Positions 1-64,000 of a stretch of 64,000 bases of DNA are shown here, in pieces (positions within the stretch are counted from its first letter, which is position 1; each line of letters starts with the position of its first letter). The stretch is from contig CBDEFO010000006.1 in NCBI GenBank assembly GCA_965237525.1, forward strand, positions 96,001 through 160,000, in the 5' to 3' direction. Position numbers and translations under genes: made by a program. Under the pieces are notes generated by a model that was given only the letters and a program-made list of their open reading frames with translations, was not told the origin of the DNA and ran no database searches. The stretch is from Candidatus Latescibacterota bacterium. Its GTDB lineage: Bacteria > Latescibacterota > CBDEFO01.

Positions 1-144
1 CCTCCACATGAATTCGTATCCGGTCTCTTTATAGACTAAAGATACGACCTTTCCCCCGATTGACGGGATGACCTCTAATTTTATGTCTTCGTCCTCCAGA
101 CGCAGGGCTTCGAAACCCTCAACTTCGATCTTTTCTGCATTCAT
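1..144 (-). CDS. Partial gene (runs off window edge), DUF5107/aldose-1-epimerase-like N-terminus
   Basis: Manual translation MNAEKIEVEGFEALRLEDEDIKLEVIPSIGGKVVSLVYKETGYEFMWR; GGAGG RBS upstream; the 'V.P..GGKV.SL....G.E' pattern is typical of galactose-mutarotase-like folds. Confidence 0.6.
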   Translation of the reverse strand, partial: MNAEKIEVEGFEALRLEDEDIKLEVIPSIGGKVVSLVYKETGYEFMWR

Positions 145-147
145 TTT

Positions 148-1833
148 CTATCCTCCTTGTGTCACGTTCAAAAGTCGGCGCAAAAGATTGTACCAGTCCC
201 TTGCCTGATTGTGCCCTTTTGCTTCTCCAGCGTTGTAGAGAAGATAGGCGTTGTATTCCCCGATCTCTGCTCCAGATTGGATTGCTAAACCCCCATCCAC
301 TGCCTGGAACGCAGCTCTGGACCAGATCTTTTCGCCTGCCGACCTCAAATATACACCGGTACCCTGCGGATCGTACGCCCCCGGGAATCCCCGCGAATCG
401 AACGAGAGTCTCAAAGAAGCAAAGGCATCTTTGCCTCTCTCGTTGAAGAAGCCCACAAGGGCGGGGTTATTCTGCTCAAAGAACTGCCCCTCGGTGGAGA
501 CCTCTATTTCTCCTCCCTCTATCATACTCAGCGTATGAGTAAAGGCATCGTCGAAGAGCCATTCGTCGTTCCTTACGACCGCTATGTCCACTTCCTCCTC
601 GACATCGAGGCGAGATTCCATCGTAACATATGGCAGTCCACTGTAGAAGGCGTAGATAACTTCAATGGCCACAGCGGTCTGCGGGAGGGCAGGATAGATC
701 GGAGATACGGGATAACCGCATCGCTTGACTATTGTGCAGATGGGTCCCTTTACCACCTTGTAGTTCGGCGGTTCTGACCAGTGGGTGATGCGAAAGCGGA
801 GTTGATTGCTGAAATCTGGATTCCAGTGTATGCAGTTATGTTCCCCGTGCCAGGCGATGTCTAACCCGCTGTTGGGATCGTTCGACGCATCGGTTATGTT
901 GATAGTTGTCGGCTCTTGGTACCAGATTAGCACGGTCTCTCCCCATCTCATGAACTCCAGGCCTCTCAGCTGACCCATCACAGGGGAAAGGCGCGCCCGA
1001 TAGTAGCTATTTTCTATCTCTAAGGCGTATTCCTCTCCCCTCACTATTAAATCCGTCCTATACAACGGCGTCCAGCAGGCGGGTGAGAGATTTCCGTAGA
1101 GCACAAGATAGGTCTTACTCTCCCCTGCGTCTATATCTGCCAAAAAGACGATCGAACAGCTCTTTATCCTGTCGTCCGTCTTTTGTGCATAGACCTGACA
1201 CGGGATTTCCTCTGCTGATCCTTCCTCTACAATGCGGATCTCCTTTGCCATATCGCGTACTTGGTCCCCATCGAAGACGCAGTCTATATGTATCGGTTCA
1301 CTGCGTCTGGAAAGACTCTCTCTTTCCTGAACCTTGAATCGTTTGAAGAATCGCCATCCTCCCCACCATTTGACGAACTTGTCTTTGGGCAAGGTCTCTA
1401 CAAGCTCCCACGAATCCTTTGGGACGACAAGGCGATCCCTTTCGAGCCTCCTTTCATCGCGGGGCTTAGCATCTGGATCGGCCTTCTTCTTTGACCTGAC
1501 GTGCAGTCTCCCCTCAACCGGGTCGTCCTTCTCAAAGCCGAGCACATCTCTGGCTCTCTGCGACAGACGGTCGGCTGTCCACTCTGGCTCCCAGACGCAT
1601 TCTACTGTAACTTTGCCCACGCCGTCCATTTCCAGTATCTTCTGCCGAACAGGTGAGGACAGGCTGACGATCATGAGGTGTCCCCGATTGTAGACAGCGA
1701 CCGTGACGTGTACATCCCTGTCCTGGACCTTAACGTCGTAGATCAATCCCATATCCACAACGCTCAGCGGTGTCCCGAACATCTTATCTTTAAGTTCTTT
1801 CAGTTGATTCCAAACTGCATCTTCGGTGATCAT
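148..1833 (-). CDS. DUF59/MIP18 (SufT/PaaD-like) N-terminal domain fused to a large uncharacterised domain
   Basis: N-terminal 'LSVVDMGLIYDV...VWEPEWT.DRLS' DUF59 signature; likely start MITEDAVW at 1833 (ORF track starts at 1872). Confidence 0.7.
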   Translation of the reverse strand: MITEDAVWNQLKELKDKMFGTPLSVVDMGLIYDVKVQDRDVHVTVAVYNRGHLMIVSLSSPVRQKILEMDGVGKVTVECVWEPEWTADRLSQRARDVLGFEKDDPVEGRLHVRSKKKADPDAKPRDERRLERDRLVVPKDSWELVETLPKDKFVKWWGGWRFFKRFKVQERESLSRRSEPIHIDCVFDGDQVRDMAKEIRIVEEGSAEEIPCQVYAQKTDDRIKSCSIVFLADIDAGESKTYLVLYGNLSPACWTPLYRTDLIVRGEEYALEIENSYYRARLSPVMGQLRGLEFMRWGETVLIWYQEPTTINITDASNDPNSGLDIAWHGEHNCIHWNPDFSNQLRFRITHWSEPPNYKVVKGPICTIVKRCGYPVSPIYPALPQTAVAIEVIYAFYSGLPYVTMESRLDVEEEVDIAVVRNDEWLFDDAFTHTLSMIEGGEIEVSTEGQFFEQNNPALVGFFNERGKDAFASLRLSFDSRGFPGAYDPQGTGVYLRSAGEKIWSRAAFQAVDGGLAIQSGAEIGEYNAYLLYNAGEAKGHNQARDWYNLLRRLLNVTQGG

Positions 1834-2096
1834 TTGCTCTACGTCCACAATTAACACATAACACGAGACCACCCATCTACTTGCTTATGTCTACTTTACT
1901 ATGCAATCGGTCTGAACATAAGGTATTAGTTCCTTAAAGTCAAGGGCAAAAGCACGAGCGGAAAGAGGATAGACTCCCGATTTACTTAACCCCGGGAAAA
2001 ATCCCTTTACATGCACACATCTTTTTCCTATCTTTCTTAAGTATCTGGTCTATGCCATATTCTATTGCTTATCAAACAAGCCGGACGGAGATCTAT

Positions 2097-3170
2097 ATGT
2101 CAGAATACAAAGTAGCTGTGATTCCTGGGGATGGGGTGGGCATCGAAGTCACCGCTGAGGCGGTAAAGGTCTTGAAGGCTGTGGAGGAAAAAGTAAACGG
2201 CTTGAGTTTGGAGCTTACACAGTTCGACTGGGGGTCGGATCGCCTTAAGAGGATAGGAAAGATGATGCCTGAGGACGGCATCCAGATTGCATCCAAATAC
2301 GACGCAATATTCTTCGGCGCAGTGGGCGATGCCGACATTCAAGATCATATTACATTAAATGGGCTGATCCTCCCCTTAAGGAGAAAATTCGACCAGTATA
2401 TATGTTTAAGACCATCCTATCTCTACGAAGGTGTTCAATCTCCGCTTGCAGGCAAGAGCACAGGGGATATAGACTTTGTCGTAATAAGGGAGAACGTTGA
2501 AGGGGAATACTCAGACTGCGGAGGCAGAGTCTATATGCAGATGGACGACGAAGTCGCCGTGCAGACGGCCGTCTTTACGAGGAGGGGCTGTAGGAGGGTT
2601 ATGAAATATGCGTTCCAGCTTGCCAGAAAGAGGGACAAAAAGAAGAAGGTGACGTCAATCACAAAATCGAACGCCGAGGCATATTCTATGGTGATGTGGG
2701 ACGAGGTCTTCGAGGAGGTCTCCGGGGACTATGGAGACGTAGAGACCGAAACTCTATTAGTGGATGCCGCCTGTATGGACCTGATCAGGCGGCCGCAGGA
2801 TTTCGATGTGATCGTGGCCTCAAACCTCTTTGGCGACATCCTGACTGACATAGGAGCCATCATCGCAGGAAGCATGGGACTTGCCCCCAGCGGCAACATA
2901 GATCCCGAGAGGCGCTTCCCCTCCATGTTCGAGCCCGTTCACGGCGCTGCCTTCGACCTTGTCGGCAAAGGACTCGTAAATCCGATTGCCGCTATCCTTT
3001 CCGCAAAGATGATGCTCGAATTCTTCGGAGAAAACGATGGAGCAGACCTCATAGAGTCCGCCGTGAGGCGCAATCTATCCGAAGGTAGGATAAGAACAGT
3101 GGACATCGGCGGAACTTCATCCACTCAACAGGTGGGGGACGACATTACAAGACTCATATCCGAATCATAA
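2097..3170 (+). CDS. Tartrate dehydrogenase / 3-isopropylmalate dehydrogenase family decarboxylating dehydrogenase
   Basis: IPGDGVGIEV, RENVEGEY, NLFGDILTD and FEPVHGAA motifs; RBS before ATG 2097. Confidence 0.9.
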   Translation: MSEYKVAVIPGDGVGIEVTAEAVKVLKAVEEKVNGLSLELTQFDWGSDRLKRIGKMMPEDGIQIASKYDAIFFGAVGDADIQDHITLNGLILPLRRKFDQYICLRPSYLYEGVQSPLAGKSTGDIDFVVIRENVEGEYSDCGGRVYMQMDDEVAVQTAVFTRRGCRRVMKYAFQLARKRDKKKKVTSITKSNAEAYSMVMWDEVFEEVSGDYGDVETETLLVDAACMDLIRRPQDFDVIVASNLFGDILTDIGAIIAGSMGLAPSGNIDPERRFPSMFEPVHGAAFDLVGKGLVNPIAAILSAKMMLEFFGENDGADLIESAVRRNLSEGRIRTVDIGGTSSTQQVGDDITRLISES

Positions 3171-3282
3171 GCATCCACTATACATAAGGGGACGGTAGCC
3201 CCAGATTAGAACCTATCGGGGACTACCGGGAATAGACAGGACGCATCTTCTTCTGCCTCCTGTAAGCAAAAGGGGAATAAAG

Positions 3283-3480
3283 ATGGCAAACGGTTGGCTT
3301 ACTCCAGGGGAGATAAGCCAGATTCTAGGAAAAGACAAGATCGAAAAGATATTGCACGATCTGGTACAAGAAGAAAAGAGCAGGCCGGAGGTCCTTCAGC
3401 AGGTCACTGAATGGGCAAAGTGCAACGAGTACTCCGCCAGCGACTTTTTAAGGGAGATCGTAAAGAACCCGCCGAAATAG
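3283..3480 (+). CDS. Small hypothetical protein
   Basis: 65-aa ORF with AGGGG RBS, flanked by intergenic repeats. Confidence 0.6.
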   Translation: MANGWLTPGEISQILGKDKIEKILHDLVQEEKSRPEVLQQVTEWAKCNEYSASDFLREIVKNPPK

Positions 3481-3500
3481 CGTAGACAGTAGCCCCCGAT

Positions 3501-3521
3501 CCCCGATAGACTCAATCGGGG
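3501..3521. repeat. 21-bp palindrome CCCCGATAGACTCAATCGGGG (type copy of a dispersed family)
   Basis: Near-identical or variant copies at ~3200-3221, 5842-5862, 18585-18602, 34579-34600, 35147-35164, 41026-41046, 43259-43279, 45064-45082, 46959-46982 and 58940-58960. Confidence 0.9.
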
Positions 3522-3573
3522 GTAGACAGTAGACAGGCCACCTCACTCCTCCCTGTCTTCTCAAACAGTTATC

Positions 3574-4661
3574 ATGCCGGGCCATTTACGGAACATTCAC
3601 CCTGTGCTGGTGCACTTTCCACTGGCGCTCCTCATGGTAGGATTTCTATTCGACCTTGTGGCCATTTTTTGGCGATCTCAGCCTTGGATCCGCCACACCG
3701 CAACGGGGATGATCACATCGGGAACGCTCTTTCTAGTTCCTACCTATCTGACCGGCCAAAAAGCCGCAGGCGAAGCCACAAGTCCGTTTCCTCAGATGCT
3801 GGAGGTACTGGCCGAGCACGCTGACTAGGCCACTTACACGCTGTGGTTCTTCTGCGTCTATGCTATTCTTCGGCTGGCGCTGGTGGTGTTGGATCAGCTT
3901 ACAGCCGGCAAGTCCGCTGGAAGCCGCCTCCAGATCGCCGCTCTTTTGATAGGCGTCGCGGGAATTTACTTGCTCTACGAAACTGGACAGCGCGGCGGGC
4001 CTCGTCTACGAAATGAGCGTCGGAGTCCGACCCATAATTGAAGTTCCCGAAGGAGTCTTTCACAGGGAGACAGAGAAAGATACTGCAGCAGCACATCTGT
4101 CACTTCGAGTCCGACCGTAACCGGCGATGGGACGCTCCGCTGCAATTTTGAGGCGGATTCGGATGCGGCTTTCGGACAGTACTTCTCGTTTTTGGACGGT
4201 TCGGCTCTCTCCGCGTCAGTGGAAGCACAGAAAACAGTGCTGGGCCTGGAGTCGGACTTGCCGGTGCACGCCTGACCGTTCTGGATTCTGTATTTGGCGA
4301 CGTGCAGATCGATCTGATGCTGAACATAGATGACTTTAAAGGGACAGTCGGACTCGTCCACCACGTGCAGGACGCCCGAAACTGCGACTTTCTAATCACC
4401 CATGGTGACAAAACTATCCTCAGACGGATGCAGGACGGATCGGAGAAGATCTTCAGTCAAAAAAAGCTCCCCGAAAAGGGAGGATGGCGCCGATACCGCG
4501 CCGTCAGCAGCGGTAAGCACTTCAGGGGCTATCAAGATGAAAATCTTGTCGTGCACGGACACGGAGATGCCCCTAAAGCCGGAAGAGTCGTCCTTTTGAT
4601 CGAGGGGACGGGCAATCTCAGATTGGACGAGCTTGAGGTCCATCCTCTGAAAGACCACTAA
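3574..4661 (+). pseudogene. DUF2231 membrane protein with C-terminal soluble domain, inactivated
   Basis: HP.LVHFP DUF2231 motif; in-frame TAG at 3826-3828 followed by continued transmembrane coding (ATYTLWFFCVYAILRL); frameshift near 3998 (GQRGG/LVYEMSVGV); last fragment 4302-4661. Confidence 0.7.
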
Positions 4662-4753
4662 GGCTTTTTCGCTTTACCCCAGAGAAAACCCCCTAAATCA
4701 GGGACTTAAACGGCAGTTCAACAGTCAAATACTCAAGAACGGAGGATATAGAT

Positions 4754-5218
4754 ATGGCAGAATTAAAGATCGGAGATATGGCCCCTGACTTCACTCTCAA
4801 GGGCACAGGAGACACCGAGATAACTCTCAGCGACCATCGCGGGGACAAGAACGTGATGTTAGTATTCTATCCGCTGGATTTCTCCCCTACCTGCTCTGTG
4901 CAGATACCGGACTACAACGAATCTTTAGATAAATTGACAGGGACAGGAACAGCCGTAATCGCCGTAAACAGAGAGTCTCTCTATACGCACGCTGCGTGGA
5001 GCGAACACCTTGGCGGGGTAAAGTTCCCCCTCCTTTCGGATATGGACCTTTCTGTAGCCAAGAAGTACGGCGTGGCAAAGCCGCAGGGATTCACCGAGAG
5101 GGCGTTATTTCTCATAGATAAAGATGGCAAAATCGCCTTCAAGAACGTAGAGGACTCCCCTGCGGACAATACGATCACAGTCAACCAGATCGTCGCAGAG
5201 CTTGAAAAGCTACGCTGA
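4754..5218 (+). CDS. Peroxiredoxin, AhpC/TSA family (AhpE-like, 1-Cys)
   Basis: APDFTL and [10 protein letters not shown] peroxidatic motif, [11 protein letters not shown]. Confidence 0.9.
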
Positions 5219-5400
5219 TAACAAGTGGATTGCAAAGAGTGGACAGCAGACGTGGGAAGGAGGGATATGCCCTGGGAGGGATATGCCCTGTCTGTTGTCT
5301 GTGGGATAGCTTCGCCGACTTCGTGGATTGCTGCCGCCCAAGCAAAGCGACCAAGCCACCTCAGGATGACGATTTTAGGGAGCTTTTATGACACTGCCCT

Positions 5401-5426
5401 GTAGGGGCGAACCCATGTGTTCGCCC
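5401..5426 (+). repeat. GTAG-type REP palindrome GTAGGGGCGAA-N-TTCGCCC (type copy)
   Basis: Related copies at 11343-11365, ~17061-17089, ~18633-18658, ~34899-34924, ~43167-43189, 54570-54595, ~56861-56884 and ~59008-59034. Confidence 0.85.
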
Positions 5427-5975
5427 AATTTACCCGGATTTGATGGCAGATACGTGGGTCTGCCCCTACACATGGAGGACTTCTTTTGACTTTTGCCTTT
5501 GCAAGGACACTTCGTGCTCCGCTACCTCAACCTCACTTTCCCTAACACACCGCCGACGGCGGCTCGCCCAAGATAGTTTCTTATCTGCTATCAAAAATAC
5601 CAGGTAAGTTGGCGGAGTGGATGTTCTGTGCGGCGTCGAACTCATCTTCGTTTGACGCTGCAAACAGGAGCGTTCCGAGGGTCAGATCCAGATTGGTCTT
5701 TAGAGAATAGGTAGCCTGAACTCCGTGAAAGACGCCCCCATCCTGCAGATTGATCACGCCGTACTCCTCCCCTCTCCAAAGGGGCGTAATATCCTTGACA
5801 CGCTGAATCCACTGTAGTCTACCGCAAGATTGGAAACATCGCCCCGATTGAGTCTATCGGGGCTTACAAGCTCCTGCCAGCGGTACTCGTCCTTATCCCG
5901 TTCGCCACTAACGTTGTAGCAGCACTCCAACATAATGCAGAGTCCATCGAAAATGTGTAGTCCCTACCGGTTGAA

Positions 5976-7263
5976 TATCAAATGAAATCGGTGCACCTAA
6001 TTTGATCTTTGTTTAGAGTATTAGTAGATTAAGTTGAGTTGATTGTCTTAACTTTAATCTACGGAGTCCTATGGACAAAGAGAGATTGGCCGTATTAAGA
6101 CAAGAAGTCAACGAGATGTATTTTAAGAAAGAAATGTCAAAGCGAGAAGTTATCAAACAAGCGAGAGTTTCCAATGATTTCGTTACGGCTTGGACTAAAT
6201 CTCCGGATCAGGATTTTGCCATGGATAATCGGGGTTGGCCAAAAGGAAAAAGGCAAAAATTGGCTAAAGTTGACGAACAGAGAATCAAAGAGATTTACCA
6301 TAGCTTAGAGGACGATCCTTATCAGTTCTATTCAGGAGCCACTGTTATTGAACAAGAATGGAGGAATCGATATTCTAGCACCCCTCCTCCGTCGTTGCCG
6401 ACTATCGGCAGAATGCTTTCAGATTTAGGACTTTCCCAGAGAAGGAAGAAAGGTAAAAACAAGGGTGCATCTCGTTATCTTTGTTATCCAGAGTATACCA
6501 TTTACTATCTTTTAGGAGGCAGAGTCCTAGAATCAGACTTTATTGGTAAAAAGTATCTTACCGGCAGAACTGAGCCGGTCAACTTCGTTGGATTTTCCTT
6601 TAAGAAAGAGCCTAAGTTAAGGTATTTTCGGCGGGTTGACGGTCAAACAGCAACTAACTTTATCGAGAAGTGTCAGTCTTTCTTTGACAGGTTTGAAAAA
6701 CCAGATTTCGTTAAGGTGGACAATTGCTCGGCGACTATTGGCAGTGTTTCAGGTGAAAGGAATGTCAGCAAAGCAATGCAGTTTCTCTTGAAAAATCAAG
6801 TGATTCCGATATTTGCCGTTCCCAGAAGGCCCTTTTCTCAAGCATCTATAGAAGGCAACAATTCTGTATTTTCAAGGAAGTTCTGGAACAGAATTCAGTT
6901 CAAAAGCTTACAAGAAGTTGATCAGAAGTTAGAATGGTTTAATCTTTCATCACAGAGATACACCGGCTACCGTCCACCTAAGCAAGAGAAGTCAAACGAG
7001 AAAGATTTCATTCCCAAGACCTATTTTATCAGACAAGTCAAACAGGACACAGAACAGACAGATAAAGCCTTTATCGATGTCCTAAATGAGAAAGTATCTC
7101 TTCCCTCCTCTTACACCAACTACTTTGTCCTGGCTGAATGGAACCTAAAAGAAGAACAATTATACATCCATTTTGAAAAAGAACAGAAACCAAAGATTGT
7201 CGAAAACCTATCATTCAAGATCAATCAAAGATCGAAAGAGAAGTGCACCGATTTCATTTGATA
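5976..7263 (+). mobile_element. Insertion sequence, DDE/integrase-core type (IS481-like; family uncertain)
   Basis: Perfect 21-bp terminal inverted repeats TATCAAATGAAATCGGTGCAC (5976-5996 and 7243-7263); AT-richer than flanks; no clear target duplication. Confidence 0.85.
6071..7261 (+). CDS. Transposase (integrase-core DDE)
   Basis: HTH-like N-terminus; candidate D-D-E residues in ESDF, KVDN and SIEGNN; bounded by inverted repeats. Confidence 0.8.
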   Translation: MDKERLAVLRQEVNEMYFKKEMSKREVIKQARVSNDFVTAWTKSPDQDFAMDNRGWPKGKRQKLAKVDEQRIKEIYHSLEDDPYQFYSGATVIEQEWRNRYSSTPPPSLPTIGRMLSDLGLSQRRKKGKNKGASRYLCYPEYTIYYLLGGRVLESDFIGKKYLTGRTEPVNFVGFSFKKEPKLRYFRRVDGQTATNFIEKCQSFFDRFEKPDFVKVDNCSATIGSVSGERNVSKAMQFLLKNQVIPIFAVPRRPFSQASIEGNNSVFSRKFWNRIQFKSLQEVDQKLEWFNLSSQRYTGYRPPKQEKSNEKDFIPKTYFIRQVKQDTEQTDKAFIDVLNEKVSLPSSYTNYFVLAEWNLKEEQLYIHFEKEQKPKIVENLSFKINQRSKEKCTDFI

Positions 7264-7739
7264 AATAACCCCCCCGATAAGCCCCTGAAGAAGCTGTCCG
7301 TATATCCAAAAATGGTCTCCATCTCCCCCACACGTATAAGTCCCTTGGCCCGACACGCCTGAACCCTTTATGCCTCCGGAAAAGTCCGCTAGAAGGACAG
7401 CGTCCGGCTTAAACTTTTCGCCCACAGCAGAAAATCGAAGTTCCCGATGTTTGTGCTTATGCGGCCGGCGATGTTCGAATAGTCCCAGTCCTCCTGCGGG
7501 GCGTGGATGAGCTGTGCGTTGGAGAACGTCCTCCAAGAGGATGGCTACATCCAAAGCGGCCGATTTGCAGGGGTTGCAGCAACCCACGAAGTGGTCGGAG
7601 CAACCTCGATTCTGACGTTGACACGACTTTGATGGATGAGCTGGGTTCTGAGTTTCACCCCTCGCCATGACTCAAGACGGAAGCCAAGCAAGCCTATTTC
7701 ATTAAGACCAACTTCCTTGGTCAGTTAACAACTCTAAGA

Positions 7740-9062
7740 CTATTGTGTCCTGCCGAAGTTATCCAGAAAGATCACAAAGTCGGACAGACCAATCTCCCCG
7801 TTACCATCCAAATCGAATATAGAATTAGCTGGAGTAGCCGTCCCCCCGAACACATCCAGAAAACGCACAAAATCAGAGAGATCTACTTCATTATTCCCGT
7901 CGAAATCTCCTGCAATGCCAGGGAGATCAACCGTGCGGGAAAGGTTCAACAACACTGACACAGTATTGCTGCGATTATTAGTCACAGCCAAGTCATTATC
8001 TCCATCGCCATCTAAATCCGTGCTGAAAACTGAACTAGGATTAGACCCTGCGGCATAGTCCACGTGAGGTACAAATGTCCCATCTCCATTATTGAACAGC
8101 ACTGATACGTTAGCGCTAAACCTGTTAGCCGCAACTAAGTCATTATCTCCATCGCCATCTAAATCCGTGCTGAAAACTGAAGTAGGATTAGACCCTGCGG
8201 CATAGTCCACTCTACGCGCAAATGTCCCATCTCCGTTATTTAACAAGACGGATACATTGTTGCTGTTAGAATTCGCCGTAGCTATGTCATTGGCACCATC
8301 GCCATTTAAGTCAGTACTGAAAACTGACAAGGGATCTACTCCGACCCCATAGTCCACTCCGGGTGCAAAGTGCGCATTGCCATTATTCAACAGCACTGAG
8401 ACAGTGTTGCTTCTCCAATTCGCCACAGCTAAGTCATTATCTCCATCGACATCTAAATCCGTGCTGAAAACTGAAAACGGATCAATCCCAACAGGATAGT
8501 CCACCTTAGTGGCAAATTGCCCATCTCCATTATTTAAGAGCACTGACACAGTATCGCTGAACCGATTAGCCACAGCCAGGTCATTATCCCCATCGCCATC
8601 TAAATCCGCAATGAAAAGTGATACCGGCCACTGCCCGGTATCATAGAACACGGGAAGTGCAAACTGCCCATCTCCGTTATTCAACAACACCGATACATTA
8701 TCGCTGCCAAAATTAGTCACAGCTATGTCGTTATCCCCATCCATATCCAAATCCGCGATGAAAAGTGACTGGGGATTGATCCCGGTTTCATAGTCCATCT
8801 TAGATGCGAATTGCCCGTCTCCATTATTCAGGAGCACTGACACGCTGCTATTGATGTACTTTCTTAAGTCGCGATCAAAGGATCCCCAATTCGCTACAGC
8901 CAGGTCCTTGTCCCTATCTCCATCTAAATCCGCGATGAAAAGTGATTCGGGACTATCCCCGGTAGGATAGTTGGTAGCAGGTCCAAAACGATCCTCCGCA
9001 TAGGTGGCCGCATTCAAGGCGACTAACAGCACGAAAGCAGCATAGAGGTTTATCTGATTCAT
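7740..9062 (-). CDS. Secreted FG-GAP/VCBS repeat protein with C-terminal dockerin-like domain
   Basis: Signal peptide from MNQINLY; seven DLDGDGDNDLAVAN...SVLLNNGDG repeats; GDFDGNNEVDLSDF / DLDGNGEIGLSDF tail. Confidence 0.9.
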   Translation of the reverse strand: MNQINLYAAFVLLVALNAATYAEDRFGPATNYPTGDSPESLFIADLDGDRDKDLAVANWGSFDRDLRKYINSSVSVLLNNGDGQFASKMDYETGINPQSLFIADLDMDGDNDIAVTNFGSDNVSVLLNNGDGQFALPVFYDTGQWPVSLFIADLDGDGDNDLAVANRFSDTVSVLLNNGDGQFATKVDYPVGIDPFSVFSTDLDVDGDNDLAVANWRSNTVSVLLNNGNAHFAPGVDYGVGVDPLSVFSTDLNGDGANDIATANSNSNNVSVLLNNGDGTFARRVDYAAGSNPTSVFSTDLDGDGDNDLVAANRFSANVSVLFNNGDGTFVPHVDYAAGSNPSSVFSTDLDGDGDNDLAVTNNRSNTVSVLLNLSRTVDLPGIAGDFDGNNEVDLSDFVRFLDVFGGTATPANSIFDLDGNGEIGLSDFVIFLDNFGRTQ

Positions 9063-9251
9063 TTTAGGTCTTCTCCCCTTCGGAGTCCATCCAAGCCTTG
9101 GCAAATTCGCGTCACTTTCCATATGTGAATCGAGTAAGAATATACCTTCTACTGACGCCAAAATCAAGATAATCCCTCAATTTTTTTGTTGCGAAAGCCG
9201 AAATTTGTAGTATATTATATATCTTACCCACAGTTAGGCGGTGATGGACTT

Positions 9252-9971
9252 ATGCCCGAGATCGCTGAGAATCTAAAGAGGGTCCAGGACAGGATAGCCG
9301 AAGCCGCGGGGCGCTCAGGGCGGTCGTTCGATGACATCACGCTTGTGGCCGTGTCCAAAACAAAGACGGCACGGGAAATAGAGGAAGCTCTAAAGGCCGG
9401 AGTTGGGATCATAGGCGAAAACAGGGTCCAGGAAGCCGAAAGCAAGTGGAGCGCCATCAGCAAAGATAGTTGTGGCGAAAATTCGCCCGTAAGCTGGCAT
9501 CTGGTGGGACACCTCCAGAGAAACAAGGTTAAGAAAGCTCTACAGATCTTCGACCTTATACACTCGATGGAAAGCATAAGACTCGCCCGTGAAACAGACG
9601 AAAAAGCAAAAGCTATGGGAGTGGTCGCCCCTGCCCTGGTCCAGGTCAACACCTCAGGGGAGGAGACCAAATTCGGACTCGAACCTGAGGAAGTCATTGA
9701 TTTCTTGGGAGCTATAAGCAGATTTGATAACCTGAAGATAAAAGGATTGATGACAATGGGGGCGTTCCTTCCGAACCCGGAAGATGTGCGACCCTGCTTT
9801 GTGAACCTGAGGAAACTAAAAGAAGAAGTCCAAAGAGCACATATCCCCCACACAGATATGGAGCTCCTCTCTATGGGAATGACGGCGGATTATGAAGTCG
9901 CAATCGAGGAAGGCTCCAATATGGTCAGGATAGGAACTGCGATATTTGGCTCAAGACAGCTAAACACGTAG
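9252..9971 (+). CDS. yggS: PLP homeostasis protein
   Basis: VAVSKT, GENRVQE, WHLVGHLQRNK, LSMGMT.DY and VRIGTAIFG motifs. Confidence 0.95.
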   Translation: MPEIAENLKRVQDRIAEAAGRSGRSFDDITLVAVSKTKTAREIEEALKAGVGIIGENRVQEAESKWSAISKDSCGENSPVSWHLVGHLQRNKVKKALQIFDLIHSMESIRLARETDEKAKAMGVVAPALVQVNTSGEETKFGLEPEEVIDFLGAISRFDNLKIKGLMTMGAFLPNPEDVRPCFVNLRKLKEEVQRAHIPHTDMELLSMGMTADYEVAIEEGSNMVRIGTAIFGSRQLNT

Positions 9972-10166
9972 CCAGAGGAGATAGCTTAGCCCATTTTGTG
10001 GGCTTCTGCCTCCCCAAGAGAGCGGGCACGGCGCCTTGCAATAAAACGGTCCGTTTTCGGCTTTTGGTCATTGCTAGGGGAACTGGTCCCGAAACAATCT
10101 CATAGACAGAGCACCTCCCCCATTCCCCGCAAATGGAAAAGGTGAGAGTAACGGAAGAAAAACAAA

Positions 10167-10451
10167 ATGTTTGATCTTAGAGGCTTTTTCTACGGATTTA
10201 TTGGGATCATCGACAGTATTTTACATCTTTATATGTGGATAATAATTATCCGTGCCCTTGTCTCTTGGGTGAATCCCGATCCCTATAACCCGATAGTCCA
10301 ATTTCTATACAACATAACAGAACCGGCACTGTCGTTCGTAAGACGGCAGTTCCCAAGACTCTTGTGGGGCACGGGAATAGACCTTTCGCCGATAATCGTC
10401 ATTGTCGCTATATACGTGATACAACTCATCTTGCGATCCATAACCATTTAG
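10167..10451 (+). CDS. yggT: YggT family membrane protein
   Basis: IRALVSWVNPDPYNP..FLY.ITEP...GIDLSP. Confidence 0.95.
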   Translation: MFDLRGFFYGFIGIIDSILHLYMWIIIIRALVSWVNPDPYNPIVQFLYNITEPALSFVRRQFPRLLWGTGIDLSPIIVIVAIYVIQLILRSITI

Positions 10452-10481
10452 CATACAGTGAACGGGGAGGGGTGAAGTGCC

Positions 10482-10511
10482 CCTGTCTACTGTGTACTGT
10501 CTACTGTCTAC
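10482..10511. repeat. Heptamer tandem repeat (CTGTCTA/TAGACAG)n, type copy
   Basis: Also at ~3482-3536, 11366-11412, 17097-17110, 43093-43114, 59045-59058 and 60360-60390, usually beside REP palindromes. Confidence 0.75.
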
Positions 10512-10530
10512 TTAAACAAGAGGTGCTACC

Positions 10531-11118
10531 TTGAAGATTACTCCTTTGGACATAAGGAAGCAGGAGTTTAGAAAGGCCCTCCGCGGGTTCGATAAAGAAG
10601 AGGTTATGGCCTTTTTAGAGATAGTCGCAGACGAGTTTGAAAGACTAAATCAAGAGAACGCCACCCTTCAAGAAGGCGCGAGTGTCCTCGAGTCGGCCAT
10701 CGAAGAGTACAGGAAGATGGAAAAGACCCTTCAAGAGACCCTGCTTACGGCTCAAGCTACGTCAGAGGAGACGCGGCAGAACGCAAAAAAAGAGGCGGAA
10801 CTGATAGTTAAAGAGGCCCAGGGAGAAGCCCAAGATATTATCAAAAAGTCCGAACACAAAGGGAACGAATTGATAGATGAAGCCGAGGAAAAAGCAAGGA
10901 AAATCGAAAGAGAAGGCGCGGATATTGAAACTAAACTCGAAAGGGACATTATGGAGCTTAAGCGATATAGAAACTCCCTTACGGCCAAGTTAAAGTCCCA
11001 TCTGAGCGGTCAATTAGAACTTTTAGAATCTAACTTCAATGACGAACAGGGAATGGAGACTCTCACCGAACCTACGGACGAAGTGTCCTTAACTGAAGCC
11101 CAAGACGAAGAGACATGA
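10531..11118 (+). CDS. divIVA: DivIVA domain protein
   Basis: ITPLDIRKQEF...RGFD.EEV..FL followed by coiled coil; TTG start with GAGG RBS. Confidence 0.93.
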   Translation: MKITPLDIRKQEFRKALRGFDKEEVMAFLEIVADEFERLNQENATLQEGASVLESAIEEYRKMEKTLQETLLTAQATSEETRQNAKKEAELIVKEAQGEAQDIIKKSEHKGNELIDEAEEKARKIEREGADIETKLERDIMELKRYRNSLTAKLKSHLSGQLELLESNFNDEQGMETLTEPTDEVSLTEAQDEET

Positions 11119-11384
11119 CCGCCCCAATAAGGCTGAACGTAAAGGTTCTGCCACGTTCTTCAAGGGATCAAATCGTAGGGAAGGACAAAGACGGAACTTT
11201 GAAAATTAAGGTCACCGCTCCTCCGAGGGATGGCAAGGCAAACAGCAAAGTCCTAAACTTGCTTTCCAAAGAGCTGAATATCCCAAAATCGAAGATCTCC
11301 ATAGTATCGGGTCAAAATAGCCGCGACAAAGTTATAGAGATAGTAGGGGCGAGGTTCCCTCGCCCAGTAGACAGCAAACAGTAG
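11115..11384 (+). CDS. yggU: DUF167 family protein
   Basis: V.PRSS, APP.DGKAN and G..SRDK motifs. Confidence 0.92.
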   Translation: MTAPIRLNVKVLPRSSRDQIVGKDKDGTLKIKVTAPPRDGKANSKVLNLLSKELNIPKSKISIVSGQNSRDKVIEIVGARFPRPVDSKQ

Positions 11385-11648
11385 AGAGTAGACAGGGAAA
11401 GGCAAAAGACAGTAGGGGCGTGGGCACTTCGTGCTTTGCTGTCTCCACTCCCCAGCAAAGCGCCCACGGCGCCTCACCCAGCAGACAGGGAGATTGCTTC
11501 GTCAGACAGGAATGTCCGACCCACCAGGTTTTTCCTCTTGCAATGACTGAAGATCGAAGCCAAACGATGTCATTGCCAGCTGAAGCCCAGAGCCTTTAGC
11601 CCAGAGCGAAACGAATGGTCAGCCAAGCAATTCCTATAGAAGGACTAA

Positions 11649-12470
11649 ATGACAGATTTAAGAAGACACATAAACAAAGCGCTCGAATTAATCCGTACCA
11701 AGACTGACTCTACTCCCTCTGTAGGCATAATTTTGGGCACGGGCCTGGGTGCCCTTGCCGATGAGATAGAGCGGGAACTTGCGATCCCCTACCAGGAGAT
11801 ACCTCACTTCCCTATCTCAACGGTTGAGACCCACAGTGGGAGACTCATCTTCGGAATGCTATCGGGAAAAAGCATCGTGGCTATGCAGGGCAGGTTCCAC
11901 TACTACGAAGGCTATACGATGAAGCAGATAACCTTCCCTGTAAGGGTGATGAAAGCGCTCGGTGCAGAGACACTCATCGTATCCAACGCCTGCGGGGGGA
12001 TGAATCCACAGTTTTCAGTTGGCGATATTATGATCATAGCCGACCACATAAATCTCTTGGGCGACAACCCCCTTATTGGACTCAACGACGACGAACTTGG
12101 CCCCAGATTCCCCGATATGTCCGAGCCCTACTCAAGAGAACTGATCTGTCTATCAGAAAGAATCGCAATAGATGAGAAGATCAAATACCAGAAGGGCGTC
12201 TACGTAGCAGTCCCCGGCCCTAATCTGGAGACCGCCGCAGAATACAGATTTCTAAGGTCCATAGGCGCAGATGTTGTAGGTATGTCCACAGTCCCTGAGG
12301 ACATCGTGGCTGTCCATTCGGGAATGAGGGTGCTAGGATTTTCCATCATCACGGACTCATGCCTTCCAGATGCCCTGAGGCCTGCAGACATCAAAAAGAT
12401 CATAAAGGTGGCAAACGAAGCTGAGCCAAAGCTCACAAGGCTGATGAAAAGGGTGATAGAGGAACTTTAA
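11649..12470 (+). CDS. punA: Purine nucleoside phosphorylase (trimeric type)
   Basis: ILGTGLG, QGRFHYYEG, GPRFPDMS, GPNLET.AE and VGMSTVPE motifs. Confidence 0.95.
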   Translation: MTDLRRHINKALELIRTKTDSTPSVGIILGTGLGALADEIERELAIPYQEIPHFPISTVETHSGRLIFGMLSGKSIVAMQGRFHYYEGYTMKQITFPVRVMKALGAETLIVSNACGGMNPQFSVGDIMIIADHINLLGDNPLIGLNDDELGPRFPDMSEPYSRELICLSERIAIDEKIKYQKGVYVAVPGPNLETAAEYRFLRSIGADVVGMSTVPEDIVAVHSGMRVLGFSIITDSCLPDALRPADIKKIIKVANEAEPKLTRLMKRVIEEL

Positions 12471-12471
12471 G

Positions 12472-12795
12472 ATGGACGAGACTCTGACAAAATTGACAAA
12501 TCTGGAGAAGATATATGAAAGCGGCCTCGGAGATGATCGCCTTTCCATCGTTGTAGATAAGATTGTCGCCGATCAGATTCAGAAATGTAAGGAGGACATA
12601 AGGACCCTTGAGGGCGACTTAAAAATCTTTGAAGAAAAATATTCTATGGACTCAGATACATTCTACGATCAATGGCAAAAGGGAAATTTGAACGATAATG
12701 CGGACTTCTTCGAGTGGTCTGCGCTTTACCAGATGGGCGCAAGGACGACTAAAAGACTTGGGCTCTTGAAGAACAAGAATGATGCCGCCACTTGA
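12472..12795 (+). CDS. Putative antitoxin partner of DUF6516 toxin
   Basis: FE.KY.M.S..FY..W..G.L.D..DF.EW pattern; overlaps the downstream toxin start. Confidence 0.7.
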   Translation: MDETLTKLTNLEKIYESGLGDDRLSIVVDKIVADQIQKCKEDIRTLEGDLKIFEEKYSMDSDTFYDQWQKGNLNDNADFFEWSALYQMGARTTKRLGLLKNKNDAAT

Positions 12796-13196
12796 ACTTG
12801 ACAACTACTTTCAGGAAGTAAAGCTACGTTGATCACAAGTGATATAATCCAAAGTTACGATATAATAAAGGAGAGACTTACTGCAACAGACGGTTTTTTA
12901 AGAGTCAGAGCAAATCTCATAAATAGCGATTTGATAGAGTTTTCCGAGTATTGTATTGCTGAAGGTGGTGAGGTAAGGACCCCCGAATCAGAATTGAGTA
13001 CACCTTTCATTGGCAGGACTCAAAAGGCAATATTATAAAACGTTGGGATAACGCCCCGGATCACCCAGGACTTCATAATTTCCCGTATCATATCCATAAT
13101 GGAAGTGATGAAAATGTCCTCCCCCATCAGATGCTTAATAAGCAAACTTTGTCCTTAATAGATAGTATGGAAAACCAATATCGTGGCAAGCGTTGA
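12782..13196 (+). pseudogene. DUF6516 (TumE-like) toxin, two frameshifts
   Basis: MPPLELDNYFQEVK / LITSDIIQ...EGGEVR / YTFHWQDSKGNIIKRWDNAPDHPGL.NFPYHIH, joined across two frame changes. Confidence 0.75.
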
Positions 13197-13244
13197 TGAG
13201 ATCGCTTATAACATACTTAATCGCAAGGTAACGAGGAACCACAG

Positions 13245-16200
13245 ATGTTCAAAGAACTTCCAGGCGAATTAGACTTCCCCAAAATGGAACGCCGCATCTT
13301 AAAGTTTTGGAGCCAAACTGATGCGTTCAATAAACTAAGAGAAAAAAATAGAGGAAACAAACGCTTCTCATTTTTGGACGGCCCCATAACTGCCAATAAC
13401 CCTATGGGCGTGCATCATGCATGGGGAAGGACATATAAAGACATATTCCAGCGCTACAAAGCTATGCAGGGCTGCGACCAGAGATACCAAAACGGATTCG
13501 ACTGCCAGGGACTGTGGGTCGAAGTCGAAGTCGAAAAGGAACTCGGCTTCAACTCCAAGCTGGACATCGAAAAATACGGCATCGCGAATTTCGTCCAAAA
13601 GTGCAAAGAGCGCGTACGAAAATATGCAGCTATACAGACGCAAGAATCGGTAAGACTCGGCTACTGGATGGACTGGGACAACTCCTACTACACTATGTCA
13701 GACAAGAACAACTACTCCATATGGCACTTCCTGAAAAAGTGCCACCAAAATGGATGGATATACAAGGGCACCGACGTGATGCCCTGGTGCCCACGGTGCG
13801 GCACAGCCCTGTCTGAGCACGAAATCGTCACCGAAGGTTACAAGGAAATTGCCCACAGGAGCCCATACGTCAAGTTCACGCTTAAGGATAGACCGAACGA
13901 ACACCTTTTAGTGTGGACAACCACGCCCTGGACGCTCACATCCAACGTCGCAGCCGCAGTCCATCCTGAGATGACTTACGTCAAGGTAAAGCAGGGCGAC
14001 GATTACTACTACCTTGCCAGAAGCAGATTGGATGCCTCCATAGATGGAGACTTTAAGGTCGTCGAGGAGATGCCCGGACGTAAGCTCTCAGGTCTGACCT
14101 ACAGTGGCCCCTTCGACGACCTTCCCAGGCAAAATGGAGTAGAGCACAGAGTCATAGCATGGAAGGAAGTGAGCGAAACTGAGGGCACAGGCATCGTCCA
14201 CATCGCTCCCGGATGCGGTAAAGAGGACTTCGCCCTTAGCAAAGAGCACGATCTTGAGGTCATAGCCCCATTAGATGAATTCGGAAACTACATCGCAGGC
14301 TTCGAGTGGCTTGTGGACAAGAACGCGCAGGATACAAGCGAAAAGATTATAGAAGACCTGCAAAAGAGGGGCATTCTTTACAAAGTCGAGGACTACACAC
14401 ACCGCTATCCTGTATGCTGGAGATGCGACAGCGAGCTCGTTTTCAGGCTCGTAGATGAGTGGTTCATATATATGGACGAGCTCAGATACAAGATAATGGA
14501 CGTATCCAAAAAGATAAGATGGATACCCGACTTCGGTCTGGAAAGGGAACTGGATTGGCTCAAAAATATGCACGACTGGTGCATCTCTAAAAAGAGGTAC
14601 TGGGGATTGGCTCTACCAATATACGAATGCGACTGCGGACACTTCGACGTAATTGGCTCAAAAGAGGAATTAGAGGAAAGGGCCGTCGGAGGATGGGAGG
14701 ATTTTGAGGGCAATAGCCCGCACAGACCCTGGGTGGACGCAGTGGTGATTGAGTGCCGGAGGTGCAAGAAGAAGGTCTCTCGCATAAAGGACGTGGGCAA
14801 CCCCTGGCTGGACGCCGGAATAGTTGCCTACTCGACGCTCAACTACAGAGGCGACAGGGAATACTGGGACAGGTGGTTCCCCGCAGACTTCATAACAGAA
14901 TCGTTTGCGGGACAGTTCAGAAACTGGTTCTACTCCCTTCTGGCAATGAGCACTGTCCTGGAAAATAGAGAGCCCTTCAGGACCGTCCTCGGACACGCTC
15001 AGGTGCGGGACGAACGCAGCGAGGAGATGCACAAAAGCAAAGGCAATGCTATATGGTTCAAAGACGCCGCAGAAAAGATGGGCGTGGACGTTATGAGATG
15101 GATATTTTCCCTCCAAAACCCGGTCATAAACCTCAACTTCGGCTACTCTGCAGGGGATGATGCCAAACGCGAACTTCTGACGCTCTGGAACACGGTTAAG
15201 TTCTTCATAACTTACGCCAATTTAGATAAATACGACCCGAAAAGGGAATCCCCACCTGTAGACCAAAGGCACCTTTTAGACAGGTGGATAATATCCAAGC
15301 TGAACCTCTTGATCTTTGACTCCGTCAAGTCCATGGATGACTACAACACAGCCTCCGTGGTCAGAGGCGCCCGGGACTTTATAGATGAGCTTTCTAACTG
15401 GTACGTAAGGAGGAGCAGGAGGAGATTCTGGAAGAGCGAGAACGACACCGATAAACTTGCCGCATACACCACCCTCTACGAGTCCATCTCGACCCTGTCA
15501 AAGATATTGGCCCCCGTGCTCCCGTTCCTCTCAGAGGAAATATACCAGTCGGCAGTCCGTTTTGATAACGGGAACATCCCCGAAAGCGTCCACCACTGCG
15601 AATACCCCAGGCCCGACGAGAGTCTGATAGAGGCAGATTTAATGGACCAGATGAGAGCAGCGATCCGGGTCACGGGACTCGGAAGATCGATCAGAAATAA
15701 CACCCAACTGAAGATAAGACAGCCCCTGAGCGAATTTCTGATCGTCTTCAAAGACGAGGCTACAACCGACGGCCTCGGAAACTTAGAAGGGATCGTCAAA
15801 GACGAACTCAACGTCAAAGAGATAAAGATACTGGATGATCCGGTGGATTTAGTCCGTTACTCTATAAAGCCCAACTTCAGCGCCCTGGGTCCCAAATACG
15901 GAAACTTAATGCCCAAAATAAAGGCCGCTTTGGAAAGTGTGGACGGTTCTGATGCCGTCGATAGGCTCAAATCGGGCTCGGATATACAGATAGAAGTCGG
16001 AGGGGAAAAGATAACTATAACCCCCGAGGAAGCTGAGGTGGAGATTTCCCCCAGGGAGGGCATGGCTGTGGCTGAGGATCAGAGCTTCCTTGTGGCCCTG
16101 GACACCAGACTTTCGGACGGACTGATCTCTGAAGGATTTGCAAGGGAATTTGTACACAAGGTCCAGAATATGCGAAAAGCCTGTGACTTTGAGGTCTCAG

Positions 16201-16424
16201 ATAGAATAAAGATCAAATATAGATCAAGCGACAAATTCAAAAGTGCAATAGCGAACTTTGGGGAGTATATAAAGACTGAAACACTATGCATAAATTTGGA
16301 AGCCTGTGACGTACACGGATTGGGCGCCCCACAGAAGGTGGGCGCCCCACCTTGCGGGGATTCGGTCCAAAAGGAAAACGTAAATGGGCAAGACGTAATA
16401 ATCTCTGTAGAGCGCATCTTGTAG
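13245..16424 (+). CDS. ileS: Isoleucine--tRNA ligase (IleRS2-type)
   Basis: DGPITAN..MGVHH (HIGH-like), WTTTPWTL, DWCISKKRYWG and EMHKS (KMSKS-like). Confidence 0.97.
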   Translation: MFKELPGELDFPKMERRILKFWSQTDAFNKLREKNRGNKRFSFLDGPITANNPMGVHHAWGRTYKDIFQRYKAMQGCDQRYQNGFDCQGLWVEVEVEKELGFNSKLDIEKYGIANFVQKCKERVRKYAAIQTQESVRLGYWMDWDNSYYTMSDKNNYSIWHFLKKCHQNGWIYKGTDVMPWCPRCGTALSEHEIVTEGYKEIAHRSPYVKFTLKDRPNEHLLVWTTTPWTLTSNVAAAVHPEMTYVKVKQGDDYYYLARSRLDASIDGDFKVVEEMPGRKLSGLTYSGPFDDLPRQNGVEHRVIAWKEVSETEGTGIVHIAPGCGKEDFALSKEHDLEVIAPLDEFGNYIAGFEWLVDKNAQDTSEKIIEDLQKRGILYKVEDYTHRYPVCWRCDSELVFRLVDEWFIYMDELRYKIMDVSKKIRWIPDFGLERELDWLKNMHDWCISKKRYWGLALPIYECDCGHFDVIGSKEELEERAVGGWEDFEGNSPHRPWVDAVVIECRRCKKKVSRIKDVGNPWLDAGIVAYSTLNYRGDREYWDRWFPADFITESFAGQFRNWFYSLLAMSTVLENREPFRTVLGHAQVRDERSEEMHKSKGNAIWFKDAAEKMGVDVMRWIFSLQNPVINLNFGYSAGDDAKRELLTLWNTVKFFITYANLDKYDPKRESPPVDQRHLLDRWIISKLNLLIFDSVKSMDDYNTASVVRGARDFIDELSNWYVRRSRRRFWKSENDTDKLAAYTTLYESISTLSKILAPVLPFLSEEIYQSAVRFDNGNIPESVHHCEYPRPDESLIEADLMDQMRAAIRVTGLGRSIRNNTQLKIRQPLSEFLIVFKDEATTDGLGNLEGIVKDELNVKEIKILDDPVDLVRYSIKPNFSALGPKYGNLMPKIKAALESVDGSDAVDRLKSGSDIQIEVGGEKITITPEEAEVEISPREGMAVAEDQSFLVALDTRLSDGLISEGFAREFVHKVQNMRKACDFEVSDRIKIKYRSSDKFKSAIANFGEYIKTETLCINLEACDVHGLGAPQKVGAPPCGDSVQKENVNGQDVIISVERIL

Positions 16425-16571
16425 TCTTTAACAGAACAAGTAGAGAGTGGACAGAGAGCCTCTCTATTGGCTGTACGTTATCAATTTGTAGACTATCCAT
16501 TCAACATTAACAGAAAGGGGAAGGGCATTCCCTCTGCCAACTAAAGCAGACAGTTTTTACGCCCAGTCTTT

Positions 16572-16943
16572 ATGAACAAGAAACACCTGCAACACTTCAA
16601 AGAGCTCCTAATAGCCAGAAAGAACGAAATAACCGAACAGTTGGGAGCCATGGAAGACTCCGTAAAGGGAAACGCCAGAGACTCCTCAGCGGACCAATCT
16701 TCGTATTCCTGGCACATGGCTGACCAGGGCACAGATGCAATGAAAAAAGAAATGACCTCGCACTTCGTGTCGCTGGACGGCAACTACCTGCACCATTTGG
16801 AGCAGGCGCTCGAACGGATAGAAGAGGGGACCTTCGGAGCATGTGTAGTATGCGGCCAGGAAATTGGCAAAGACAGGCTCGAAGTTGTCGCTCACACCAC
16901 CAAGTGTATAAAGTGCAAATCTGAGGAGGAAAAAAGTAGATAG
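16572..16943 (+). CDS. dksA: DksA/TraR C4 zinc-finger protein
   Basis: HMADQGTD, AL.RI..GTFG.CxxC...RL...CxxC. Confidence 0.88.
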   Translation: MNKKHLQHFKELLIARKNEITEQLGAMEDSVKGNARDSSADQSSYSWHMADQGTDAMKKEMTSHFVSLDGNYLHHLEQALERIEEGTFGACVVCGQEIGKDRLEVVAHTTKCIKCKSEEEKSR

Positions 16944-17115
16944 TAGGGGCAATCCCAATCATCAGTGGACAGGGAGATGTCGCAACTAGCCACGAAGTGG
17001 GACGGGTGGGGCGGCTGATGGCAACAACCTGTGAAGTGATCCGCCCGATCTATCCGTATTGTAGGGCATACACGCGAGTCTTCCCCTACTACACGCTATC
17101 TACTGTCTACTTGCC

Positions 17116-17649
17116 ATGAGGGAAAAAGCAGAAAATATATCAGACGCTTTCTGGGTCTTTTTGGCAACGCTTATTTTGGATCAGCTGTCCAAAGTAATCG
17201 TCTCAAAGTATATGAGACCCGGTGATTCGATTAGCGTCATCGGGGACCTTTTCAAACTCACCTACGTCTATAACGAGGGGGCCGCCTTCGGATTGTCCCT
17301 TGGAGGAAATACCGTACACATCGTCTTGTCGGCCTTTGCCATAATCTTCGTATGTTTTCTGATATGGCGCCCCACAACGGATCGAGGCACCACCCAAATA
17401 GCGCTCTCTATGATCCTAGGCGGCGCCTTGGGCAATTTGATAGACAGGATCAGACTCTCAAGAGTTATTGACTTTCTGGATGTAGGCATAAACGATGTAA
17501 GATGGTACATCTTTAATATGGCCGATATGTGGGTCACAGCGGGCGTTATCCTCCTGGCCGCCGTTTACTTTGTAAGGAAGGACGTGGAGGATGGGGAAAA
17601 AAACAGAGCTCCAAGTATCAAAGAACCAGTGCAGAGGGATACGACTTGA
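17116..17649 (+). CDS. lspA: Lipoprotein signal peptidase II
   Basis: DQLSK, N.GAAF, GALGNLIDR, VIDF and FNMAD motifs. Confidence 0.96.
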   Translation: MREKAENISDAFWVFLATLILDQLSKVIVSKYMRPGDSISVIGDLFKLTYVYNEGAAFGLSLGGNTVHIVLSAFAIIFVCFLIWRPTTDRGTTQIALSMILGGALGNLIDRIRLSRVIDFLDVGINDVRWYIFNMADMWVTAGVILLAAVYFVRKDVEDGEKNRAPSIKEPVQRDTT

Positions 17650-18583
17650 CGTATTCCTGTCAGAAAGCGATTTGAGCATTTCCCGCTCCCAAATCAAGAA
17701 ACTGATCAAAGACGGATCTGTTGAGGTAAATAACGCTCAGATCAAAAAGCCCAGCTGGGCTGTACAACCCGAAGACATAATATCAGTTGAGATCCCAGAT
17801 CCCACAGCCTACAATCTGACTCCAGAGGCAATCCCTCTGGATATTTTGTTTGAGGACGAAGACCTCGTAGTAGTCAACAAACCGGCAGGGATGATCACAC
17901 ACCCTGCTTCAGGTTTCTACACCGGCACTCTGGTCAACGCCCTTTTATACCACTGCCGAGACCTGTCAGGCATAAATGGCGTGCTGCGGCCCGGAATCGT
18001 CCACCGGCTGGACAAGGACACATCAGGTCTTTTGATGGTGGCAAAGAACGACCGCGCCCACATCTGCATTTCAGAACAGCTTAAAGAAAGATCCATCACG
18101 AGGAAATACAGGGCATTTGTGTGGGGAAAGATAAGCTCCTATCAGTCAAATAGGATCGAAGCTCCCATAGGTCGTCACAGGAAAGAGCGGACGAGAATGT
18201 CTGTGATGGGGGCAGATTCCTCCAAATACGCAGCCACAAGGTTCCATATCGAAAATGAGTTCGATTTTATTTCCTTAGTCACCGCAGAGCTTGAAACGGG
18301 AAGGACGCATCAAATAAGAGTCCACTTTTCCTTTATAGGTCACCCCATATTTGGAGACCCTCTCTATGGTGGCAGAGAGAAAAAGGTAAAGGGGATCGCC
18401 TCCAAATTTCAACTTGACGCCCGAAGGTTGCTCAAGTTAATGCCTCGTCAAGCCCTCCACGCACAGACTTTAGGATTTGTCCACCCAAGGACAAAGAGGC
18501 AGCTTTCTTTCTCGTCGGATATGCCTGAGGATATGAGGGCACTGCAGAAGACAATAGAGAGCAGCCCCCATAGGTTCAATTAG
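17591..18583 (+). CDS. rluD: RluA-family 23S rRNA pseudouridine synthase
   Basis: S4 domain, NKPAG, GIVHRLDKDTSG, TGRTHQIRVH and QALHA. Confidence 0.93.
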   Translation: MGKKTELQVSKNQCRGIRLDVFLSESDLSISRSQIKKLIKDGSVEVNNAQIKKPSWAVQPEDIISVEIPDPTAYNLTPEAIPLDILFEDEDLVVVNKPAGMITHPASGFYTGTLVNALLYHCRDLSGINGVLRPGIVHRLDKDTSGLLMVAKNDRAHICISEQLKERSITRKYRAFVWGKISSYQSNRIEAPIGRHRKERTRMSVMGADSSKYAATRFHIENEFDFISLVTAELETGRTHQIRVHFSFIGHPIFGDPLYGGREKKVKGIASKFQLDARRLLKLMPRQALHAQTLGFVHPRTKRQLSFSSDMPEDMRALQKTIESSPHRFN

Positions 18584-18874
18584 AGATAGACTCAATCGGA
18601 GGTGGACAGGGCAGCACCTCCCATAGCCGAATGTAGGGCTGCGTTATCCATCCCCTACATCTTGTTACCCTGTCAGTTAAGTGTTTTCCCTGCTGTTTCG
18701 TGTTGTTCCCTAACTCTTTATTTATTTAGGCTAACAACCCTTCATCTTTTATGGTGTTTCTTGGCTTTTCACGGTGTTTTTGCTTGTTCCAGTAGAAAAA
18801 CAGTAGAAGTTTGTTAGAAAAGTAAAGGTAAAATTTCCCAGGACTATTCAGTGATCTCAGAAGTGTTGGTTGGG

Positions 18875-19054
18875 TAGGAGCGAAGCAACGTATCATGGCC
18901 AATTAGGGCTCGCTCACCCCCGGATTGAGAACTGTAAAGTCTGTGGCAACATCCAATCCTCTATTGACATCCACTATCTTGTTTTGTATCTTCCCACCTA
19001 ATTGATCTACCCATTTGTATCTTTTCTCCTGATAGATCGACACTAACGATTACG
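18875..19054 (+). promoter_or_regulatory. ~180-bp repeated promoter module, copy 1
   Basis: TTGACA(18964)-17-TATCTT(18987); homologous to 26217-26395 and 32837-32990. Confidence 0.75.
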
Positions 19055-19256
19055 AATACCAACGCCAAGATAGAGTTAAGTAATGGAATGAAATACAAGT
19101 TGGAGAAGCAAGTAGATGAAAAATGAGGTGAAAACAAAGCAATGTTGGTCTTTCACCCAAAGGGATGTATATCTGAGCTTCGGATATCACACTGAAATGT
19201 AAAGATATGAGAAATAGCTCGAATATAAACAAGTTAGCCGAAATTTCCCATAGAAT

Positions 19257-20486
19257 GTGCTTGTCAATGATTCAGAAGGAGCAGCTATGACCGCCAGCGA
19301 TTGCCTCGTGTTAAAGGTTGGATTTATCGGTCTCGGCACTATCAGCAATGAAAATGTTTTGGGCTATCTCGATTCTGAAGATGCTGAAATTGTGGCCACA
19401 TGCGATCTTGATGAAGATCTTGTCAGACAATGGTTGAAAAAATGGAAGTGGCCGCAGGCAAGATTTTATAAAAACTATCAGGATATGCTGACCAAAGAGG
19501 ACCTCGATATCGTAGAGATCCTGACTCCGCATCATTTACACTGTTCACAGACAATGACCTGCGCCAAAGCAAAAGTAAAAGGCATCAGCCTACAAAAACC
19601 AATGGGGGTGAATCTTCGGGAGTGTGATCAGATTATAGAGGCGTGCAAAAAGAATAACATCAAGCTAAGAGTGTATGAGAATTTTATCTTTTACCCCGTT
19701 TATCTAAAGGCTAAAGAACTCATCGACCAGGGGTTAATCGGGGAGTTGATCTCGATCAGAGTGAATACCATGGCCGGAATTAGGGCAGGCGCCCCTTGGC
19801 CTTGGTGTTGGACTCCAACAAGTTGGAGAGCAGGCCTGAAACGGTCTGGCGTTGGGCCTTTGGTGGGAGACGATGGGTATCACAAGTTCTCCCTGGCCCG
19901 TTGGTTTATGGGCAGGGATTTTGAGAAGGTCAGCGCCTGGATCGACTCAGAAACACCGCTGGACGCCCCGGCTTTTATCCGGGCCAAATTTAAACGCCTG
20001 CCGGGAGATGGTCCAAAATATGCCCAAATCGATTTTTCATTCTCGACCCGGATGGCCCTCCCGTCTGATTTTTGGCTTGATGATTTTGTCGAGATTGTTG
20101 GCGAGAAGGGCATCATGTGGATCAATCAATGCTCGGCTGGCGGCAATCGCGAGTTCTTTAAAGCGTGTGAAATGTCAAAAAGTCCGCTCTTTCCGCCGAT
20201 TGCCGTCTTCGTTGATGGCAAGGTGACAACCTATTTAGAGGATATCTCGCCAGAGGAGCGTAATTGGTCAACCTCCTTTATCGGTTGCACCCAACATTTT
20301 ATCAAAGTGATGAAAGAAGGCGGACAACCTATTTACACCGGTGAAGAGGGCAGAGAAATCACCCGGTATACCATCGCCGCTTATGTTTCGGCCCAGGAAA
20401 ACCGGGATGTTTACCTTGATGAGATCACTACGGAGGCCGAAGAGAAAAAGATTTTTGAAATAAAAACCAATTTTTGCAATTTATGA
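19257..20486 (+). CDS. Gfo/Idh/MocA family oxidoreductase
   Basis: GFIGLG Rossmann motif, TPHHLH, QKPM and D.GYH; start may be ATG 19288. Confidence 0.88.
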   Translation: MLVNDSEGAAMTASDCLVLKVGFIGLGTISNENVLGYLDSEDAEIVATCDLDEDLVRQWLKKWKWPQARFYKNYQDMLTKEDLDIVEILTPHHLHCSQTMTCAKAKVKGISLQKPMGVNLRECDQIIEACKKNNIKLRVYENFIFYPVYLKAKELIDQGLIGELISIRVNTMAGIRAGAPWPWCWTPTSWRAGLKRSGVGPLVGDDGYHKFSLARWFMGRDFEKVSAWIDSETPLDAPAFIRAKFKRLPGDGPKYAQIDFSFSTRMALPSDFWLDDFVEIVGEKGIMWINQCSAGGNREFFKACEMSKSPLFPPIAVFVDGKVTTYLEDISPEERNWSTSFIGCTQHFIKVMKEGGQPIYTGEEGREITRYTIAAYVSAQENRDVYLDEITTEAEEKKIFEIKTNFCNL

Positions 20487-20645
20487 GGGGATGGTTCAGG
20501 ATCAGGGTGACACTTTTACACAAACGCCTTGAGGAGAATATGACGTGATACGTGATGACCAATTGACGCATAAATTATTACGTTTCACGCAATGCATTTT
20601 GGGATTATTTTAGGACTGTGGAGCTTTTTTACGAGGAGGTAACTA

Positions 20646-21539
20646 ATGATGAAGGCTACAACTCAGTTACAAAACATGATCGACAACGGTGAATTTGTCG
20701 TTGCCATTGGGGCGCACGACGGGCTGTCAGCGCTCCTGGTTGAACAAGCAGGTTTTAACGCCATCTATATTGGGAGCTACGCGACCGAGGCCACCTTGCT
20801 TGGCAAGCCAGATTTGGCGCTGATGCCCAAGACAGAAAGGTTGATGATTGCCCGGAATATTGTCAAAGCGGTTAACATACCGGTGATTGCTGACATGGAA
20901 GAGGGTTATGGCAATGCTATCAGTGTGATGGATGCTGTGCGAGACTTTGAGGCGGTTGGCCTGGCTGGCGTCCACATTGACGACGAAGCAATTCCCTGTA
21001 AATGCCCTTTCTTACCCGGTATTCCCCGCAACGAGCTCATCACTGTGGATGAGATGTGCGGCAAAGTCAGGGCGGCCATAGATGCGCGGGAAGATCCCAA
21101 CTTTAAGATCATTGTCCGGTCGGACGTCATTGGCACGGTTCCCCTGGAGGATTACTATCGGGAACAGATGATCGAAGCAGTCGTCGAACGGAGTAATGCC
21201 TACGCCGAGGCTGGGGCCGATGCGATCTTTGTCATGGCCCTGAATGTCGAGGAAATCAACTATTTTAAGGAGCGGATCAAGGCACCCCTGGTGGGCATCT
21301 TTGCCACGATCGAACCGATTGCCATTAAGGAATTCGAAAAGGCAGGCTATCAGATGGTTATTGGTTCCCTGGTCTCGCTCTACATGGCGGCCCGGGGGTT
21401 GGTGGATGGCCTGAAAGCCCTCAAAGAAACCGGCGATTGGAATACCGTCCAGGATAAAATGATCGACGATGAGGAGTTCTTCAATATTGTCGGCCTCCAG
21501 GAATACGGGCCGCTGTACGAACGATACAACATCCGTTGA
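20646..21539 (+). CDS. Isocitrate lyase/PEP mutase family C-C lyase
   Basis: HDGLSA, PVIADMEEGYG and AYAEAGAD motifs. Confidence 0.88.
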   Translation: MMKATTQLQNMIDNGEFVVAIGAHDGLSALLVEQAGFNAIYIGSYATEATLLGKPDLALMPKTERLMIARNIVKAVNIPVIADMEEGYGNAISVMDAVRDFEAVGLAGVHIDDEAIPCKCPFLPGIPRNELITVDEMCGKVRAAIDAREDPNFKIIVRSDVIGTVPLEDYYREQMIEAVVERSNAYAEAGADAIFVMALNVEEINYFKERIKAPLVGIFATIEPIAIKEFEKAGYQMVIGSLVSLYMAARGLVDGLKALKETGDWNTVQDKMIDDEEFFNIVGLQEYGPLYERYNIR

Positions 21540-21660
21540 GCAACGTTAAGACCGAATATCAGTCATCAGTGAACAGTGAGCAGTATTCAGTCATCACTGC
21601 TCAGTGGTGACTGAGTTGTCAGCAGATTTCTGGCATACATATTAAGGGAGGAGGATAGCT

Positions 21661-22809
21661 ATGATTCCTTTTGACCAAAACAAGCTAAACACCCTGATGG
21701 ATGAGACAGGGATAGACTTACTTTTAGCGACCACCCGGCACAACATTCGTTATTTGACCGGTGGTTACTACAATTATTACCACGCCAAGATGGAGCGCAT
21801 GGCGGCCACCCGTTACCTGGCCGTGCTTGGTATTCCCAAGGGCCGCCTGGACGAGGCATTTTTTATCAGTGGGCGCAAAGAGATTGAGTCCGTACAGGGG
21901 CACAAGATGTGGATCTCTGACCATCATCTAACCGGCCCAGCGCGCAGTCCGCACTTTCAAAACAACCTGAAGGCCAGCCAGGCCGCGGTGGAGTTGGCCC
22001 GCAAAATGGGATTTGCCGCCGCACGTATCGGCGTCGAGTTGCCATTTCTCCCGGCCGATGCATACACAATATTGCACAGCGAACTGCCTCAGGCAACATT
22101 CATCGACGCCAGCCCCCTCCTCGGCGAACTGCGGGCGGTTAAGTCCGACGCTGAATTGGAACTTATCCGCGGCAACGCCGAAGGGACGGCGGCGGCCATC
22201 CAAGCTACCGTTGCCTCAGGCGCAGCCGGGGTGACCACGACCGAATTGGCGAGACAACTGCAAACCGAACTGAGCCACCGCGGCCTTGAAATGCAATGGA
22301 TTTTGATTGCAATGGGCCCAGATGGAATCGAACGTAAATGGCCATCTGAGCGGGCCTGGCAACCCAATGAAGTGCTACGCCTCGACTCGGGCGGTGGCCT
22401 CAATGACTACCTGGTAGACCTGTGCCGGATGGGCTGCCTGGGGGAATCCTCCAAACTAGCCCGCGAACTCCACGAAAATTGTCTTCTGCTCAGCGACACC
22501 CTCATCCAGGCGATCAAGCCGGGTATGATCTGTGGGGAGCTTTATACGTTGGGGCAGCATACCTTGGCCCAGATGTCATTTGCCGAGTTTGGTCATCAAC
22601 TGACGCATGGCATCGGCTTGGTGACTCACGAGCCGCCAACGATTGCCGCCAACAGCGATCGAGGCCTCGAAGAGGGTATGGTGATGTCGATAGAATCACA
22701 GTTTCAGCATCCAGAGGTCGGCGATGTCAAGATCGAAGATATGGTGATGGTCACCGCAACTGGATGTGAGCCACTGGGGCATAGCGGGCGTGAGTGGCAA
22801 ATCGTTTGA
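21661..22809 (+). CDS. M24 (Xaa-Pro peptidase/creatinase-like) family protein
   Basis: R.VKS..E, D...D, HGIGL..HE, E and KIED metal ligands. Confidence 0.88.
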   Translation: MIPFDQNKLNTLMDETGIDLLLATTRHNIRYLTGGYYNYYHAKMERMAATRYLAVLGIPKGRLDEAFFISGRKEIESVQGHKMWISDHHLTGPARSPHFQNNLKASQAAVELARKMGFAAARIGVELPFLPADAYTILHSELPQATFIDASPLLGELRAVKSDAELELIRGNAEGTAAAIQATVASGAAGVTTTELARQLQTELSHRGLEMQWILIAMGPDGIERKWPSERAWQPNEVLRLDSGGGLNDYLVDLCRMGCLGESSKLARELHENCLLLSDTLIQAIKPGMICGELYTLGQHTLAQMSFAEFGHQLTHGIGLVTHEPPTIAANSDRGLEEGMVMSIESQFQHPEVGDVKIEDMVMVTATGCEPLGHSGREWQIV

Positions 22810-22917
22810 TTTATGAAGGTTAATTAAATAACTCAAGTTGCCACCTGTAATCCACAATGGGGAGTAAGAAGTAGGGATTAGGCCCTTAAGGGCCAGACAT
22901 CGACAAAAAATTGTCGA

Positions 22918-23024
22918 TAATAATTAATTGGTGAATTGACGAATGGTTGAATTGTTAACGGCTTCAACACGCCTTATTAATCATTCACCAATTCACCAAT
23001 TCACCAATTCAACCATTAATTATT
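22918..23024. repeat. Inverted array of 8-mer (CCAATTCA/TGAATTGG) repeats forming a long imperfect hairpin
   Basis: AATAATTAATTGGTGAATTG...CAATTCACCAATTCAACCATTAATTATT. Confidence 0.7.
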
Positions 23025-23283
23025 CTTTTTCCAGCATCGTCTGGAAAAAGACTTAGGAACTTACCCATTGAATCCTTGCCCATTGAGCAAGAAGTCGGTG
23101 AACGTGACAAGATGAGGGGATGAAGCTCATCCCCTCATCCTCCCCTTTTGGTTCTGGCTCGTCCAGGTTAGGGATTAGGGAGAACCCCCCCTACTTCCGG
23201 CATATGTGGTCAGGAATGGTTGATTTTTTGGCTATTTATTTGGCAAGGTAGTAACTTGGGTTAAATAATAAGGATGGTGAGTC

Positions 23284-23691
23284 ATGAATGCAAGCCTCTG
23301 GAATATAGGTATGAAAGTTGAAGATATGGATCAGGAAATCGACTTTCTGGAAAAACTTGGGGCCAGACTTTTATTACACGAAACCCTTCCAAGACCCGAC
23401 GGGGATGCTGAATACGCGTTCCTGGATTTGGGCGGGACTCGTCTGTTCCTGACGCCAAAGCCGATCTATGAAGACAAACTCAGCTATCAACTGCTGTCCG
23501 GGTTAACGCATGCGGTCTTCGAGGTTGATGACCTCGATAGCGAGTACAAACGGATCAAAGCCTTGGGCACGGAAGTGCTCATCGAGCCGGTCGAGATCAG
23601 CGCCGGGTTCGGATCGCGTCGCATTTCCTTCTTTCGCTCGCCCAACGGCCTTATCTTCGAAGTGATGCAAATTCTGGAATCGAAGATGTAG
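23284..23691 (+). CDS. VOC/glyoxalase family protein
   Basis: THAVFEVDDLD and RISFFRSPNG.IFE. Confidence 0.88.
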   Translation: MNASLWNIGMKVEDMDQEIDFLEKLGARLLLHETLPRPDGDAEYAFLDLGGTRLFLTPKPIYEDKLSYQLLSGLTHAVFEVDDLDSEYKRIKALGTEVLIEPVEISAGFGSRRISFFRSPNGLIFEVMQILESKM

Positions 23692-23715
23692 TTCTTATAT
23701 AAAGGAAAGATTGAT

Positions 23716-24807
23716 ATGAGTCAGACTGTTCAAGCGGCTGTCATGATGCATCCAGGTAAGATCGAGATCCAGGCGTTTCCTTATCCGAAGTTAGAGAGGA
23801 TGGGGCCTTGCTTCTCAAAGTCGAAATGTGTGGCATCTGTGGCACAGACAAGCACACCTGGCGGGGCGAGACGAAGCAGTACGCCGGCACCGAAGCCGAA
23901 TCCGACACCCCCTTCCCCATCATCCCCGGCCACGAAGTGATTGGGACCGTCGCTGAAATTAATGATCGCAACCGCCCCCGCCTGGATTTCAACGGTGAAC
24001 GCTTGCGGGTGGGGGATCGGGTGGCCTTATGCCCGGACGTGATCTGTGGTGAATGTTACGATTGCCGGCATACTTTTGCTTTCCCCTGGTGCGAGAACTT
24101 GCGCGGCTATGGCAATGCCTTTACCGCAACCGAACCCCCTCACTTGTTCGGCGGGTGGGCAGAATATATGTACATTTTGCCGAATGCCTTTTTGTACAAA
24201 GTCCCCGAAAATCTACCGCTGCGAGTCGCCGTCATGGTGGAGTTGATGGCCGTTAGCTATAACCTGGATAAGACAAAGGAATTCTTCACCCTCTCAGGCG
24301 AAGGATTCGCCACGGATAGTACGGTTGTCATCCAGGGCGTCGGACCTTTCGGATTACCGCTTGGCTCTGGCCAAAGAGTTTGGCGTTGATCACATCCTCA
24401 ACATAGCCCAAACAAGCGAAGATGAGCGAGTCGAGTTTGTCCGATCACTCACCCGTGGCCGGGGGGCAGATATTGTTGTAGAGTGTGCCGGTGTGGCCGA
24501 AGCGGTGCCGGAAGGGTTGGAGATGCTGCGTAAGGGGGGTATTTACATCGAGGCCGGTAATTTTGTCGAGACGGGCGAGGTGTCACTAAGTCCACACCGT
24601 CACTTTTGTGCGAAAAATATTCGCCTGATCGGCATGACCAATCACCCCTTCACCGGCTACACCCCCAGCCTGGAGTTGATGCAAAGGCAGGCTAATCTTT
24701 TCCCATTTGAGAAGTTTGTGACGCACGAATATCCCTTGGCTCAGACTGAACAGGCCATGCTCAAATCGCTGGAACCGGACTGTATGAAAGTGGTCGTTGT
24801 GCCCTAG
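23716..24807 (+). pseudogene. Zinc-dependent (MDR) alcohol dehydrogenase, disrupted
   Basis: CGICGTD, GHE and CxxCxxC...C motifs; frameshift near 23800; internal deletion at ~24342 joins GVGP directly to DLSDYRL. Confidence 0.85.
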
Positions 24808-24833
24808 AAGATGTAAACGAGGAGTAAAGATAC

Positions 24834-25433
24834 ATGCTAACAAGGAATCTGGACCTAAAGAAGCGATTACGGGCCGGTGAGATGACCTTTGGCGCCTGGA
24901 TATCCTTCTCAGATCCGGCGATTGCCGAGATAATGGCCGGGATGGGCTTGGACTGGCTATTGATTGATGCCGAACATAACCCATTTACTTTAGAGAGCCT
25001 GTTCCACGTTCTCCTGGCCTTCAAGGGTCAGCCCACCGTACCGATTGTTCGCATCCCGTGGAATGACCCCATCATCATCAAGCAAGCCCTTGATCTGGGT
25101 GTAGGTGGTATCCTCATCCCCCACGTCTCCTCGGTCGAGGAAGCCAAACAGGGGGTGGCTGCTTGCAAGTATCCCCCGGAGGGCCGGCGCGGTTTTGGGC
25201 CACGGCGAGCCTCTGACTATTATCGTCAGACTGAAGCATACGTTCGCGTGGCGAATGAAGCGGTGGTCATTGTGATCCAAATTGAGCATATTGATGGGGT
25301 CAAGGCCGCCAGGCAGATTCTGGAGGTACCGGGTATTGACGTTGTCATGCTAGGTCCGATGGATCTGTCAGGCTCACTCGGCCTGTTGGGCCAGTTGGAT
25401 CACCCTCAAGTCGGCCAGGCGATAGAGCAGGTC
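24834..25433 (+). pseudogene. HpcH/HpaI aldolase, 3'-truncated
   Basis: IDAEH, VRIP, YPP.G.RG, QIE and GP.DLS motifs; homology stops at AIEQV, where it meets a converging gene. Confidence 0.85.
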
Positions 25434-25997
25434 GGGGGCCGGGGTGACTTTCCAGATACCGTCTTTCAGCTCTGCGTCCTTCACCTGCAGATACGGATCC
25501 TTGTTGTCGGCGTTGGGAGTCCGGGCTCGAGTGGCTCGCTTGCCATCAACAAACAGTTGGCGAAAGTACCATTTCTGCGCCCTAACTTGTGGCAGTTCGA
25601 CGGCCCATATCTTGCCAGGCCCCTGTTTCCAGCCGGTGATTCTTCTTCCCCCGCTGATGATCGGTTTCTCACCAGGATAGGCCACATAGGTGATCGAGAA
25701 TTTGTAAGTCCCCGAATCTACCGGTCCCAGAACTAGCGGTTCTTTCATTTCATAAGTGCCACCTCGAAGATACACAACAATGTTGGCCGTCTGCCCTCTC
25801 TTAGTCCATTCTCTGACTGCGTCCCGAGCTCTAGTGAGGCCGGCGAATGGCTTCTGCTTGGTGCCGGGATTGTTGTCATGACCGGTCGGTGAAACATAGA
25901 ACTCCACCGGAGTTTCAGCCCTAAGGTCTCCAGCTTGCAATAAAATGGCCATCAATAGCACAGCTGCAAACACCATTATTGCGGATAACTGTTTCAT
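25434..25997 (-). pseudogene. Secreted right-handed beta-helix (GH141-like) protein, 3'-truncated
   Basis: Signal peptide; FYVSP.G.D.NPGT...PF...ARDAVR, V.LRGGTY, AYPGEKP.ISGG and RQLFVDG.RA.RAR.P; ends after ~185 aa. Confidence 0.8.
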
Positions 25998-26216
25998 CTG
26001 AGCTCCTTTACATAACTGAAATTTAGCGGACAAGCCGCCGTCGAAGCGGTCCCATATGACCCTTGAATACCCAACCTGTCAACACAACCTGCCGAAGTAT
26101 AGTCTTATCCAACGGATGTTGTCTCCGTATACCTAACATAAGATCAGAGCAACAACAAGTCAACCCGAACTGCAAAATATCAGAGCCATTCAGCTTTTTC
26201 AGACGTTCCGGTCGAA

Positions 26217-26395
26217 TAGGAGCGAAGCAACGTATCAAGACCAAGCAGGGCTCGCTCACAACCGGGCAGAGAACTGAATGCCCCTGCGAGAACGTCCAAT
26301 TCCTATTGACATCCGCTATCTTATTTCGTATCTTCCCTCCTAATTGATCTACCTATTTGTATCTTTCTCCCGATTGATCGACACTGACGATTACG
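26217..26395 (+). promoter_or_regulatory. ~180-bp repeated promoter module, copy 2
   Basis: TTGACA(26306)-17-TATCTT(26329); lies upstream of the BNR gene pair. Confidence 0.75.
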
Positions 26396-26531
26396 CAAAA
26401 TTGTAGAGACTGTGACAGAAGTTGCGTGGAATATCTCTGGCAAGGCAACTTTTGTTGAAATTGTCCTTTTGCTTAGAATGTAACCTTTGACTACCGCGTA
26501 AAGAGAAAACCATCGAAAGGAGAAGAGAGAG

Positions 26532-27734
26532 ATGAATGACTCACCACAGCAGCCCTTTCAGGACTTCATTGCCATCCGAAACCCGCGCCAGCTAACGGCG
26601 GCAAAGCTACAAGCCGAACGGGTTCCGGTGGGCCAAAAGCTTGAGAACAAGCCCAACATCGCATACCTGGGTGGAAATGAGTTACTGCTATTGTGCTACA
26701 AGTTCGATTTCGAAGAAGGGCTACCCACCTATCTGTATCGTTCGCACGACGGCGGTCGGACCTGGGAGGGAGGGCGTAACACCACCAGCCTGCCGGACGG
26801 CGGTGAGCCCTATTTGTCGCAAATGCGAGACGGCACGCTGTTGGTAACGGGAGGCCCGTGGGGGTACCGTTCGGAGGACAATGGGCACACCTGGTCCCAA
26901 TACCAGTTGCCTCCGGAATTTGCCACCAGGGTCAGGGGGAACAACTCGCGAAATATACTGCAGTTGGAAGACGGTTCGTTGCTGCAGATCGTGGATATAC
27001 CTAAAGACGATCCGCCTCTTCGCCATTCTCAATACGGGGACGAACACGTCGCCCGGAGCTTCGATGGGGGTCGGACGTGGCCGGACTGCTACACGATGGA
27101 AGTAGAAGGGGTACCGGAAGGCTATCCCTGGTCCATATTTGGAGAGGTAGTGCTCTGGCAGGCGCGTTCCGGGAAGATTTACGGCATAGCCAGGGTTGAT
27201 CATCGGTTCTGTCCCCTTCCGAGGCGCGAGCTGACCCCCCAGGAACTCGGCAACGCTGCCATCACCATGCTTCACTACAGTGAGCCCCCTGCTCAGAGTA
27301 TTGCCGAACTGGACTTTGACCAGTTCCATAGAATGAAAGCTTTCTTCTCCACCGACGAAGGCCACACGTGGCAGGCCGGTGAGGATTTGGGAGACTATGG
27401 CCGCATGTTTCATTCCATTCTGCGGTTGAGGGATGGGCGGTTGCTGTTTACTTATACTCAGCGCTCGATCGATCCTCCGCTCGGCGTCCGTGCGGTACTG
27501 GGCCGTGAAACCGAAGACGGCTTTGAATTCGATTTCGAGCACGACGTTTTCATGATTGACACCAGAACTCCCATCGGCCGCTCCTCGGGACATGGTTTCG
27601 GCAACACTGTCGAACTCGACGACGGTACACTTGTAACCAGCTATTCCTATTGGCGACCTGACGTCGTACCGTCGGACCCGCCGATACCGCCCAAACTCTT
27701 CAATTGTGAAGTGGTTCGCTGGCGTTTGCCGTAA
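26532..27734 (+). CDS. BNR/Asp-box (sialidase-like beta-propeller) protein, paralog 1
   Basis: Asp boxes SHDGGRTW, SEDNGHTW, SFDGGRTW and STDEGHTW; no signal peptide. Confidence 0.88.
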   Translation: MNDSPQQPFQDFIAIRNPRQLTAAKLQAERVPVGQKLENKPNIAYLGGNELLLLCYKFDFEEGLPTYLYRSHDGGRTWEGGRNTTSLPDGGEPYLSQMRDGTLLVTGGPWGYRSEDNGHTWSQYQLPPEFATRVRGNNSRNILQLEDGSLLQIVDIPKDDPPLRHSQYGDEHVARSFDGGRTWPDCYTMEVEGVPEGYPWSIFGEVVLWQARSGKIYGIARVDHRFCPLPRRELTPQELGNAAITMLHYSEPPAQSIAELDFDQFHRMKAFFSTDEGHTWQAGEDLGDYGRMFHSILRLRDGRLLFTYTQRSIDPPLGVRAVLGRETEDGFEFDFEHDVFMIDTRTPIGRSSGHGFGNTVELDDGTLVTSYSYWRPDVVPSDPPIPPKLFNCEVVRWRLP

Positions 27735-27907
27735 GAGTAGGCCGGGATGCTGCGCAACACCCGATTCTGTTGGTGGAGGTATATCTCACCATGACCTGTG
27801 GGGATTCGTTGCCAGACCGCCGTTACGCCAGAGCATCCGCAGTCCTCTTGGAGAGGATGAGAGCAAGATTAGTGTGATAACCCTACCATCGAAAGGAGAA
27901 AACGGAG

Positions 27908-29116
27908 ATGAATGACTCACCACAGCAGCCCTTTCAGGACTTCATTGCCATTCGAGACCCGCGCAAGCTAACAGCAGAAAAGCTGCAAGCCGAACGGGTT
28001 CCGGTAGGCCAAAAGCTTGAATACAAGCCCAACATCGCACACTTGGGTGGAAATGAGTTGCTGCTATTGTGCTACCTGTGCGATGCGGCACCGCCAGCAG
28101 TGTATCCCACCTACCTGTATCGTTCGCACGACGGCGGTCGGACCTGGGAGGGAGGGCGTAACACTACCGGCCTGCCGGACGGGGGCGAGCCCTATTTGTC
28201 TCAAATGCGAGACGGCACGCTGTTGGTAACGGGAGGCCCGTGGGGGTACCGTTCGGAGGACGATGGACACACGTGGTCGGAATACCAGTTGCCTCCGGAA
28301 TTTGCCACCAGGGTGAGAGGGAACAACTCGCGAAATATAGTGCAGTTGGAAGACGGTTCGTTGCTGCAGATCGTGGATATACCTAAAGACGATCCGCCTT
28401 CTCACCATCCTCAATACGGGGACGAATACGTAGCCCGGAGCTACGATGGGGGTCGGACGTGGCCGGACTGCTACACGATGGAAGTAGAAGGGGTACCGGA
28501 AGGCTATCCCTATTCTATCTTCTCCGAAGTGGTGCTGTGGCAGGCGCGTTCCGGAAAAATATACGGCATAGCCAGGCTTGATCATCAGTTCTATCCCCTT
28601 CCCGGGCGGGTGTTCACCCCCCAGGAGCTCGGAAACGTGGCCATAACCCTGCTACACTACGGGCAGCACCCTGTGCAGGATATTGCCGATACGGACTTTG
28701 ACCAGTTCAGCCGAATGAAAGCCTGGACTTCCACCGACGAAGGCCACACGTGGCAGCTCGGTCCGGACCTGGGCGACCACGGCCAGATGTTTCATTCCAT
28801 TCTGCGGTTGAGGGATGGGCGGCTGCTGTTTACTTATACTCAGCGCTCGATCGATCCACCCCTTGGTGTTCGTGCAGTGCTCGGCCTTGAAACCGAAGAC
28901 GGCTTTGAATTTGATTTCGAGCACGACATCTTCATGATTGACACCAGAACACCCATCGGCCGCTGCTCGGGTGGAGGTTTCGGCAACACCGTCGAGCTGG
29001 ATGACGGGACTCTTGTAACCAGCTATTCCTATTGGCGACCTGACGCCTGGCCACTGAACCGGCCGCATCCGGAGAAACTCTTCAATTGTGAAGTGGTTCG
29101 TTGGCGTTTGCCGTAA
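27908..29116 (+). CDS. BNR/Asp-box protein, paralog 2 (tandem duplicate)
   Basis: Highly similar to paralog 1, including the RBS region and ~120 bp downstream. Confidence 0.88.
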   Translation: MNDSPQQPFQDFIAIRDPRKLTAEKLQAERVPVGQKLEYKPNIAHLGGNELLLLCYLCDAAPPAVYPTYLYRSHDGGRTWEGGRNTTGLPDGGEPYLSQMRDGTLLVTGGPWGYRSEDDGHTWSEYQLPPEFATRVRGNNSRNIVQLEDGSLLQIVDIPKDDPPSHHPQYGDEYVARSYDGGRTWPDCYTMEVEGVPEGYPYSIFSEVVLWQARSGKIYGIARLDHQFYPLPGRVFTPQELGNVAITLLHYGQHPVQDIADTDFDQFSRMKAWTSTDEGHTWQLGPDLGDHGQMFHSILRLRDGRLLFTYTQRSIDPPLGVRAVLGLETEDGFEFDFEHDIFMIDTRTPIGRCSGGGFGNTVELDDGTLVTSYSYWRPDAWPLNRPHPEKLFNCEVVRWRLP

Positions 29117-29457
29117 GAGGAAGCCGATATGCTGCACAACAGCTGGTTCTGTTGGTGGAGGTATATCTCACCATGACTTGTGGGGATCATGCGTTGCCAG
29201 ACCGCCGTTACGCCAAAGCATCCGCGGGCCTCGTGGAGAGGGCGGATTCGGCAACAAAATTCAACAATAGCGCGAGTTTTTAAATGGATCTATGACCTGA
29301 GAGAAGGTGAACCTTTCTATGACTGGTGAAAATCTCTACTGTAAAGTAGACAGGTGACGATTTTCTACCCCGGGAAATTCGATTGTGAGTGTGATATAAG
29401 TTTATTGACCTAATTTTCAAGTCTGAAAGGTATCGATATGGAATGGCATTGTCTTAG

Positions 29458-30976
29458 AAGCCTTGTGAAAAACCCTTAGATTCAGAAAATAGTATAAAAC
29501 AAGCACTGATAAAGCAGCTCCGATGTATTATATTATGTTATTGATAATATTATACATGGAGGAAACAATGACCCCACAAAAGCAGGAACAGACAAATCCG
29601 ATGTTTCACTATTTTCAGATGGAGGATTTAGTTCCCGAGGATCATATCCTTCGTCAGATTGATGAGGCAGTTGATTTTTCATTTGTACGAGACGTTGTAT
29701 CAGATTGTTATTGCCCTGACAATGGCAGACCCGGTATTGATCCTGAATTAGTTGTTCGAATGATCCTTATTGGCTATCTGTATAATTTGAGTGAGAATCG
29801 GCTCTGTCAGGAAGTGGGGACGCATGCGGCATATCGGTTGTTTTGTCATCAGACATTTGATGATGCGGTTCCGGATAGGAGCACGATCAACAAGCTTCGC
29901 AATCACAAGTGGGCATCCAGTGGGTTGTTTGAACGGATAATGCGTCAGGTAGTCCAGTGTTGCATAGATGTCGGTCTTGTGAGCGGTAAACACCTTAGTG
30001 TCGACGGCACTCAGATACAAGCTGATGCTTCAGTGAAAAGTATTGAGCCGATAGAACCCCCTGTTTCTCTTGATGATTATCTCAAGGGAATCGGTTTTGA
30101 AGGTGATAAGACAAAGGGTAGGTCCGGGCATCCTCAGGATAAAGACTTTCATGGTGAAAAGTGGACGAACCAAACACACCGTTCGACTACAGACCCCGAC
30201 GCGCGCTTATACAGCAAATCGAAGGGCAAAGGGGCTTTTCTCTCGTTTATGGGCCATGATCTGATCGACACAAAAAGCAGAGTAATCCTTGAGACTCAGG
30301 GCACGCAGGCGACAGGGACAGCAGAGCCCGAAAGTGCCCTTAAGATGGTAGATGACCTTGAAACATACACCATGCCCAAAGACATTCAGACACTTAGTGC
30401 CGATACCGGTTACGGTTCTGGTAATTTTATCGCTGATGTACTTGACCGGGGAATCATACCCCATATTCCTCTGCGAGCCGATGAGAGGATTGAACCGATT
30501 CCTACATGGAAAAACAAGACAAATCCAGCACATATTCAGGCCGAACGGGATAGAAAAGTGCGAGAGGCGAAAGCCAGAAATCATGCACGGTCTATCTCAT
30601 TAACAGCTGACTACAAACTCTCCCGGAGACTCCGTAAACGCAGTGAACATATCTTTGCTGAAGCCAGGCAACAACACGGTATGGGACGAGCCCGTTATAG
30701 AGGACCAGCCTCACTGAATGAACAGTTGAATCTTGTTGCAACAGTACAGAATCTCAAGAGGCTTGTATCTTTCATAAGAAGGGGGAAAGCGTCTATGTGT
30801 GCCCTGCCTGTCAAAGACAGTGCATCCTGTTCTTCAAACAGCTCCTGTTCCTTGCTGACCAGAACTCTGATAAGACTATTTTGCTTATTCCACAGCAAAA
30901 CGATACGATATGCTACTCTTTGACCCATAATCGGCGCTTCAGACGCTGCCTGGGACATAACTATTTCACAAGGCTT
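29458..30976 (+). mobile_element. IS1182-family insertion sequence
   Basis: 13-bp inverted repeats AAGCCTTGTGAAA / TTTCACAAGGCTT; 4-bp target duplication TTAG (29454-29457, 30977-30980). Confidence 0.92.
29568..30923 (+). CDS. IS1182 transposase
   Basis: VPEDH.LR.ID, GRPGIDP, VDGT.I.ADAS, STTDPDA, ADTGY and R.RSE..FAE. Confidence 0.93.
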   Translation: MTPQKQEQTNPMFHYFQMEDLVPEDHILRQIDEAVDFSFVRDVVSDCYCPDNGRPGIDPELVVRMILIGYLYNLSENRLCQEVGTHAAYRLFCHQTFDDAVPDRSTINKLRNHKWASSGLFERIMRQVVQCCIDVGLVSGKHLSVDGTQIQADASVKSIEPIEPPVSLDDYLKGIGFEGDKTKGRSGHPQDKDFHGEKWTNQTHRSTTDPDARLYSKSKGKGAFLSFMGHDLIDTKSRVILETQGTQATGTAEPESALKMVDDLETYTMPKDIQTLSADTGYGSGNFIADVLDRGIIPHIPLRADERIEPIPTWKNKTNPAHIQAERDRKVREAKARNHARSISLTADYKLSRRLRKRSEHIFAEARQQHGMGRARYRGPASLNEQLNLVATVQNLKRLVSFIRRGKASMCALPVKDSASCSSNSSCSLLTRTLIRLFCLFHSKTIRYATL

Positions 30977-30993
30977 TTAGTGTAATAAGTATT

Positions 30994-32739
30994 ATGTTTT
31001 GCCTTGCGGCCATTTTGCCTCATGCTGGTTGTGGGGCAAAGTCTGCGGCAGAGGGAGAAACCGAGATGCTCAAGATCACCGTCGGCGAGCCGACGTTACT
31101 GGATCCACTTGCGTATTTTAATTCCGCGAGCGTGGCTGTCTCCCGGACCGGGGTCGTAGCGGCTTTCTATCCATGGGCGCAGCGTCACAGAACGTCCACG
31201 GACGGCGGGGTCACCTGGGGGCCGGAGATGGATTCTCCTCCCCAGCTGGGCGGCGGCAGCAGCAGCGGAACCCTGCGCGATGGAGGCGTGATCAAGTATC
31301 TGACCACGGGTGACGAAACCATAGGCGAAGCGGAGGAACACGTAAGCCTGATGGTGGGAGAATATAAAGAAGGCTGGTTCATGCTGCACTCGACGTTTGC
31401 CTGGTTCAGCGACGACTTTACGCAATATGAAGTCGCCCCGGTTCAGGTCTACATGCCCGACGCCGTCACCACCAAGCAGATCCATCTGGCCATGTCCTCC
31501 TGGCCGATCTTCGAGAGGGGCAATATTCTCCATCTGGACAATGGCGATCTGCTAGCGCCCATGTACGGTGTGTTCAAAGGCGACACCAAGAGTCGTGTGG
31601 TGCTTTCGGTCTCCAGCGATCGCGGCCACAAGTGGCGTTACTACGCGACGGTTGCGACCGGAGCGAGGGACCCGAACCCTGAGCTGCCGGGACAATACCT
31701 CGGCTACGGCGAGCCGAGCATCGAGCTGCTGCCTAACGGACAGATGATCTGTGTCATGCGCACGCAGTACTCGCACCTGCCCGGCGAATACCGGCCGATG
31801 TCCGTGTCGTGGTCAAATGATCGCGGCAGGACCTGGACCAGGCCGATACCCACCAAGCCGCACCTGATGAACATCGCTCCGAAGCTGATCGTTCTGGAGA
31901 ACGGCGTCGTCGCCCTCGAGTATGGCCGGCCGGGCTTCCATGTCGCTTTCAGTATCGACAACGGGCATACCTGGCAGGACCGCGTCAGCTTGTCCCATCT
32001 GCCGGAACCCATGATTACCGGCCAGTTTGACATGGCAAAAGCTGGCCCGAACAAGCTGGTGGCCATCGGCAGCGATGGCGAGGGTACGAAGGTGTGGCCA
32101 ATTAAGGTGGAGCGTGTGAAAGTATCACCAGCTCACGGGAGCTTAGACGGCCGTGTGTTGGATCAACAGGGCAATCCAATTGTCGGCGCAAAGGTCGAGC
32201 GCAGCCCTAACCGCTACACGGCCGACGATTGGCTGGAAGACCCCACCACATTAGATCCCTGGGGGCACGGAAGTCCCCTGACGGTCGGCTCACCAAAATT
32301 GGGGTACAGATCGATCCGTAATGGAAATGGACACCCGACGGTGCAGACGGATGCCTAGGGACGCTTCCGATTCGACTCGGTAAAGCTTGGTGAATATGTA
32401 CTGACCGTAGAAGCTGACAGTTACGCTCCCCAGCATCGTCATATCAAGATTCAGCCAAGGCCGCAAAAGCAGCAGTTCCGTTTGAAGGCTGGTCGAAAAG
32501 TTTGTCATCGAGTTGTGGATAACCGAGGCCGGCCGGTTCCAGGCGCATGTGTCGTGCTGAACAGATGGCACGTCCATACCGATCTTGCTGGTTTCTTCCA
32601 CTGGTCAGTGGAGGTCCCGCTGCCAGAGCAGGTGGAGATCAGCGTTTACAAGCGCTATAGCGGTCAATATGAGAAACTCAACGCAACAGTGCCGTTCTCA
32701 GAGCTGGAGCGCCAGCCAATCATCCTGCGACCCAGGTAG
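30994..32739 (+). pseudogene. BNR/Asp-box protein with carboxypeptidase-regulatory-like domains; signal peptide split by IS1182, in-frame TAG
   Basis: Removing the IS restores MEWHCLSVISIMFCLAAIL from ATG 29438; after TAG 32356-32358 the frame continues GRFRFDSVKLGEYVLTVEAD... Confidence 0.8.
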
Positions 32740-32836
32740 GGTCAAAGGTACTCGGGCGGTACACAAATTCTTTCATAATTGAACTTGGGACTCAGCGAAG
32801 TTCCCGCCCCGGAGCCTTAACAGGTGTCGGTAGAGC

Positions 32837-32990
32837 AGAAGCGAAGCAACGTATTGGGAGCAAGCAGGTACCACTGATCCCCAGACTTAGAATTGAATGC
32901 CCCTGCGAGAACGTCCAATTCCTATTGACATAGGCTGTGTTATTTTGTATCTTCCCACCAAATTGATTCGTATCTTACCCTTGCATCTTT
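32837..32990 (+). promoter_or_regulatory. Repeated promoter module, copy 3 (more diverged)
   Basis: TTGACA(32925)-17-TATCTT(32948); shares TGAATGCCCCTGCGAGAACGTCCAATTCCTATTGACAT with copy 2. Confidence 0.7.
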
Positions 32991-33121
32991 CCCCTCGAAT
33001 ATAAACCCGCCGTGCTATTGAGTCACTGATAAGTAGAACAACAGAAAGTGCATGACGCAACTGCACACTCTAAAAGTTGCACAGTATTCTGAACTTCGAC
33101 AGAAGATGTCCCAAAGGGGGG

Positions 33122-34401
33122 TGACGTGAACCCCAAAGACTGGACAGATGCCTTAGCAAGTTCTATAATTACTGATGTAAAGGTTTAAAAAGAGTCCAGA
33201 AAGGGGTTGTCATGTCATCTAAACGCCGTATCTTCACTCATGAGTTCAAGCTTGAGTGTGTATTGGATGTGTTAAGTTGTCGTAAGAGTCCTGCTCAGAT
33301 CTGTCGGGAGCGCGACTTGAGTGAGTCGTTGTTGACCCGGTGGCGGCAGCAATTTGTTGATCGAGCTCCCAAGATATTTGAGATCAACTCCCAACAAGCC
33401 AGTGTCGAGGCGCAACGCATTAGAGAGTTAGAGCGTCTTGTAGGGTGTTTGACCCTGGAGTTAGAAGCCTCAAAAAAACTCTCCGGCTACTTCGCCTTTC
33501 GGTAGCCCAGAAGAAGGAGTTGGTCCGTCAAGTGGAGAATGAGTTTGACATCGGTTTATTGTGTAACGTAATAGGTTTGGCACGTAGCAGCTTTTATTAT
33601 ACTTGTGAGGTTTCAGATGACCAGGGACTGAGAAAGGCGATTGAGGGCGTCTGTTTACACCATTGTCGTTACGGGTATCGGAGGGTGACCCCGATGCTCC
33701 ACAGGGGACAATACCGGGTGAACCATAAAAGGGTTCTACGGTTGATGAAACAGATGGGCTTGTTGGTACAGCCCAGACGGCGCAAGGTGCTAGCGACCGA
33801 AGGCAAGGCCCACGAGCCTCCTTTCCCCAATCTGTTGAAGGGTCTTAAGATCAAACGTCCTGACCAGGTATGGTGTGCGGACATCACCTACATTTTCTTG
33901 GCGAACGGTTCTATGCTTTATCTTGCTCTGGTTTTGGATATCTTTACCCGTATGATACGGGGTTGGGCTTTGAGTCGTAGTTTGTCTGGGGCCTTGACGC
34001 AAGAAGCGCTTTTCAAAACATTCGAGAGAGGACACCGGCCACAGATACACCATTCGGATCGAGGGTCTCAATACACTGCGCATAGCTATTGTCAAGGGCT
34101 TTGGGAAGTAGGTGCCGAGATAAGCATGGCATCCAAAGGAAAAGCTTGGGAGAATCCGTTTGTGGAAAGCGCGATTGGTCACCTGAAGGATGAGGAGGTA
34201 TGGCAGCAAGAATACGTGGATCTTGAGGATGCCTTGGTGCATTTGAGTCACTTTCTGGATGTGGTTTACAATCACCAGCGTATCCACTCAGCACTGGGTT
34301 ATCTGACGCCTGGAGAATTCAAGGCACAGTATGAAGCACAAGATTGCAAAAAACTTGCTTAACCCGTCCGTTTTCGTGCTCAGAAAAATGGGTTCACGTC
34401 A
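33122..34401 (+). mobile_element. IS3-family insertion sequence
   Basis: TG...CA ends with inverted repeat TGACGTGAACCC / GGGTTCACGTCA; no target duplication seen. Confidence 0.92.
33212..34362 (+). CDS. IS3 transposase OrfA (33212-33505) and OrfB, joined by a -1 programmed frameshift
   Basis: OrfA HTH; A7 run at 33472-33478; OrfB YGYRR, W..DITY, HHSDRGSQY, EN..VES and HSALGYLTP. Confidence 0.92.
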
Positions 34402-34655
34402 CCTTCCACTGAAGGCTGAATTAACCTAACTTTTCCGTTCACCAGCAAATCGTCTACAAATTGGAGAAAGGTGTCATACATTTTGCGTCGCAGAAGGGCG
34501 ACGCCTATCGAGTATAAAGCAAACTCAGAAAGATAGGCGCTATCCAAAGGAATAATGCGCAAGAACTGCTCTGCCTGATCCCGATAGATTCAATCGGGGA
34601 CTCTATCCTGTTTCAATAGAAGTTCCAGGGAGATACTGCTATCAATCAAATACAC
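34402..34655 (-). pseudogene. PIN/VapC toxin, interrupted by a palindrome-derived TGA and truncated by IS3
   Basis: Manual translation MYLIDSSISLELLLKQDRVPD*IYRDQAEQFL...SEFALYSIG; start overlaps the antitoxin stop. Confidence 0.75.
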
Positions 34656-34881
34656 TTTCTTCCCACCATTTTAATATTTTATGCTGAAGCTCCACCGATG
34701 TGTATTGATCCTTCATATCCTCTAAAGCCCCCTTCCAGTTGAGCTTTAACTGACTCTTACCTTTGGGCTTTTTTCGCACATGTTTCCGTATCAGGAATTC
34801 TACAAAGTCCACTACCTCTTGCCGAAGTTCAGGAGGCAGTTCTTTGACCTTTTCCTTAATTGTTTCCTCAATGGTTGACAT
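34642..34881 (-). CDS. DUF2281 antitoxin
   Basis: LPPELRQEV.DFVEFL...W.GAL......TSVELQH....W. Confidence 0.85.
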   Translation of the reverse strand: MSTIEETIKEKVKELPPELRQEVVDFVEFLIRKHVRKKPKGKSQLKLNWKGALEDMKDQYTSVELQHKILKWWEESVFD

Positions 34882-34929
34882 AGCTATACTCCTTGGCTGT
34901 GGGGCGAGGGAATCTCGCCCCTACGTTAC

Positions 34930-35709
34930 TTATACCTGCCTCAGGCTGATCTTTCCGTCCTGTAGAATACCGTAGGTAAAGTGCCTTATCCAGTCACCTA
35001 AGATGACCAAAGTTCCGCATTCTAAGTCTTCCACCAAGGGGATATGAAGGTGCCCGAATACTACTACATCAAAGCCCTCTTGAAGTCTGTCTTCTGCCGC
35101 TTGGACATAGATGTCCTTGAAGTCGTTCCAGCCTCCCATTGAACCCCCCCCGATTAAATCGGGGCTTAGATCGGGCGTCGGGGGGCGTGAGTCTCTGCTG
35201 GTTTTTGACACAAGCTTGGCCACCAGGTTCCCGAGATCGGGATGGAGCACTCTAAAGAGTCGGATGCAGGTGGGATTCTTGAGTATCCATTTTACGATCC
35301 TGTCTCCCCTACTCCCGGAGAGACCGTCCCCATGAGCGATGTGAATCTTCAAGCTGTGATGGCACACATCTACAGGATCGGGGCTAAACTCAATCCCTAT
35401 TTCATCAGATAAGAACGAACCCACGGTGCTGGCGTCACCCCAAAGATCGTGATTCCCCGCTATATACACGACCCTTGTTCCAGATTCGATCAGCCTTTCA
35501 AGCTCAAAGAGGACCTTAAGTCCCCTTTTGGGCACGACGGTCTTGTACTCAAACCAAAAGTCAAAGAGGTCCCCCACTATGTAGAGAACCTCGGCTTTCC
35601 CCTTTAAGCCCCGTATAAAGGAAATGAGCTTTTCCTGCTTGATGACTTCGGTCTTCTCCTCCTCGAGGCCTATGTGAGCATCGGATAAGAAATATATGTC
35701 GCCTGACAT
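34930..35709 (-). CDS. lpxH: UDP-2,3-diacylglucosamine diphosphatase
   Basis: SDAH, GDLFDFW, GNHD, HGD, GHLH and LGDW metallophosphoesterase motifs. Confidence 0.85.
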   Translation of the reverse strand: MSGDIYFLSDAHIGLEEEKTEVIKQEKLISFIRGLKGKAEVLYIVGDLFDFWFEYKTVVPKRGLKVLFELERLIESGTRVVYIAGNHDLWGDASTVGSFLSDEIGIEFSPDPVDVCHHSLKIHIAHGDGLSGSRGDRIVKWILKNPTCIRLFRVLHPDLGNLVAKLVSKTSRDSRPPTPDLSPDLIGGGSMGGWNDFKDIYVQAAEDRLQEGFDVVVFGHLHIPLVEDLECGTLVILGDWIRHFTYGILQDGKISLRQV

Positions 35710-35877
35710 TTACCTATGATATTTAGCCTGACAATTACAATGTATCTTACGTTCCAATATCGTGCCTACGCTCTTTGCGTTCATCAATGGGTCAGGACTA
35801 TGCGACTGGTAATGCAGAGGGAGCTCTACTGGTTTCAACGCTTTGGGTGAGACCCTCGCCCCACCTTACTCTCCCCA

Positions 35878-37698
35878 CTAATTAGACGCCTTTGGTAGAG
35901 GATGCTTGCTAAATTTATCTAGACTGGCGATCAAATCCTTGATCTCCATTGGTATTTCATCTATTGTCATGCTGTTGGCAACATTCGCTAGAGATACAGC
36001 AATATCATACGACTCCTGTAAATAACTATTTAGCTTAGAGAAAACAATCTTTCCAGGAACTAGGCAAAGCCGAGTTGCAAGATCTTCCCACAAATCCTCA
36101 AATTTCTCCAGTTCTGCGGCTGTGATTGTGGCTACATCTGTTCCGGGGGTTTTCTCTTTCGCATACTCTGCCCTCCTCGCAAGATTTTGGGCATTAACCT
36201 CATGCTTTAGCGGCTCCGTAATAGATTGTAGGATGGAGCCGATATCTTCCGAAAATTTGGTTTTCTTTCCCGTGCGTCTATTCTGTTCATCGATTCTAGC
36301 CTCTATCGCCCGATGTAGGGAACTTGGTCGCAGCAGAAAATTTTCTATCTCTTTTCTCCGGTGTATATGGGCTAATACAGCAAATTCGCTAAGTTCGTTT
36401 TCAACCTCCTCGATCTGCTTGTCAGATCTGTAATCCCGGTCCAGAATCACGCCTTTCGAAATTAGTCCACCTAACGTCAGTTCCATGCCTTCTGACAAGT
36501 CTTTAACCTTGCGGGGGTTAAAACCTCCTATGGGAATAACGGCGAAATTGATACAATTTGCAACGTCTTGCTTACCTAACTTGCGACAAAAAGTTGAAAG
36601 AATGTGGAAGTCTTTGCCCTCAATAAATAGTGCTCTTTTTGCCACGGCAAGCCGTGTTAGCGTTGGGTTCATGTTTGACCCTAACTCCTGCAATATCTTG
36701 TGACGGCCAGAAGGGTCTTTCAACCGTTTGGCAGACTGTAACTGCTTGTTAACGACTAGGAGATCACCAAGCTGCGATTCTGCAATGATTTCAGTCGAGT
36801 GAGTTGCAATCAAGATATCTGGCCCGAGACCTTCCAAAAGAGCTAAGAGTTGTCGTTGCAGGTCCGAATGAAGATAAATATCTGGTTCATCTATCACCAG
36901 CAGGGAATCACTCCTGGACCGAATCGCGTAGGTAAGCATTTGACACCAGACTTGGAATCCAAAACCTGCCCAATAAATTTCTCGGTTGAACCTTTTTTCA
37001 GGACAGAACATGTAAAGTGTTCAGGGCTTGCCCTGCCCATACTGGACTTCAGGCGGGTTAATATCCATTCCGGGCCACGTCCCCTGTATCAATTCACGAA
37101 ACTCGTCAAAATCTTCCGGTATATGATACCAGATATTACGAAAATTTCGCGATGCGCGATGTGTTAACAATGCCTGACGGGCCGCTTCTGGCTGGTATAA
37201 TTGTTCCTCATGCTCTACTGGACCCAAGACCGGAACGAACCCAATAGTAGCTGGGAACACTCTCTTAAAGTCGGATGGCGTTCGAACGGGCTTACCGTTA
37301 TTCTCACAAACCAAATAGCACATTCCAACTTCTGGAAATATGAGTCGTAAGGTGTTCCCGTTGGACAAGCGAAAATCAATCCTAGCCGGATCTGTTTCAT
37401 CATAGTCTGTGAAGACGTTTTCTGTCGAAACTGGAAGATTCTCGAGATCAATTCTATATCCCCAGTCCGAGTCTCCCCTGATGTAGACGAATTGCGGTTT
37501 GCGGGCTCTTGCTCTCCTAATTCCTTCTGCAAGGATACGAAATGCCCCCAAGATTGTTGACTTCCCTGAGTTGTTGGGGCCAACTAGTACATTGAATCTT
37601 TGCAGTGAAGCGGAGTAACTCTTGAACGCCTTGTAGTTTCTAAACCGAACAGCGGTAAAACGGGCCATCGGGTCCATCTGACTCTCCTGTTGCGACAT
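35878..37698 (-). pseudogene. ABC/AAA ATPase with TOPRIM-like domain (OLD-like), one in-frame TGA
   Basis: GPNNSGKS, IDEPD.YLH, ATHS, IEGKD, LDRD and EIEN; the two ORF-track pieces share one frame and are separated only by TGA at 37021-37023. Confidence 0.8.
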
Positions 37699-37748
37699 CT
37701 AGCTGCCAAGACTAAGTGTAGCGTTACGGCTTCGGGTTTTGCGCCCAG

Positions 37749-38343
37749 TTAGCTTCTTATATTTTCATAGAGCCTTTTGAGATGGCCCATTTGCGTCTTA
37801 AATTTCGCGCAACAAAGTTGTGCCTGTTCACGGTAATTGGGGTGATTCCAGACAGTGTTCTCTGTCTCCCACCCAAGAAATGTTATAAGCCGGGAACTAT
37901 CGAGACAGATTTGAGGAAGCCCATCAACCTCAAGACTCCAACCTTTTGGAGTGAAATGAATAAGAGCATTTCTAATAGTGTCGAGCCGTTTAATGTTCTT
38001 GCCTTCTGTGCCGCTCGGAACAAAACGTGTATTGCCGCCGATCTCGCCGTGTTTTTTGCTCTTAACCTTCCTGCTATAGATTCAAATAAGAGTCAAGCTT
38101 TTCCTGAGGGTAAGGACCACATGTGTCAAGTGCTTCCATGTATTCAGTCGAGGATTTGTCAGAAAGAGCAGCGAGACCACTTCCGTGACGGAGCGAGAGC
38201 ACCATAAAGCCCTGGACAGCGTTATGAAGTGCAATCACTACCCAACGCCACAATCGGATATCACGCTCCAAGCCATCCGAAAGGCGTGACGCCATACAAA
38301 TGGCATCTGCTGCCTCTGCTTCCTCATCTGTTCGTAAGTACAT
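37749..38343 (-). pseudogene. Cassette gene with HEPN-like RxxxxH motif, frameshifted
   Basis: ALHNAVQG...; one extra base near 38074, then ...IRNALIHFTPKGWS...ENIRS*. Confidence 0.65.
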
Positions 38344-38428
38344 TTCGTTATTTAAGCTAACTATAATTACACAGTGTGCATAATTTTGCCGCTCCCATAT
38401 CTAGTGATACCGAAGGAGCAACTACTGC

Positions 38429-38488
38429 GTCCAACGCTATGCGCATCAGCTGCGGCGATCGGGCGTCCGGTGTAGCGCCTTGTTTGCT
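38429..38488 (-). other. attC-like integron recombination site
   Basis: On the minus strand, directly after the methyltransferase stop: AGCAAAC-AAGGCGCTACACCGGACG...GCTGATGCGCATAGC-GTTGGAC. Confidence 0.65.
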
Positions 38489-39379
38489 TTATTTCGCCCA
38501 CCCTATAGGATGATGCGTTACTCCATATCGCTGATTAGCCAGCTTCGTCAGTAAACCCCATGGCAGCAGCGCTTCAAATAAGCTTTTTCTCCTTATTCCC
38601 AGATTCTTAAGGATTTTGAAACGAATGATGTCCGACCAACCTGGGAACCATCTGGTAAACTCGGCTTTGAATCCAGTCTTCTCCAGGGCATAAAAGAGTG
38701 TTTCTGGCTCATAATAGCTAGTGTGGATCTCGGGAATCACATAGGACCACTTTGTAATCTTGTGCCGAAAGGGCCTGGCGTTTCCTGTAGTGAAGAAGAA
38801 TAGTCCCTGGGGTCTAATCAACTGCCTGATTTTTTCGAGAATCTGGATGGGGTCAGGAATATGTTCTAACACTTCAATAGCCGTAACAATATCAAACTTC
38901 TTGCTCATATTTTCAAGCTGAACAGACTCAAGCAAGGGAATACCGAGGGCCTTTGCGCGGGTAACTATTTCGCCTTCGTCAAAACCATAGATTTCGGCTA
39001 ATCTCTTCTGATGAACGTACCTGACAAGACCTCCATTGCCACATCCGTAGTCCAACCACCGCGTTTGTGGGGAAAGGGTTATGAGATCTTGAATCACACT
39101 GACAAGACCCCTCCATTCATACTGTCTGATCGTTTCTTCTGGATGTTCAAGCTCAAAGTAATAATCCACCAGCGGATCAGCACCTTGACCGCGATAATAT
39201 CCCTCTGTGTAAATCTGTTCGTAATCTAATATTGGGTTGCCAACAAACGCAAAATGGCAGTGAGAACACCGATAGATCGAAAACTCTCTTGGCCCAAACT
39301 TCCCAAGCTTAAACTTCCCAGCTATACGTTCCGTCTGTTTTGCAGCACAATCACAGATTGGACACTTTAGATAGTTCAT
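38489..39379 (-). CDS. Class I SAM-dependent methyltransferase with N-terminal zinc ribbon
   Basis: CPIC/CSHC, LDYGCGNG and EVLEHIPDP; preceded by GTTATGC. Confidence 0.88.
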   Translation of the reverse strand: MNYLKCPICDCAAKQTERIAGKFKLGKFGPREFSIYRCSHCHFAFVGNPILDYEQIYTEGYYRGQGADPLVDYYFELEHPEETIRQYEWRGLVSVIQDLITLSPQTRWLDYGCGNGGLVRYVHQKRLAEIYGFDEGEIVTRAKALGIPLLESVQLENMSKKFDIVTAIEVLEHIPDPIQILEKIRQLIRPQGLFFFTTGNARPFRHKITKWSYVIPEIHTSYYEPETLFYALEKTGFKAEFTRWFPGWSDIIRFKILKNLGIRRKSLFEALLPWGLLTKLANQRYGVTHHPIGWAK

Positions 39380-39405
39380 AAGCATAACTTATGATTACAG
39401 AGTCT

Positions 39406-39484
39406 GCATTAACCTGCCACAGCAGGCATTAACCTGCCACAGCAGGCATTAACCTGCCACAGCAGGCATTAACCTGCACAGCAG
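39406..39484. repeat. Tandem repeat, 4 x 20 bp GCATTAACCTGCCACAGCAG (last copy 19 bp)
   Basis: Read directly from the sequence; single diverged copy at ~40220-40250. Confidence 0.95.
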
Positions 39485-39715
39485 GCATAAACTTGCTAAA
39501 GTAGGCCGTCTTCTTCCTTATGTGCCTCCTGGGCGTCTCGTCATTAGGAGTCAAACCCTGAAATTTCCAAGCGCGTTGGCCTTTCCAATGTCCTTCTCGT
39601 AATCGTCTCAACAGTACCGCGGTATCAATCTGTCTCACAACTATCGTGCCTTTGGTTCTGTGTCCAGGACGTACGTGAGCAGGGGGCCTCTCGGCGGAAG
39701 TGTCAGGGCGCTCGG

Positions 39716-40144
39716 CTATCCAGTGATGTAATGTTCCAGTTGTGCAATCGTAAATCGCTGCTCAGCAATAACGGATTTCACAAGGTCACCTATGGAAATG
39801 ACTCCGACTAACTTTCCTCCATCCAGGATCGGCAGGTGTCGAATACGCTTTTCGGTCATTAAGGCCATACACTCCTCAATAGTTTGCTCCGGCTGAGCAT
39901 ACACCACGCGCGCTGTCATAATGTCCCTGATCTCTGTGTCTTTACTGGAAAGTCCCTTGAGAATGACCTTCCGCGCATAGTCTCTCTCTGAAACTATGCC
40001 AACCAGCTTCGTATCCTCCACAACCATTAGGGCGCCGACTTCTTTGTTAGCCATTAGCTCTATTGCGTCATAAATCGATTCACCAGGACCGATGGACCAG
40101 ACAGCATAACCCTTGTCGTTTAGTAAATCCTTGACTGTTTTCAT
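39716..40144 (-). CDS. CBS-pair domain protein
   Basis: LVGIVSERDYARK, IRHLP and GVISIGDLVK; GGAGG RBS. Confidence 0.92.
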   Translation of the reverse strand: MKTVKDLLNDKGYAVWSIGPGESIYDAIELMANKEVGALMVVEDTKLVGIVSERDYARKVILKGLSSKDTEIRDIMTARVVYAQPEQTIEECMALMTEKRIRHLPILDGGKLVGVISIGDLVKSVIAEQRFTIAQLEHYITG

Positions 40145-40440
40145 TGCTGTCCTCCCTGTTTGCCGCTGCAACCTGTTACCCTTGAACGGCCCCCCCCACG
40201 ATCTACGATTATACAGTCTGCATTACGCTGCCACAGCAGGCTTAACCTGCCAAAGTTGACTTTTTCTGCTGTCTAAACCTGATGAGCTTCTCGCCGTTAA
40301 GGAGTCTAATGCCTTGAATTTCCATATTCCATCGTCTGGCGCAATCTCAGCGCGCTTGGGTTTATGCAGTCTGTATAAGCCGATTCATAGCCCGTAGCTG
40401 TAGCCTGAACCCGCCGTTTTACCTCTTCATCCCCTGAAAA

Positions 40441-40815
40441 CTATTTGAACTTTATAGCCGTTCCAGTGGCCCTCGACTCTGTGTCCCAATTGAAGAAGCT
40501 CGGATGATCCAGGGAATATCTGACCGTGATTATCCCATCTGCTCCGAGCTTGCGCGCCTCGGCGATAAGCTGCTTTTTCAAAAGATCCATAAGAAGTTCT
40601 TCAGAATCGGGCGAATTTATGTCCACAACCCCGAAAAGATAGAACCCTATCCTGTAAGCGTTGATCATCCCAATAGGTTCATAGGGCAGGTCGATATCCT
40701 CAGACGTTACTAACATATCGTCAGTCTCCGGCAATCTGATCGACTGTACAGAACCGCATCCGACGAAAAGAAGCATCGTCCACAAAAGAGCACTTTCTGT
40801 AATGAACCTTCTCAT
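40441..40815 (-). CDS. Putative lipoprotein with YbjQ-like domain
   Basis: Lipobox-like [19 protein letters not shown] and ATGTAIK. Confidence 0.7.
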
Positions 40816-40827
40816 TTTTGTTTTCCC

Positions 40828-40932
40828 TCCATCGACGGGGCTCCGGACTCCGTAACCACTTTTACTCAGGACATGGGTGTAAATAATGGTGGTGCTGACG
40901 TCCTCGTGGCACAGCAACTCCTGGATGGTCTG
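40828..40932 (-). pseudogene. intI: Integron integrase C-terminal remnant
   Basis: [34 protein letters not shown] matches the IntI tail (QELLGH.DV.TT.IYTHV......V.SPLD). Confidence 0.8.
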
Positions 40933-41070
40933 TCCCCTCTCTTTAAGGGCGAGTTTACCTCGCCTCTACGTTATTTTCAGGGCAGACACACTGGTCTGCC
41001 TTTCCCTGCCTTCGGTCAAATGTATCCCCGAGTGAACCTATCGGGGACTTTCGGGCGCCTGTCCCCTCAC

Positions 41071-41595
41071 TCAAAACGGAAGGTCATCGTCCTCTTCTTC
41101 CGAAGAAGACGGTTCGGTTGTCTCGCCTGGAGTGGTCTCACGCTGTTCCTGTCTATCAGAACCTTGCTTGTCTTGCTGTGATTGAGGAGTCCCTTCCTCC
41201 TGGGAGGATGGAGCTTGTGCCTCCCTATAATCCTGCTCTCTGTAGCGCTCCGCCTCCTGCCGCGTTTCGAGTATCTCGATGTGTCGAGCTACAATTTCCG
41301 TCTTATACTTCTTGACACCGTCCGGACCTTCCCACGATCTTGTCTGGATCCTGCCCTCGATATAGACCCTGCTGCCTTTAGAAAGATACTCACTGCACAT
41401 TTCTGCTGATCTGCTCCACGCGACAATGCTGTGCCACTCGGTCCTTTCCTGCTTTTCACCACTGCCGTCGGTCCAACCTTCATCTGTGGCTATATTAAAA
41501 TTTGCCACCGGTGTCCCTCCGGTGGTATGTCTCAACTCTGGATCTGCGCCTAAGCGCCCTATAAGTATAGCCTTGTTTACCGTTCCCCGCGCCAT
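41071..41595 (-). CDS. ssb: Single-stranded DNA-binding protein
   Basis: NKAILIGRLG.DPE, TEWH, V.IEGR..TR.W and DDDLPF tail; promoter TTGACA-17-TAAACT at 41741-41713. Confidence 0.96.
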   Translation of the reverse strand: MARGTVNKAILIGRLGADPELRHTTGGTPVANFNIATDEGWTDGSGEKQERTEWHSIVAWSRSAEMCSEYLSKGSRVYIEGRIQTRSWEGPDGVKKYKTEIVARHIEILETRQEAERYREQDYREAQAPSSQEEGTPQSQQDKQGSDRQEQRETTPGETTEPSSSEEEDDDLPF

Positions 41596-41854
41596 CTTTC
41601 TACACTCCTTAAGAATAGTGGACAGCAGTCAGCAGACGCTCTTTCCTCTCCCTGCCTGATGGTTGCTGTCCACCTGTTTTTGGTGCTTAATTCTTATCCT
41701 CGTAACCGCTTAAGTTTACCAACTAATTTGCAGAGTGTCAAGGCTTTTTTTCGGGTCGGAAGTAGAGGCTGCAAGCCTCACCGAGATCTGACCTGACGAG
41801 GCAGTGGAACTGCGCTTGCGTGAACCGACAGTCACTCACTTGCACCTTTAGCAC

Positions 41855-41883
41855 TTGACAGAAGAACAAATTTTCATTACATT
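41855..41883 (+). promoter_or_regulatory. Sigma70-type promoter for the Rep module
   Basis: TTGACA-17-TACATT. Confidence 0.6.
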
Positions 41884-41965
41884 ATAGCATTATCACCTGA
41901 ACGTATGCGCAGTAACACGTTTAGCGCAGATCAGCGCCTGCCCTACATAAATAAAGGAATAAAAG

Positions 41966-43111
41966 ATGGCTTTCAAGTCCACATCTTCCATAATGGCAGG
42001 TGACCGCGCAAATGGGCGCAGCAAAAATGGTAGAGGTGAACAGTTCTCCAAGATGCCGATAGAATTAGTCTTATCTGTGGATGGTCTGTCCAACAATGCA
42101 AAGCTTGTGTATGCTGCTATTTTAAAGTGGGACTGGGGTGATAGCTGTTTTGCTGGACACAAAAAGATAGCTGAAGTCCTCAGAAGGTCTGAGAGAACTA
42201 TAGAGAGGGGACTTAAGGAGCTCAAAGACGTTGGACTCGTATCTGTAAAGTATCAAGGCCTGGGTCGAAACGCGGTAATTTCTGTCGTAAAAGGTCAAGA
42301 CAGGTCAGAAGTGACCCCTCAAGAAGTGACAGAACTGTCCCCTCCTTACAATATAACAGACGACTTGGGAATAGACGACTTAGAAACAGACAACATCATG
42401 CACGAGCACCCAGAGGATGACTTAGACTCAGCCTGTGGATGCATCGGTTACGTCAAAGATGATGTTGATGATTCTTCAGGAGGCAACGGACAAACCCACC
42501 TCTGTCTCAAGAAGGCTGTTGATGAATCTGAAAAAAGCAAAAGAGAAATAATCACCCACTTCTACCTGAAAGACAGCCCGGATGATGTATCCAGATCCTT
42601 TATGACTCTTGGCATAGGAACCGTAAATAAGCTTCAGAAGATGGGATACAGCATCCGAGATGTCGAATACGCCGCAAAATGGGCGCTTGACAACTGCGCT
42701 CCAAGACACTTCGGACTGGTGGAACACACGATCGGCATGGCGTTAGAAGAAAGAGAAAGCAAGAATAAACAGGAGCGCAAAAGACAGGAACAAAAATTTC
42801 GAGAGGAGGAACGCGAAAGAGCTCGCGAAGCCAGGCTGAAGGAAGAACAGTTAGAAAGGGAAGGACAAATTGACCAATCCCCACACAAAAAAGAATGGGA
42901 CCACTATAAGGCATTGATCAGAAAGGAAATCAAGCATCAGTCATACCTGACGTGGTTTTCGGGGCTTTACATAGATAAGATATCTGAGGATGAGATCGCC
43001 CTGAATGTCCCCAACTGGTTTATGGCTGAGTTCATCGAAGAAATTTACGACAAATTGCTGCGGAAAGTCTTCGAAAGAGATGTCAAACTACAGGTAGACA
43101 GTGGTCAGTAG
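41966..43111 (+). CDS. Putative replication initiator: N-terminal HTH and C-terminal DnaA domain-I-like region
   Basis: LS..AKLVY..I...IA..L..SERTI.R.LKEL...GL phage/plasmid Rep HTH; C-terminal W......I..QSY.TWF..L......L.VPN.F..EFIE..Y..LL. Confidence 0.75.
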   Translation: MAFKSTSSIMAGDRANGRSKNGRGEQFSKMPIELVLSVDGLSNNAKLVYAAILKWDWGDSCFAGHKKIAEVLRRSERTIERGLKELKDVGLVSVKYQGLGRNAVISVVKGQDRSEVTPQEVTELSPPYNITDDLGIDDLETDNIMHEHPEDDLDSACGCIGYVKDDVDDSSGGNGQTHLCLKKAVDESEKSKREIITHFYLKDSPDDVSRSFMTLGIGTVNKLQKMGYSIRDVEYAAKWALDNCAPRHFGLVEHTIGMALEERESKNKQERKRQEQKFREEERERAREARLKEEQLEREGQIDQSPHKKEWDHYKALIRKEIKHQSYLTWFSGLYIDKISEDEIALNVPNWFMAEFIEEIYDKLLRKVFERDVKLQVDSGQ

Positions 43112-43429
43112 ACAGAAAAAGGCCCGGAAAGACAGCGCGTCTGCCCCCACAGATACGACGTTCTGTGTAGGGGCGAAATCCGCTCGCCCTTTGAGCGCAC
43201 CCACCGTGTTGCCAAGGAGACGGGAGCGCCGTCTCCTATCGCGTCTCCCCCATTGAACCCCCGATAGATTCAATCGGGGGTCGGGGATTACTTCGGGGAA
43301 TTATCCGGCATAATGAGGAAGGAGCAAAGTGAAACACTGGTCTTGCGAGCCTTTAGCCCAGAGCGAAGCGAAGGGTCTGCGAAGCAATCTGGCTGTGTGC
43401 TATCTACTGTTCAAAGAGAGGAGAGTCAA

Positions 43430-43666
43430 ATGCACTTAAAGAGTGATTTTGAGGTGTGCGGGACACAGTATATGGGATGTGTTTCTGATGACGACCAGCA
43501 GGAGTACTGCGTCATCTGGCTTGAGACCCAGGGGATCATATTTCTGCAGGAGGTCATACCGGAGTCTGTGCCTTCTTCGGATGATGATTATCAGGTATCA
43601 GATGAGATGCGCTTTGAAATTGGACAGATTGTGGCCTCAACAAGAGGCAAGGAGGTGGTAGACTAA
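43430..43666 (+). CDS. Small acidic hypothetical protein
   Basis: GAGGAG RBS before ATG 43430; the ORF-track extension upstream is repeat DNA. Confidence 0.6.
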   Translation: MHLKSDFEVCGTQYMGCVSDDDQQEYCVIWLETQGIIFLQEVIPESVPSSDDDYQVSDEMRFEIGQIVASTRGKEVVD

Positions 43667-44149
43667 ATGGATGAGGCAACAGAGCGCCCACACCGCTTAC
43701 TGCGCGCTGATGAAATATGCAAAAGGGCGAAGATCAACTATCAGACTCTGGGAAACTACGTCAGGGCCGGCTTGATCCCTAAAGGGACCGTAAAATATGA
43801 GCAGAAGGGGAGACGCTTTTACTATCCAGAGGAGATCATAGAGACTGTACAGATTATCAAGGAACTGCAGAGTAAAGGCTCGGCTTACAGGAGAAAGGGC
43901 GGCCTGGATGGGATAAGAAAACTGCTTGAAAGTGGAAGGTCCACCGCGGCCCCGGAGGAGAAAGGAGCTCCACGTATCCTGTATCAATTGACAGACTGGT
44001 ATCCAAAGGAGGAATTAGCATTTGCGGCCCATCAGCTTGAGAAAGCCGATATTCCGTACAGATGGGAACAGCAGGACGGTCTTGCGGCCCTGTTCATCTG
44101 TGTGACATGGGATGAAGAAAGTCTAATCCCGGAAAAGGGCGGTACGTAG
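43667..44149 (+). CDS. MerR-like HTH DNA-binding protein
   Basis: TL..YV..GLIP...R.YYP....I..LQ..G..L..IR. Confidence 0.75.
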   Translation: MDEATERPHRLLRADEICKRAKINYQTLGNYVRAGLIPKGTVKYEQKGRRFYYPEEIIETVQIIKELQSKGSAYRRKGGLDGIRKLLESGRSTAAPEEKGAPRILYQLTDWYPKEELAFAAHQLEKADIPYRWEQQDGLAALFICVTWDEESLIPEKGGT

Positions 44150-44154
44150 TTCGG

Positions 44155-44337
44155 ATGAAAGAACTGCTTACGGTCCAGGAAGCCGCACGCGCTTTGAAGT
44201 GTTCAGAGAGGCACGTGCGGCATCTGATAGCGTCTGGCAGGTTCTCTGCCTACAAGCCGGGGGAAAGGTATCTTATTGCCAGAGAGAATATCTTGGGCTT
44301 TTTGAAAAAGGCAGAATACGATCCGTGGGAAGCCTAA
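44155..44337 (+). CDS. Excisionase-like HTH_17 protein
   Basis: LLTVQEAA..LK.S...V..LI..G...A.K.G..Y.I. Confidence 0.85.
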   Translation: MKELLTVQEAARALKCSERHVRHLIASGRFSAYKPGERYLIARENILGFLKKAEYDPWEA

Positions 44338-44482
44338 ATAGATACACAGGTGAGATTGCCTCGGGGTTTCAGCCCTTGCTACGACGTTGGTTGGTTTTGC
44401 CTCAGTCATTGCTATCCCCGACTGAACATATCGAGGATAGCCAAGTGATCTCGTCACCAGGGACGCCGCCACCCCAGCCTAC

Positions 44483-47400
44483 CTACTTTCTACTGTTCAC
44501 TACTCTCGTATTGTATTGATAGATATAGGAAAGGTGCTCTTCGTCGTAAGGGTAGCTTTCAGCCTCAGGATATGGATAACTGCTCATACTGTGAAACGGC
44601 AGCGGCTCTACTGTGAGGGAATAGGGGGAGTTGTTGTCCATATCCTTCCCGAACCCGTCCGCGAAGAAGAAGAAGTCCCGCACGGTGCCATCGTCTAAGG
44701 GTGGAAGATGGGATGCATCGAAGTTAAGCGTGATCTCGTCGCCGTGGAACAATATGACATACTGGTCATCAATCGCCGTCAAAAGGGGAAGGCAATCCCC
44801 ATACCTGGTGTATCGGCCCGTGTGATCCATCCAGGGGGCAGAACCCGTAATCTTTGAATAGTCATAGACCTTGGGCATTCGTCCGTCGGGGGAGTAGTAG
44901 CTGGCGTAGCCCTTCCAGTGGAGATCAGACACTACGGGAGAGAGCCTCGTCACCTTTGTGGGTATCGGATCGTCTATTATATCGAATAGGATCTGATCCC
45001 AGTAGATGGGCATTGAGGTGGTAATCCTTATCTTATAGTCGGTCCCCGACCCCCGACCTATCTCCGACAGACTCAATCGGGGATCCTCTATGATCTCTAC
45101 CACCATCTCCTTCGGCTCTCCTGCCGGATAGCCCATATCCTCAGATATAGTCTTCCACCTTCCGTCTGCTCCCATTATCTCCAGCCGAGGAGGCAGAAGA
45201 ACTATTCCAGCCTGTGCCGCAGCCAGATTGGATGTCGAATGCGAATACTCCGCGTAACCGTACAGGACGAGAATGACCTTGCCAGTAGCTCTACTGCCCA
45301 CTGTTTGCAGTTCGAGGATAATACTGTGCTCTTTTGCGTATCCGTGGAACTGGGGAGGTAAAAGTTCAAAGTTCGAGGGGTATTTCCTGTCTCTGTGCCT
45401 GATGTAGGGGAGGATGTCGTTTCCATCTTGATCGTAAGCCTTGAAGGGCACGCGGGGATCGGAAAGGACGTGGACTTTGAATCCGGGATACGGAGGTGAC
45501 GAGAGAAGCCTCTCGTTGGGATAGACCTCTGTCCCTTGCGGATGGTCAACTGCCAGAAGTTCCACTTTGTCCAGATAGATGACCTCCTCCAAATGATTGG
45601 CAAACTGGATGGAATATTCTCCTCTTTCTACATTCCGTCCCCCGTCCCCTGTCCCCCGTCCACGAGATTGCTTCGCCTGGCTCGCAATGACAGTCGATAG
45701 GGTTCGCGATGACAGTTCGGTTGTCTTTTCCTTTTGGTCATTGCGAGGGGCAAAACCCCAAAGCAATCTCTCCTGTCCACTGTCTGCTCGCCTGGGTTTG
45801 AATATTTCCCCCGGGATCTTGATATACTCGTCCGTGTCGGGGTAGTAGTACTCCCCCGGGGAGATGAGGTACGATATTATGGCTCCTCCAAGGATGTCCG
45901 TTATGTACTGATACTCAGCACCGTTCCAGACGTAGACGATAGGACACGATGTGCCCTTCCTGTCCAATTCCTCTAACAAGAGGAGCGAGTCGGGTGCCGG
46001 ATCCAGTTCGGTTTGTCTGACTCCACCCGGCCAGAGGATCCTTACAAAGTCTATTTTCTTTCTACTCCCGATGCCGAAGTGGACTGTACGACCGTTCCGA
46101 TCCCCTCTGAGTTCAAGCTTTTGCGACAGCTCCCCCGCTTTTATCTCCACCTTTGCGCCTATGCCGTCTTTGTTGCTGTTCAGGCCTTTCAAATGAACTT
46201 TGAGATAGCCGTTTTTCTCCCCACCCTCGTTGCGAAGGAGGAGTGCACCCGCCTTTGTAGTATCTGCATAGGAGACTAATAGGTCTATATCCCCGTCGTT
46301 GTCAAAATCGGCCGATGCTATCTGATAGCTGACCGCGGGCGCTATATTATCAGAGAGGGGGACAGGGTCGGCAAAGCCACAATCGCGGGATGTCTTCCTG
46401 GATCCCCATTGGTTCTTAAAGAGCCGCGCACCCTGCGACGAGAGGGACACTATGTCCAGATCGCCATCGTTGTCCACATCCAGAAGCTTATAAGCCGATC
46501 CAGGTTCCGCGTCTGCAGAAAGCGTGTGTGAGACCGGGTCGAGGACAAAGAGCCTTTTGCTCTCTTGACTGCGCCTATAGAGACTTGCACCCTTTTCTAA
46601 AGTGAAAAGGAGGTCTATGTATCCGTCCTTGTCATAGTCCCCTGCTGATATGCCGAGTATTTTCCTTACTTCGGAAAGTTCTGACTCTTTGGCAACGTCT
46701 GTGAAGGTCCCCCCTCTGTCGTTGCTGTAGAGGTTTACGGATCTATCGTAGGAGGCCACACAAAAGTCCACATCTCTGTCGTTGTCGTAATCCAAGAAGA
46801 CGCAGTCTGTGCTCCACTTTCCTCCCGGCACTTTAGCCTCATCGGTCACATCGGTAAATCTCCCGTTAGCGTTGTTCCTGTAGAGTACATTTTTCCCGTT
46901 TGCATTGACGACGTAGATGTCCAGGTCGCCGTCGTGGTCGTAGTCAGCAAAGACAGGTCCCCGATTAGGTCGTGGGTCGGGGATCAGGGCATCGCTCCCC
47001 TGCAGCCTACGTAAATTGGCGCTTTGTGTGACATCTTCAAATTGTCCGTCTCCGTCATTCTTGTACAGGATAACTGCACCGCTACTGACCACAAGCAGAT
47101 CCTGGTCTTCATCGTTATCGTAGTCCCCGAAGATGCCCTTTGAGATGGACTCGGTGTCCTTCAGTCCGGCCTCTTCTGTCACATCTTCAAATTGCCCGTC
47201 CGCTTTGTTTCTGTAGAGTCTCCCGAAGATGAAGATGTCCAAAGCCCCGTCGTTATCGTAGTCTCCGAATGAGCCTCTAATTCCAGTAGCCAGGACATCC
47301 TCCCCCTTTCTTCTGGGCGAGGTTAGCTCGACCCCACTTTCCTGCCCACTTATATATGTGACATCTGTGAATCTGATCTCTACAGACGAATCCTCTAGCT

Positions 47401-48145
47401 CTTCAGATACTGTCTCTGTCCGACTTACGGCTTCTGCATATCTGCCCTGCTCTAAATATCCCAATCCCACCGAAGTTGCTATCCCCATCTTTCGGAGACC
47501 TGTGAATATCTCCATCTCCCTTTTGAAGTCTTCCGTTTTATTTAAGCGTCTGAATTCCATGGCCAGGTTGTAGTGAGCGGATGAATTGTTGGGATCCAGT
47601 GAAGTTACCTTTTCAAGCTCCTCCACAGCCCTTTCAATCTCTCCAAGCCTTGAAAGGCAAATACCCAGATTGTAGTGCGCAAAAGGATCAAATGGATCGT
47701 GTTTGACAACCTTTTTGAAGTTGCCGGCGGCAGCTTGATAGTCTCCGTGTGCTTTGTAAATAAGGCCGATCACATAGTAGATGTTCGGATGGTCGGGAGA
47801 TAGCAGGAGCGCCTTTTCAAGTTCTAAGAGCGCCTGATCGTACTTGCCCATATTAAACTTTGCTATGCCGAGATTTATCTGCGCATCTGCATATTTGGGG
47901 GCGATAGAGAGGGATTTGGCGAATTCGGAGGCGGCATCGGAGTAGCTGTACTGCTCAAGATATGCGATGCCGAAGTTATTGTGGCGGTAAGCCTCCTCGG
48001 GGAAGCGTTGAACCTGTTGTTCTGTGGATACTTTGGGGGATTCTTGTTCTGCCTTTTTTTCTACGTCACCGCATTTTATGAATCCAAACAGTAAAAGGAA
48101 TGACAATGTGAATAGGATATAGTATCTGTTCATGTATCCTCCCAT
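44483..48145 (-). CDS. TPR + FG-GAP + ASPIC/UnbV (CRTAC1-like) secreted protein or lipoprotein
   Basis: Signal with Cys; TPR repeats; D.DNDGD.D repeats; SNKDGIGAKV...HFGIG...WPGG and SCP; C-terminal DGFGKDMD...PLPFH.MS.YP. Confidence 0.9.
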   Translation of the reverse strand: MGGYMNRYYILFTLSFLLLFGFIKCGDVEKKAEQESPKVSTEQQVQRFPEEAYRHNNFGIAYLEQYSYSDAASEFAKSLSIAPKYADAQINLGIAKFNMGKYDQALLELEKALLLSPDHPNIYYVIGLIYKAHGDYQAAAGNFKKVVKHDPFDPFAHYNLGICLSRLGEIERAVEELEKVTSLDPNNSSAHYNLAMEFRRLNKTEDFKREMEIFTGLRKMGIATSVGLGYLEQGRYAEAVSRTETVSEELEDSSVEIRFTDVTYISGQESGVELTSPRRKGEDVLATGIRGSFGDYDNDGALDIFIFGRLYRNKADGQFEDVTEEAGLKDTESISKGIFGDYDNDEDQDLLVVSSGAVILYKNDGDGQFEDVTQSANLRRLQGSDALIPDPRPNRGPVFADYDHDGDLDIYVVNANGKNVLYRNNANGRFTDVTDEAKVPGGKWSTDCVFLDYDNDRDVDFCVASYDRSVNLYSNDRGGTFTDVAKESELSEVRKILGISAGDYDKDGYIDLLFTLEKGASLYRRSQESKRLFVLDPVSHTLSADAEPGSAYKLLDVDNDGDLDIVSLSSQGARLFKNQWGSRKTSRDCGFADPVPLSDNIAPAVSYQIASADFDNDGDIDLLVSYADTTKAGALLLRNEGGEKNGYLKVHLKGLNSNKDGIGAKVEIKAGELSQKLELRGDRNGRTVHFGIGSRKKIDFVRILWPGGVRQTELDPAPDSLLLLEELDRKGTSCPIVYVWNGAEYQYITDILGGAIISYLISPGEYYYPDTDEYIKIPGEIFKPRRADSGQERLLWGFAPRNDQKEKTTELSSRTLSTVIASQAKQSRGRGTGDGGRNVERGEYSIQFANHLEEVIYLDKVELLAVDHPQGTEVYPNERLLSSPPYPGFKVHVLSDPRVPFKAYDQDGNDILPYIRHRDRKYPSNFELLPPQFHGYAKEHSIILELQTVGSRATGKVILVLYGYAEYSHSTSNLAAAQAGIVLLPPRLEIMGADGRWKTISEDMGYPAGEPKEMVVEIIEDPRLSLSEIGRGSGTDYKIRITTSMPIYWDQILFDIIDDPIPTKVTRLSPVVSDLHWKGYASYYSPDGRMPKVYDYSKITGSAPWMDHTGRYTRYGDCLPLLTAIDDQYVILFHGDEITLNFDASHLPPLDDGTVRDFFFFADGFGKDMDNNSPYSLTVEPLPFHSMSSYPYPEAESYPYDEEHLSYIYQYNTRVVNSRK
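45665..45770. repeat. Pair of GAGATTGC...GCAATGAC / GTCATTGC...GCAATCTC palindromes lying inside a CDS
   Basis: Intergenic relatives at ~10067-10101, 11490-11547, 11569-11632, 43340-43390, 44352-44385 and 44405-44451. Confidence 0.85.
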
Positions 48146-48295
48146 AAAAAGAAACGTATGTCTATGTATTACCTACTTGGACAGGGAAACGAATTGTTTC
48201 CATTCATCCATGGTAACGATCCTATTTGCCTCTATATTCTCAAACCTTTGAGCTGTACCACTTGACTACATTATTTCATTTTTTTATTAATTAAT

Positions 48296-50296
48296 TCAAA
48301 ATATCTGTGAAAATTTAGAAATTGTCTGATCCTGAGGAAGCTTACCTTCAACCACCAGATCATAAATCTTCTTTGCAATGCTAATTTTAGCAACCCGTTT
48401 GGAAGTTCCTATTGCCTTTTCTTTAAAAAATTCTTTTACCCCACTAAATGAGACCTCTTGAAGATCCTCCTTGCTAATGCTCTCTTTACCTAACCGTTTC
48501 TCAAAAATGTTCCTATAAGCAAGGTTTACAGCTTCGAGATAAAAGTCAATATCTATCAAATCCTCGATCACTAGGTCACAGCCTGTTTCTGCTAATGGAT
48601 CAAGAGTTAATATATTATCCTCATTTATGTTGTCCTTTAGCTTTTCTGCAGCTTTCCTCCCCTTTGAGTCGTGGTCTAAAAGTATGACAAGTTTTAGATT
48701 TTCTTTTACAAGAAATATTGCGAGGTATAATATCTTGTCGGCCCCATTAACGGGAAGAACTGAGACTTCACTTGGGTCAATATAGTTTTCGTTCTTTTCA
48801 GAGCATATTTTAGACATTGCTTCCAGTATAAGCTTATCTGAATAGCCCTCCACTAATATATTTTTCTTCGTAGTAAAGAGAGAATCACCTATAGTCATAC
48901 CTATTGAAGCTCTGATTGGTTGAAGGGCATCATAATCTGATTCGTAGAATTTTTCTTCTATTAATGTACCCTTCTTCTCTTCTTTAGAAACTATCCTAAT
49001 CCTCTCTAATTTCTCTAGGTCGATCATAAAGGGAGAGTGGGTGCTAAAAATAATCTGATTTGACTCTGATATTTCCTCTAATGTTTTAAGAAGATCCTTT
49101 TGTCCTGAAGGATGTAGATAAACCCCAGGGTCATCAAGGAGAATTATTGTGTCTTGCAATTCATGTTTAGAACCAGCAGCAAAATTTATATAAAACCGTA
49201 AAAACCACTGAAATCCTTGACTTCTTATACTAGGTGGATGCTCCTTCTTTGTTACATCGTCAAAGATTGAGATTACTATTTCGTTTTTCATAATATCAAT
49301 GTTTACTTCAACCTTTTCTTGCGTCCAAGCCTTATTTACCAAGCCTGTTACATCTGCTGACGCGGTCCTTAGCTGAGAACTCATATCGTATACCTCGGCA
49401 TCTCTGACACGTTCCAGATCATCCAAACCAGACAACTCGATCAAATTAGAGAGAGTCTTGTGTTTTTCCTTATTAGCGAGAAAGGTTGATACAGGTACGG
49501 TATCTTCTAACTCTTCAATATTTGCGAAATACATAAAATCCGGCAAAATTTCTAATATGTAATCAACTACACTTACACTTTCTTCTTCTTCTAATAAAAT
49601 TTCTTCAATCCTATCCTTATAAGGCTTCATTTCTGCAGAAAATACCTGTATATCATCTTGTATTGGACCATCAAGGTTAGGTAAACTAATCAACCTGCTT
49701 TGGAAATCATCAAAAGCCATTGCTACATCAAGATCAGTTTGTGGGTCAAAGGAGATAACCTCATTAATTATCTCTTCATATTGGTTTTTTGAATTGCTAA
49801 ACGGAGTAAATCGTTCGCAGTGACTGTCTAATTTTTCTTTAAACGAGGCGGTGATACTGCTAATAATAGAAAGGTTCTTCTGTATTTCTTTCTTACTAGA
49901 AATATTCAACTCTTCCAAGCAAATATCTGGGCTTTCGGACCTATATGAGTTATCAAAACACTTGGTAACTTGCAGAGTTTTTATTTTCGTGAGTTGGGGA
50001 CTAATTTCCTTTAATGTGCGTTTATCTTGAGATTCTATTTCAAACCAAATTGTTACAATTTCTATATCTTCTTTTTCTATTGCATCTGAGTCTAGCTTTT
50101 TCTTTACTTCTGAATGAAGACACAAGTCATCTTTTACATATTCGTAGTCACTTTTAAAAGACTCCAGAGCTTTGAGAATACATGTTTTGCCAGCTTCATT
50201 TTTCCCAATAAGTGTAGTTATCTTTGAATCTAAGGTTACTTCACCAGAATCTAAAATCGACTTGTACTCTTTGATGCGAAATTTCTTGATTCTCAA
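48296..50296 (-). CDS. OLD-like ABC/AAA ATPase with TOPRIM-like domain, AT-rich
   Basis: GKNEAGKT, RSQGFQWF, LLDDPG.YLH, STHSP, VEGYSD, LDHD and IED; the last few codons may be lost to an extra T. Confidence 0.85.
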   Translation of the reverse strand: MRIKKFRIKEYKSILDSGEVTLDSKITTLIGKNEAGKTCILKALESFKSDYEYVKDDLCLHSEVKKKLDSDAIEKEDIEIVTIWFEIESQDKRTLKEISPQLTKIKTLQVTKCFDNSYRSESPDICLEELNISSKKEIQKNLSIISSITASFKEKLDSHCERFTPFSNSKNQYEEIINEVISFDPQTDLDVAMAFDDFQSRLISLPNLDGPIQDDIQVFSAEMKPYKDRIEEILLEEEESVSVVDYILEILPDFMYFANIEELEDTVPVSTFLANKEKHKTLSNLIELSGLDDLERVRDAEVYDMSSQLRTASADVTGLVNKAWTQEKVEVNIDIMKNEIVISIFDDVTKKEHPPSIRSQGFQWFLRFYINFAAGSKHELQDTIILLDDPGVYLHPSGQKDLLKTLEEISESNQIIFSTHSPFMIDLEKLERIRIVSKEEKKGTLIEEKFYESDYDALQPIRASIGMTIGDSLFTTKKNILVEGYSDKLILEAMSKICSEKNENYIDPSEVSVLPVNGADKILYLAIFLVKENLKLVILLDHDSKGRKAAEKLKDNINEDNILTLDPLAETGCDLVIEDLIDIDFYLEAVNLAYRNIFEKRLGKESISKEDLQEVSFSGVKEFFKEKAIGTSKRVAKISIAKKIYDLVVEGKLPQDQTISKFSQIF

Positions 50297-50314
50297 TTCA
50301 TTTCTCCTTTAATC

Positions 50315-50526
50315 AGTTTGTCCTGAAAGCCTGTAGAGCTCTATCCTTTTCGATTCGTCTATCGTAACGATTCTATTTGCCTTTATGTTCTCAAACCTTT
50401 GACCCGTGCCGCTGCTTCGATACGCCGCCTTGCTGTGGACGCTGAGTCTCTTTCTCCACCTCACCGCAGCAAGAAGCCAAACGATAAAAGGAATGACAAT
50501 GTTAATAGGATAGAGTATATGTTCAT
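50315..50526 (-). pseudogene. Collapsed remnant of an ASPIC/UnbV paralog (5' end joined to 3' end)
   Basis: 50477-50534 resembles 48083-48140 (signal peptide of the CRTAC1-like gene); 50349-50411 resembles 48198-48260 (..QRFENI.ANRIVT.DE). Confidence 0.6.
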
Positions 50527-50670
50527 GTCTTCTCGAAAGTAGGTAGTAGACAGATGGTAGGGATATTTCCTCTCATCCCTGTCTACTAACACCGGCAGGA
50601 TGCCGGACATAGGCCGGCTCAAATGCAGCGTCTGTTCAGGCGGAGCCTACTGTGAACCCAGTTGGCTGGA

Positions 50671-51835
50671 TCAAATACCGGCCAGCGCTTGATCCACGAC
50701 TTGTCCCGCCACAGACCAAACCATTGCCTTCCAGTCTTCCTTGTCCGGATAAAATACGCGCCGCAATTCTGCCTTTATCTCTTGGGAGCGTGAGTCGTGA
50801 GGATCCCCGTGATGATGAAGCCAGTTTTCTGCCCGCAGTGCTCTAAAAACTTCCATCAGCGGCGAAGTACCGTATTCCAGGCTTACTGCTGTAACTTCTG
50901 CATTTGGAAGCATTTTGGGAAAAGCAACTTTCAATGGGCCTGAAATAGGGGTGGAAACTGACTTACCTGCCACTGTTGATCTTACCCTTTCCGTTCCCCA
51001 CATCGCCTCAGCACGCTTGTAAGCAGGCGATTCTTCCCGAGACATTCAATATGATCTCGCCGTTTCCGTATTTTCCGAGACCTGTATGGAAATCGATTAC
51101 AACTACACGATCCGCATTTGAAAGAAAGCGATCAGCAATGAACCGAATAGTTTTGTTCGACCAGGTTTCAAACCTGCCTCCGTAAAAGAGACCTTCCGGA
51201 TGTGAATACTGACCGCCGCTTACTGCTTTCACCGCAGCTTTTCCGTTTCTTACCCAGTACCACACGAGATGAGACCTGGAAACGGCTTCGGACCAGAAAG
51301 AAATGGATTTAGGTGCAATAACGTCCGCCAGCTTCTCATATCCCGGATTTCCTGGATAAGGCTTTGAATGATCTATAAAGTTGCGGTTTAAATCGATATT
51401 ATCCTCATTGAACCTTCGCAGGTGGGCAAATCCGTAGGGATTTATGGCATGGATCATTACGATGCTCAAATCGGGTTTCAGACGTGATGCAATCCCTTCG
51501 CGCAGAAGCCCTGTCTGAATGCCCGAGCCGCAAAAAGCCTCCACGCCGTGTGTTCCGGAGCTCAACACGAGAATGCTCTTGGCATCCTTCGGCCCTATTA
51601 CGGCGACATCGGTAAAGAGTTGTTCACTTTCCGGTCCGGTATTAGGGTTTTCGAAACTCTCAACGCTGGCACCCACCCCCTGGACAGCGAGAAGGAACTT
51701 TCCTCGAGCCTCTTTAAAACTTGATGAGAAATATTCCATCGCTTTTACGTTTTCAATCCCCTCTTGTGCTTGCGCGCAGGCGCCCCAGATATTAGTGCCC
51801 AAGACCACGATACTTAATATGATTCTGCTATTCAT
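50671..51835 (-). pseudogene. DUF2817 / M14-like metallopeptidase, frameshifted near 51040
   Basis: SGTHGVE, NPYGF..RR.NE.N.DLNRN and DFHTGLG in one frame; LEYGT, LRAENWLHH and FYP in another. Confidence 0.8.
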
Positions 51836-52010
51836 GGAATATACCTTGTCCCGTAGAAAGATCGTGTGTATCGATGGATGTATGTAAATTGAGGTGAGGT
51901 TGAGTGGTGTTCTTGCTCCCTTATGGTTTTCTCATCACACAGGGAAGAACATGGCGCGTAATTTGTTTACTTCCTCATTATTACAGGAATCCCTGTCAGG
52001 TGACGTTGCT

Positions 52011-52211
52011 TTATAGGCTGATTGAGAGTGGTCTTTGTCCCTTTAGTGCGCTCACTTTCAGGATGGAAAAACCGATAGTGTTTCCCTCCTGGTCAACTTT
52101 TGCCATTACTGCATCGTTTTCCGTCTCCCTGAAGTACCCGGCCTTTGGCTCAAAGATGACTTCAAGGTAGTCTCCTTCTTTATCATACCAGATTTTTATC
52201 TCTTTGTCCAA
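52011..52211 (-). CDS. DUF2283 family protein (orphan antitoxin-like)
   Basis: WYDKEGD.L.V...D..G..IGF.IL. Confidence 0.8.
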   Translation of the reverse strand: MDKEIKIWYDKEGDYLEVIFEPKAGYFRETENDAVMAKVDQEGNTIGFSILKVSALKGQRPLSISL

Positions 52212-52274
52212 AGTAGCTCACCTATACAGGGAGGGGTCGAGGCGCCCTACCTCATACCTACACTCAGGTGGTCT

Positions 52275-53609
52275 TCACTTTATCAACAGAAGCTTCCTCG
52301 TTTTCACAAATTCACTCGTTTCAAGTCTGTACACGTAAACCCCTGAACTCACGCTCTGTCTCAAGTTATCTTTCCCATCCCAGGTAACGGATCTATACCC
52401 CGCTGTCTGAGTTTCATTCACTAAGGTTCTGACCTCCTGTCCGAGCAGGTCGTAAATTTTCAGTACAGCCCCTGTTGATTTCGGCAATTCGTATCCTATG
52501 GTTGTTGTGGGATTAAAAGGGTTTGGATGATTCTGGTACAGGACGTACTCGGACGGTATAAGAGTCTCATCAACATCCACCACTGCCGTAGGTCCGCTCT
52601 GGGAAAGATTGTTCAATGACCATATGTCGGCAAGGAGCACGCCTCCTTCGGCGCTCCCTCCAAAGATCACCATACGGTCTTCGGATTCGACGTAGATCGC
52701 TGTAGCACCATCCCGCGGCTGGGGTGGACTCCCCGAAGCTGCCAATTCGTCCCAGCTATTCGCCCTCAAATCGAATGCCCATGCCTTGTTTGATCTCCCT
52801 ACATTGCCGCCCACATTTCCGCCAAAAGTGATAACCCGATGGTTCTTGGCATCGTAAATATTCGTTGCAAAGTAGCGACCTTCAGGACTCTCTTCCGGAG
52901 TCAAATCCGACCAGTTCTCTTGACTTAAATCGAATGCCCAGATATCTCCCAGCGCCCCCGAACTTTGACCACCGTACATGATCATACGGCCCCCAGAGGC
53001 GTCGTAGCTGGCCGAATGCAGACAACGTTTGAGTGGACTTACTTCAGAGGGGCTGATATCAGTCCAGGAAACGCTCTCTACATCGAATCTCCAGGTATCG
53101 TTGAAGCGTCCTTCGTTCGTAAATCCGGCAAAAGTCACTAAACTTCTTGATGCTGGATCAAAGATAGATGCTGCTCCATAACGGATGTTAGGTTTAGAAT
53201 CCGGGGGATCAAATTCAGTCCAGGTTTCGTCGGTTAGATCAAATGTCCAGACATCATTAAAGAAGGCGGTTCCCTGACCGGACCACATAATCATCTGATG
53301 ACGTTCCGGGTCGTAAACACTAACTGGAGTAAATCTTGGGGCAGGAGCAGTTCCAGCAGAAGGCGTAATCTGTGACCAGCGCTCGGAATTCAAATCAAAT
53401 GACCAGACGTCATTTAGATCTCCCGAGGAGCCTTTGCCGCCAAAGATAATCATTCGATGATCCAAGGGATCATAAATTGCTGTGGAATTTGTTCTTGCTG
53501 GTGTCTCGGCGTCTACAGGGGTTATCTCCACCCAATCTTGAGCATAACTCATCTTGTTTAACATAGCAAAACCGAATACGAGAGTGATAGATATTATCCG
53601 GGATATCAT
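52275..53609 (-). CDS. Secreted Kelch-repeat protein with FlgD-Ig/T9SS-like C-terminal domain
   Basis: P..R...YD....M.IFGG...DVW.FDL repeats; L.QNHPNPFNP.T.I...WDG.D..SSGVY. Confidence 0.88.
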   Translation of the reverse strand: MISRIISITLVFGFAMLNKMSYAQDWVEITPVDAETPARTNSTAIYDPLDHRMIIFGGKGSSGDLNDVWSFDLNSERWSQITPSAGTAPAPRFTPVSVYDPERHQMIMWSGQGTAFFNDVWTFDLTDETWTEFDPPDSKPNIRYGAASIFDPASRSLVTFAGFTNEGRFNDTWRFDVESVSWTDISPSEVSPLKRCLHSASYDASGGRMIMYGGQSSGALGDIWAFDLSQENWSDLTPEESPEGRYFATNIYDAKNHRVITFGGNVGGNVGRSNKAWAFDLRANSWDELAASGSPPQPRDGATAIYVESEDRMVIFGGSAEGGVLLADIWSLNNLSQSGPTAVVDVDETLIPSEYVLYQNHPNPFNPTTTIGYELPKSTGAVLKIYDLLGQEVRTLVNETQTAGYRSVTWDGKDNLRQSVSSGVYVYRLETSEFVKTRKLLLIK

Positions 53610-54028
53610 AGTTTCCTCCATATTTCCTTGTTCCGGCGTGGTGGCCACGTAGGGGCTCCTCGAAGAGCTAGCTCCTTTGACCCAGAGTCAAAGCACTTCG
53701 TTCCCGCAGCCGCGCAACTGTCTGTTGTGTATGGGTTATCCTGACATGAGTTATCCGGGCTTCGACTTTCGTACCATTGGGAAAACTCCAACATCTCTCT
53801 TTGCCCAAATATCTGAGGCATCACAGTTCGGCCCTTTCGAGACTGCAGTTATCGCCAAATCTAATGCTCCATTTTACTTTTGTCAATAGGAATCAATGGA
53901 AATCTTGAAGGTACGTAACCTCGATACAGTCAATTTAATCTTTGACAACCTGCTTTACATTTATTACATTATAGATAGTAGGAATACCTTCTTTCCTGCT
54001 ATCTGCAATTCCTAAAGAGGAGATTATC

Positions 54029-54529
54029 ATGAGGAGAATTATGCAATGTTCGGTTGTGCTATTGATCATCCAGATTGCACCGCTCGTTGATAATGCACTT
54101 GCTCAGAGCATAGAAAGAGGCCAAACAGGTACCCCATCCTATTACAGACTAGCGCCGGGGCTCGATGATATGTTGACGATAGATGTCAATGTATGGGGCG
54201 AGGTCAGTCGCCCGGGCAGATACACCGTCCCGGACTATACCGATCTACTGTCCTTACTGTCCTTTGCAGGAGAACCTACAGATGACGCAAAACTCGATAA
54301 AATAAAGATAATAAGGACTCTGGACGGCAGGGAAGAGGTCATACATATAGACTTGAAAAGATTTCTCGCAACGGCCGATGCAAATCTCATACCACCCTTA
54401 CTGCCAGAGGATACTATTATACTTCCCTATAGTTCTTCCAAGGGATGGAGAAGAGTTGTAACGATTATATCAAGCGTAAGTTCGGTCATCAGTCTGGCTG
54501 TGCTTATCGTATCGGTATCAACAAGATAG
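54029..54529 (+). CDS. SLBB-domain protein
   Basis: VNVWGEV.RPG.Y..L..LLS.AG..T..A...I.IIR; promoter TTGACA-17-TACATT at 53942. Confidence 0.8.
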   Translation: MRRIMQCSVVLLIIQIAPLVDNALAQSIERGQTGTPSYYRLAPGLDDMLTIDVNVWGEVSRPGRYTVPDYTDLLSLLSFAGEPTDDAKLDKIKIIRTLDGREEVIHIDLKRFLATADANLIPPLLPEDTIILPYSSSKGWRRVVTIISSVSSVISLAVLIVSVSTR

Positions 54530-54614
54530 TGGATAGTGGGTAGGGCAGTCTGCCTATCCCTTCAGATATGTAGGGGCGAACACATGGGTTCGCCCAGCAG
54601 GAAGTAGATAGGGC

Positions 54615-55568
54615 ATGAAAATAGAGGAAAAGGCATACGCAAAGTTAAACTTGGGTGTCAAGATCAAAGGAAAACGCAAGGACGGCTATCACGACATAGC
54701 CTCGGTCCTTCAGACCATAGACCTATGCGATCTTTTGATCTTAGAAGAGATCCCCTCCGGGGAAATAGAGATAGTCTGCTCCGATCCGAGACTTCCGACC
54801 GATTCCCAGAATCTTGTCCATAAGGCGCTCTCCAGTCTCAAAGATGCCCTGAAGATAAGAAGGGGCGTCTCGGTAACGATACAAAAGAACATTCCGAAGA
54901 CCGCGGGACTCGGGGGAGGAAGTTCAGATGCCGCTGCCGCTCTAAGAGCTGCCAACAGGCTCTGGGCTTTGGGCCTCGATTACGAGGGACTCTTCCAATT
55001 AGCGTCTGGTGTGGGCTCAGATGTGCCCTTTTTCCTGCAGCCCGGGACAGCCATCGCATCGGGAAGGGGTCAGATCCTGAACTATATCTCCTGGAGCGAC
55101 GACGCCTTCTACGTCCTGGTCTACCCTGGGATCCAGATTTCGACCGCCTGGGCGTACCAAGAGATAGATCGAAAGAAAATTGCCACGGAGTCAACGTTTG
55201 ACTTGACAAAAGATACAAAATATGTTAGCTTTTTAGATTCTATGCTTGCTAATAAGTACGGCACAAGGTGTTTGTACGAACACCTTGAAAACGACTTTGA
55301 AGACGTAGTCTACCAGACCTATCCCGAAATCTTTAAGATAAAGGAAGAGCTGACCTCCTGCGGGGCATTAAGTGCCTCCCTTTCGGGGAGCGGCTCGACC
55401 GTGTATGGGATATTTGGATCACAAGATGATGCCCAAAGAGCCGAAGATCGGCTGAAAGCGGATACTTTCTGGTCGAAAAGTTGCTCGGTCGTCCAATGGC
55501 AGGACTACGGCCTTTGGAGCCGTCTATCGAGGTTCGAATCCTCGCCGAGCAGCCACATTATTAAGTAG
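54615..55568 (+). CDS. ispE: 4-diphosphocytidyl-2-C-methyl-D-erythritol kinase
   Basis: AKLNL, DGYH, GLGGGSSDAA, GSDVPFF, NDFE and LSGSGSTV. Confidence 0.95.
   Translation: MKIEEKAYAKLNLGVKIKGKRKDGYHDIASVLQTIDLCDLLILEEIPSGEIEIVCSDPRLPTDSQNLVHKALSSLKDALKIRRGVSVTIQKNIPKTAGLGGGSSDAAAALRAANRLWALGLDYEGLFQLASGVGSDVPFFLQPGTAIASGRGQILNYISWSDDAFYVLVYPGIQISTAWAYQEIDRKKIATESTFDLTKDTKYVSFLDSMLANKYGTRCLYEHLENDFEDVVYQTYPEIFKIKEELTSCGALSASLSGSGSTVYGIFGSQDDAQRAEDRLKADTFWSKSCSVVQWQDYGLWSRLSRFESSPSSHIIK
55203..55231 (+). promoter_or_regulatory. Promoter inside ispE, probably for tRNA-Gln/rplY
   Basis: TTGACA-17-TAGCTT in an AT-rich patch. Confidence 0.5.
55482..55555 (+). tRNA. tRNA-Gln(TTG)
   Basis: Acceptor stem TGCTCGG/CCGAGCA, D stem GTCC/GGAC, anticodon stem ACGGC/GCCGT with TTG at 55514-55516, GTTCGAATC T-loop, encoded CCA. 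Confidence 0.97.
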
Positions 55569-55595
55569 ACAGCTGGAGATGGGAGAGGAGAGGAT

Positions 55596-56267
55596 ATGTC
55601 AGACATCGCTTTAAAAGTGGAGAAAAGAGATCGGTCCGGAAAACAGCTAGCCAAGAAATTAAGAAAAGATGGGAACGTGCCGGGAATCTATTACGGGCGG
55701 GCGGAAGAATCTGTCCCCTTTTCTGTTGACGTAAAAGAGCTTGAAACTCTTCTACATTCGGGAGGTAGAACGTCTGTAATAAATCTGATTATCGGCCGAA
55801 AAAGGTCGTCCATCCCCACCATAATTAAAGAGATTCAGCGCAATCCCATAACCGGTGATCTCCTACATTTGGACCTTATGCACGTCTCATTAACAGAGGA
55901 TCTTGAAGTCCAGATTCCCGTTCATACTGTGGGTGAGCCTGAGGGCGTAACAAATGAAGGTGGTGTCCTCCAGCACCTTGTCCACGAACTGACCTTGAGG
56001 TGCCTCCCAACCGAAATTCCCGATCACATAGAAATAGATGTGTCCCATCTTAGCATAGGCGACTCCATCCACGTTGAGGACCTGCTCCAGAAAGACGAAC
56101 GTATAACTACCGATTCTGATACGACGGTAGTTTCAGTGCTCCCGCCGACCGTCATTAAGGTAGAAGAAGAAGAAGAGGTCGAAGAGGAGGAGATATTAGA
56201 AGAGCCCGAATTAGTCGGAAGAGGACCCCGCGAGGAAGAAGAAGAGCAATCCGAGGAGGAAGGTTAG
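55596..56267 (+). CDS. rplY: 50S ribosomal protein L25 (Ctc type)
   Basis: LR..G.VPG.YYG, KEIQ.NP, HLD, EGGVL and GDSIHV. Confidence 0.96.
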   Translation: MSDIALKVEKRDRSGKQLAKKLRKDGNVPGIYYGRAEESVPFSVDVKELETLLHSGGRTSVINLIIGRKRSSIPTIIKEIQRNPITGDLLHLDLMHVSLTEDLEVQIPVHTVGEPEGVTNEGGVLQHLVHELTLRCLPTEIPDHIEIDVSHLSIGDSIHVEDLLQKDERITTDSDTTVVSVLPPTVIKVEEEEEVEEEEILEEPELVGRGPREEEEEQSEEEG

Positions 56268-56268
56268 A

Positions 56269-56829
56269 TTGCATGTGGTCGTCGGGATGGGCAACCCGGG
56301 TAAGGAGTACGAAAATAACCGCCACAATTTGGGATTTAAAGTAGTAGACCTGCTGTCAGAGAATCTCAAGTGCCACTGGAGAACTGGCAGAGGGGAGTTT
56401 TTGATAGCACGGGGAAAGTTAGAAAGTTTCTCTTTTATTCTTGTCAAACCTCTCACCTTAATGAACAGAGGGGGAGTCGCCGTAAAAGAGTTAGTGTGGG
56501 ATTTGGACCTCGAATTAGACCGCCTTTTAGTAATCCTCGACGACCTTAATCTCCCCTTGGGCAAGATAAGACATCGGGCAAAAGGCAGCGACGGAGGACA
56601 CAGAGGGCTCTCCTCTGTGATCGAAAAGCTGCAATCGCAGGATTTCCCGCGCCTCAGGTTGGGCATAGGCGCTTCGCCCGACGGTATGGACACAGCCGAA
56701 TACGTCTTGAGCGATTTTCGTGACGACGAAGCCGACATAGTAGAAGCTATGATAAGAAGGTCCGCAGAAGCTGTAAAATGCTTCATCAAATGCGGCATCG
56801 AAGAAGCCATAAGCAGGTTTAACGGTTAG
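56269..56829 (+). CDS. pth: Peptidyl-tRNA hydrolase
   Basis: GMGNPG..Y...RHN.GF, KP.T.MN and RLRLGIG. Confidence 0.95.
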   Translation: MHVVVGMGNPGKEYENNRHNLGFKVVDLLSENLKCHWRTGRGEFLIARGKLESFSFILVKPLTLMNRGGVAVKELVWDLDLELDRLLVILDDLNLPLGKIRHRAKGSDGGHRGLSSVIEKLQSQDFPRLRLGIGASPDGMDTAEYVLSDFRDDEADIVEAMIRRSAEAVKCFIKCGIEEAISRFNG

Positions 56830-56941
56830 TAGACAGTCAACAGGGGCTTTTTTGTCCTCACAGGGCAGACACACGTGTTCGCCCGATTTAAGGGAAGAGA
56901 GGGACGGTCGCTCCCCTGTCTACTTGTAGAGTGGAGGGAAA

Positions 56942-58909
56942 ATGGCAATCACGGACTGGGCTCCGATATTAGGTGTTGCGGGGTTAATATTAGCTGGTTT
57001 GATCTATTGGTACATTAAAAGACAGCCGTCGGGCACAGACCTAATGGTGGAGATTTCAGACTTGATCCACACAGGCGCTATGGTGTTTCTAAAAAAGGAG
57101 TACCAGATACTATCTATATTCATAGTTATTGTATTTGCGCTTCTCTTTAAGTTTATAAATGAATTCACAGCGTTAGCCTTTATATGCGGGGCACTCTGTT
57201 CGATTTTAGCCGGGTTCTTCGGGATGAAGGCCGCCACAAGAGCAAACGTAAGGACCACCCAAGCGGCAAATCAAGAAGGGGAGTCCAAGGCGCTCCTTGT
57301 GGCGTTTGCGGGCGGATCTGTTATGGGACTTTCGGTGGCAAGCCTGGGGCTTATCGGGATAGGCATCTTCTTTATGCTATTTAAGGACACGGACCCATCG
57401 GTTATCACAGGCTTTGCTATGGGTGCAAGCTCGATTGCCCTCTTTGCAAGGGTCGGTGGAGGGATATACACTAAAAGTGCGGATATAGGTGCAGACCTGG
57501 TAGGAAAGCTGGAAGCCGGAATCCCAGAGGACGATCCCAGAAACCCCGGAGTCATAGCCGACAACGTGGGCGACTGCGTGGGGGATACCGCCGGAATGGG
57601 AGCCGACATATTCGAATCTTACGTGGGGTCGGTAATCGCCACTATCGTCATAGGGGCGACGATGAGCCCAGGGCTTGAGCATATGTCGTTCCCTATAATC
57701 GTGATTATGATCGGCCTTGTGGCATCTGGCATCGGGATACTATCTATAAAGGTCTTCGACAAGTTAAATCCCGCCTCGGTCTTAAGATATTCAACTTACA
57801 CAAGTGCCGTTTTGCTTTTGATAGCCGCCTATTACGTAATAAAGAGAATAGACGCCCTCGATATAAACGTCTATTGGGCCCTCCTTTCGGGATGTCTTGC
57901 GGGAGTCCTGATAGGATGGTTTACGGAGTACTATACATCTGGGAAACCCATAATAAGGATCGCTGAATCTTCCGAAAGCGGAGCTGCAACCAATATGATA
58001 ACTGGACTTGCGGTGGCTATGGAGAGCACCGTGCTCCCGGTACTGACTCTCTGCGCGGCGATATACGTGGCCTACAGATATGCAGGTCTCTACGGGATAG
58101 GGATATCTGCTGTGGGGATGCTCTCTACCGTGGGGATAACTATGTCTGTGGACGCTTACGGGCCGATAGCTGACAACGCCGGGGGCATAACCGAACAGGC
58201 GGGTCTGGGAGAGGATACGAGGAAGATCACCGACAGTCTCGACTCTTTAGGGAACACCACAGCCGCAATGGGAAAGGGCTTTGCGATAGGATCTGCGGCG
58301 CTGACTGCGCTTGCGCTCTTTTCCGCCTATACCAAAGCGGTGGATCTGACACAGATCAACATAGCCGACGCAGATGTGGTGATCGGCCTTTTTATCGGGG
58401 GCGTCATTCCCTTTCTGATCGCTGCACTGACAATGACCTCTGTGGGCAAGGCGGCCGATTTGATGGTCCAGGAGATCAGGAGACAGTTTCGAGAGATCCC
58501 CGGACTTATGGAGGGGAGCGCCAAACCCGACTCGGCAAGATGCGTGGCGATAAGCACCACCGCCGCTCTAAGGGAGATGATAGTCCCGGGAATAATCGCC
58601 GTGCTTTCGCCCGTTGTCGTAGGTTGGCTTTTAGGTCCTGAGTCCTTAGGCGGGATGCTTGCAGGTGCTACATTATCAGGCGTCCTTTTAGCGCTTATGA
58701 TGGCAAACGGAGGAGGCGCATGGGACAACGCAAAAAAATACATCGAAGAGGGAAATTTAGGGGGTAAAGGATCAGAGGCGCACAAAGCCGCTGTAGTCGG
58801 CGATACTGTCGGAGACCCATTCAAAGATACCTCAGGCCCCTCGATGAATATCCTAATCAAGCTTATGTCGGTGGTGTCGCTGGTGTTGGCGCCGCTCTTT
58901 ATCAAGTAG
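56942..58909 (+). CDS. hppA: Membrane pyrophosphatase (K+-dependent type, likely Na+-translocating)
   Basis: [26 protein letters not shown] and [16 protein letters not shown] has Ala at the K+-dependence position. Confidence 0.93.
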
Positions 58910-59122
58910 ATAGAATACAGACGTAGAGGCGAGGCCTGTCCCCGAATGACTCTATCGGGGATCTCTTGCTCCCAGCACTGGGTAATCCAGCCCCTACACT
59001 CATCTGTTGTAGGGGTAGACCCCTGTGTGTGCCCATGCCGTGCCCTGTCTACTGTCTACAAAACTCATTTCCCCTGGTTCTGAAGCATACATCAGAGCCC
59101 AATGTCCACAGGAGGATAAATA

Positions 59123-59614
59123 GTGAACAATTACGAAACCACGTTTATCATCGACGCAGAGTTAGAAAGCGCTCAAGTGGAGCAGAAGATCCAAAAGTTT
59201 GAAGACTTCCTGAAGTCGAACAAGGCCGAGATAATCAGACAGGAAAACTGGGGTACAAAAAGACTGGCATACCGGGTCAAAAAGAAGGGACAGGGCGTAT
59301 ATGCGTACGTCCTCTATAAGGCAGAGGGGACACTTATTAGCGATTTAGATACCCAGCTCCGCCTGGATCCTGATGTGCTGAGGCACTTGACCGTAACTTT
59401 GGATAAGAAAAAGATGGAGTACACCTTGAAGAATCCAAGGCGCACATCGTCAAGAGGAGTTTCCACCCAGAAGGAAACTAAGGAAGAAAAACGAGAGTCT
59501 GCAGAGGCAGTTCCTGCAGGTGAGCCAGCAGATCAGGACATTCAGCAAGAAAGCGAGGAAGAAACAGATGCCGACTCCAAGACGGAAGAAGAGTCTCAAG
59601 AAGAGGGACGATAA
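59123..59614 (+). CDS. rpsF: 30S ribosomal protein S6
   Basis: YET.FI, WG.KRLAY and VLRHL; acidic tail. Confidence 0.95.
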
Positions 59615-59648
59615 GTGGGAGAGTAAACTGGGTTCGAGAGGAAGAGGA

Positions 59649-59876
59649 ATGGGTCTGAGCAGGGCCAGAAAGCTATGCAGATTCTGTGAGAAAAAGGATG
59701 AATTAATCGACTATAAAGATATGCAGAGGCTGGCCAGATTCACTACAGACAGGGGCAAGATAATACCCAGAAGGACTTCGGGCACCTGCGCCAAACATCA
59801 GCGCGTGTTGGCATTGGCCATAAAAAGGGCAAGGCACCTGGCGCTGCTCCCGTTTGGGGTCGATAGCGTCGAGTAA
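59649..59876 (+). CDS. rpsR: 30S ribosomal protein S18
   Basis: CRFC, IDYKD, GKI.PRR.SG.CAKHQR and AIKRAR. Confidence 0.96.
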
Positions 59877-59918
59877 CTGCTTAGGCCTTTGCTTTCAGCA
59901 TCCAGAGGTGATAATCCA

Positions 59919-60362
59919 ATGAAAGTTATTCTCAAAGAAGAGGTGGATAAGTTAGGCGAATCGGGAGAACTTGTAGACGTGTCCGACGGCTACGCCCGTA
60001 ATTACCTTATCCCCAGAAATCTGGCACTAGAAGCCACAAAGTCGAACATGGCGACTTACAAAGAGATCAGATCCCAAAGAGAACTCTCTTTAAGCATAGA
60101 AAAGAGGAACGCCGACCTTTTAGCCAAAGAGTTAGATTCGATCTCCTGCACAGCCATGGTAGCTGTGGGTGAACAGGACAGGGTCTTCGGATCGGTTACC
60201 AGCCAGACCATAGCGGAACTTTTGAAGGAAAAGGGCTTCGACATAGACCGCAAGAAAATAATGCTGGACGAACCCATAAAGGCCTTGGGAGTCTACACAG
60301 TGCCAATAAGGCTGCACACCGACACAGAGGGGAAACTGAAAGTCTGGGTAGTCAAAGAATAG
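59919..60362 (+). CDS. rplI: 50S ribosomal protein L9
   Basis: MKVIL..V..LG..G..V.V.DGYARNYLIP and FGSVT. Confidence 0.97.
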   Translation: MKVILKEEVDKLGESGELVDVSDGYARNYLIPRNLALEATKSNMATYKEIRSQRELSLSIEKRNADLLAKELDSISCTAMVAVGEQDRVFGSVTSQTIAELLKEKGFDIDRKKIMLDEPIKALGVYTVPIRLHTDTEGKLKVWVVKE

Positions 60363-60429
60363 TAAACAGTAGGCTGCATACAGTAGACAGCGGAAAGAGG
60401 ATGTTCTATCTACTCTTACTTGAAGTCAT

Positions 60430-60458
60430 GCCCTGCGGATAGTCCGCAGGGTTTTTTA
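60430..60458 (+). terminator. Rho-independent terminator after rplI
   Basis: CCCTGCGGA-TAG-TCCGCAGGG stem followed by a T-tract. Confidence 0.88.
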
Positions 60459-60606
60459 TTCCCTCTCCCAGTGTACGTCACATCTGATGGGGCTTTTTTG
60501 CTTGACAATCGCAGCGGGCAGAGGTATCTTAACTCCCAAAACCCCAATTTTCTGTCATTCCCATCCCCCGGACAAAGTAGCTCTCCACCTCTTTTTTGAT
60601 CTTGCC

Positions 60607-61473
60607 ATGAATGCCTCTACATTACTCAAAATCGCACTTGCGGCTTTAACAGTAATACTGTGCGGATGCCAAAGAAATCTCAAAAGATACTGGGAGGACG
60701 TATACGACAGGACGTTTATGATTGTGACAGAAGGGTCAGAAGATGGGGGAATCTACGTCCAGGCCACCTTCAGGACCTTCGCCTTTGAGATCGCAAGCTT
60801 GTGTCGAAAAGCAGAAAGAAAAAAATGGGACAGATCCGAGATAAACAGCAAGATAAGTCAGACTATCAAATCCTTCATAAACGCCGATTACCCCGAAACG
60901 GACGGCACGGACATAAATAACATATACTATCAATATCTAATATATGTGGACAGCTCACTGGATATATTCAATCCCATAGATATGCAAAAGTTCTTCAACT
61001 TTAAGAGACACTATGTGGATCGCCTCACAGATGAGATATACGACGTAAAGTATAACTTCCTGAGGAACCGCTACGAGGAAAGATGGGGATACGCCCTGTA
61101 CAGCAGACTTGTCTTTTCAGTACATCTGGAAAACAGAATTGCTAAAACAGCCCCCTATATAAGGTGGATAGGGAGAAATACCTTTTTAGTGGACGATAAG
61201 GACAATAGATATCCCCCCAGCGGGGTAGACGACCCCTATCCGTACAGATTCGACAGACCCCGCTCTGATAGACTCCACGATACCGACGACTACAGGGTCT
61301 TCTTCCCAAATAAGACAAAGGACGGAAAGCCCATCATAGACAGCGATACGAAGTTCATCAAACTTGTCATCCAGGACCTGGGAGACGTTGCCCAGAGGGA
61401 GTTTGTATGGGACCTCCCTTTGAGCTATCCCATAGTCCAGAGAGACATGCTGCCCAAGGATAGTAGACAGTAA
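60607..61473 (+). CDS. Hypothetical lipoprotein
   Basis: Hydrophobic signal ending LCGC; promoter TTGACA-17-TATCTT at 60502. Confidence 0.7.
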   Translation: MNASTLLKIALAALTVILCGCQRNLKRYWEDVYDRTFMIVTEGSEDGGIYVQATFRTFAFEIASLCRKAERKKWDRSEINSKISQTIKSFINADYPETDGTDINNIYYQYLIYVDSSLDIFNPIDMQKFFNFKRHYVDRLTDEIYDVKYNFLRNRYEERWGYALYSRLVFSVHLENRIAKTAPYIRWIGRNTFLVDDKDNRYPPSGVDDPYPYRFDRPRSDRLHDTDDYRVFFPNKTKDGKPIIDSDTKFIKLVIQDLGDVAQREFVWDLPLSYPIVQRDMLPKDSRQ

Positions 61474-61658
61474 TCAGGTTTAGGAGCTTCACAGCAAACT
61501 TGCATCTTGGCATCGTTGGTAGCTTTCATCAAAGTTGAGATATGTAGCTTAAGAGAGCACATAAGCTGCTATAAACAAAAAGGATGGATTCCCTGAATTG
61601 CCATCACATAATACCTGAATCGAGCAGACGCGGACATTTCATATGAAAGAGGGGAGGA

Positions 61659-63234
61659 ATGAAAGATTGGGCAAAACACCTATTCAAAACGATAGTTTTT
61701 GCTTCCTCAATTTGTGCTGGATCTTATGGCTGCGCCTCTGCCCCCAATGTTCCCGTAAACGTTATTGTTATGATCTGCGATGGCTGGGGCTACAATCACG
61801 TTGATGCTGCGAGCATATACCAGCATGGTCAGACAGGCGTCCAGATGTACGAGCGCTTTCCAGTACAATTTGCTATGTCCACCTACCCCAGCGGGAGGTA
61901 GTTATGACCCTCAAGAAGCCTGGAGTCAGTTCGACTATCACCCTCAAAGACCCACCGATTCGGCAGCTGCCGCTACCGCCATGGCGACCGGCGTCAAGAC
62001 CCATAATGGTGCCATCGGCGTAGATACAACCGGAGTGCCGCTGAAAAACATCGTCCAGAGAGCCGAAGAGTTAGGTAAGGCCACGGGGGTGGTTACCAGT
62101 GTGCAGTTCACTCACGCCACTCCAGCAGGATTCGTAGCGCATAACGTCAGCCGAGGTAATTACGCTGACATGGCCCGGGAAATGATTCACGACAGCAAGA
62201 TGTCCGTTATCATGGGCACTGGCCACCCGTACTTTCATGCTAATGGAACGGCGGCGGATGTCCCTCAGTTCGACTACGTAGGCGGAGATTCAACTTGGCA
62301 AGCCCTGGTTGCGGGTACTGCCGGGGCTGATGCCGATGGTGACGGAGCAGCGGATCGCTGGACTCTGATTCAGGACCGCGCCGAGTTTCAGGCCTTGACA
62401 TCGGGGGAAACCCCTGAACGAATCATAGGCGTGCCCAAGGTGCACTCGGCTCTCCAGGAGAGGCGTAGCGGGGATCATACTGCTGCTCCCTACGTCGTTC
62501 CACTGATGGAGACAGTACCGACGTTGGGGGAGATGACCCGGGCGGCGCTGAATGTGCTCGACAACGATCCGGACGGATTCTTCCTGATGGTGGAAGGAGG
62601 AGCCGTTGATTGGAGCAGCCACTACAACCGATCGGGACGTATGATCGAAGAGCAGATAGACTTCAACAGCGCGGTGGAGGCCGTAGTAGCCTGGGTAGAA
62701 GACAATAGCAGTTGGAACGAAACCTTGGTAATTGTAACAGGGGATCACGAGACCGGTTATCTCACCGGACCCGGTTCGGGACAAGGTGAAGCAGGAGCCG
62801 TCTGGAATCCTCTGGTCAACAACGGCCAAGGCAACTTGCCGGGCATGGAATGGCATAGCAGGAGCCACACCAACGCCTTGATACCACTCTACGTCCGAGG
62901 AGTCGGCAGCGAACTCTTCACCAGTTACGCCGACCAATTCGACCCCGTACGCGGCAGATTCATCGACAACGCGGAAATCGGTCAAATTCTCTTCATTCTG
63001 TTGGACGTAGGTGGCGTGGCATCTATAGATCCCGCTTCCGGCACGGAGTTGGGCAGCACATCTGCGACGACAACAGGGAGCAGTTTCCGGAGCGGAACGA
63101 CTGTTACCTTCTCAGATAGCTCAGATACAGGAGACGCAGTAGCGTCCGATAGCATCATTACTGGTGTAACCCTATTTCATTCTGCTGGTACTGTAGATAT
63201 GATAGCTACAAATACCACTGTCTTGATCGGGTGA
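61659..63234 (+). pseudogene. Alkaline phosphatase (PhoA family), frameshifted near 61890, with degenerate IPT/TIG-like tail
   Basis: MICDGWG in the first frame; TDSAAAATA, HATPA, EGG.VD..SH and GDHETG in the second. Confidence 0.85.
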
Positions 63235-63269
63235 ACCCCTGTAGCGCTGTAATGAAGGAGGTTTGAACC

Positions 63270-64000
63270 ATGCTCAAGATGCGATTATTCATAAGCTTCT
63301 GGTTGTTAGTGGCTTTGAATACGGCCGCCTATGCACAAGCCCTTTTTGGACCTCCGACTCACTATCCCACTGGTTTCTCCTTGTCAGTATTCAGTGTGGA
63401 TTTAGATGGGGACGGTGATAATGACTTAGCTGTGATTCACGACAGTTATGTGTCAGTGTTGTTGAATAATGGAAATGGGACATTTGCACCTAAAGTGGAT
63501 TATCTCACTGGAGATCCACCTGGAGAGGGACCTAGCTCAGTATTCAGTGTGGATTTAGATGGAGATGGGGATAATGATTTAGCTGTGGCTAATGAGACCG
63601 GCAATAATGTGTCAGTGTTGTTGAACAATGGAGATGGGACATTTGCACCCAAGGTGGGCTATATTGCTGGGAGTCGTCCCCGTTCAGTATTCAGTGTGGA
63701 TTTAGATGGAGATGGGGATAATGATTTAGCTGCGGCTAATATGGGAGATCCGCCCGAATGGATCGGTAGTGTATCAGTGTTGTTGAATAATGGAAATGGT
63801 ATATTTGTATCTAAGGTGGATTATGCCGTTGGGGATGGTCCCCGTTCAGTATTCAGTATGGATTTAGATGGAGATGGGGATAATGATTTAGCTGCGGCTA
63901 ATATGGGAGATCCGCCCGAATGGATCGGTAGTGTATCAGTGTTGTTGAATAATGGAAATGGTATATTTGTATCTAAGGTGGATTATGCCGTTGGGGATGG
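63270..64000 (+). CDS. Secreted FG-GAP repeat protein, partial; paralog of 7740-9062
   Basis: GGAGG RBS; manual translation MLKMRLFISFWLLVALNTAAYAQALFGPPTHYPTG...DLDGDGDNDLA repeats; runs off the window. Confidence 0.88.
   Translation, partial: MLKMRLFISFWLLVALNTAAYAQALFGPPTHYPTGFSLSVFSVDLDGDGDNDLAVIHDSYVSVLLNNGNGTFAPKVDYLTGDPPGEGPSSVFSVDLDGDGDNDLAVANETGNNVSVLLNNGDGTFAPKVGYIAGSRPRSVFSVDLDGDGDNDLAAANMGDPPEWIGSVSVLLNNGNGIFVSKVDYAVGDGPRSVFSMDLDGDGDNDLAAANMGDPPEWIGSVSVLLNNGNGIFVSKVDYAVGD

Follow-up and report, generated by a model that had tools for sequence, protein, structure and literature searches.

A short palindrome recurs, both between genes and inside them, along the 64,000 nucleotides of a Candidatus Latescibacterota genome analysed here (the window), which raises the question of what kind of element this is, how it spreads and what it does to the proteins that it enters. 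An earlier note on this DNA had described a 21-bp palindrome with a core of exactly seven codons, a mobile mini-element of one lineage that reshapes proteins in the manner of the Rickettsia palindromic elements (RPEs).

A 23-nucleotide hairpin and its copies

The conserved unit proved to be 23 nt long rather than 21, of the form Y-CCCCGATAGAYTCAATCGGGG-R (Y-21-R), with a co-varying outer pair; its two bases form a Watson-Crick match in 275 of the 364 copies with unique flanks, where 174+-8 would be expected. It forms a hairpin with a 7-9 bp stem, the Y-R outer pair and a 7-nt loop, without a constant tail. Seven sites in the window lie within three mismatches of the 21-mer, compared with none in 100 dinucleotide shuffles, and four more are reached at five mismatches; together with the decayed copy at 46959 this gives seven close and about five decayed copies, and the initial count of about ten was fair (Table 1). 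A whole-genome motif scan, set beforehand as a test, returned 561 copies in the host genome (G000) and none in two local shuffles.

Table 1. Copies of the hairpin and their host genes in the window. The sister genome is G001.
Feature	Position	Strand	Remarks
23-nt unit, intergenic	3500..3522	+	nested in GTAGACAG heptamer repeats, partial second left arm
Copy read PDRLNRG in gene fragment	5841..5863	-	present in sister genome too
Two decayed nested copies	18564..18602	+	common to sister genome
Broken PIN-domain gene	34383..34655	-	downstream of DUF2281 gene (34642-34881)
Stop-frame copy (PD*) in broken PIN-domain gene	34578..34600	+	
Host gene, LpxH-like UDP-2,3-diacylglucosamine hydrolase	34930..35709	-	open frame, catalytic columns retained
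Nested 17-nt sister hairpins inside lpxH	35135..35185	+	12 bp shorter in sister genome
Intergenic copy directly downstream of ssb	41025..41047	-	
Perfect intergenic copy, partial nested arms	43258..43280	+	common to sister genome
Decayed intergenic copy, 4 mismatches	44415..44437	-	common to sister genome
Host gene, 1216-aa TPR/FG-GAP/ASPIC-UnbV protein	44483..48133	-	Pfam; open frame
Copy and partial arms in ASPIC/UnbV gene	45044..45083	+	minus-strand reading EDPRLSLSEIGRGSG
Decayed 17-nt sister hairpin, FG-GAP repeat of ASPIC/UnbV gene	46958..46985	+	read IPDPRPNRG
Tailed 27-nt form (unit and CAGG), intergenic	58935..58961	-	common to sister genome
21-mer sites, <=3 mismatches	3501, 5842, 34579, 41026, 43259, 45062, 58940		
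21-mer sites added at <=5 mismatches	18565, 18581, 35144, 44416		

Most of the 561 copies (455) are intergenic, and 84 (15%) fall in genes predicted with our own hexamer-based caller, a five-fold depletion relative to the approximately 452 expected from the coding fraction. Because of stop codons the coding copies are confined to four open frames (29, 23, 16 and 16 of the 84), the same four that had been read from the window. Nesting in other repeats, partial self-copies included, was seen for 293 of the 455 intergenic copies (64%) compared with 268 of 2792 background positions; 60 of the 84 coding copies are non-nested. CARG-type tails adjoin 45 copies on the right and 23 on the left, and GTAGA follows 28 of the 561, which fits heptamer-repeat contexts. 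The gene-orientation context of the copies resembles background, no leading/lagging-strand bias was found (224 vs 218 and 142 vs 150), and T-rich tails accompany 5 of the 561 copies, which speaks against a terminator role.

The family is not confined to one lineage, as had been supposed. The identical 21-mer, with the same outer-pair rule, was found in unrelated phyla (Latescibacterota and deltaproteobacterial genomes), while a further 166 genomes from the host's own phylum contain next to no copies; such cross-phylum identity combined with own-phylum scarcity suggests a transferable, sequence-specific agent. Viral contigs contained no exact 21-mer, and the sole Rfam match in the window is a tRNA.

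Filled and empty sites, reading frame and host proteins

We compared the host genome with that of a sister species (G001), covering 2.8 of its 4.54 Mb, so that the counts of polymorphic sites are lower bounds. Sites with orthologous flanks were empty in the other genome for 70 of 297 host copies and 62 of 293 sister copies; roughly three quarters of comparable sites are common to both. Strain contigs likewise differ in their filled or empty state. In the window, a 40-bp block around the copy at 3500 is missing from the sister genome and from one strain contig (which skips 3481-3522), and one strain contig omits 26 bp at 41022, the copy beside ssb. Such differences in occupancy, among strains as well as between the two species, together with gaps relative to distant homologues, support the idea of a mobile mini-element that adds peptides, and we regard the hairpin as very likely mobile and filtered by reading frame.

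Two junction modes could be distinguished. In the short mode the net gain is 18 to 22 bp, mostly 19, and 0-8 target bases, often CG, are replaced; in the tailed mode it is 25 to 28 bp, mostly 27, with usually 0-1 target bases lost and a 4-base CARG or TTGA tail added that frequently duplicates the target, the additional four bases being unmatched to the target in 4 of 11 sites with 27-bp gains. Of the 84 polymorphic sites with net gains of 10-70 bp, three gained exactly 21 bp; a fixed 21-bp insertion was rejected. Exact 4-bp direct repeats flank the 23-nt unit in 20 of 364 copies (3.2+-1.9 expected), with none of 5 bp, and their excess was replicated in foreign loci (7/51 vs 0.9+-0.9); a 4-bp target duplication as a general rule is ruled out by these 20 copies and by the target bases lost in most short gains.

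The proposal that a seven-codon core drives insertion in frame does not hold, as the commonest gain, 19 bp, is frameshifting and genes are depleted of copies. Gains in multiples of three make up 15 of 17 coding sites and 21 of 67 intergenic sites (Fisher p = 4e-5), the in-frame survivors being 15, 18, 21, 27, 33 or 63 bp long; there are two exceptions, both counted: one gain of 19 bp, situated where a MoaD-family gene ends, and one of 25 bp, in an ORF with weak support. The frame-keeping of surviving coding gains points to selection, not design. Alignment of orthologs, a check that the earlier note had proposed, found distant homologues without the inserted residues, so that the coding changes are polarised as true insertions. 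For intergenic sites polarity is unproven, since empty sites reading TCGA could be scars of hairpin deletion, and many nested copies may spread through conversion among host repeats.

The coding peptides of the window (PRLSLS, PDRLNRG, the LpxH variant, the copy at 46959 and the stop frame in the PIN gene) lie where they had first been placed. PRLSLS is found within the TPR/FG-GAP/ASPIC-UnbV protein, whose gene holds at least three repeat-derived inserts: the one at 45044 adds ten residues (anchor spacing 50 vs 40 in 106 of 116 homologues) and the one at 46958 adds eight (43 vs 35 in 85 of 116). The lpxH insert, read PDLSPDLIGG, adds about 15 residues relative to homologues and is placed by the predicted model in a low-confidence loop between two helices; this host gene scores below the cut-off of the LpxH models, and its name is taken from its homologues. 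The copy in the PIN gene supplies six additional codons relative to a 134-aa PF01850 homologue, the PIN assignment coming through homologues with PF01850, as Pfam and NCBIfam gave no match. The two copies at 18564 provide the final residues and the stop codon of a pseudouridine synthase gene (17591-18583), and the tailed copy at 58935 sits between an H+-pyrophosphatase gene and rpsF. PDRLNRG is indeed the reading frame in a fragment (5754-5933) of the region 5581-5933; the 'barrel pseudogene' assigned there is a weak lead, possibly the end of an outer-membrane barrel, for which the nearest named ESM clusters of the sister-species counterpart are porins (0.93) and Pfam and NCBIfam gave no match. 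The ORF at 30994-32355, also in the window, had no NCBIfam match.

In-frame copies lengthen proteins by 5-15 residues, and the sister-species hosts include SecA, PheS, LpxD and ProA. Host genes have a pN/pS of 0.30 (24 of 40 with an orthologue) compared with 0.23 for controls (109 of 150), which indicates that they are under purifying selection, and as far as sequence can tell the hairpin sits in frame in working genes. The claim that it reshapes proteins was right as to added peptides and overstated beyond that, given that the inserts drift like their flanks (16/378 vs 58/1332) and that the modelled one lies in a low-confidence loop. The copies provide a natural genome-wide gauge of how essential proteins tolerate insertions of 5-15 residues, and a warning for annotation: a recurring PIDSIG or PDRFNRG in uncultured bacteria would mark DNA parasites, not protein motifs.

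Relation to known repeat families

The hairpin resembles the CGTC REPs, that is, the NTS/dRS3/SRM repeats (PMC3733652; PMC11893778 for Ssn), in being short and GC-rich, in numbering hundreds of copies that lie largely outside genes and sometimes within them, and in having no adjoining transposase. It differs from them in that almost all copies in the host genome lack the CGTC/TGTC end tag of SRMs, their AT outer pairs and their CCA tail; the tag is carried by a parent form elsewhere. The SRM definition (8-9 bp stem starting AT, 4-5 nt loop, CCA tail) does not fit a hairpin with a 7-nt loop, whose copies are mostly single, not head-to-head dimers. The in-gene share of 15% compares with 2% for NTS in N. 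meningitidis (PMC11893778), and the available text of PMC3733652 and PMC11893778 reports no SRM sites that alternate between a filled and an empty state through two kinds of junction.

The tagged parent form is present in 24 copies in a deltaproteobacterial genome (G075), where at one locus (L361) it stands, three mismatches from the core, on both sides of a frameshifted ssn-like gene; in a second deltaproteobacterial genome (G064, locus L367) an SRM five mismatches from the core flanks an intact ssn, which like the former is of the Ssn GIY-YIG type. The host genome contains a single fully tagged copy, as well as loop variants that bridge toward the parent loop. Since a near-identical tagged hairpin flanks Ssn-type genes, the hairpin has likely arisen from a CGTC/SRM-type repeat of which it keeps the truncated core.

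The analogy with RPEs was apt for behaviour: both are palindromic repeats inserted in frame in conserved protein genes and apparently tolerated there (PMC2229807, PMC3733652). The hairpin is RPE-like in this sense and falls outside the RPEs on length and on restriction to Rickettsia, as RPE-1 is 105-146 bp long and Rickettsia-specific, (PMC2229807, PMC3733652), while the hairpin measures 23-27 nt and turns up with an identical sequence in unrelated phyla. RPE-4 and RPE-6 are themselves CGTC REPs (PMC2229807, PMC3733652), so that a kinship runs through the CGTC superfamily. GTAG REPs and REPINs are similar in size, hairpin shape and nesting in mosaic clusters (PMC3733652); unlike GTAG REP/RAYT systems, the hairpin has no constant GTAG tag, neither of the two genomes of the genus yielded a PF01797 gene, and at none of 10 loci examined does it flank a RAYT. 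MITEs (Correia/NEMIS, ERIC, RUP, YPAL) are likewise non-autonomous, leave filled and empty sites and sometimes fuse in frame, and YPAL also shows variable duplications near dyad symmetry (PMC2229807). The hairpin is 4-8 times shorter than bacterial MITEs, GC-rich and without an inter-arm spacer (PMC2229807), that is, 23-27 nt against 70-300 bp with a spacer between terminal repeats; unlike in MITEs, a duplication accompanies a minority of copies, target bases are often lost and the one resolved IS end gave no match. In the literature outside subscription papers we found the hairpin described nowhere, nor any account of SRM cores without a tag that enter proteins; the supplements of PMC3733652 and PMC11893778 could list a related family.

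Possible routes of spread

On balance, the hairpin is probably a non-autonomous selfish element of 23 bases, derived from SRMs and spread by a predicted Ssn nick followed by repair copying. It would descend from the tagged repeat beside ssn genes; a small Ssn-type single-strand nuclease would nick DNA, and repair would copy the hairpin into the break, with Ssn-type GIY-YIG enzymes that come and go between genomes initiating the copying. Landing would ignore reading frame, frameshift or stop-frame events in genes would be purged or form pseudogenes, and the rare frame-preserving events would persist as near-neutral loops.

The choice of Ssn as mobiliser is the least secure inference and is made tentatively. 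Ssn cleaves single-stranded DNA beside such hairpins, and a role in repeat expansion was raised by its authors (PMC11893778); SsnA cleavage requires bases upstream of the palindrome, which most host copies do not have, and the available text of PMC11893778 contains no demonstration that Ssn inserts DNA. In the host genome a single intact ssn-like gene (C4:479839-480123) is bordered by canonical SRMs that are different, nine mismatches from the 23-nt hairpin. The sister genome, despite its lineage-specific copies, yielded no small GIY-YIG gene, including by tblastn over 62% of the chromosome, nor did a motif scan reveal a small GIY-YIG frame near metagenome copies, and the hairpin occurs within five mismatches at 2 of 31 small GIY-YIG loci. 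Two matches to DUF559 were seen in the host genome, both within long frames, and none in the sister genome.

It was already known from the Rickettsia elements that palindromes enter proteins in frame, and the movement of CGTC-type repeats, said to lack a dedicated transposase (PMC3733652), had been left open. More broadly, and on the doubtful side, Ssn-type GIY-YIG nucleases may be the missing mobilisers of the CGTC/RPE superfamily, moving a bare 23-base hairpin between phyla by a transposase-free nick-and-copy process; if true, this would be about the smallest possible mobile DNA unit, one that adds loops to essential proteins (SecA, PheS and lipid A enzymes). With 132 filled/empty pairs from two genomes that are nearly complete, a pair of junction signatures and a tagged parent that can be traced to the neighbourhood of ssn, mobilisation becomes open to direct test, for which short oligonucleotides and a single enzyme of 95 residues would do.

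Alternatively, the two ends of a small autonomous element, whether a DDE insertion sequence or a very small GIY-YIG unit, could have been joined to give the hairpin, which would be inserted through a 4-base staggered cut in the manner of a minimal MITE; we consider this unlikely. Such an origin would account for the excess of exact 4-bp direct repeats, and candidates exist in a tiny GIY-YIG gene (G047, locus L386) with look-alike 10-base arms (1-2 mismatches each) and 4-base spacers, and in a 139-copy IS of the host genome followed by YTAR-like 4-mers. The repeats are present, however, at only 20 of 364 copies, the commonest outcome drops target bases, 4 of 11 of the 27-bp gains carry unmatched bases, and the one end of the 139-copy IS that was resolved in full is unlike the hairpin. 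No autonomous element with hairpin arms was found: half-site pairs are absent from the host genome and from 2.8 Mb of the sister genome, as well as from 96 genomes of the deltaproteobacterial class, where, as everywhere outside those two genomes, a spacing of 255-285 bp was searched. A GIY-YIG frame was present at 0 of 20 viral matches, and a looser pattern in viral contigs gave seven loci, none adjoining such a frame by motif scan.

Spread with no dedicated enzyme, in which existing repeats would seed template switching and gene conversion during replication or repair, appears decidedly unlikely. It fits the nesting of 64% of intergenic copies, the variable junctions with 0-8 bases lost and the absence of PF01797 and small GIY-YIG genes from the sister genome, but not the many insertions in unique coding sequence without flanking homology, seen in the 60 non-nested coding copies, nor the same 21-mer and outer-pair rule across phyla with near absence from the host's own.

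We consider it very improbable that a RAYT/IS200-IS605 HUH transposase mobilises the hairpin as a classical REP, whether that enzyme has since disappeared from the genome or works in trans. The gene search that the earlier note had recommended gave no PF01797 match in either the host or the sister genome. This absence today is weak evidence, as 282 GTAGGGGC starts of GTAG-type REPs persist in a genome without a resident PF01797 gene; moreover, deltaproteobacterial carriers have 1-13 PF01797 matches, and a short imperfect hairpin without fixed duplication suits such an enzyme. Against it stand the missing constant GTAG tag, the frequent replacement of target bases, the lack of replication-strand bias, the absence of the hairpin within five mismatches at all 10 Y1 loci of other carriers, and the report that CGTC-type repeats do not flank tyrosine transposases (PMC3733652).

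Finally, a host signal kept by selection, be it a terminator, a protein-binding site or a useful peptide, is hardly credible: intact copies fold well (z about -2.5 to -3.6) and most comparable sites are common to both species, but tails and orientation give no such signal, one hairpin yields four different peptides, copies diverge as fast as their flanks, and one of them disrupts the PIN gene.

Copies, relatives and empty sites

The hairpin family is real and mobile. The palindrome family proposed in the earlier note from the window is present there at seven sites matching the 21-mer with up to three mismatches and at four further sites with 4-5 mismatches, while 100 shuffles contained none at up to three; the site at 46959 is a decayed copy of a shorter sister hairpin. 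The whole-genome motif scan that the note called for returned 561 copies at up to three mismatches in the source genome (G000; 4.58 Mb, 96.6% complete) and none in two local shuffles, and the copy number is similar in G001, a sister species of the same genus. The sister hairpin is 17 nt long, its loop 5 nt; G000 carries 26 copies of it at up to one mismatch, the window has it at 35144 and 46959, and it often hosts nested insertions.

A one-mismatch search of 39 other genomes of the phylum gave no match to the 21-mer, and a two-mismatch search of 168 phylum genomes gave one to three matches in 10 others and none in 156. Among the matches listed, the exact 21-mer is found in Deltaproteobacteria, Thermodesulfobacteriota and one 3.5-kb Nanoarchaeia contig (L051), which may reflect a binning error. 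Of 41 genomes around the deltaproteobacterial carrier, 16 also have it, as do at least 120 stretches of metagenome sequence.

The comparison of G000 with its sister took in 2.8 Mb of the 4.54-Mb G001 genome; the DNA is about 95% identical. Orthologous flanks were recovered for 297 of the 561 G000 copies, 70 of which are empty in G001; conversely, 293 of the 371 copies in the compared part of G001 have orthologous flanks, and 62 are empty in G000. Strain contigs from public runs lack the copies at window 3481-3522 and 41022. These filled and empty alleles, between species and between strains, bear out the proposal of a mobile mini-element. Their polarity is secure inside genes; between genes, an empty site may be ancestral or may mark a deletion.

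With gene positions taken from our own hexamer gene caller, 455 G000 copies are intergenic, 84 lie within ORFs and 22 cross gene ends. About 452 would fall inside genes if placement were random, so avoidance or purging has lowered the number there about five-fold. Another repeat motif or a partial self-copy lies within 35 bp of 293/455 intergenic copies, compared with 268/2792 random intergenic positions. Neither a T-tract signature nor a replication-strand bias was detected.

Conserved unit and junctions

The base 5' of the core is C or T, and the base 3' of it A or G, in 96% of copies each. Since these outer bases pair in 275 of 364 flank-unique copies (174±8 when shuffled), the unit is 23 nt long. 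When folded, intact copies form a stem of 7-9 bp that carries a 7-nt loop, and a 4-base CARG tail is seen on the right of 45 copies and on the left of 23 (n=561). Exact 4-bp direct repeats surround the 23-nt unit in 20 of the 364 copies (null 3.2±1.9), and exact 5-bp repeats in none of the 364; the 4-bp repeats were replicated in 7 of 51 non-redundant foreign loci, dereplicated from 141 matches (null 0.9±0.9).

The commonest intergenic gains are of 19 bp (17 sites), 20 (7), 27 (6) and 18 (4), and a single intergenic gain is of 21 bp; coding gains measure 27 bp (5), 18 (4), 21 (2), 33 (2), 15, 63, 19 and 25. Junction fitting distinguishes two modes. In the short one, the core takes the place of 0-8 bases of the target, most often CG; in the tailed one, about six further bases are carried in and the target usually loses 0-1. 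The 4-base tail of the second mode is often identical to the target, but at 4 of the 11 sites that gained 27 bp it differs, so the tail is partly donor-derived.

Insertions in proteins

Gains of 10-70 bp are multiples of three at 15/17 coding sites versus 21/67 intergenic sites (p = 4e-5). At one insert the ASPIC/UnbV protein counts 50 residues in a stretch that is 40 long in 106 of 116 homologues; at the other it counts 43, against 35 in 85 of them. The 116 include a near relative that also carries both inserts. LpxH has 66 residues where 66/119 homologues have 51. In its AlphaFold model, whose mean pLDDT is 86.6, the insert falls between the helices 157-173 and 192-210, and confidence is lowest at 185-188. 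Of 40 host genes in G001, 38 were scanned with NCBIfam (13 without a match at 1e-10); the hosts include SecA, DinG helicase, an MsbA-like transporter, LeuD, ProA, LpxD, PheS, MeaB and RmlD. Gaps relative to solved structures amount to 6 residues in PheS, 14 in LpxD and 7 in RmlD.

The ortholog alignments suggested in the earlier note thus recover homologues without the inserted residues and, with the structure gaps, uphold its view that the element adds peptides to proteins. Its view that a 7-codon design secures in-frame insertion is not supported: the commonest gain, of 19 bp, shifts the frame. Host pN/pS is 0.30 versus 0.23 in controls, and inserts diverge like their flanks; from these comparisons and the frame counts, we read the frame rule as a filter that operates once a copy has landed, and the 7-codon length of the core as incidental.

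The copy at 34579 adds six codons, a stop among them, to the broken PIN-domain gene. In a strain contig from sequencing run X4 the PIN gene retains the hairpin and has one extra base near window 34403, where the frame of the window departs from homologues; this would fit the stop in the hairpin as the first lesion. A third ASPIC/UnbV insert (window 45600-45830), of about 55 residues, consists of two SRM-type repeats and short direct repeats; in a near relative, P0001, this site is occupied by another and shorter insert.

The in-frame inserts also sustain the analogy with Rickettsia palindromic elements as far as behavior goes, but size and host place the hairpin outside that class as described in PMC3733652 and PMC2229807. 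The hairpin also works like intragenic CGTC REPs, which are already in print (PMC3733652). It differs from CGTC REPs, as defined, in tag, stem, loop and tail, and by their descriptions it belongs neither to the GTAG/RAYT REPs nor to MITEs; PMC12306157 also gives a REP definition. Neither this hairpin nor tag-less SRM cores turned up in our literature search.

Ancestry and mode of spread

In deltaproteobacterial loci the same core bears a TGTCAT tag, and its outer pair is AT; tagged copies number 24 in one genome (G075) and occur in 5 of 81 genomes. This form shares its layout with CGTC REPs (PMC3733652) and with the SRM/NTS repeats cut by Ssn, small GIY-YIG single-strand nucleases (PMC11893778). 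In G075, a frameshifted ssn-like gene (L361) has a close copy of the tagged hairpin on either side. The repeat flanking the intact ssn of another genome, G064, is 5 mismatches from the core. Against such a link, small-GIY-YIG loci have other repeats in 29/31 cases, the one ssn-like gene in G000 lies next to canonical SRM, and none was found in G001, where tblastn covered 62% of the chromosome.

Our best reading is that the hairpin spreads by nick-initiated templated copying, for which we infer the enzyme, its chemistry and how the hairpin passes between phyla. Exposed DNA, often at a repeat already in place, would be nicked by an Ssn-like single-strand nuclease that reads hairpins. The free end would then use 1-4 bases of microhomology to copy a donor hairpin, and its rejoining would cost a few target bases or bring in the 4-base tail. 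The variable junctions, the nested copies and the probable SRM ancestry agree with such copying.

It is unlikely that the copies are instead the joined ends of an element inserted by a staggered cut. A look-alike exists in genome G047 (L386, G047:C83:860-1560), where arms bracket a tiny GIY-YIG gene and two gene-less 30-nt versions lie alongside, but these arms are 1-2 bases off those of the family, and our search for an element with exactly this hairpin's ends, made in G000, in 2.8 Mb of G001 and, elsewhere, at a spacing of 255-285 bp, found none. Enzyme-free conversion is somewhat less probable still. A RAYT or other HUH mobiliser, for which the earlier note had proposed a search, is improbable: neither G000 nor G001 yielded a PF01797 gene, and the hairpin was present at 0/10 Y1 loci of other carriers. 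That the hairpin is a signal selected by the host we regard as very improbable.

G000 also holds 282 GTAGGGGC starts of GTAG-type REPs, with no PF01797 match in the genome, and 184 GTCATTGCGAG SRM starts, with one ssn-like gene.

Other features of the window
Feature	Position	Remark
451-aa transposase-like gene	29568-30920	element with about 139 copies in G000
IS481-like transposase	6071-7261	below cut-off; 56 near-identical frames in G000
About 5 tandem units of 20 bp that include another small GC hairpin	39398-39506 and 40204-40241	intergenic
tRNA gene	55482-55552	only Rfam match in the window

The 451-aa transposase-like gene, which we take to be IS1182/IS5-like, belongs to a very recent IS burst in G000; the element has 3 tblastn matches in 2.8 Mb of G001. 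No frames of the IS481-like transposase were found in the compared part of G001, and the window copy lies directly upstream of the gene fragment 5581-5933.

Follow-up and report, generated by a model that had tools for sequence, protein, structure and literature searches.

A repeated promoter-bearing unit in a Latescibacterota genome as the probable attR-type end of tRNA-targeting, satellite-like islands

Introduction

Islander (PMC4383910) deals with genomic islands that target tRNA genes and distinguishes an attachment (att) subsite in the anticodon loop (A), and the attP of phage mv4, which is served by a heterobivalent tyrosine integrase, has a total size of 215 bp (bioRxiv 10.1101/2023.11.06.565760). 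Promoters may also be found repeatedly: putative mobile promoters are very similar non-coding segments that precede non-paralogous genes within the same genome, and the survey that reported them considered the way in which they move to be unknown (PMC3575422). Reused promoters, like the att ends of tRNA islands, are components of a known kind; the locus described here is useful in that both the origin of a reused promoter and the route it took can be followed.

The window analysed here is a stretch of 64,000 nucleotides from Candidatus Latescibacterota bacterium (genome G000), for which a sequence-only reading had proposed a portable promoter module of ~180 bp, present in three direct copies and comparable to integron Pc/attI. 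We consider it probable that the repeat is the attR-type (integrase-distal) end of decayed, tRNA-targeting, satellite-like islands, and that its promoter acts as a recombination anchor, as in the PeSL cassettes of T4-type phages. Literature searches gave no description of the repeat, and the ten best matches of one of them included no paper that named Latescibacterota; the supplements of island surveys could list such elements. A possible likeness to the DR2 repeat of Tn916 was not confirmed by a literature search. Coordinates are those of the window, and all features have the plus orientation except the variable region as a whole, which is given without strand.

Results

The three direct copies are real (in their first 150 nt, pairs of copies are 84%, 68% and 75% identical, the 84% applying to copies 1 and 2) and constitute repeat family D5, with a mean column identity of 75% and a similarity far above chance (E as low as 1e-47). 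As had been read from the sequence, AGCGAAGCAACGTAT is common to all three (18879, 26221 and 32840), as is TTGACA-17-TATCTT (18964, 26306 and 32925); among the three, only copies 1 and 2 contain GATCGACACTRACGATTACG (19035 and 26376). The size, number and ends given for the unit had to be revised. The ~180 bp correspond to the inner part only of an integrative-element end that measures ~420 bp; on its left side copy 1 extends by another ~200 bp, as far as 18670, and a model of 423 positions yielded 50 full or partial matches in the genome rather than three. Short matches at model positions 162–205 (C8:544109, L025 and L056) belong to another tandem repeat and were excluded as copies. The supposedly sharp 3' end is not one, since beyond GATTACG copy 1 still matches C4:141648 and copy 2 still matches C7:418768. 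The copies were without an Rfam match (within the window, Rfam gave tRNA-Gln only) and the folding of six pieces was no better than that of shuffled sequences (z −0.29 to 1.03), so non-coding RNA and terminator readings of the repeat were dropped; no terminator-like match lies inside the copies.

Copy 1 begins at a 7-bp core (CTGTCAG, 18670–18676) that marks the left boundary of the variable region (18677–34902). The sister genome G001 and one public run (contig of run X4) lack the 16-kb island, and identity with this island-free allele stops at the core. The left junction is exact at 18676 and the right side is unclean, 265 unrelated bp taking the place of the region in the other, island-free allele, which therefore falls short of a clean attB. 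No target duplication is present at copy 1. Judging from the sequence, the core is likely to be the overlap at which crossover took place, in a junction of attR type; the window's own copy 1 sits at a non-tRNA site. It is followed by block A (18677–18832), an att arm of an integrative element with 12 copies in G000, which the first reading had overlooked. Block A is 91% identical to the end that pairs with the intact integrase P0015 in G001. A tRNA 3' fragment lies at most 30 bp away in six of the 12 arm copies of G000 (binomial p ~5e-21); these fragments start at the anticodon loop, a known att subsite, and in the tRNA-linked copies the anticodon-loop heptamer occupies the position equivalent to the 7-bp core.

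The arm contains two to three 11-bp direct repeats with a GTAGAA core (18790–18822), which from their sequence are likely to be arm-type sites of the integrase. All 11 doublets in G000 are found either in module arms (9) or directly behind integrase remnants (2), and the same 19-nt doublet terminates P0015 in G001. The doublet recurs behind integrase stop codons, with the 11-bp period observed behind 20 of 34 related integrases and periods of 8–10 and 12–15 in 0–4. An association with a tyrosine recombinase, proposed as a check on the first reading, was recovered in G001, in which a module end is paired with P0015, an intact integrase of phage type. G000 has an empty site at C3:234876-234895, and in G001 this site is interrupted, with an integrase end on one half, a module end on the other and a 20-bp duplication. 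These two ends are ~302 kb apart and the intervening DNA has matches on several contigs of G000, which requires a rearrangement. The neighbours of P0015 (locus L053) include excisionase-, primase-, HTH- and terS-like genes (PHROGs matches), terS being separated from the remaining element genes by cargo and an IS. Integrase remnants are present in G000 on C4 and C3, and a decayed integrase fragment had a match in G001 only among the genome contigs searched. The window's island has neither an integrase remnant nor an arm doublet at its right end, and no circle junction for it was seen in the contigs examined. A metagenome locus (L066) shows, in a row, an integrase, a doublet, a tRNA fragment, a doublet and a TTGAC...TATCTTCCC motif with boxes 19 nt apart, not 17, and in two of nine cases a second integrase family has the core 101–105 bp behind its doublet. 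The proposed ties of the unit to island boundaries and to a tyrosine recombinase are supported, but the att site lies upstream of the promoter and not at the 3' end, where cargo starts.

The promoter-like core of copy 1 (18964–18992), directed into the island, conforms to the main promoter class of the host, TTGAC[AT]-17-TAnnnT (472 occurrences, against 44–159 at other spacings). At least 23 core copies lie ahead of unrelated genes in the genome: 23 matches fall within five mismatches, against at most one in a null with both boxes fixed and the spacer shuffled; this stricter shuffle was used, a shuffle of the whole consensus being too lenient. Loose matches numbered 46, 16 of them with 8–9 mismatches, a threshold at which the stricter null reaches 34, and these 16 may be ordinary host promoters. 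When copies were selected by block B alone, 10 of 12 retained TTGACA and had a spacer without indels. The idea of a portable promoter is supported as regards its promoter-like core, the apparent constraint on it and its reuse ahead of unrelated genes. The cargo behind the copies is indeed unrelated (Gfo/Idh/MocA, BNR, FG-GAP, M19 dipeptidase and asparaginase).

A host regulon promoter with an operator, in which similarity would reflect common function and not copying, would account for TATCTT ranking second among the −10 boxes of non-family sites (59) and for the loose core matches that precede IspDF and FolD genes. This is nevertheless very unlikely, given the spacer-shuffled null, the homology spanning 100–400 bp in many copies and the lack of any match to the core pattern in the other 149 genomes sampled from the phylum. 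BLAST searches of 41 genomes with copy 1 gave matches in G000 and G001 only, and neither the exact promoter pattern in the metagenome contigs searched nor the exact arm pattern in the viral contigs searched gave a match.

In copy 1, block B (18833–18955), which contains AGCGAAGCAACGTAT, separates the arm from the promoter, and block D1 (18993–19075), with an internal duplication of ~32 bp, is likely a 5' leader. It is followed by a separate repeat (19100–19245) with nine other matches in G000, found elsewhere as the tail behind an XerD/IntI-like integrase remnant, and by cargo 1 (19257–25736), with genes for Gfo/Idh/MocA, a PEP-mutase/ICL family protein, M24 peptidase, glyoxalase, a split Zn-ADH and HpcH aldolase; these catabolic genes are mostly missing from G001. 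Before copy 2, the att arm is replaced by another upstream block (26062–26175), common to C7:423863. Copy 2 (26176–26421) consists of block B, the core (26306–26334) and D1, ends in ACTGTGACAGAAG (26409), and precedes cargo 2, a tandem BNR-repeat pair (26532–29116) that is also found, both at C6:231778 and in G001, behind a core preceded by a different upstream block. ACTGTGACAGAAG was considered as an IS end and dropped, since it has no partner end and is unlike the IS ends of the window. A multicopy insertion sequence of the IS1182/IS5 type (29454–30980) and a third BNR-repeat gene (30994–32358) come next. Copy 3 (32746–33027) combines another upstream block (32746–32820) with B, the core (32925–32953) and D3, has no arm, and has a 90% identical counterpart in the tRNA-Ala island of G001. 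It faces an IS3 element (33122–34401), as had been noted. This IS3 has no target duplication, a weak hint of an adjacent deletion, since two of the three genome copies are without one.

The many dispersed copies, and the IS3-type elements that often adjoin the unit, could suggest a MITE or an IS end that moves autonomously. However, terminal inverted repeats are absent among the 25 longest listed, copy 1 has no target duplication, the unit has no fixed ends and it is unlike the ends of both IS3 and IS1182 in the window, so we give this explanation hardly any credence.

The blocks upstream and downstream of the core occur in many combinations, upstream classes B and E each being found with D1, D2 and D3. 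In the orthologous copy of G001, block B comes from a paralogue and the sequence switches back at TTGACA, forming a conversion patch, the only clear one found. The patch and the full mixing of block classes require exchange between copies, and it is likely, on sequence grounds, that the patchwork was made by ordinary recombination between island ends and not at an integron-like capture site. Copies 2 and 3 could also be remnants of tandem islands with deleted outer arms, the promoter having had no role in shuffling. Tandem islands do exist at tRNA-Ala on C3 of G000 (tRNA at 22424, fragments at 30998 and 64388, integrase tails at 22567 and 31097), and random deletions are seen: at C8:546109 the promoter is fused to the interior of a BNR gene, and at C8:1964753 it is lost. 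We regard this origin as unlikely, because it does not provide for the inter-copy exchange and because copies 2 and 3 have no att arm, att core, doublet or integrase tail in front of them, but other upstream blocks that recur elsewhere. Run X2 contains joints that link copy 1 with copy 2 (18791 to 26218; 19003 to 26427); their sides are short and may come from paralogous copies, and they were set aside as evidence of deletion.

The analogy with integron Pc/attI held by the sequence-only reading would imply a Pc-type promoter and an attI-type 3' site at which a tyrosine recombinase inserts promoterless genes. The unrelated cargo is in keeping with this, as are IntI-like fragments in the genome, and a palindrome, TGTGACA-N5-TGTCACA (at most three mismatches), found behind nine of 46 cores, could be a recombination site. 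However, copy 1 lacks the palindrome behind it and copy 2 has a broken one, the att core is upstream of the promoter, the integrase is of phage type, and the integron integrase model TIGR02249 had no match above the cut-off in either genome (G000 and G001), only fragments. There is no single insertion point 3' of the promoter, homology between copies ending raggedly over 100 bp, at about +32, +46, +90 to +107 and +118 to +135 from TTGACA, and one promoter is fused within a BNR gene. No attC-like site was detected in 18677–34902 by a home-made, uncalibrated scan that gave three in the whole genome. The integron-like reading has largely been refuted already and carries very little weight.

Discussion

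Under the island-end reading, comparison of the loci shows a satellite-like element, equipped with a tyrosine integrase of phage type, that inserts at a 7-bp core, which can be the anticodon loop of a tRNA or a non-tRNA site resembling CTGTCA. At the opposite end from the integrase, the element has the core, the arm with the 11-bp doublet, a spacer and the promoter in this order, copy 1 being such an end. A host polymerase of the sigma-70 type would then read TTGACA-17-TATCTT and transcribe the cargo behind it. The 30–120 bp common to all copies around the promoter may allow homologous crossover or gene conversion; the mosaic itself is observed, and such exchange would join varied upstream blocks to varied leaders and cargo and leave arm-less copies such as 2 and 3. 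Finally, the integrase end of the window's island would have disappeared along with 265 bp of host DNA, so that the island would now be immobile unless complemented.

More tentatively, the unit could be a cellular counterpart of PeSL, in which a strong satellite-end promoter, having spread to 25–45 sites in this lineage, has become a standard crossover at which catabolic cargo, ready for expression, is exchanged among two integrase families and the chromosome; it would have been captured by core genes such as ispDF and folD, and the palindrome downstream would place the cargo under one regulator. If recombination at shared promoters drives cargo exchange, islands would keep reshuffling and expressing genes after the death of their integrase. 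As a by-product, an uncultured phylum gains a candidate pair of att site and integrase (P0015), as well as a promoter that may be strong.

Islander islands (PMC4383910) similarly have a tRNA gene at one end and its displaced 3' fragment at the other, a tyrosine integrase, anticodon-loop crossover and tandem arrays, whereas the window's copy is at a non-tRNA site, the integrase end is lost and the distal end is partly repeated within the cargo. The mv4 attP shares the 7-bp overlap and one adjacent pair of 11-bp direct-repeat arm sites ending each arm, and is of the same order of size as the ~260 bp estimated here; the sequence and integrase differ, our arm sites are putative and a promoter block lies beyond the arm. 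Tycheposons and PICI-like satellites (bioRxiv 10.1101/2020.12.28.424599) resemble our element in their integrase, excisionase, primase and terS modules, metabolic cargo, tandem tRNA insertion and decayed remnants that build islands. The host phylum differs, and a repeated promoter is not described for them in the accessible part of that report. The PeSL cassettes of T4-type phages (PMC2839356) have a repeated sigma-70-like promoter of ~100 bp that lies in variable regions, with unrelated genes behind it and chimeric copies formed by recombination between units, but our unit is on a bacterial chromosome, is tied to att arms, has no stem-loop terminator, showed no mini-circles and carries a predicted promoter. 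Integron Pc/attI (PMC4889954) also places a promoter for foreign genes near a tyrosine-recombinase site, whereas here there is no intact IntI, att is upstream of the promoter and cargo travels with its leader and promoter. With putative mobile promoters (PMC3575422), copies 1 and 2 share an identity of at least 80% over at least 50 nt ahead of different, non-paralogous gene families, but TTGACA lies 226–293 bp upstream (293, 226 and 287 bp from the first long ORF for copies 1 to 3), outside the window of −150 to −50 from the start codon used in that survey. Mobile promoters were mostly found there as pairs, whereas the unit described here has at least 23 copies, a traceable source and a visible conversion patch.

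Structure and boundaries of the repeat

Three direct copies of the repeat were recovered where the sequence-only reading had placed them (18875-19054, 26217-26395 and 32837-32990; copies 1, 2 and 3), with pairwise identities of 84%, 68% and 75% over 150 nt, a shared 15-mer starting at 18879, 26221 and 32840, and the TTGACA-17-TATCTT core starting at 18964, 26306 and 32925. The unit of ~180 bp proposed there is too small: in BLAST searches with copy 1 and its flanks, homology with other loci reached ~300 bp upstream of TTGACA. A 423-position model built on 12 copies had 50 matches (E<=0.01) in the source genome (G000; 4.58 Mb, 8 contigs, the window being C6:96001-160000), a few short ones corresponding to another repeat. 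In model coordinates, copy 1 (18673-19075) runs from 2 to 415, copy 2 from 163 to 422 and copy 3 from 189 to 389. We refer to the outer arm as block A, the spacer as B, the promoter core as C and the leader as D. A complex tandem repeat of ~260-350 bp, which contains hairpin arms on the inside and variable units of 15-17 bp (L025 17850-18900, C8:543900-545000 of G000, and locus L056), adjoins a module copy and has a short stretch in common with the start of block B.

The sister genome G001, from the same genus, matches the window through 18676 and again from 34903, and the island-free form was also found in one 3.9-kb contig of public run X4, a run that also contains the filled form at lower depth. 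The last letters in common, CTGTCAG (18670-18676), have one mismatch to the tRNA-Ala loop heptamer; as the shared sequence ends there, copy 1 forms the left edge of the insertion. In place of the island, the other allele has 265 bp, the first 190 bp of which have no match in G000. Neither an integrase tail nor a doublet was found at the right end of the island, and the integrase end would have been deleted together with some host DNA.

Several other features were observed in the window. REP-like short palindromes occur at 18585-18609, 34574-34602 and elsewhere, one lying just outside the left end of the island, and a zinc alcohol dehydrogenase gene (23808-24807) is split across two reading frames. 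A short minus-strand ORF (34790-34885) resembles, judging by eye, the remnant of a toxin-antitoxin antitoxin. A split AAA ATPase gene (35878-37698) and an intact OLD-like ATPase-TOPRIM gene (48296-50296) are possible defence genes. The 20-bp tandem and dispersed repeats at 38362-40241 and 41071-43111, close to an ssb gene and to the gene of a 381-aa HTH_36/DnaA_N protein, look like a replicon remnant with iterons.

Block A and the parent element

By sequence, block A is an att arm. A tRNA 3' fragment was found within 30 bp of 6 of the 12 copies bearing block A (two Ala-GGC, one Arg-ACG and three Arg-CCG-like; binomial p ~5e-21, the genome having 10 such fragments in all). The fragments reach as far as the anticodon loop, directly beyond which the module starts, the same signature as in Islander islands, for which the anticodon subsite is the commonest att subsite (PMC4383910). 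The GTAGAA-N5-GTAGAA doublet occurs 11 times in G000, nine times in arms and twice directly behind integrase remnants. Among 80 metagenome loci with related integrases, a tRNA gene faces the integrase at <200 bp in 29 (our own count), and an 11-bp-period repeat was detected near the integrase end in 20 of the first 34, the other periods from 8 to 15 occurring in 0-4. Experiments on phage mv4 identified paired adjacent 11-bp arm sites ending each arm and a 7-bp overlap (10.1101/2023.11.06.565760). The GTAGAA doublet is predicted to be bound by the integrase.

The opposite end of the element was found in G001, which encodes an intact phage-type integrase of 376 aa (P0015). Ahead of P0015 lie genes of excisionase, primase/polymerase, HTH and terS type, and behind it a 19-nt doublet identical to that of copy 1; G000 has only remnants of such integrases. 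The site beside P0015 is unbroken in G000 (C3:234876-234895). At the split site in G001, one flank leads to the integrase end and the other to a module arm with 91% identity to copy 1, with a 20-bp duplication ending in CTGTCA; the ~302 kb between the two ends make it necessary to assume a subsequent rearrangement. At L066, a locus from another organism, an integrase, a doublet, a tRNA-Met fragment, a second doublet and a promoter-like TTGAC...TATCTTCCC follow in a row, the boxes of the latter being 19 nt apart. The parent element resembles PICI-type tycheposons (10.1101/2020.12.28.424599).

A largely intact PICI-like element in G001 (L053 6247-19961) contains P0015, an excisionase, an 853-aa primase/polymerase, HTH genes, FG-GAP cargo and terS, and is absent from the matching site in G000. 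A 403-aa integrase whose C-terminus is a zinc ribbon occurs twice in G001 (L039 and L040); so far as examined, it has no relation to the module.

The core as a putative promoter

Outside the family, TAnnnT lies 17 nt after TTGAC[AT] at 472 of 4950 sites (44-159 for other spacings), TATCTT being the second commonest -10-type box among the non-family TTGAC[AT]-17 sites. In 10 of 12 copies chosen by block B alone, TTGACA is kept and the interval between the boxes is free of indels, block B itself containing indels. The core is therefore likely to be a promoter, its activity being predicted.

With a null holding both boxes fixed, the 32-nt core had 23 matches at <=5 mismatches (null <=1), 30 at <=7 (null mean 0.3, maximum 11) and 46 at <=9 (null mean 4.5, maximum 34). 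On these counts, 23 copies in G000 are safe and about 30 likely; the loosest matches, before IspDF and FolD genes, are possibly ordinary promoters of the host. A degenerate core pattern was found 22 times in G000, 24 times in G001 and in none of the 149 further genomes of the phylum sample.

Mosaic copies and moving cargo

In sequence comparisons, the copies are mosaics with a crossover at the core. With upstream and downstream classes defined by motifs of our choosing, upstream class B pairs among the 46 cores with D1 (4), D2 (1) and D3 (1), and class E with D1 (1), D2 (2) and D3 (4); 14 cores could be assigned to no class, upstream or downstream. The part that copy 2 has in common with C7:418768 is the downstream one and not the upstream one, and the reverse applies to copy 1 and C3:30711. 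At an orthologous insertion, G001 has the flank and cargo of C4:141356 but block B of the paralogue C8:133489, switching back from the paralogue sequence at TTGACA. Homologous exchange would account for these mosaics.

Class E takes in an end that belongs to a second integrase family and bears a TGGACAC-N4-TGGACAC doublet; the core lies 101-105 bp behind this doublet in two of nine cases, and others of the doublets follow integrase remnants or face tRNA-Thr. Decayed integrative elements of a second family, with such doublets on both arms, are located at tRNA-Thr genes in G000 (C3:397636, C3:249462, C8:386380, C8:1363347 and C8:1363611).

The BNR cargo follows the core with block B upstream in the window and with class E upstream at C6:231778 and in G001, indicating that the moving unit consists of promoter, leader and cargo. 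BNR cargo genes amplify in tandem. Arrays of BNR-repeat genes, 70-90% identical and related to the window cargo, were observed at C6:225824-231174, C3:38000-45600 and C7:433600-450000.

Comparison with known systems

The sequence-only reading had likened the repeat to integron Pc/attI, with a sharp 3' end of copies 1 and 2 after which unrelated cargo follows. Homology instead runs out at numerous positions 3' of the core, and the copy at C8:546109 has its core joined to the interior of a BNR gene. TIGR02249 yielded only fragments, and nothing over the cut-off, in G000 and G001, and a home-made, uncalibrated scan of the island detected no attC-like sites. The likeness to integrons fails on the components named in PMC4889954, no intact IntI having been found. 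The palindrome TGTGACA-N5-TGTCACA, present after 9 of 46 cores, could serve either as an operator or in recombination. A ~140-bp repeat at 19100-19245 has 9 other matches in G000 and follows a XerD/IntI-like integrase remnant at C8:1061328; several copies stop at one point (CAAG/TTAGCC in the window), which we take to resemble an attI-type end.

No description of the present repeat was found in the literature searched. Its identity levels fall within the rule for putative mobile promoters (PMC3575422). Its working as a repeat parallels that of the PeSL cassettes of T4-type phages (PMC2839356), but it is not one of them, because it has no stem-loop. The boldest reading, a chromosomal PeSL-like shuffling system, seems rather unlikely. 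As an element end, the repeat belongs with the tRNA-targeting integrative islands, and we consider it a real feature, with parts of known kinds in a combination that is new and lineage-specific.

Follow-up and report, generated by a model that had tools for sequence, protein, structure and literature searches.

A probable composite intergenic repeat carried in frame within a predicted disordered loop of a TPR/ASPIC-UnbV protein from a Latescibacterota bacterium

We describe here a segment of 165 bases within a protein-coding gene of a Candidatus Latescibacterota bacterium that is most probably a single copy of a composite repeat element of intergenic type and that occupies, in frame, a loop of an otherwise intact gene. 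It probably arrived as a mobile but non-autonomous insert, should according to prediction form a disordered loop of 55 residues, and probably persists because its effect is close to neutral. The window, by which we mean the whole stretch of 64,000 nucleotides that was analysed, belongs to a genome of 4.58 Mb that is 96.6% complete (G000). The host gene occupies positions 44483 to 48145 on the minus strand and encodes 1220 residues, with a likely start four codons later, and its product is composed, from the N- to the C-terminus, of a hydrophobic leader, TPRs, FG-GAP-like repeats, an ASPIC/UnbV domain (residues 661–722), and a C-terminal beta region that is conserved and has no annotation. The leader suggests that the protein is exported. 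Comparison of the C-terminal 575 residues with the PDB by Foldseek gives no matching solved structure (top TM-scores of at most 0.17), and a metagenome scan for near relatives of the gene returned 19 loci, all of at most 49% identity. The insert itself, which we refer to as site 1, lies at 45626 to 45790 on the minus strand and adds a net 55 residues (786–840), its precise ends being uncertain by a few codons. A preliminary description of this DNA had pointed to it as an open 165 nt segment within the 1220-residue reading frame, and its coordinates, length and frame are correct.

The insert is a mosaic of small units, in which a heptamer tract at each end encloses a 34-nt unit, a spacer of about 23 nt, a truncated unit and a 28-nt unit, in this order. 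On the 5' side there is a short tract of two heptamer units (45771 to 45790, minus strand), followed by a 34-nt GTC-tagged bulged hairpin (45737 to 45770, plus strand) with a 5-bp outer stem, a purine bulge, a 4-bp inner stem, and its tag facing into the insert. Beyond the spacer are a truncated third hairpin unit (45692 to 45713, minus strand), a 28-nt GTC-tagged bulged hairpin that also has its tag facing into the insert (45664 to 45691, minus strand), and a four-unit G-rich heptamer array (45635 to 45662, minus strand) that is translated as a Gly/Arg-rich stretch. The two oppositely oriented palindromes of the preliminary description correspond to the two hairpins, at 45664–45691 and 45737–45770; the truncated unit between them had been missed. 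The heptamers that it reported as CCCCGTC/GGACAG are real as tandem arrays, with 17 arrays of at least three units in G000 and 0, 0 and 0 in shuffled sequence, but GGACAG by itself has only six letters and occurs 1935 times on a single strand. Of the intergenic clusters with which it compared the insert (11490–11632 and 44352–44451), both are likewise arranged with tags inward and the first has a heptamer; no heptamer tract is seen at 44352. The first cluster extends from 11470 to 11632 and contains the same hairpin family with an adjacent heptamer, and the second (44352 to 44451), just downstream of the host gene, is more degenerate.

The insert is colinear with intergenic composites elsewhere, and the order of its parts is common to two copies in G000 (C7:850351 and C4:85285), with the position of the truncated third unit also occupied in intergenic composite copies. 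Alignment with an intergenic copy in the sister genome, a single contig (G001), gives 111 of 153 columns identical (73%). Judged by this arrangement, the insert appears to be one copy of the composite intergenic element. G000 contains no near-identical donor, its longest good matches being 69–74%, and insertion in one step is for this reason indistinguishable from stepwise build-up. The right end of the insert resembles the tail of the intergenic copy, so the element may have taken the place of a few native codons, and inspection by eye of site 1 and of empty syntenic sites showed no consistent target-site duplication.

That the segment is additional to the protein is evident from its homologs, an alignment that had been proposed as a check and that we have carried out. 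The gap is real: 78 residues separate two conserved anchors in the window protein, as against 21–23 residues in all 119 homologs outside its own 90% cluster among the best 120 of 1232 hits (98 of them have 23); beyond the genus, the anchor-to-anchor length is 23 in all nine loci that could be parsed out of 18, the other nine having been dropped by the parser. Structure prediction, the second proposed check, gives a consistent picture. An AlphaFold2 model of residues 646–1220 has a mean pLDDT of 87.6, with values below 50 in the insert at fragment residues 149–184 and 186–191 and above 90 in the flanking strands, and the insert is thus predicted to be a floppy, disordered 55-residue loop between two strands. 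In a model of an insert-free homolog, site 1 is an 11-residue inter-strand loop, and all of sites 1 to 3 (see below) fall in inter-strand loops. The proposal that repeat DNA has been absorbed into a tolerated loop is therefore supported by the homolog gap, by two structure models, and by purifying selection on the rest of the gene.

The insert is not a misassembly. Repeats are prone to misassembly, and one run that yielded an identical contig was left uncounted, as it is perhaps the window's own source; however, the notion that an intergenic repeat was moved into the host gene by the assembler has virtually no chance of being correct, since the insert is present at the syntenic locus of the single-contig G001 with four internal substitutions, two runs of another study gave gap-free contigs that span it (one carrying the G001 variants), and no identical copy exists elsewhere in G000. 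The preliminary description had named misassembly as an outcome that would overturn its interpretation, and these independent occurrences answer it.

The host gene contains further repeat-derived sites. At least two more palindrome inserts had been reported in the preliminary description, and these correspond to site 3 (45043 to 45085, core 45062–45082, minus strand), a hairpin of a 21-nt family with a heptamer-like tail that adds 10 residues, and to site 4 (about 46954 to 46992, minus strand), where the FG-GAP region (approximately residues 385–398) holds a less firmly delimited and degenerate copy belonging to this 21-nt family. The site 3 loop has 39 residues, compared with 29 in eight of eight parsed outside homologs, and the insert is common to the window gene and both of its close relatives, G001 and P0001, the latter being a protein of a third close relative. 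Site 2 is a junction at 45281 to 45308 on the minus strand, where the relatives differ from the window: an additional 123-nt tags-inward hairpin dimer follows residue 946 in G001 and P0001, in frame, and is absent from the window gene. In its place are heptamer-derived residues (947–954), with a 2-nt overlap at the junction, where the family has a nearly invariant loop motif, and this motif is missing from all three close relatives. Because the remnant is repeat-derived, we infer a deletion at site 2 in the window lineage. One sample gives contigs of both site 2 forms. At site 1, P0001 has a different segment, 17 residues above the norm, that matches a heptamer family (about 50 copies in G000); this allele also occurs in runs of two further studies, its DNA being known only from two 30-letter contig ends and the protein P0001. 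Sites 1 and 2 thus have two alleles each, and both of the large inserts (site 1, and site 2 of the relatives) are of the tags-inward type. We also observe that the 21-nt hairpin family lies in frame within about 40 open reading frames of G000 (42 sites), and that several of these copies are indels between G000 and G001.

Comparison of P0001 with the window protein shows four differences upstream of site 1 and 17 downstream, and the DNA of the relative with the other site 1 allele shows 10/2438 differences versus 12/310 and 29/909; this suggests that a recombination tract had its boundary at site 1 or close to it, in what is a single event. These observations can be read in another way, in which the loops of a likely exported protein are variable under selection and the repeat clusters act both as exchangeable cassettes and as recombination boundaries, making its surface more diverse. 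One gene with four repeat-derived sites, two alleles at each of sites 1 and 2 and a breakpoint at or near one of them lends itself to such a reading, as does the report that cleavage by the nuclease Ssn near NTS hairpins changes homologous integration in Neisseria (PMC11893778). Nevertheless, we consider it unlikely. A uniform pattern scan finds two sites in the host gene, a modest excess for a gene of 3.7 kb, as at least one site is found in 46 of 2660 open reading frames and one other frame also has two; sites 2 and 4 emerged from manual inspection, under criteria that were not extended to the whole genome; and one breakpoint is one event. That the gene is a hot spot for repeat insertion is only suggestive.

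Turnover of the repeats between close relatives is not confined to this gene. Syntenic clusters identified in G000 are present in G001 in 18 cases, absent in six and partial in three, and in the reverse direction the corresponding numbers are 18, 11 and one, in a comparison that covers 1.2 of the 4.5 Mb of G001. Several of these clusters are swapped for other repeats and not cleanly lost.

Purifying selection on the host gene appears ordinary. Comparison with G001 gives a dN/dS of 0.23 over its full length and of 0.22 when the insert is left out (0.24 before the insert and 0.19 after it). The median for 438 ortholog pairs is 0.22, which places the gene at the 53rd percentile, and for the part downstream of the insert neutral evolution is rejected (P=2e-6). 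Within the insert there are three nonsynonymous substitutions and one synonymous, which is compatible with neutrality but, being based on four substitutions, does not differ significantly from the rest of the gene (Fisher P=0.32). The frame is open in the window gene, in G001 and in the third relative, and the four length differences among them are all multiples of three; for indels of at least 15 nt in 505 gene pairs, the same is true of 25 of 26. The preliminary description had entertained a gene starting to decay, with inserts accumulating under relaxed selection, and such early decay would fit the loss of the near-invariant site 2 motif in the three close relatives and the absence of 10 residues near the N-terminus of G001. 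It is, however, very unlikely, and we abandon it, both because dN/dS is at the genome median on either side of the insert (0.24 and 0.19) and because no stop or frameshift is present in three full-length alleles or in contigs spanning site 1, while 35 of 505 ORF pairs (miscalled ORFs included) have a net frameshift. The N-terminal difference is a 30-nt segment of the window (48015–48044), flanked by short direct repeats, that encodes 10 residues after the leader and is absent in G001.

We suppose that the insert is translated. A different possibility is that splicing, ribosome bypass or the like takes the segment out, or skips it, in the RNA or the protein, such that the mature protein is insert-free. 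A length that is a multiple of three and the internal hairpins are what one might look for in this case, but we regard it as highly improbable: an open frame is needless if the segment is excised, yet it is open in both genomes, Rfam gives no match at E<=1 between 44000 and 48500, and the fold of the whole insert is no stronger than that of shuffles (z=-0.97). The 55 residues have no match at E<=10 to a protein family or in NCBIfam, which includes models of the Rickettsia RPE repeats, and a comparison of the same residues with longer proteins gave 26 candidates and none at E<=10, which is weak evidence. A 167-nt contig from an RNA run corresponds to 45394–45556, downstream of the insert and not spanning it, with one difference; DNA carry-over is possible and we have not counted it.

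The bulged hairpins rarely fall within genes. Gene interiors make up 55% of G000, but only two of 227 units are gene-internal, both of them in the site 1 insert, after exclusion of 15 of 17 gene-internal units that belong to a 41-bp tandem array whose 324-codon frame is made of repeat alone; these counts are approximate, as genes were called with a simple longest-ORF script. For the 21-nt family the corresponding number is 42 of 464. Orientation influences whether a copy can be read through, with open frames in about 2.3 of six for tags-inward dimers (n=13) and in 0.3 of six for tags-outward dimers (n=50); the site 1 segment is stop-free in the frame of the host and is open in two of six frames. 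After frame and stop filters, about 21 of 159 clusters would be expected to be gene-internal and one is observed, from which it follows that such inserts are usually harmful, and the site 1 insert may carry a small cost.

These features suggest a plausible sequence of events for the favored model of a nearly neutral mobile insert. Because there is no clear target-site duplication and clusters often replace other sequence, a non-autonomous element would be placed in trans by nick-and-repair rather than by cut-and-paste. Copies that leave an open frame would then survive a frame filter, as the difference in open frames between tags-inward and tags-outward dimers implies, and since only inter-strand loops are hit, a structural filter probably restricts survival to such loops. 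The insert would subsequently be carried as a near-neutral disordered loop that is open to exchange, and could later be lost through in-frame deletion, as appears to have happened at site 2.

The hairpin is abundant in G000 and is not restricted to it. There are 258 units under relaxed criteria versus 3, 6 and 3 in triplet shuffles, and 242 under strict criteria (146 of them paired) versus 1, 0 and 2; in its fold, every unit has a stem of 5 bp, then a purine bulge and then an inner stem. Exact matches to the pattern number 116 in G000 and 93 in G001 and turn up in 10 of 41 genomes from the phylum, against 0 for the reversed control, and they are spread over many phyla (at least 80 loci). At seven of these 80 loci a long open frame crosses the unit, and five of the seven look like real proteins by eye. 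One, verified by comparison with a solved homolog, is a GMP synthase in an unrelated genome labelled Gammaproteobacteria (locus L139, 163–1233), where an in-frame dimer of the bulged hairpin lengthens the glutaminase domain by about 23 residues. More apparent in-frame copies are located in long open reading frames of unrelated genomes (L124, L134, L164 and L165); in L165, heptamer tracts and a tags-inward dimer occur together, as at site 1. G000 contains other repeat arrangements as well. A conserved MITE-like element of about 230–270 nt encloses a tags-outward dimer and is found throughout the genome (e.g. C7:23814–23934 and C7:151931–152091), with a 59-nt dimer spacer in 37 of 50 cases, and when G000 is compared with G001 it is either wholly there or wholly missing. 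A heptamer-family element lies within a 912-codon open reading frame (C8:1895922–1895949), and many 13-mers occur in about 140 copies each, suggesting that one element has been amplified to about 140 copies.

In-frame repeats of this kind have precedents; PMC2884548 and PMC9879509 also deal with known systems. Di Nocera, De Gregorio and Rocco (2013; PMC3733652) describe intragenic CGTC-tagged REPs, in dimers and groups, and include Rickettsia RPE-4 and RPE-6; in-frame REP clusters encode 43–82 residues, and some genes are hit twice. The bulged hairpin shares with them a stem that starts with AT, in-frame copies inside genes and the lack of a dedicated RAYT; its GTC tag and short unpaired tail are at least similar, and like them it is high-copy, mainly intergenic and often in inverted dimers. 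It differs in having 5 bp, a purine bulge and an inner stem in place of an 8–9 bp stem and a 4–5 nt loop, and in belonging to a composite element with heptamer tracts and a truncated third unit. CGTC REPs carry a terminal CGTC tag, or TGTC or CCTC in its place; the base before GTC in the 242 units (GTC being fixed by the search pattern) is T in 91, A in 81, G in 49 and C in 21, with one T and one G among the units of the insert, and the unpaired tail has 3 nt, CTC in the commonest units, whereas CGTC REPs mostly have CCA. Five peptide fragments typical of the frames of the hairpin family gave no match in four text supplements of PMC3733652. The second precedent is the RPE-1 type of Rickettsia, a palindromic repeat of about 150 nt that is read in frame in a conserved protein and is apparently neutral, as in the example of guanylate kinase, and RPEs enter open reading frames often (85 of 728 in R. 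felis; PMC2229807, PMC10969869, PMC1166351). The site 1 insert is similar in that its repeat keeps the frame of a conserved gene under selection and sits at a loop position. It is unlike RPEs in that these are single stem-loops of 105–146 nt with terminal inverted repeats, often in open reading frames, while the insert is a mosaic with no strong overall fold (z as above) and a family that is nearly always intergenic.

The third comparison is with the NTS hairpins and SRM pattern of the Ssn nuclease system (Chenal et al. 2025; PMC11893778), in which Ssn has been shown to cut single-stranded DNA near its hairpin, and not to insert the hairpin. The bulged hairpin resembles NTS in starting with a GTCATT tag and in having C directly after the stem, but none of the 242 units, those of the insert included, fits the published SRM pattern. 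Finally, the inverted-hairpin clusters, mosaic build-up and turnover between close relatives recall REP, REPIN and BIME repeats associated with RAYT (Y1 HUH) proteins, although the bulged hairpin has no GTAG tag and neither G000 nor G001 has a Y1_Tnp that passes the cut-off. The insert thus acts like an RPE or an intragenic CGTC REP, and we do not assign the bulged hairpin to CGTC-1 to -4, to SRM or to RPE, as its stem geometry and pattern do not fit. No description of the bulged-hairpin family or of the host gene was found in the literature searched, which leaves most subscription papers outside it so that novelty is not established, and text-string matches to the tag motif were to unrelated papers alone.

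The surprise is limited in so far as the phenomenon and the size of the insert are already published. The case nonetheless illustrates how new protein sequence can arise from selfish repeats while the host is under normal purifying selection, and a single gene displays one insertion, a second and different one in the same loop of a relative, and what seems to be in-frame loss that leaves repeat-derived residues. It adds an allele series, a frame filter that would explain why only tags-inward dimers are seen here, and a widespread family of bulged hairpins. For annotation, we note that such inserts split alignments and can pass for new domains.

What mobilises the element is a matter on which several observations bear. 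A RAYT was rejected as the driver of the bulged hairpin, as no RAYT-type Y1 transposase was found in G000, with a genome completeness as given above, and the hairpin flanks none of seven Y1 loci examined; beside 80 hairpin copies in other phyla, 145 open reading frames (one per side, within 600-nt flanks) include no Y1_Tnp and no GIY-YIG. An Ssn-type GIY-YIG nuclease is the candidate that we prefer over RAYT, if tentatively and with some doubt. G000 contains a stand-alone GIY-YIG gene of 95 residues within an inverted pair of NTS-like hairpins (C4:479839–480123; locus L050, 1415–1765), a locus that by its organisation appears to be an Ssn-type cassette, and the hairpins around it are of another type than the bulged hairpin. 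The protein has no match in G001, and no Ssn-like protein was found in viral contigs. The bulged hairpin does adjoin a short GIY-YIG gene in two other genomes, G034 (L243/L268, contig C128) and G002 (L251, contig C519, 1498–2312), the latter gene having an internal stop and then two tags-outward dimers. Among Ssn-like loci, three of 30 have a similar hairpin within 400 nt, one of them convincing.

A more elaborate proposal, to which we would give little credence, is that the bulged GTC hairpin is a divergent target of an Ssn-type nuclease subfamily whose cutting during DNA uptake or repair seeds copies and sets recombination boundaries, that strains exchange loops of the exported protein in the form of cassettes built from repeats, and that a repeat-derived deletion scar has replaced a conserved native loop. 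If true, the host gene would be a natural and still-segregating series of loop gain, exchange and loss from selfish DNA.

The surroundings of the host gene offer some minor observations. Directly upstream, in AT-rich DNA, is a 666-residue OLD-like ATPase-TOPRIM protein (48296–50296) that is likely a defence nuclease. Downstream, between 41966 and 44336, are an HTH plus DnaA-N protein, a MerR-like HTH protein and an excisionase-like HTH_17 protein, a run resembling the replication module of an integrated element, of which the part from 43100 on is kept in G001. An ortholog of the host gene in another genome (G010; L007, 1069–2592) has an in-frame TAG at a Trp/Tyr column, with conserved sequence resuming beyond it, which reflects either a nonsense mutation, an error or recoding.
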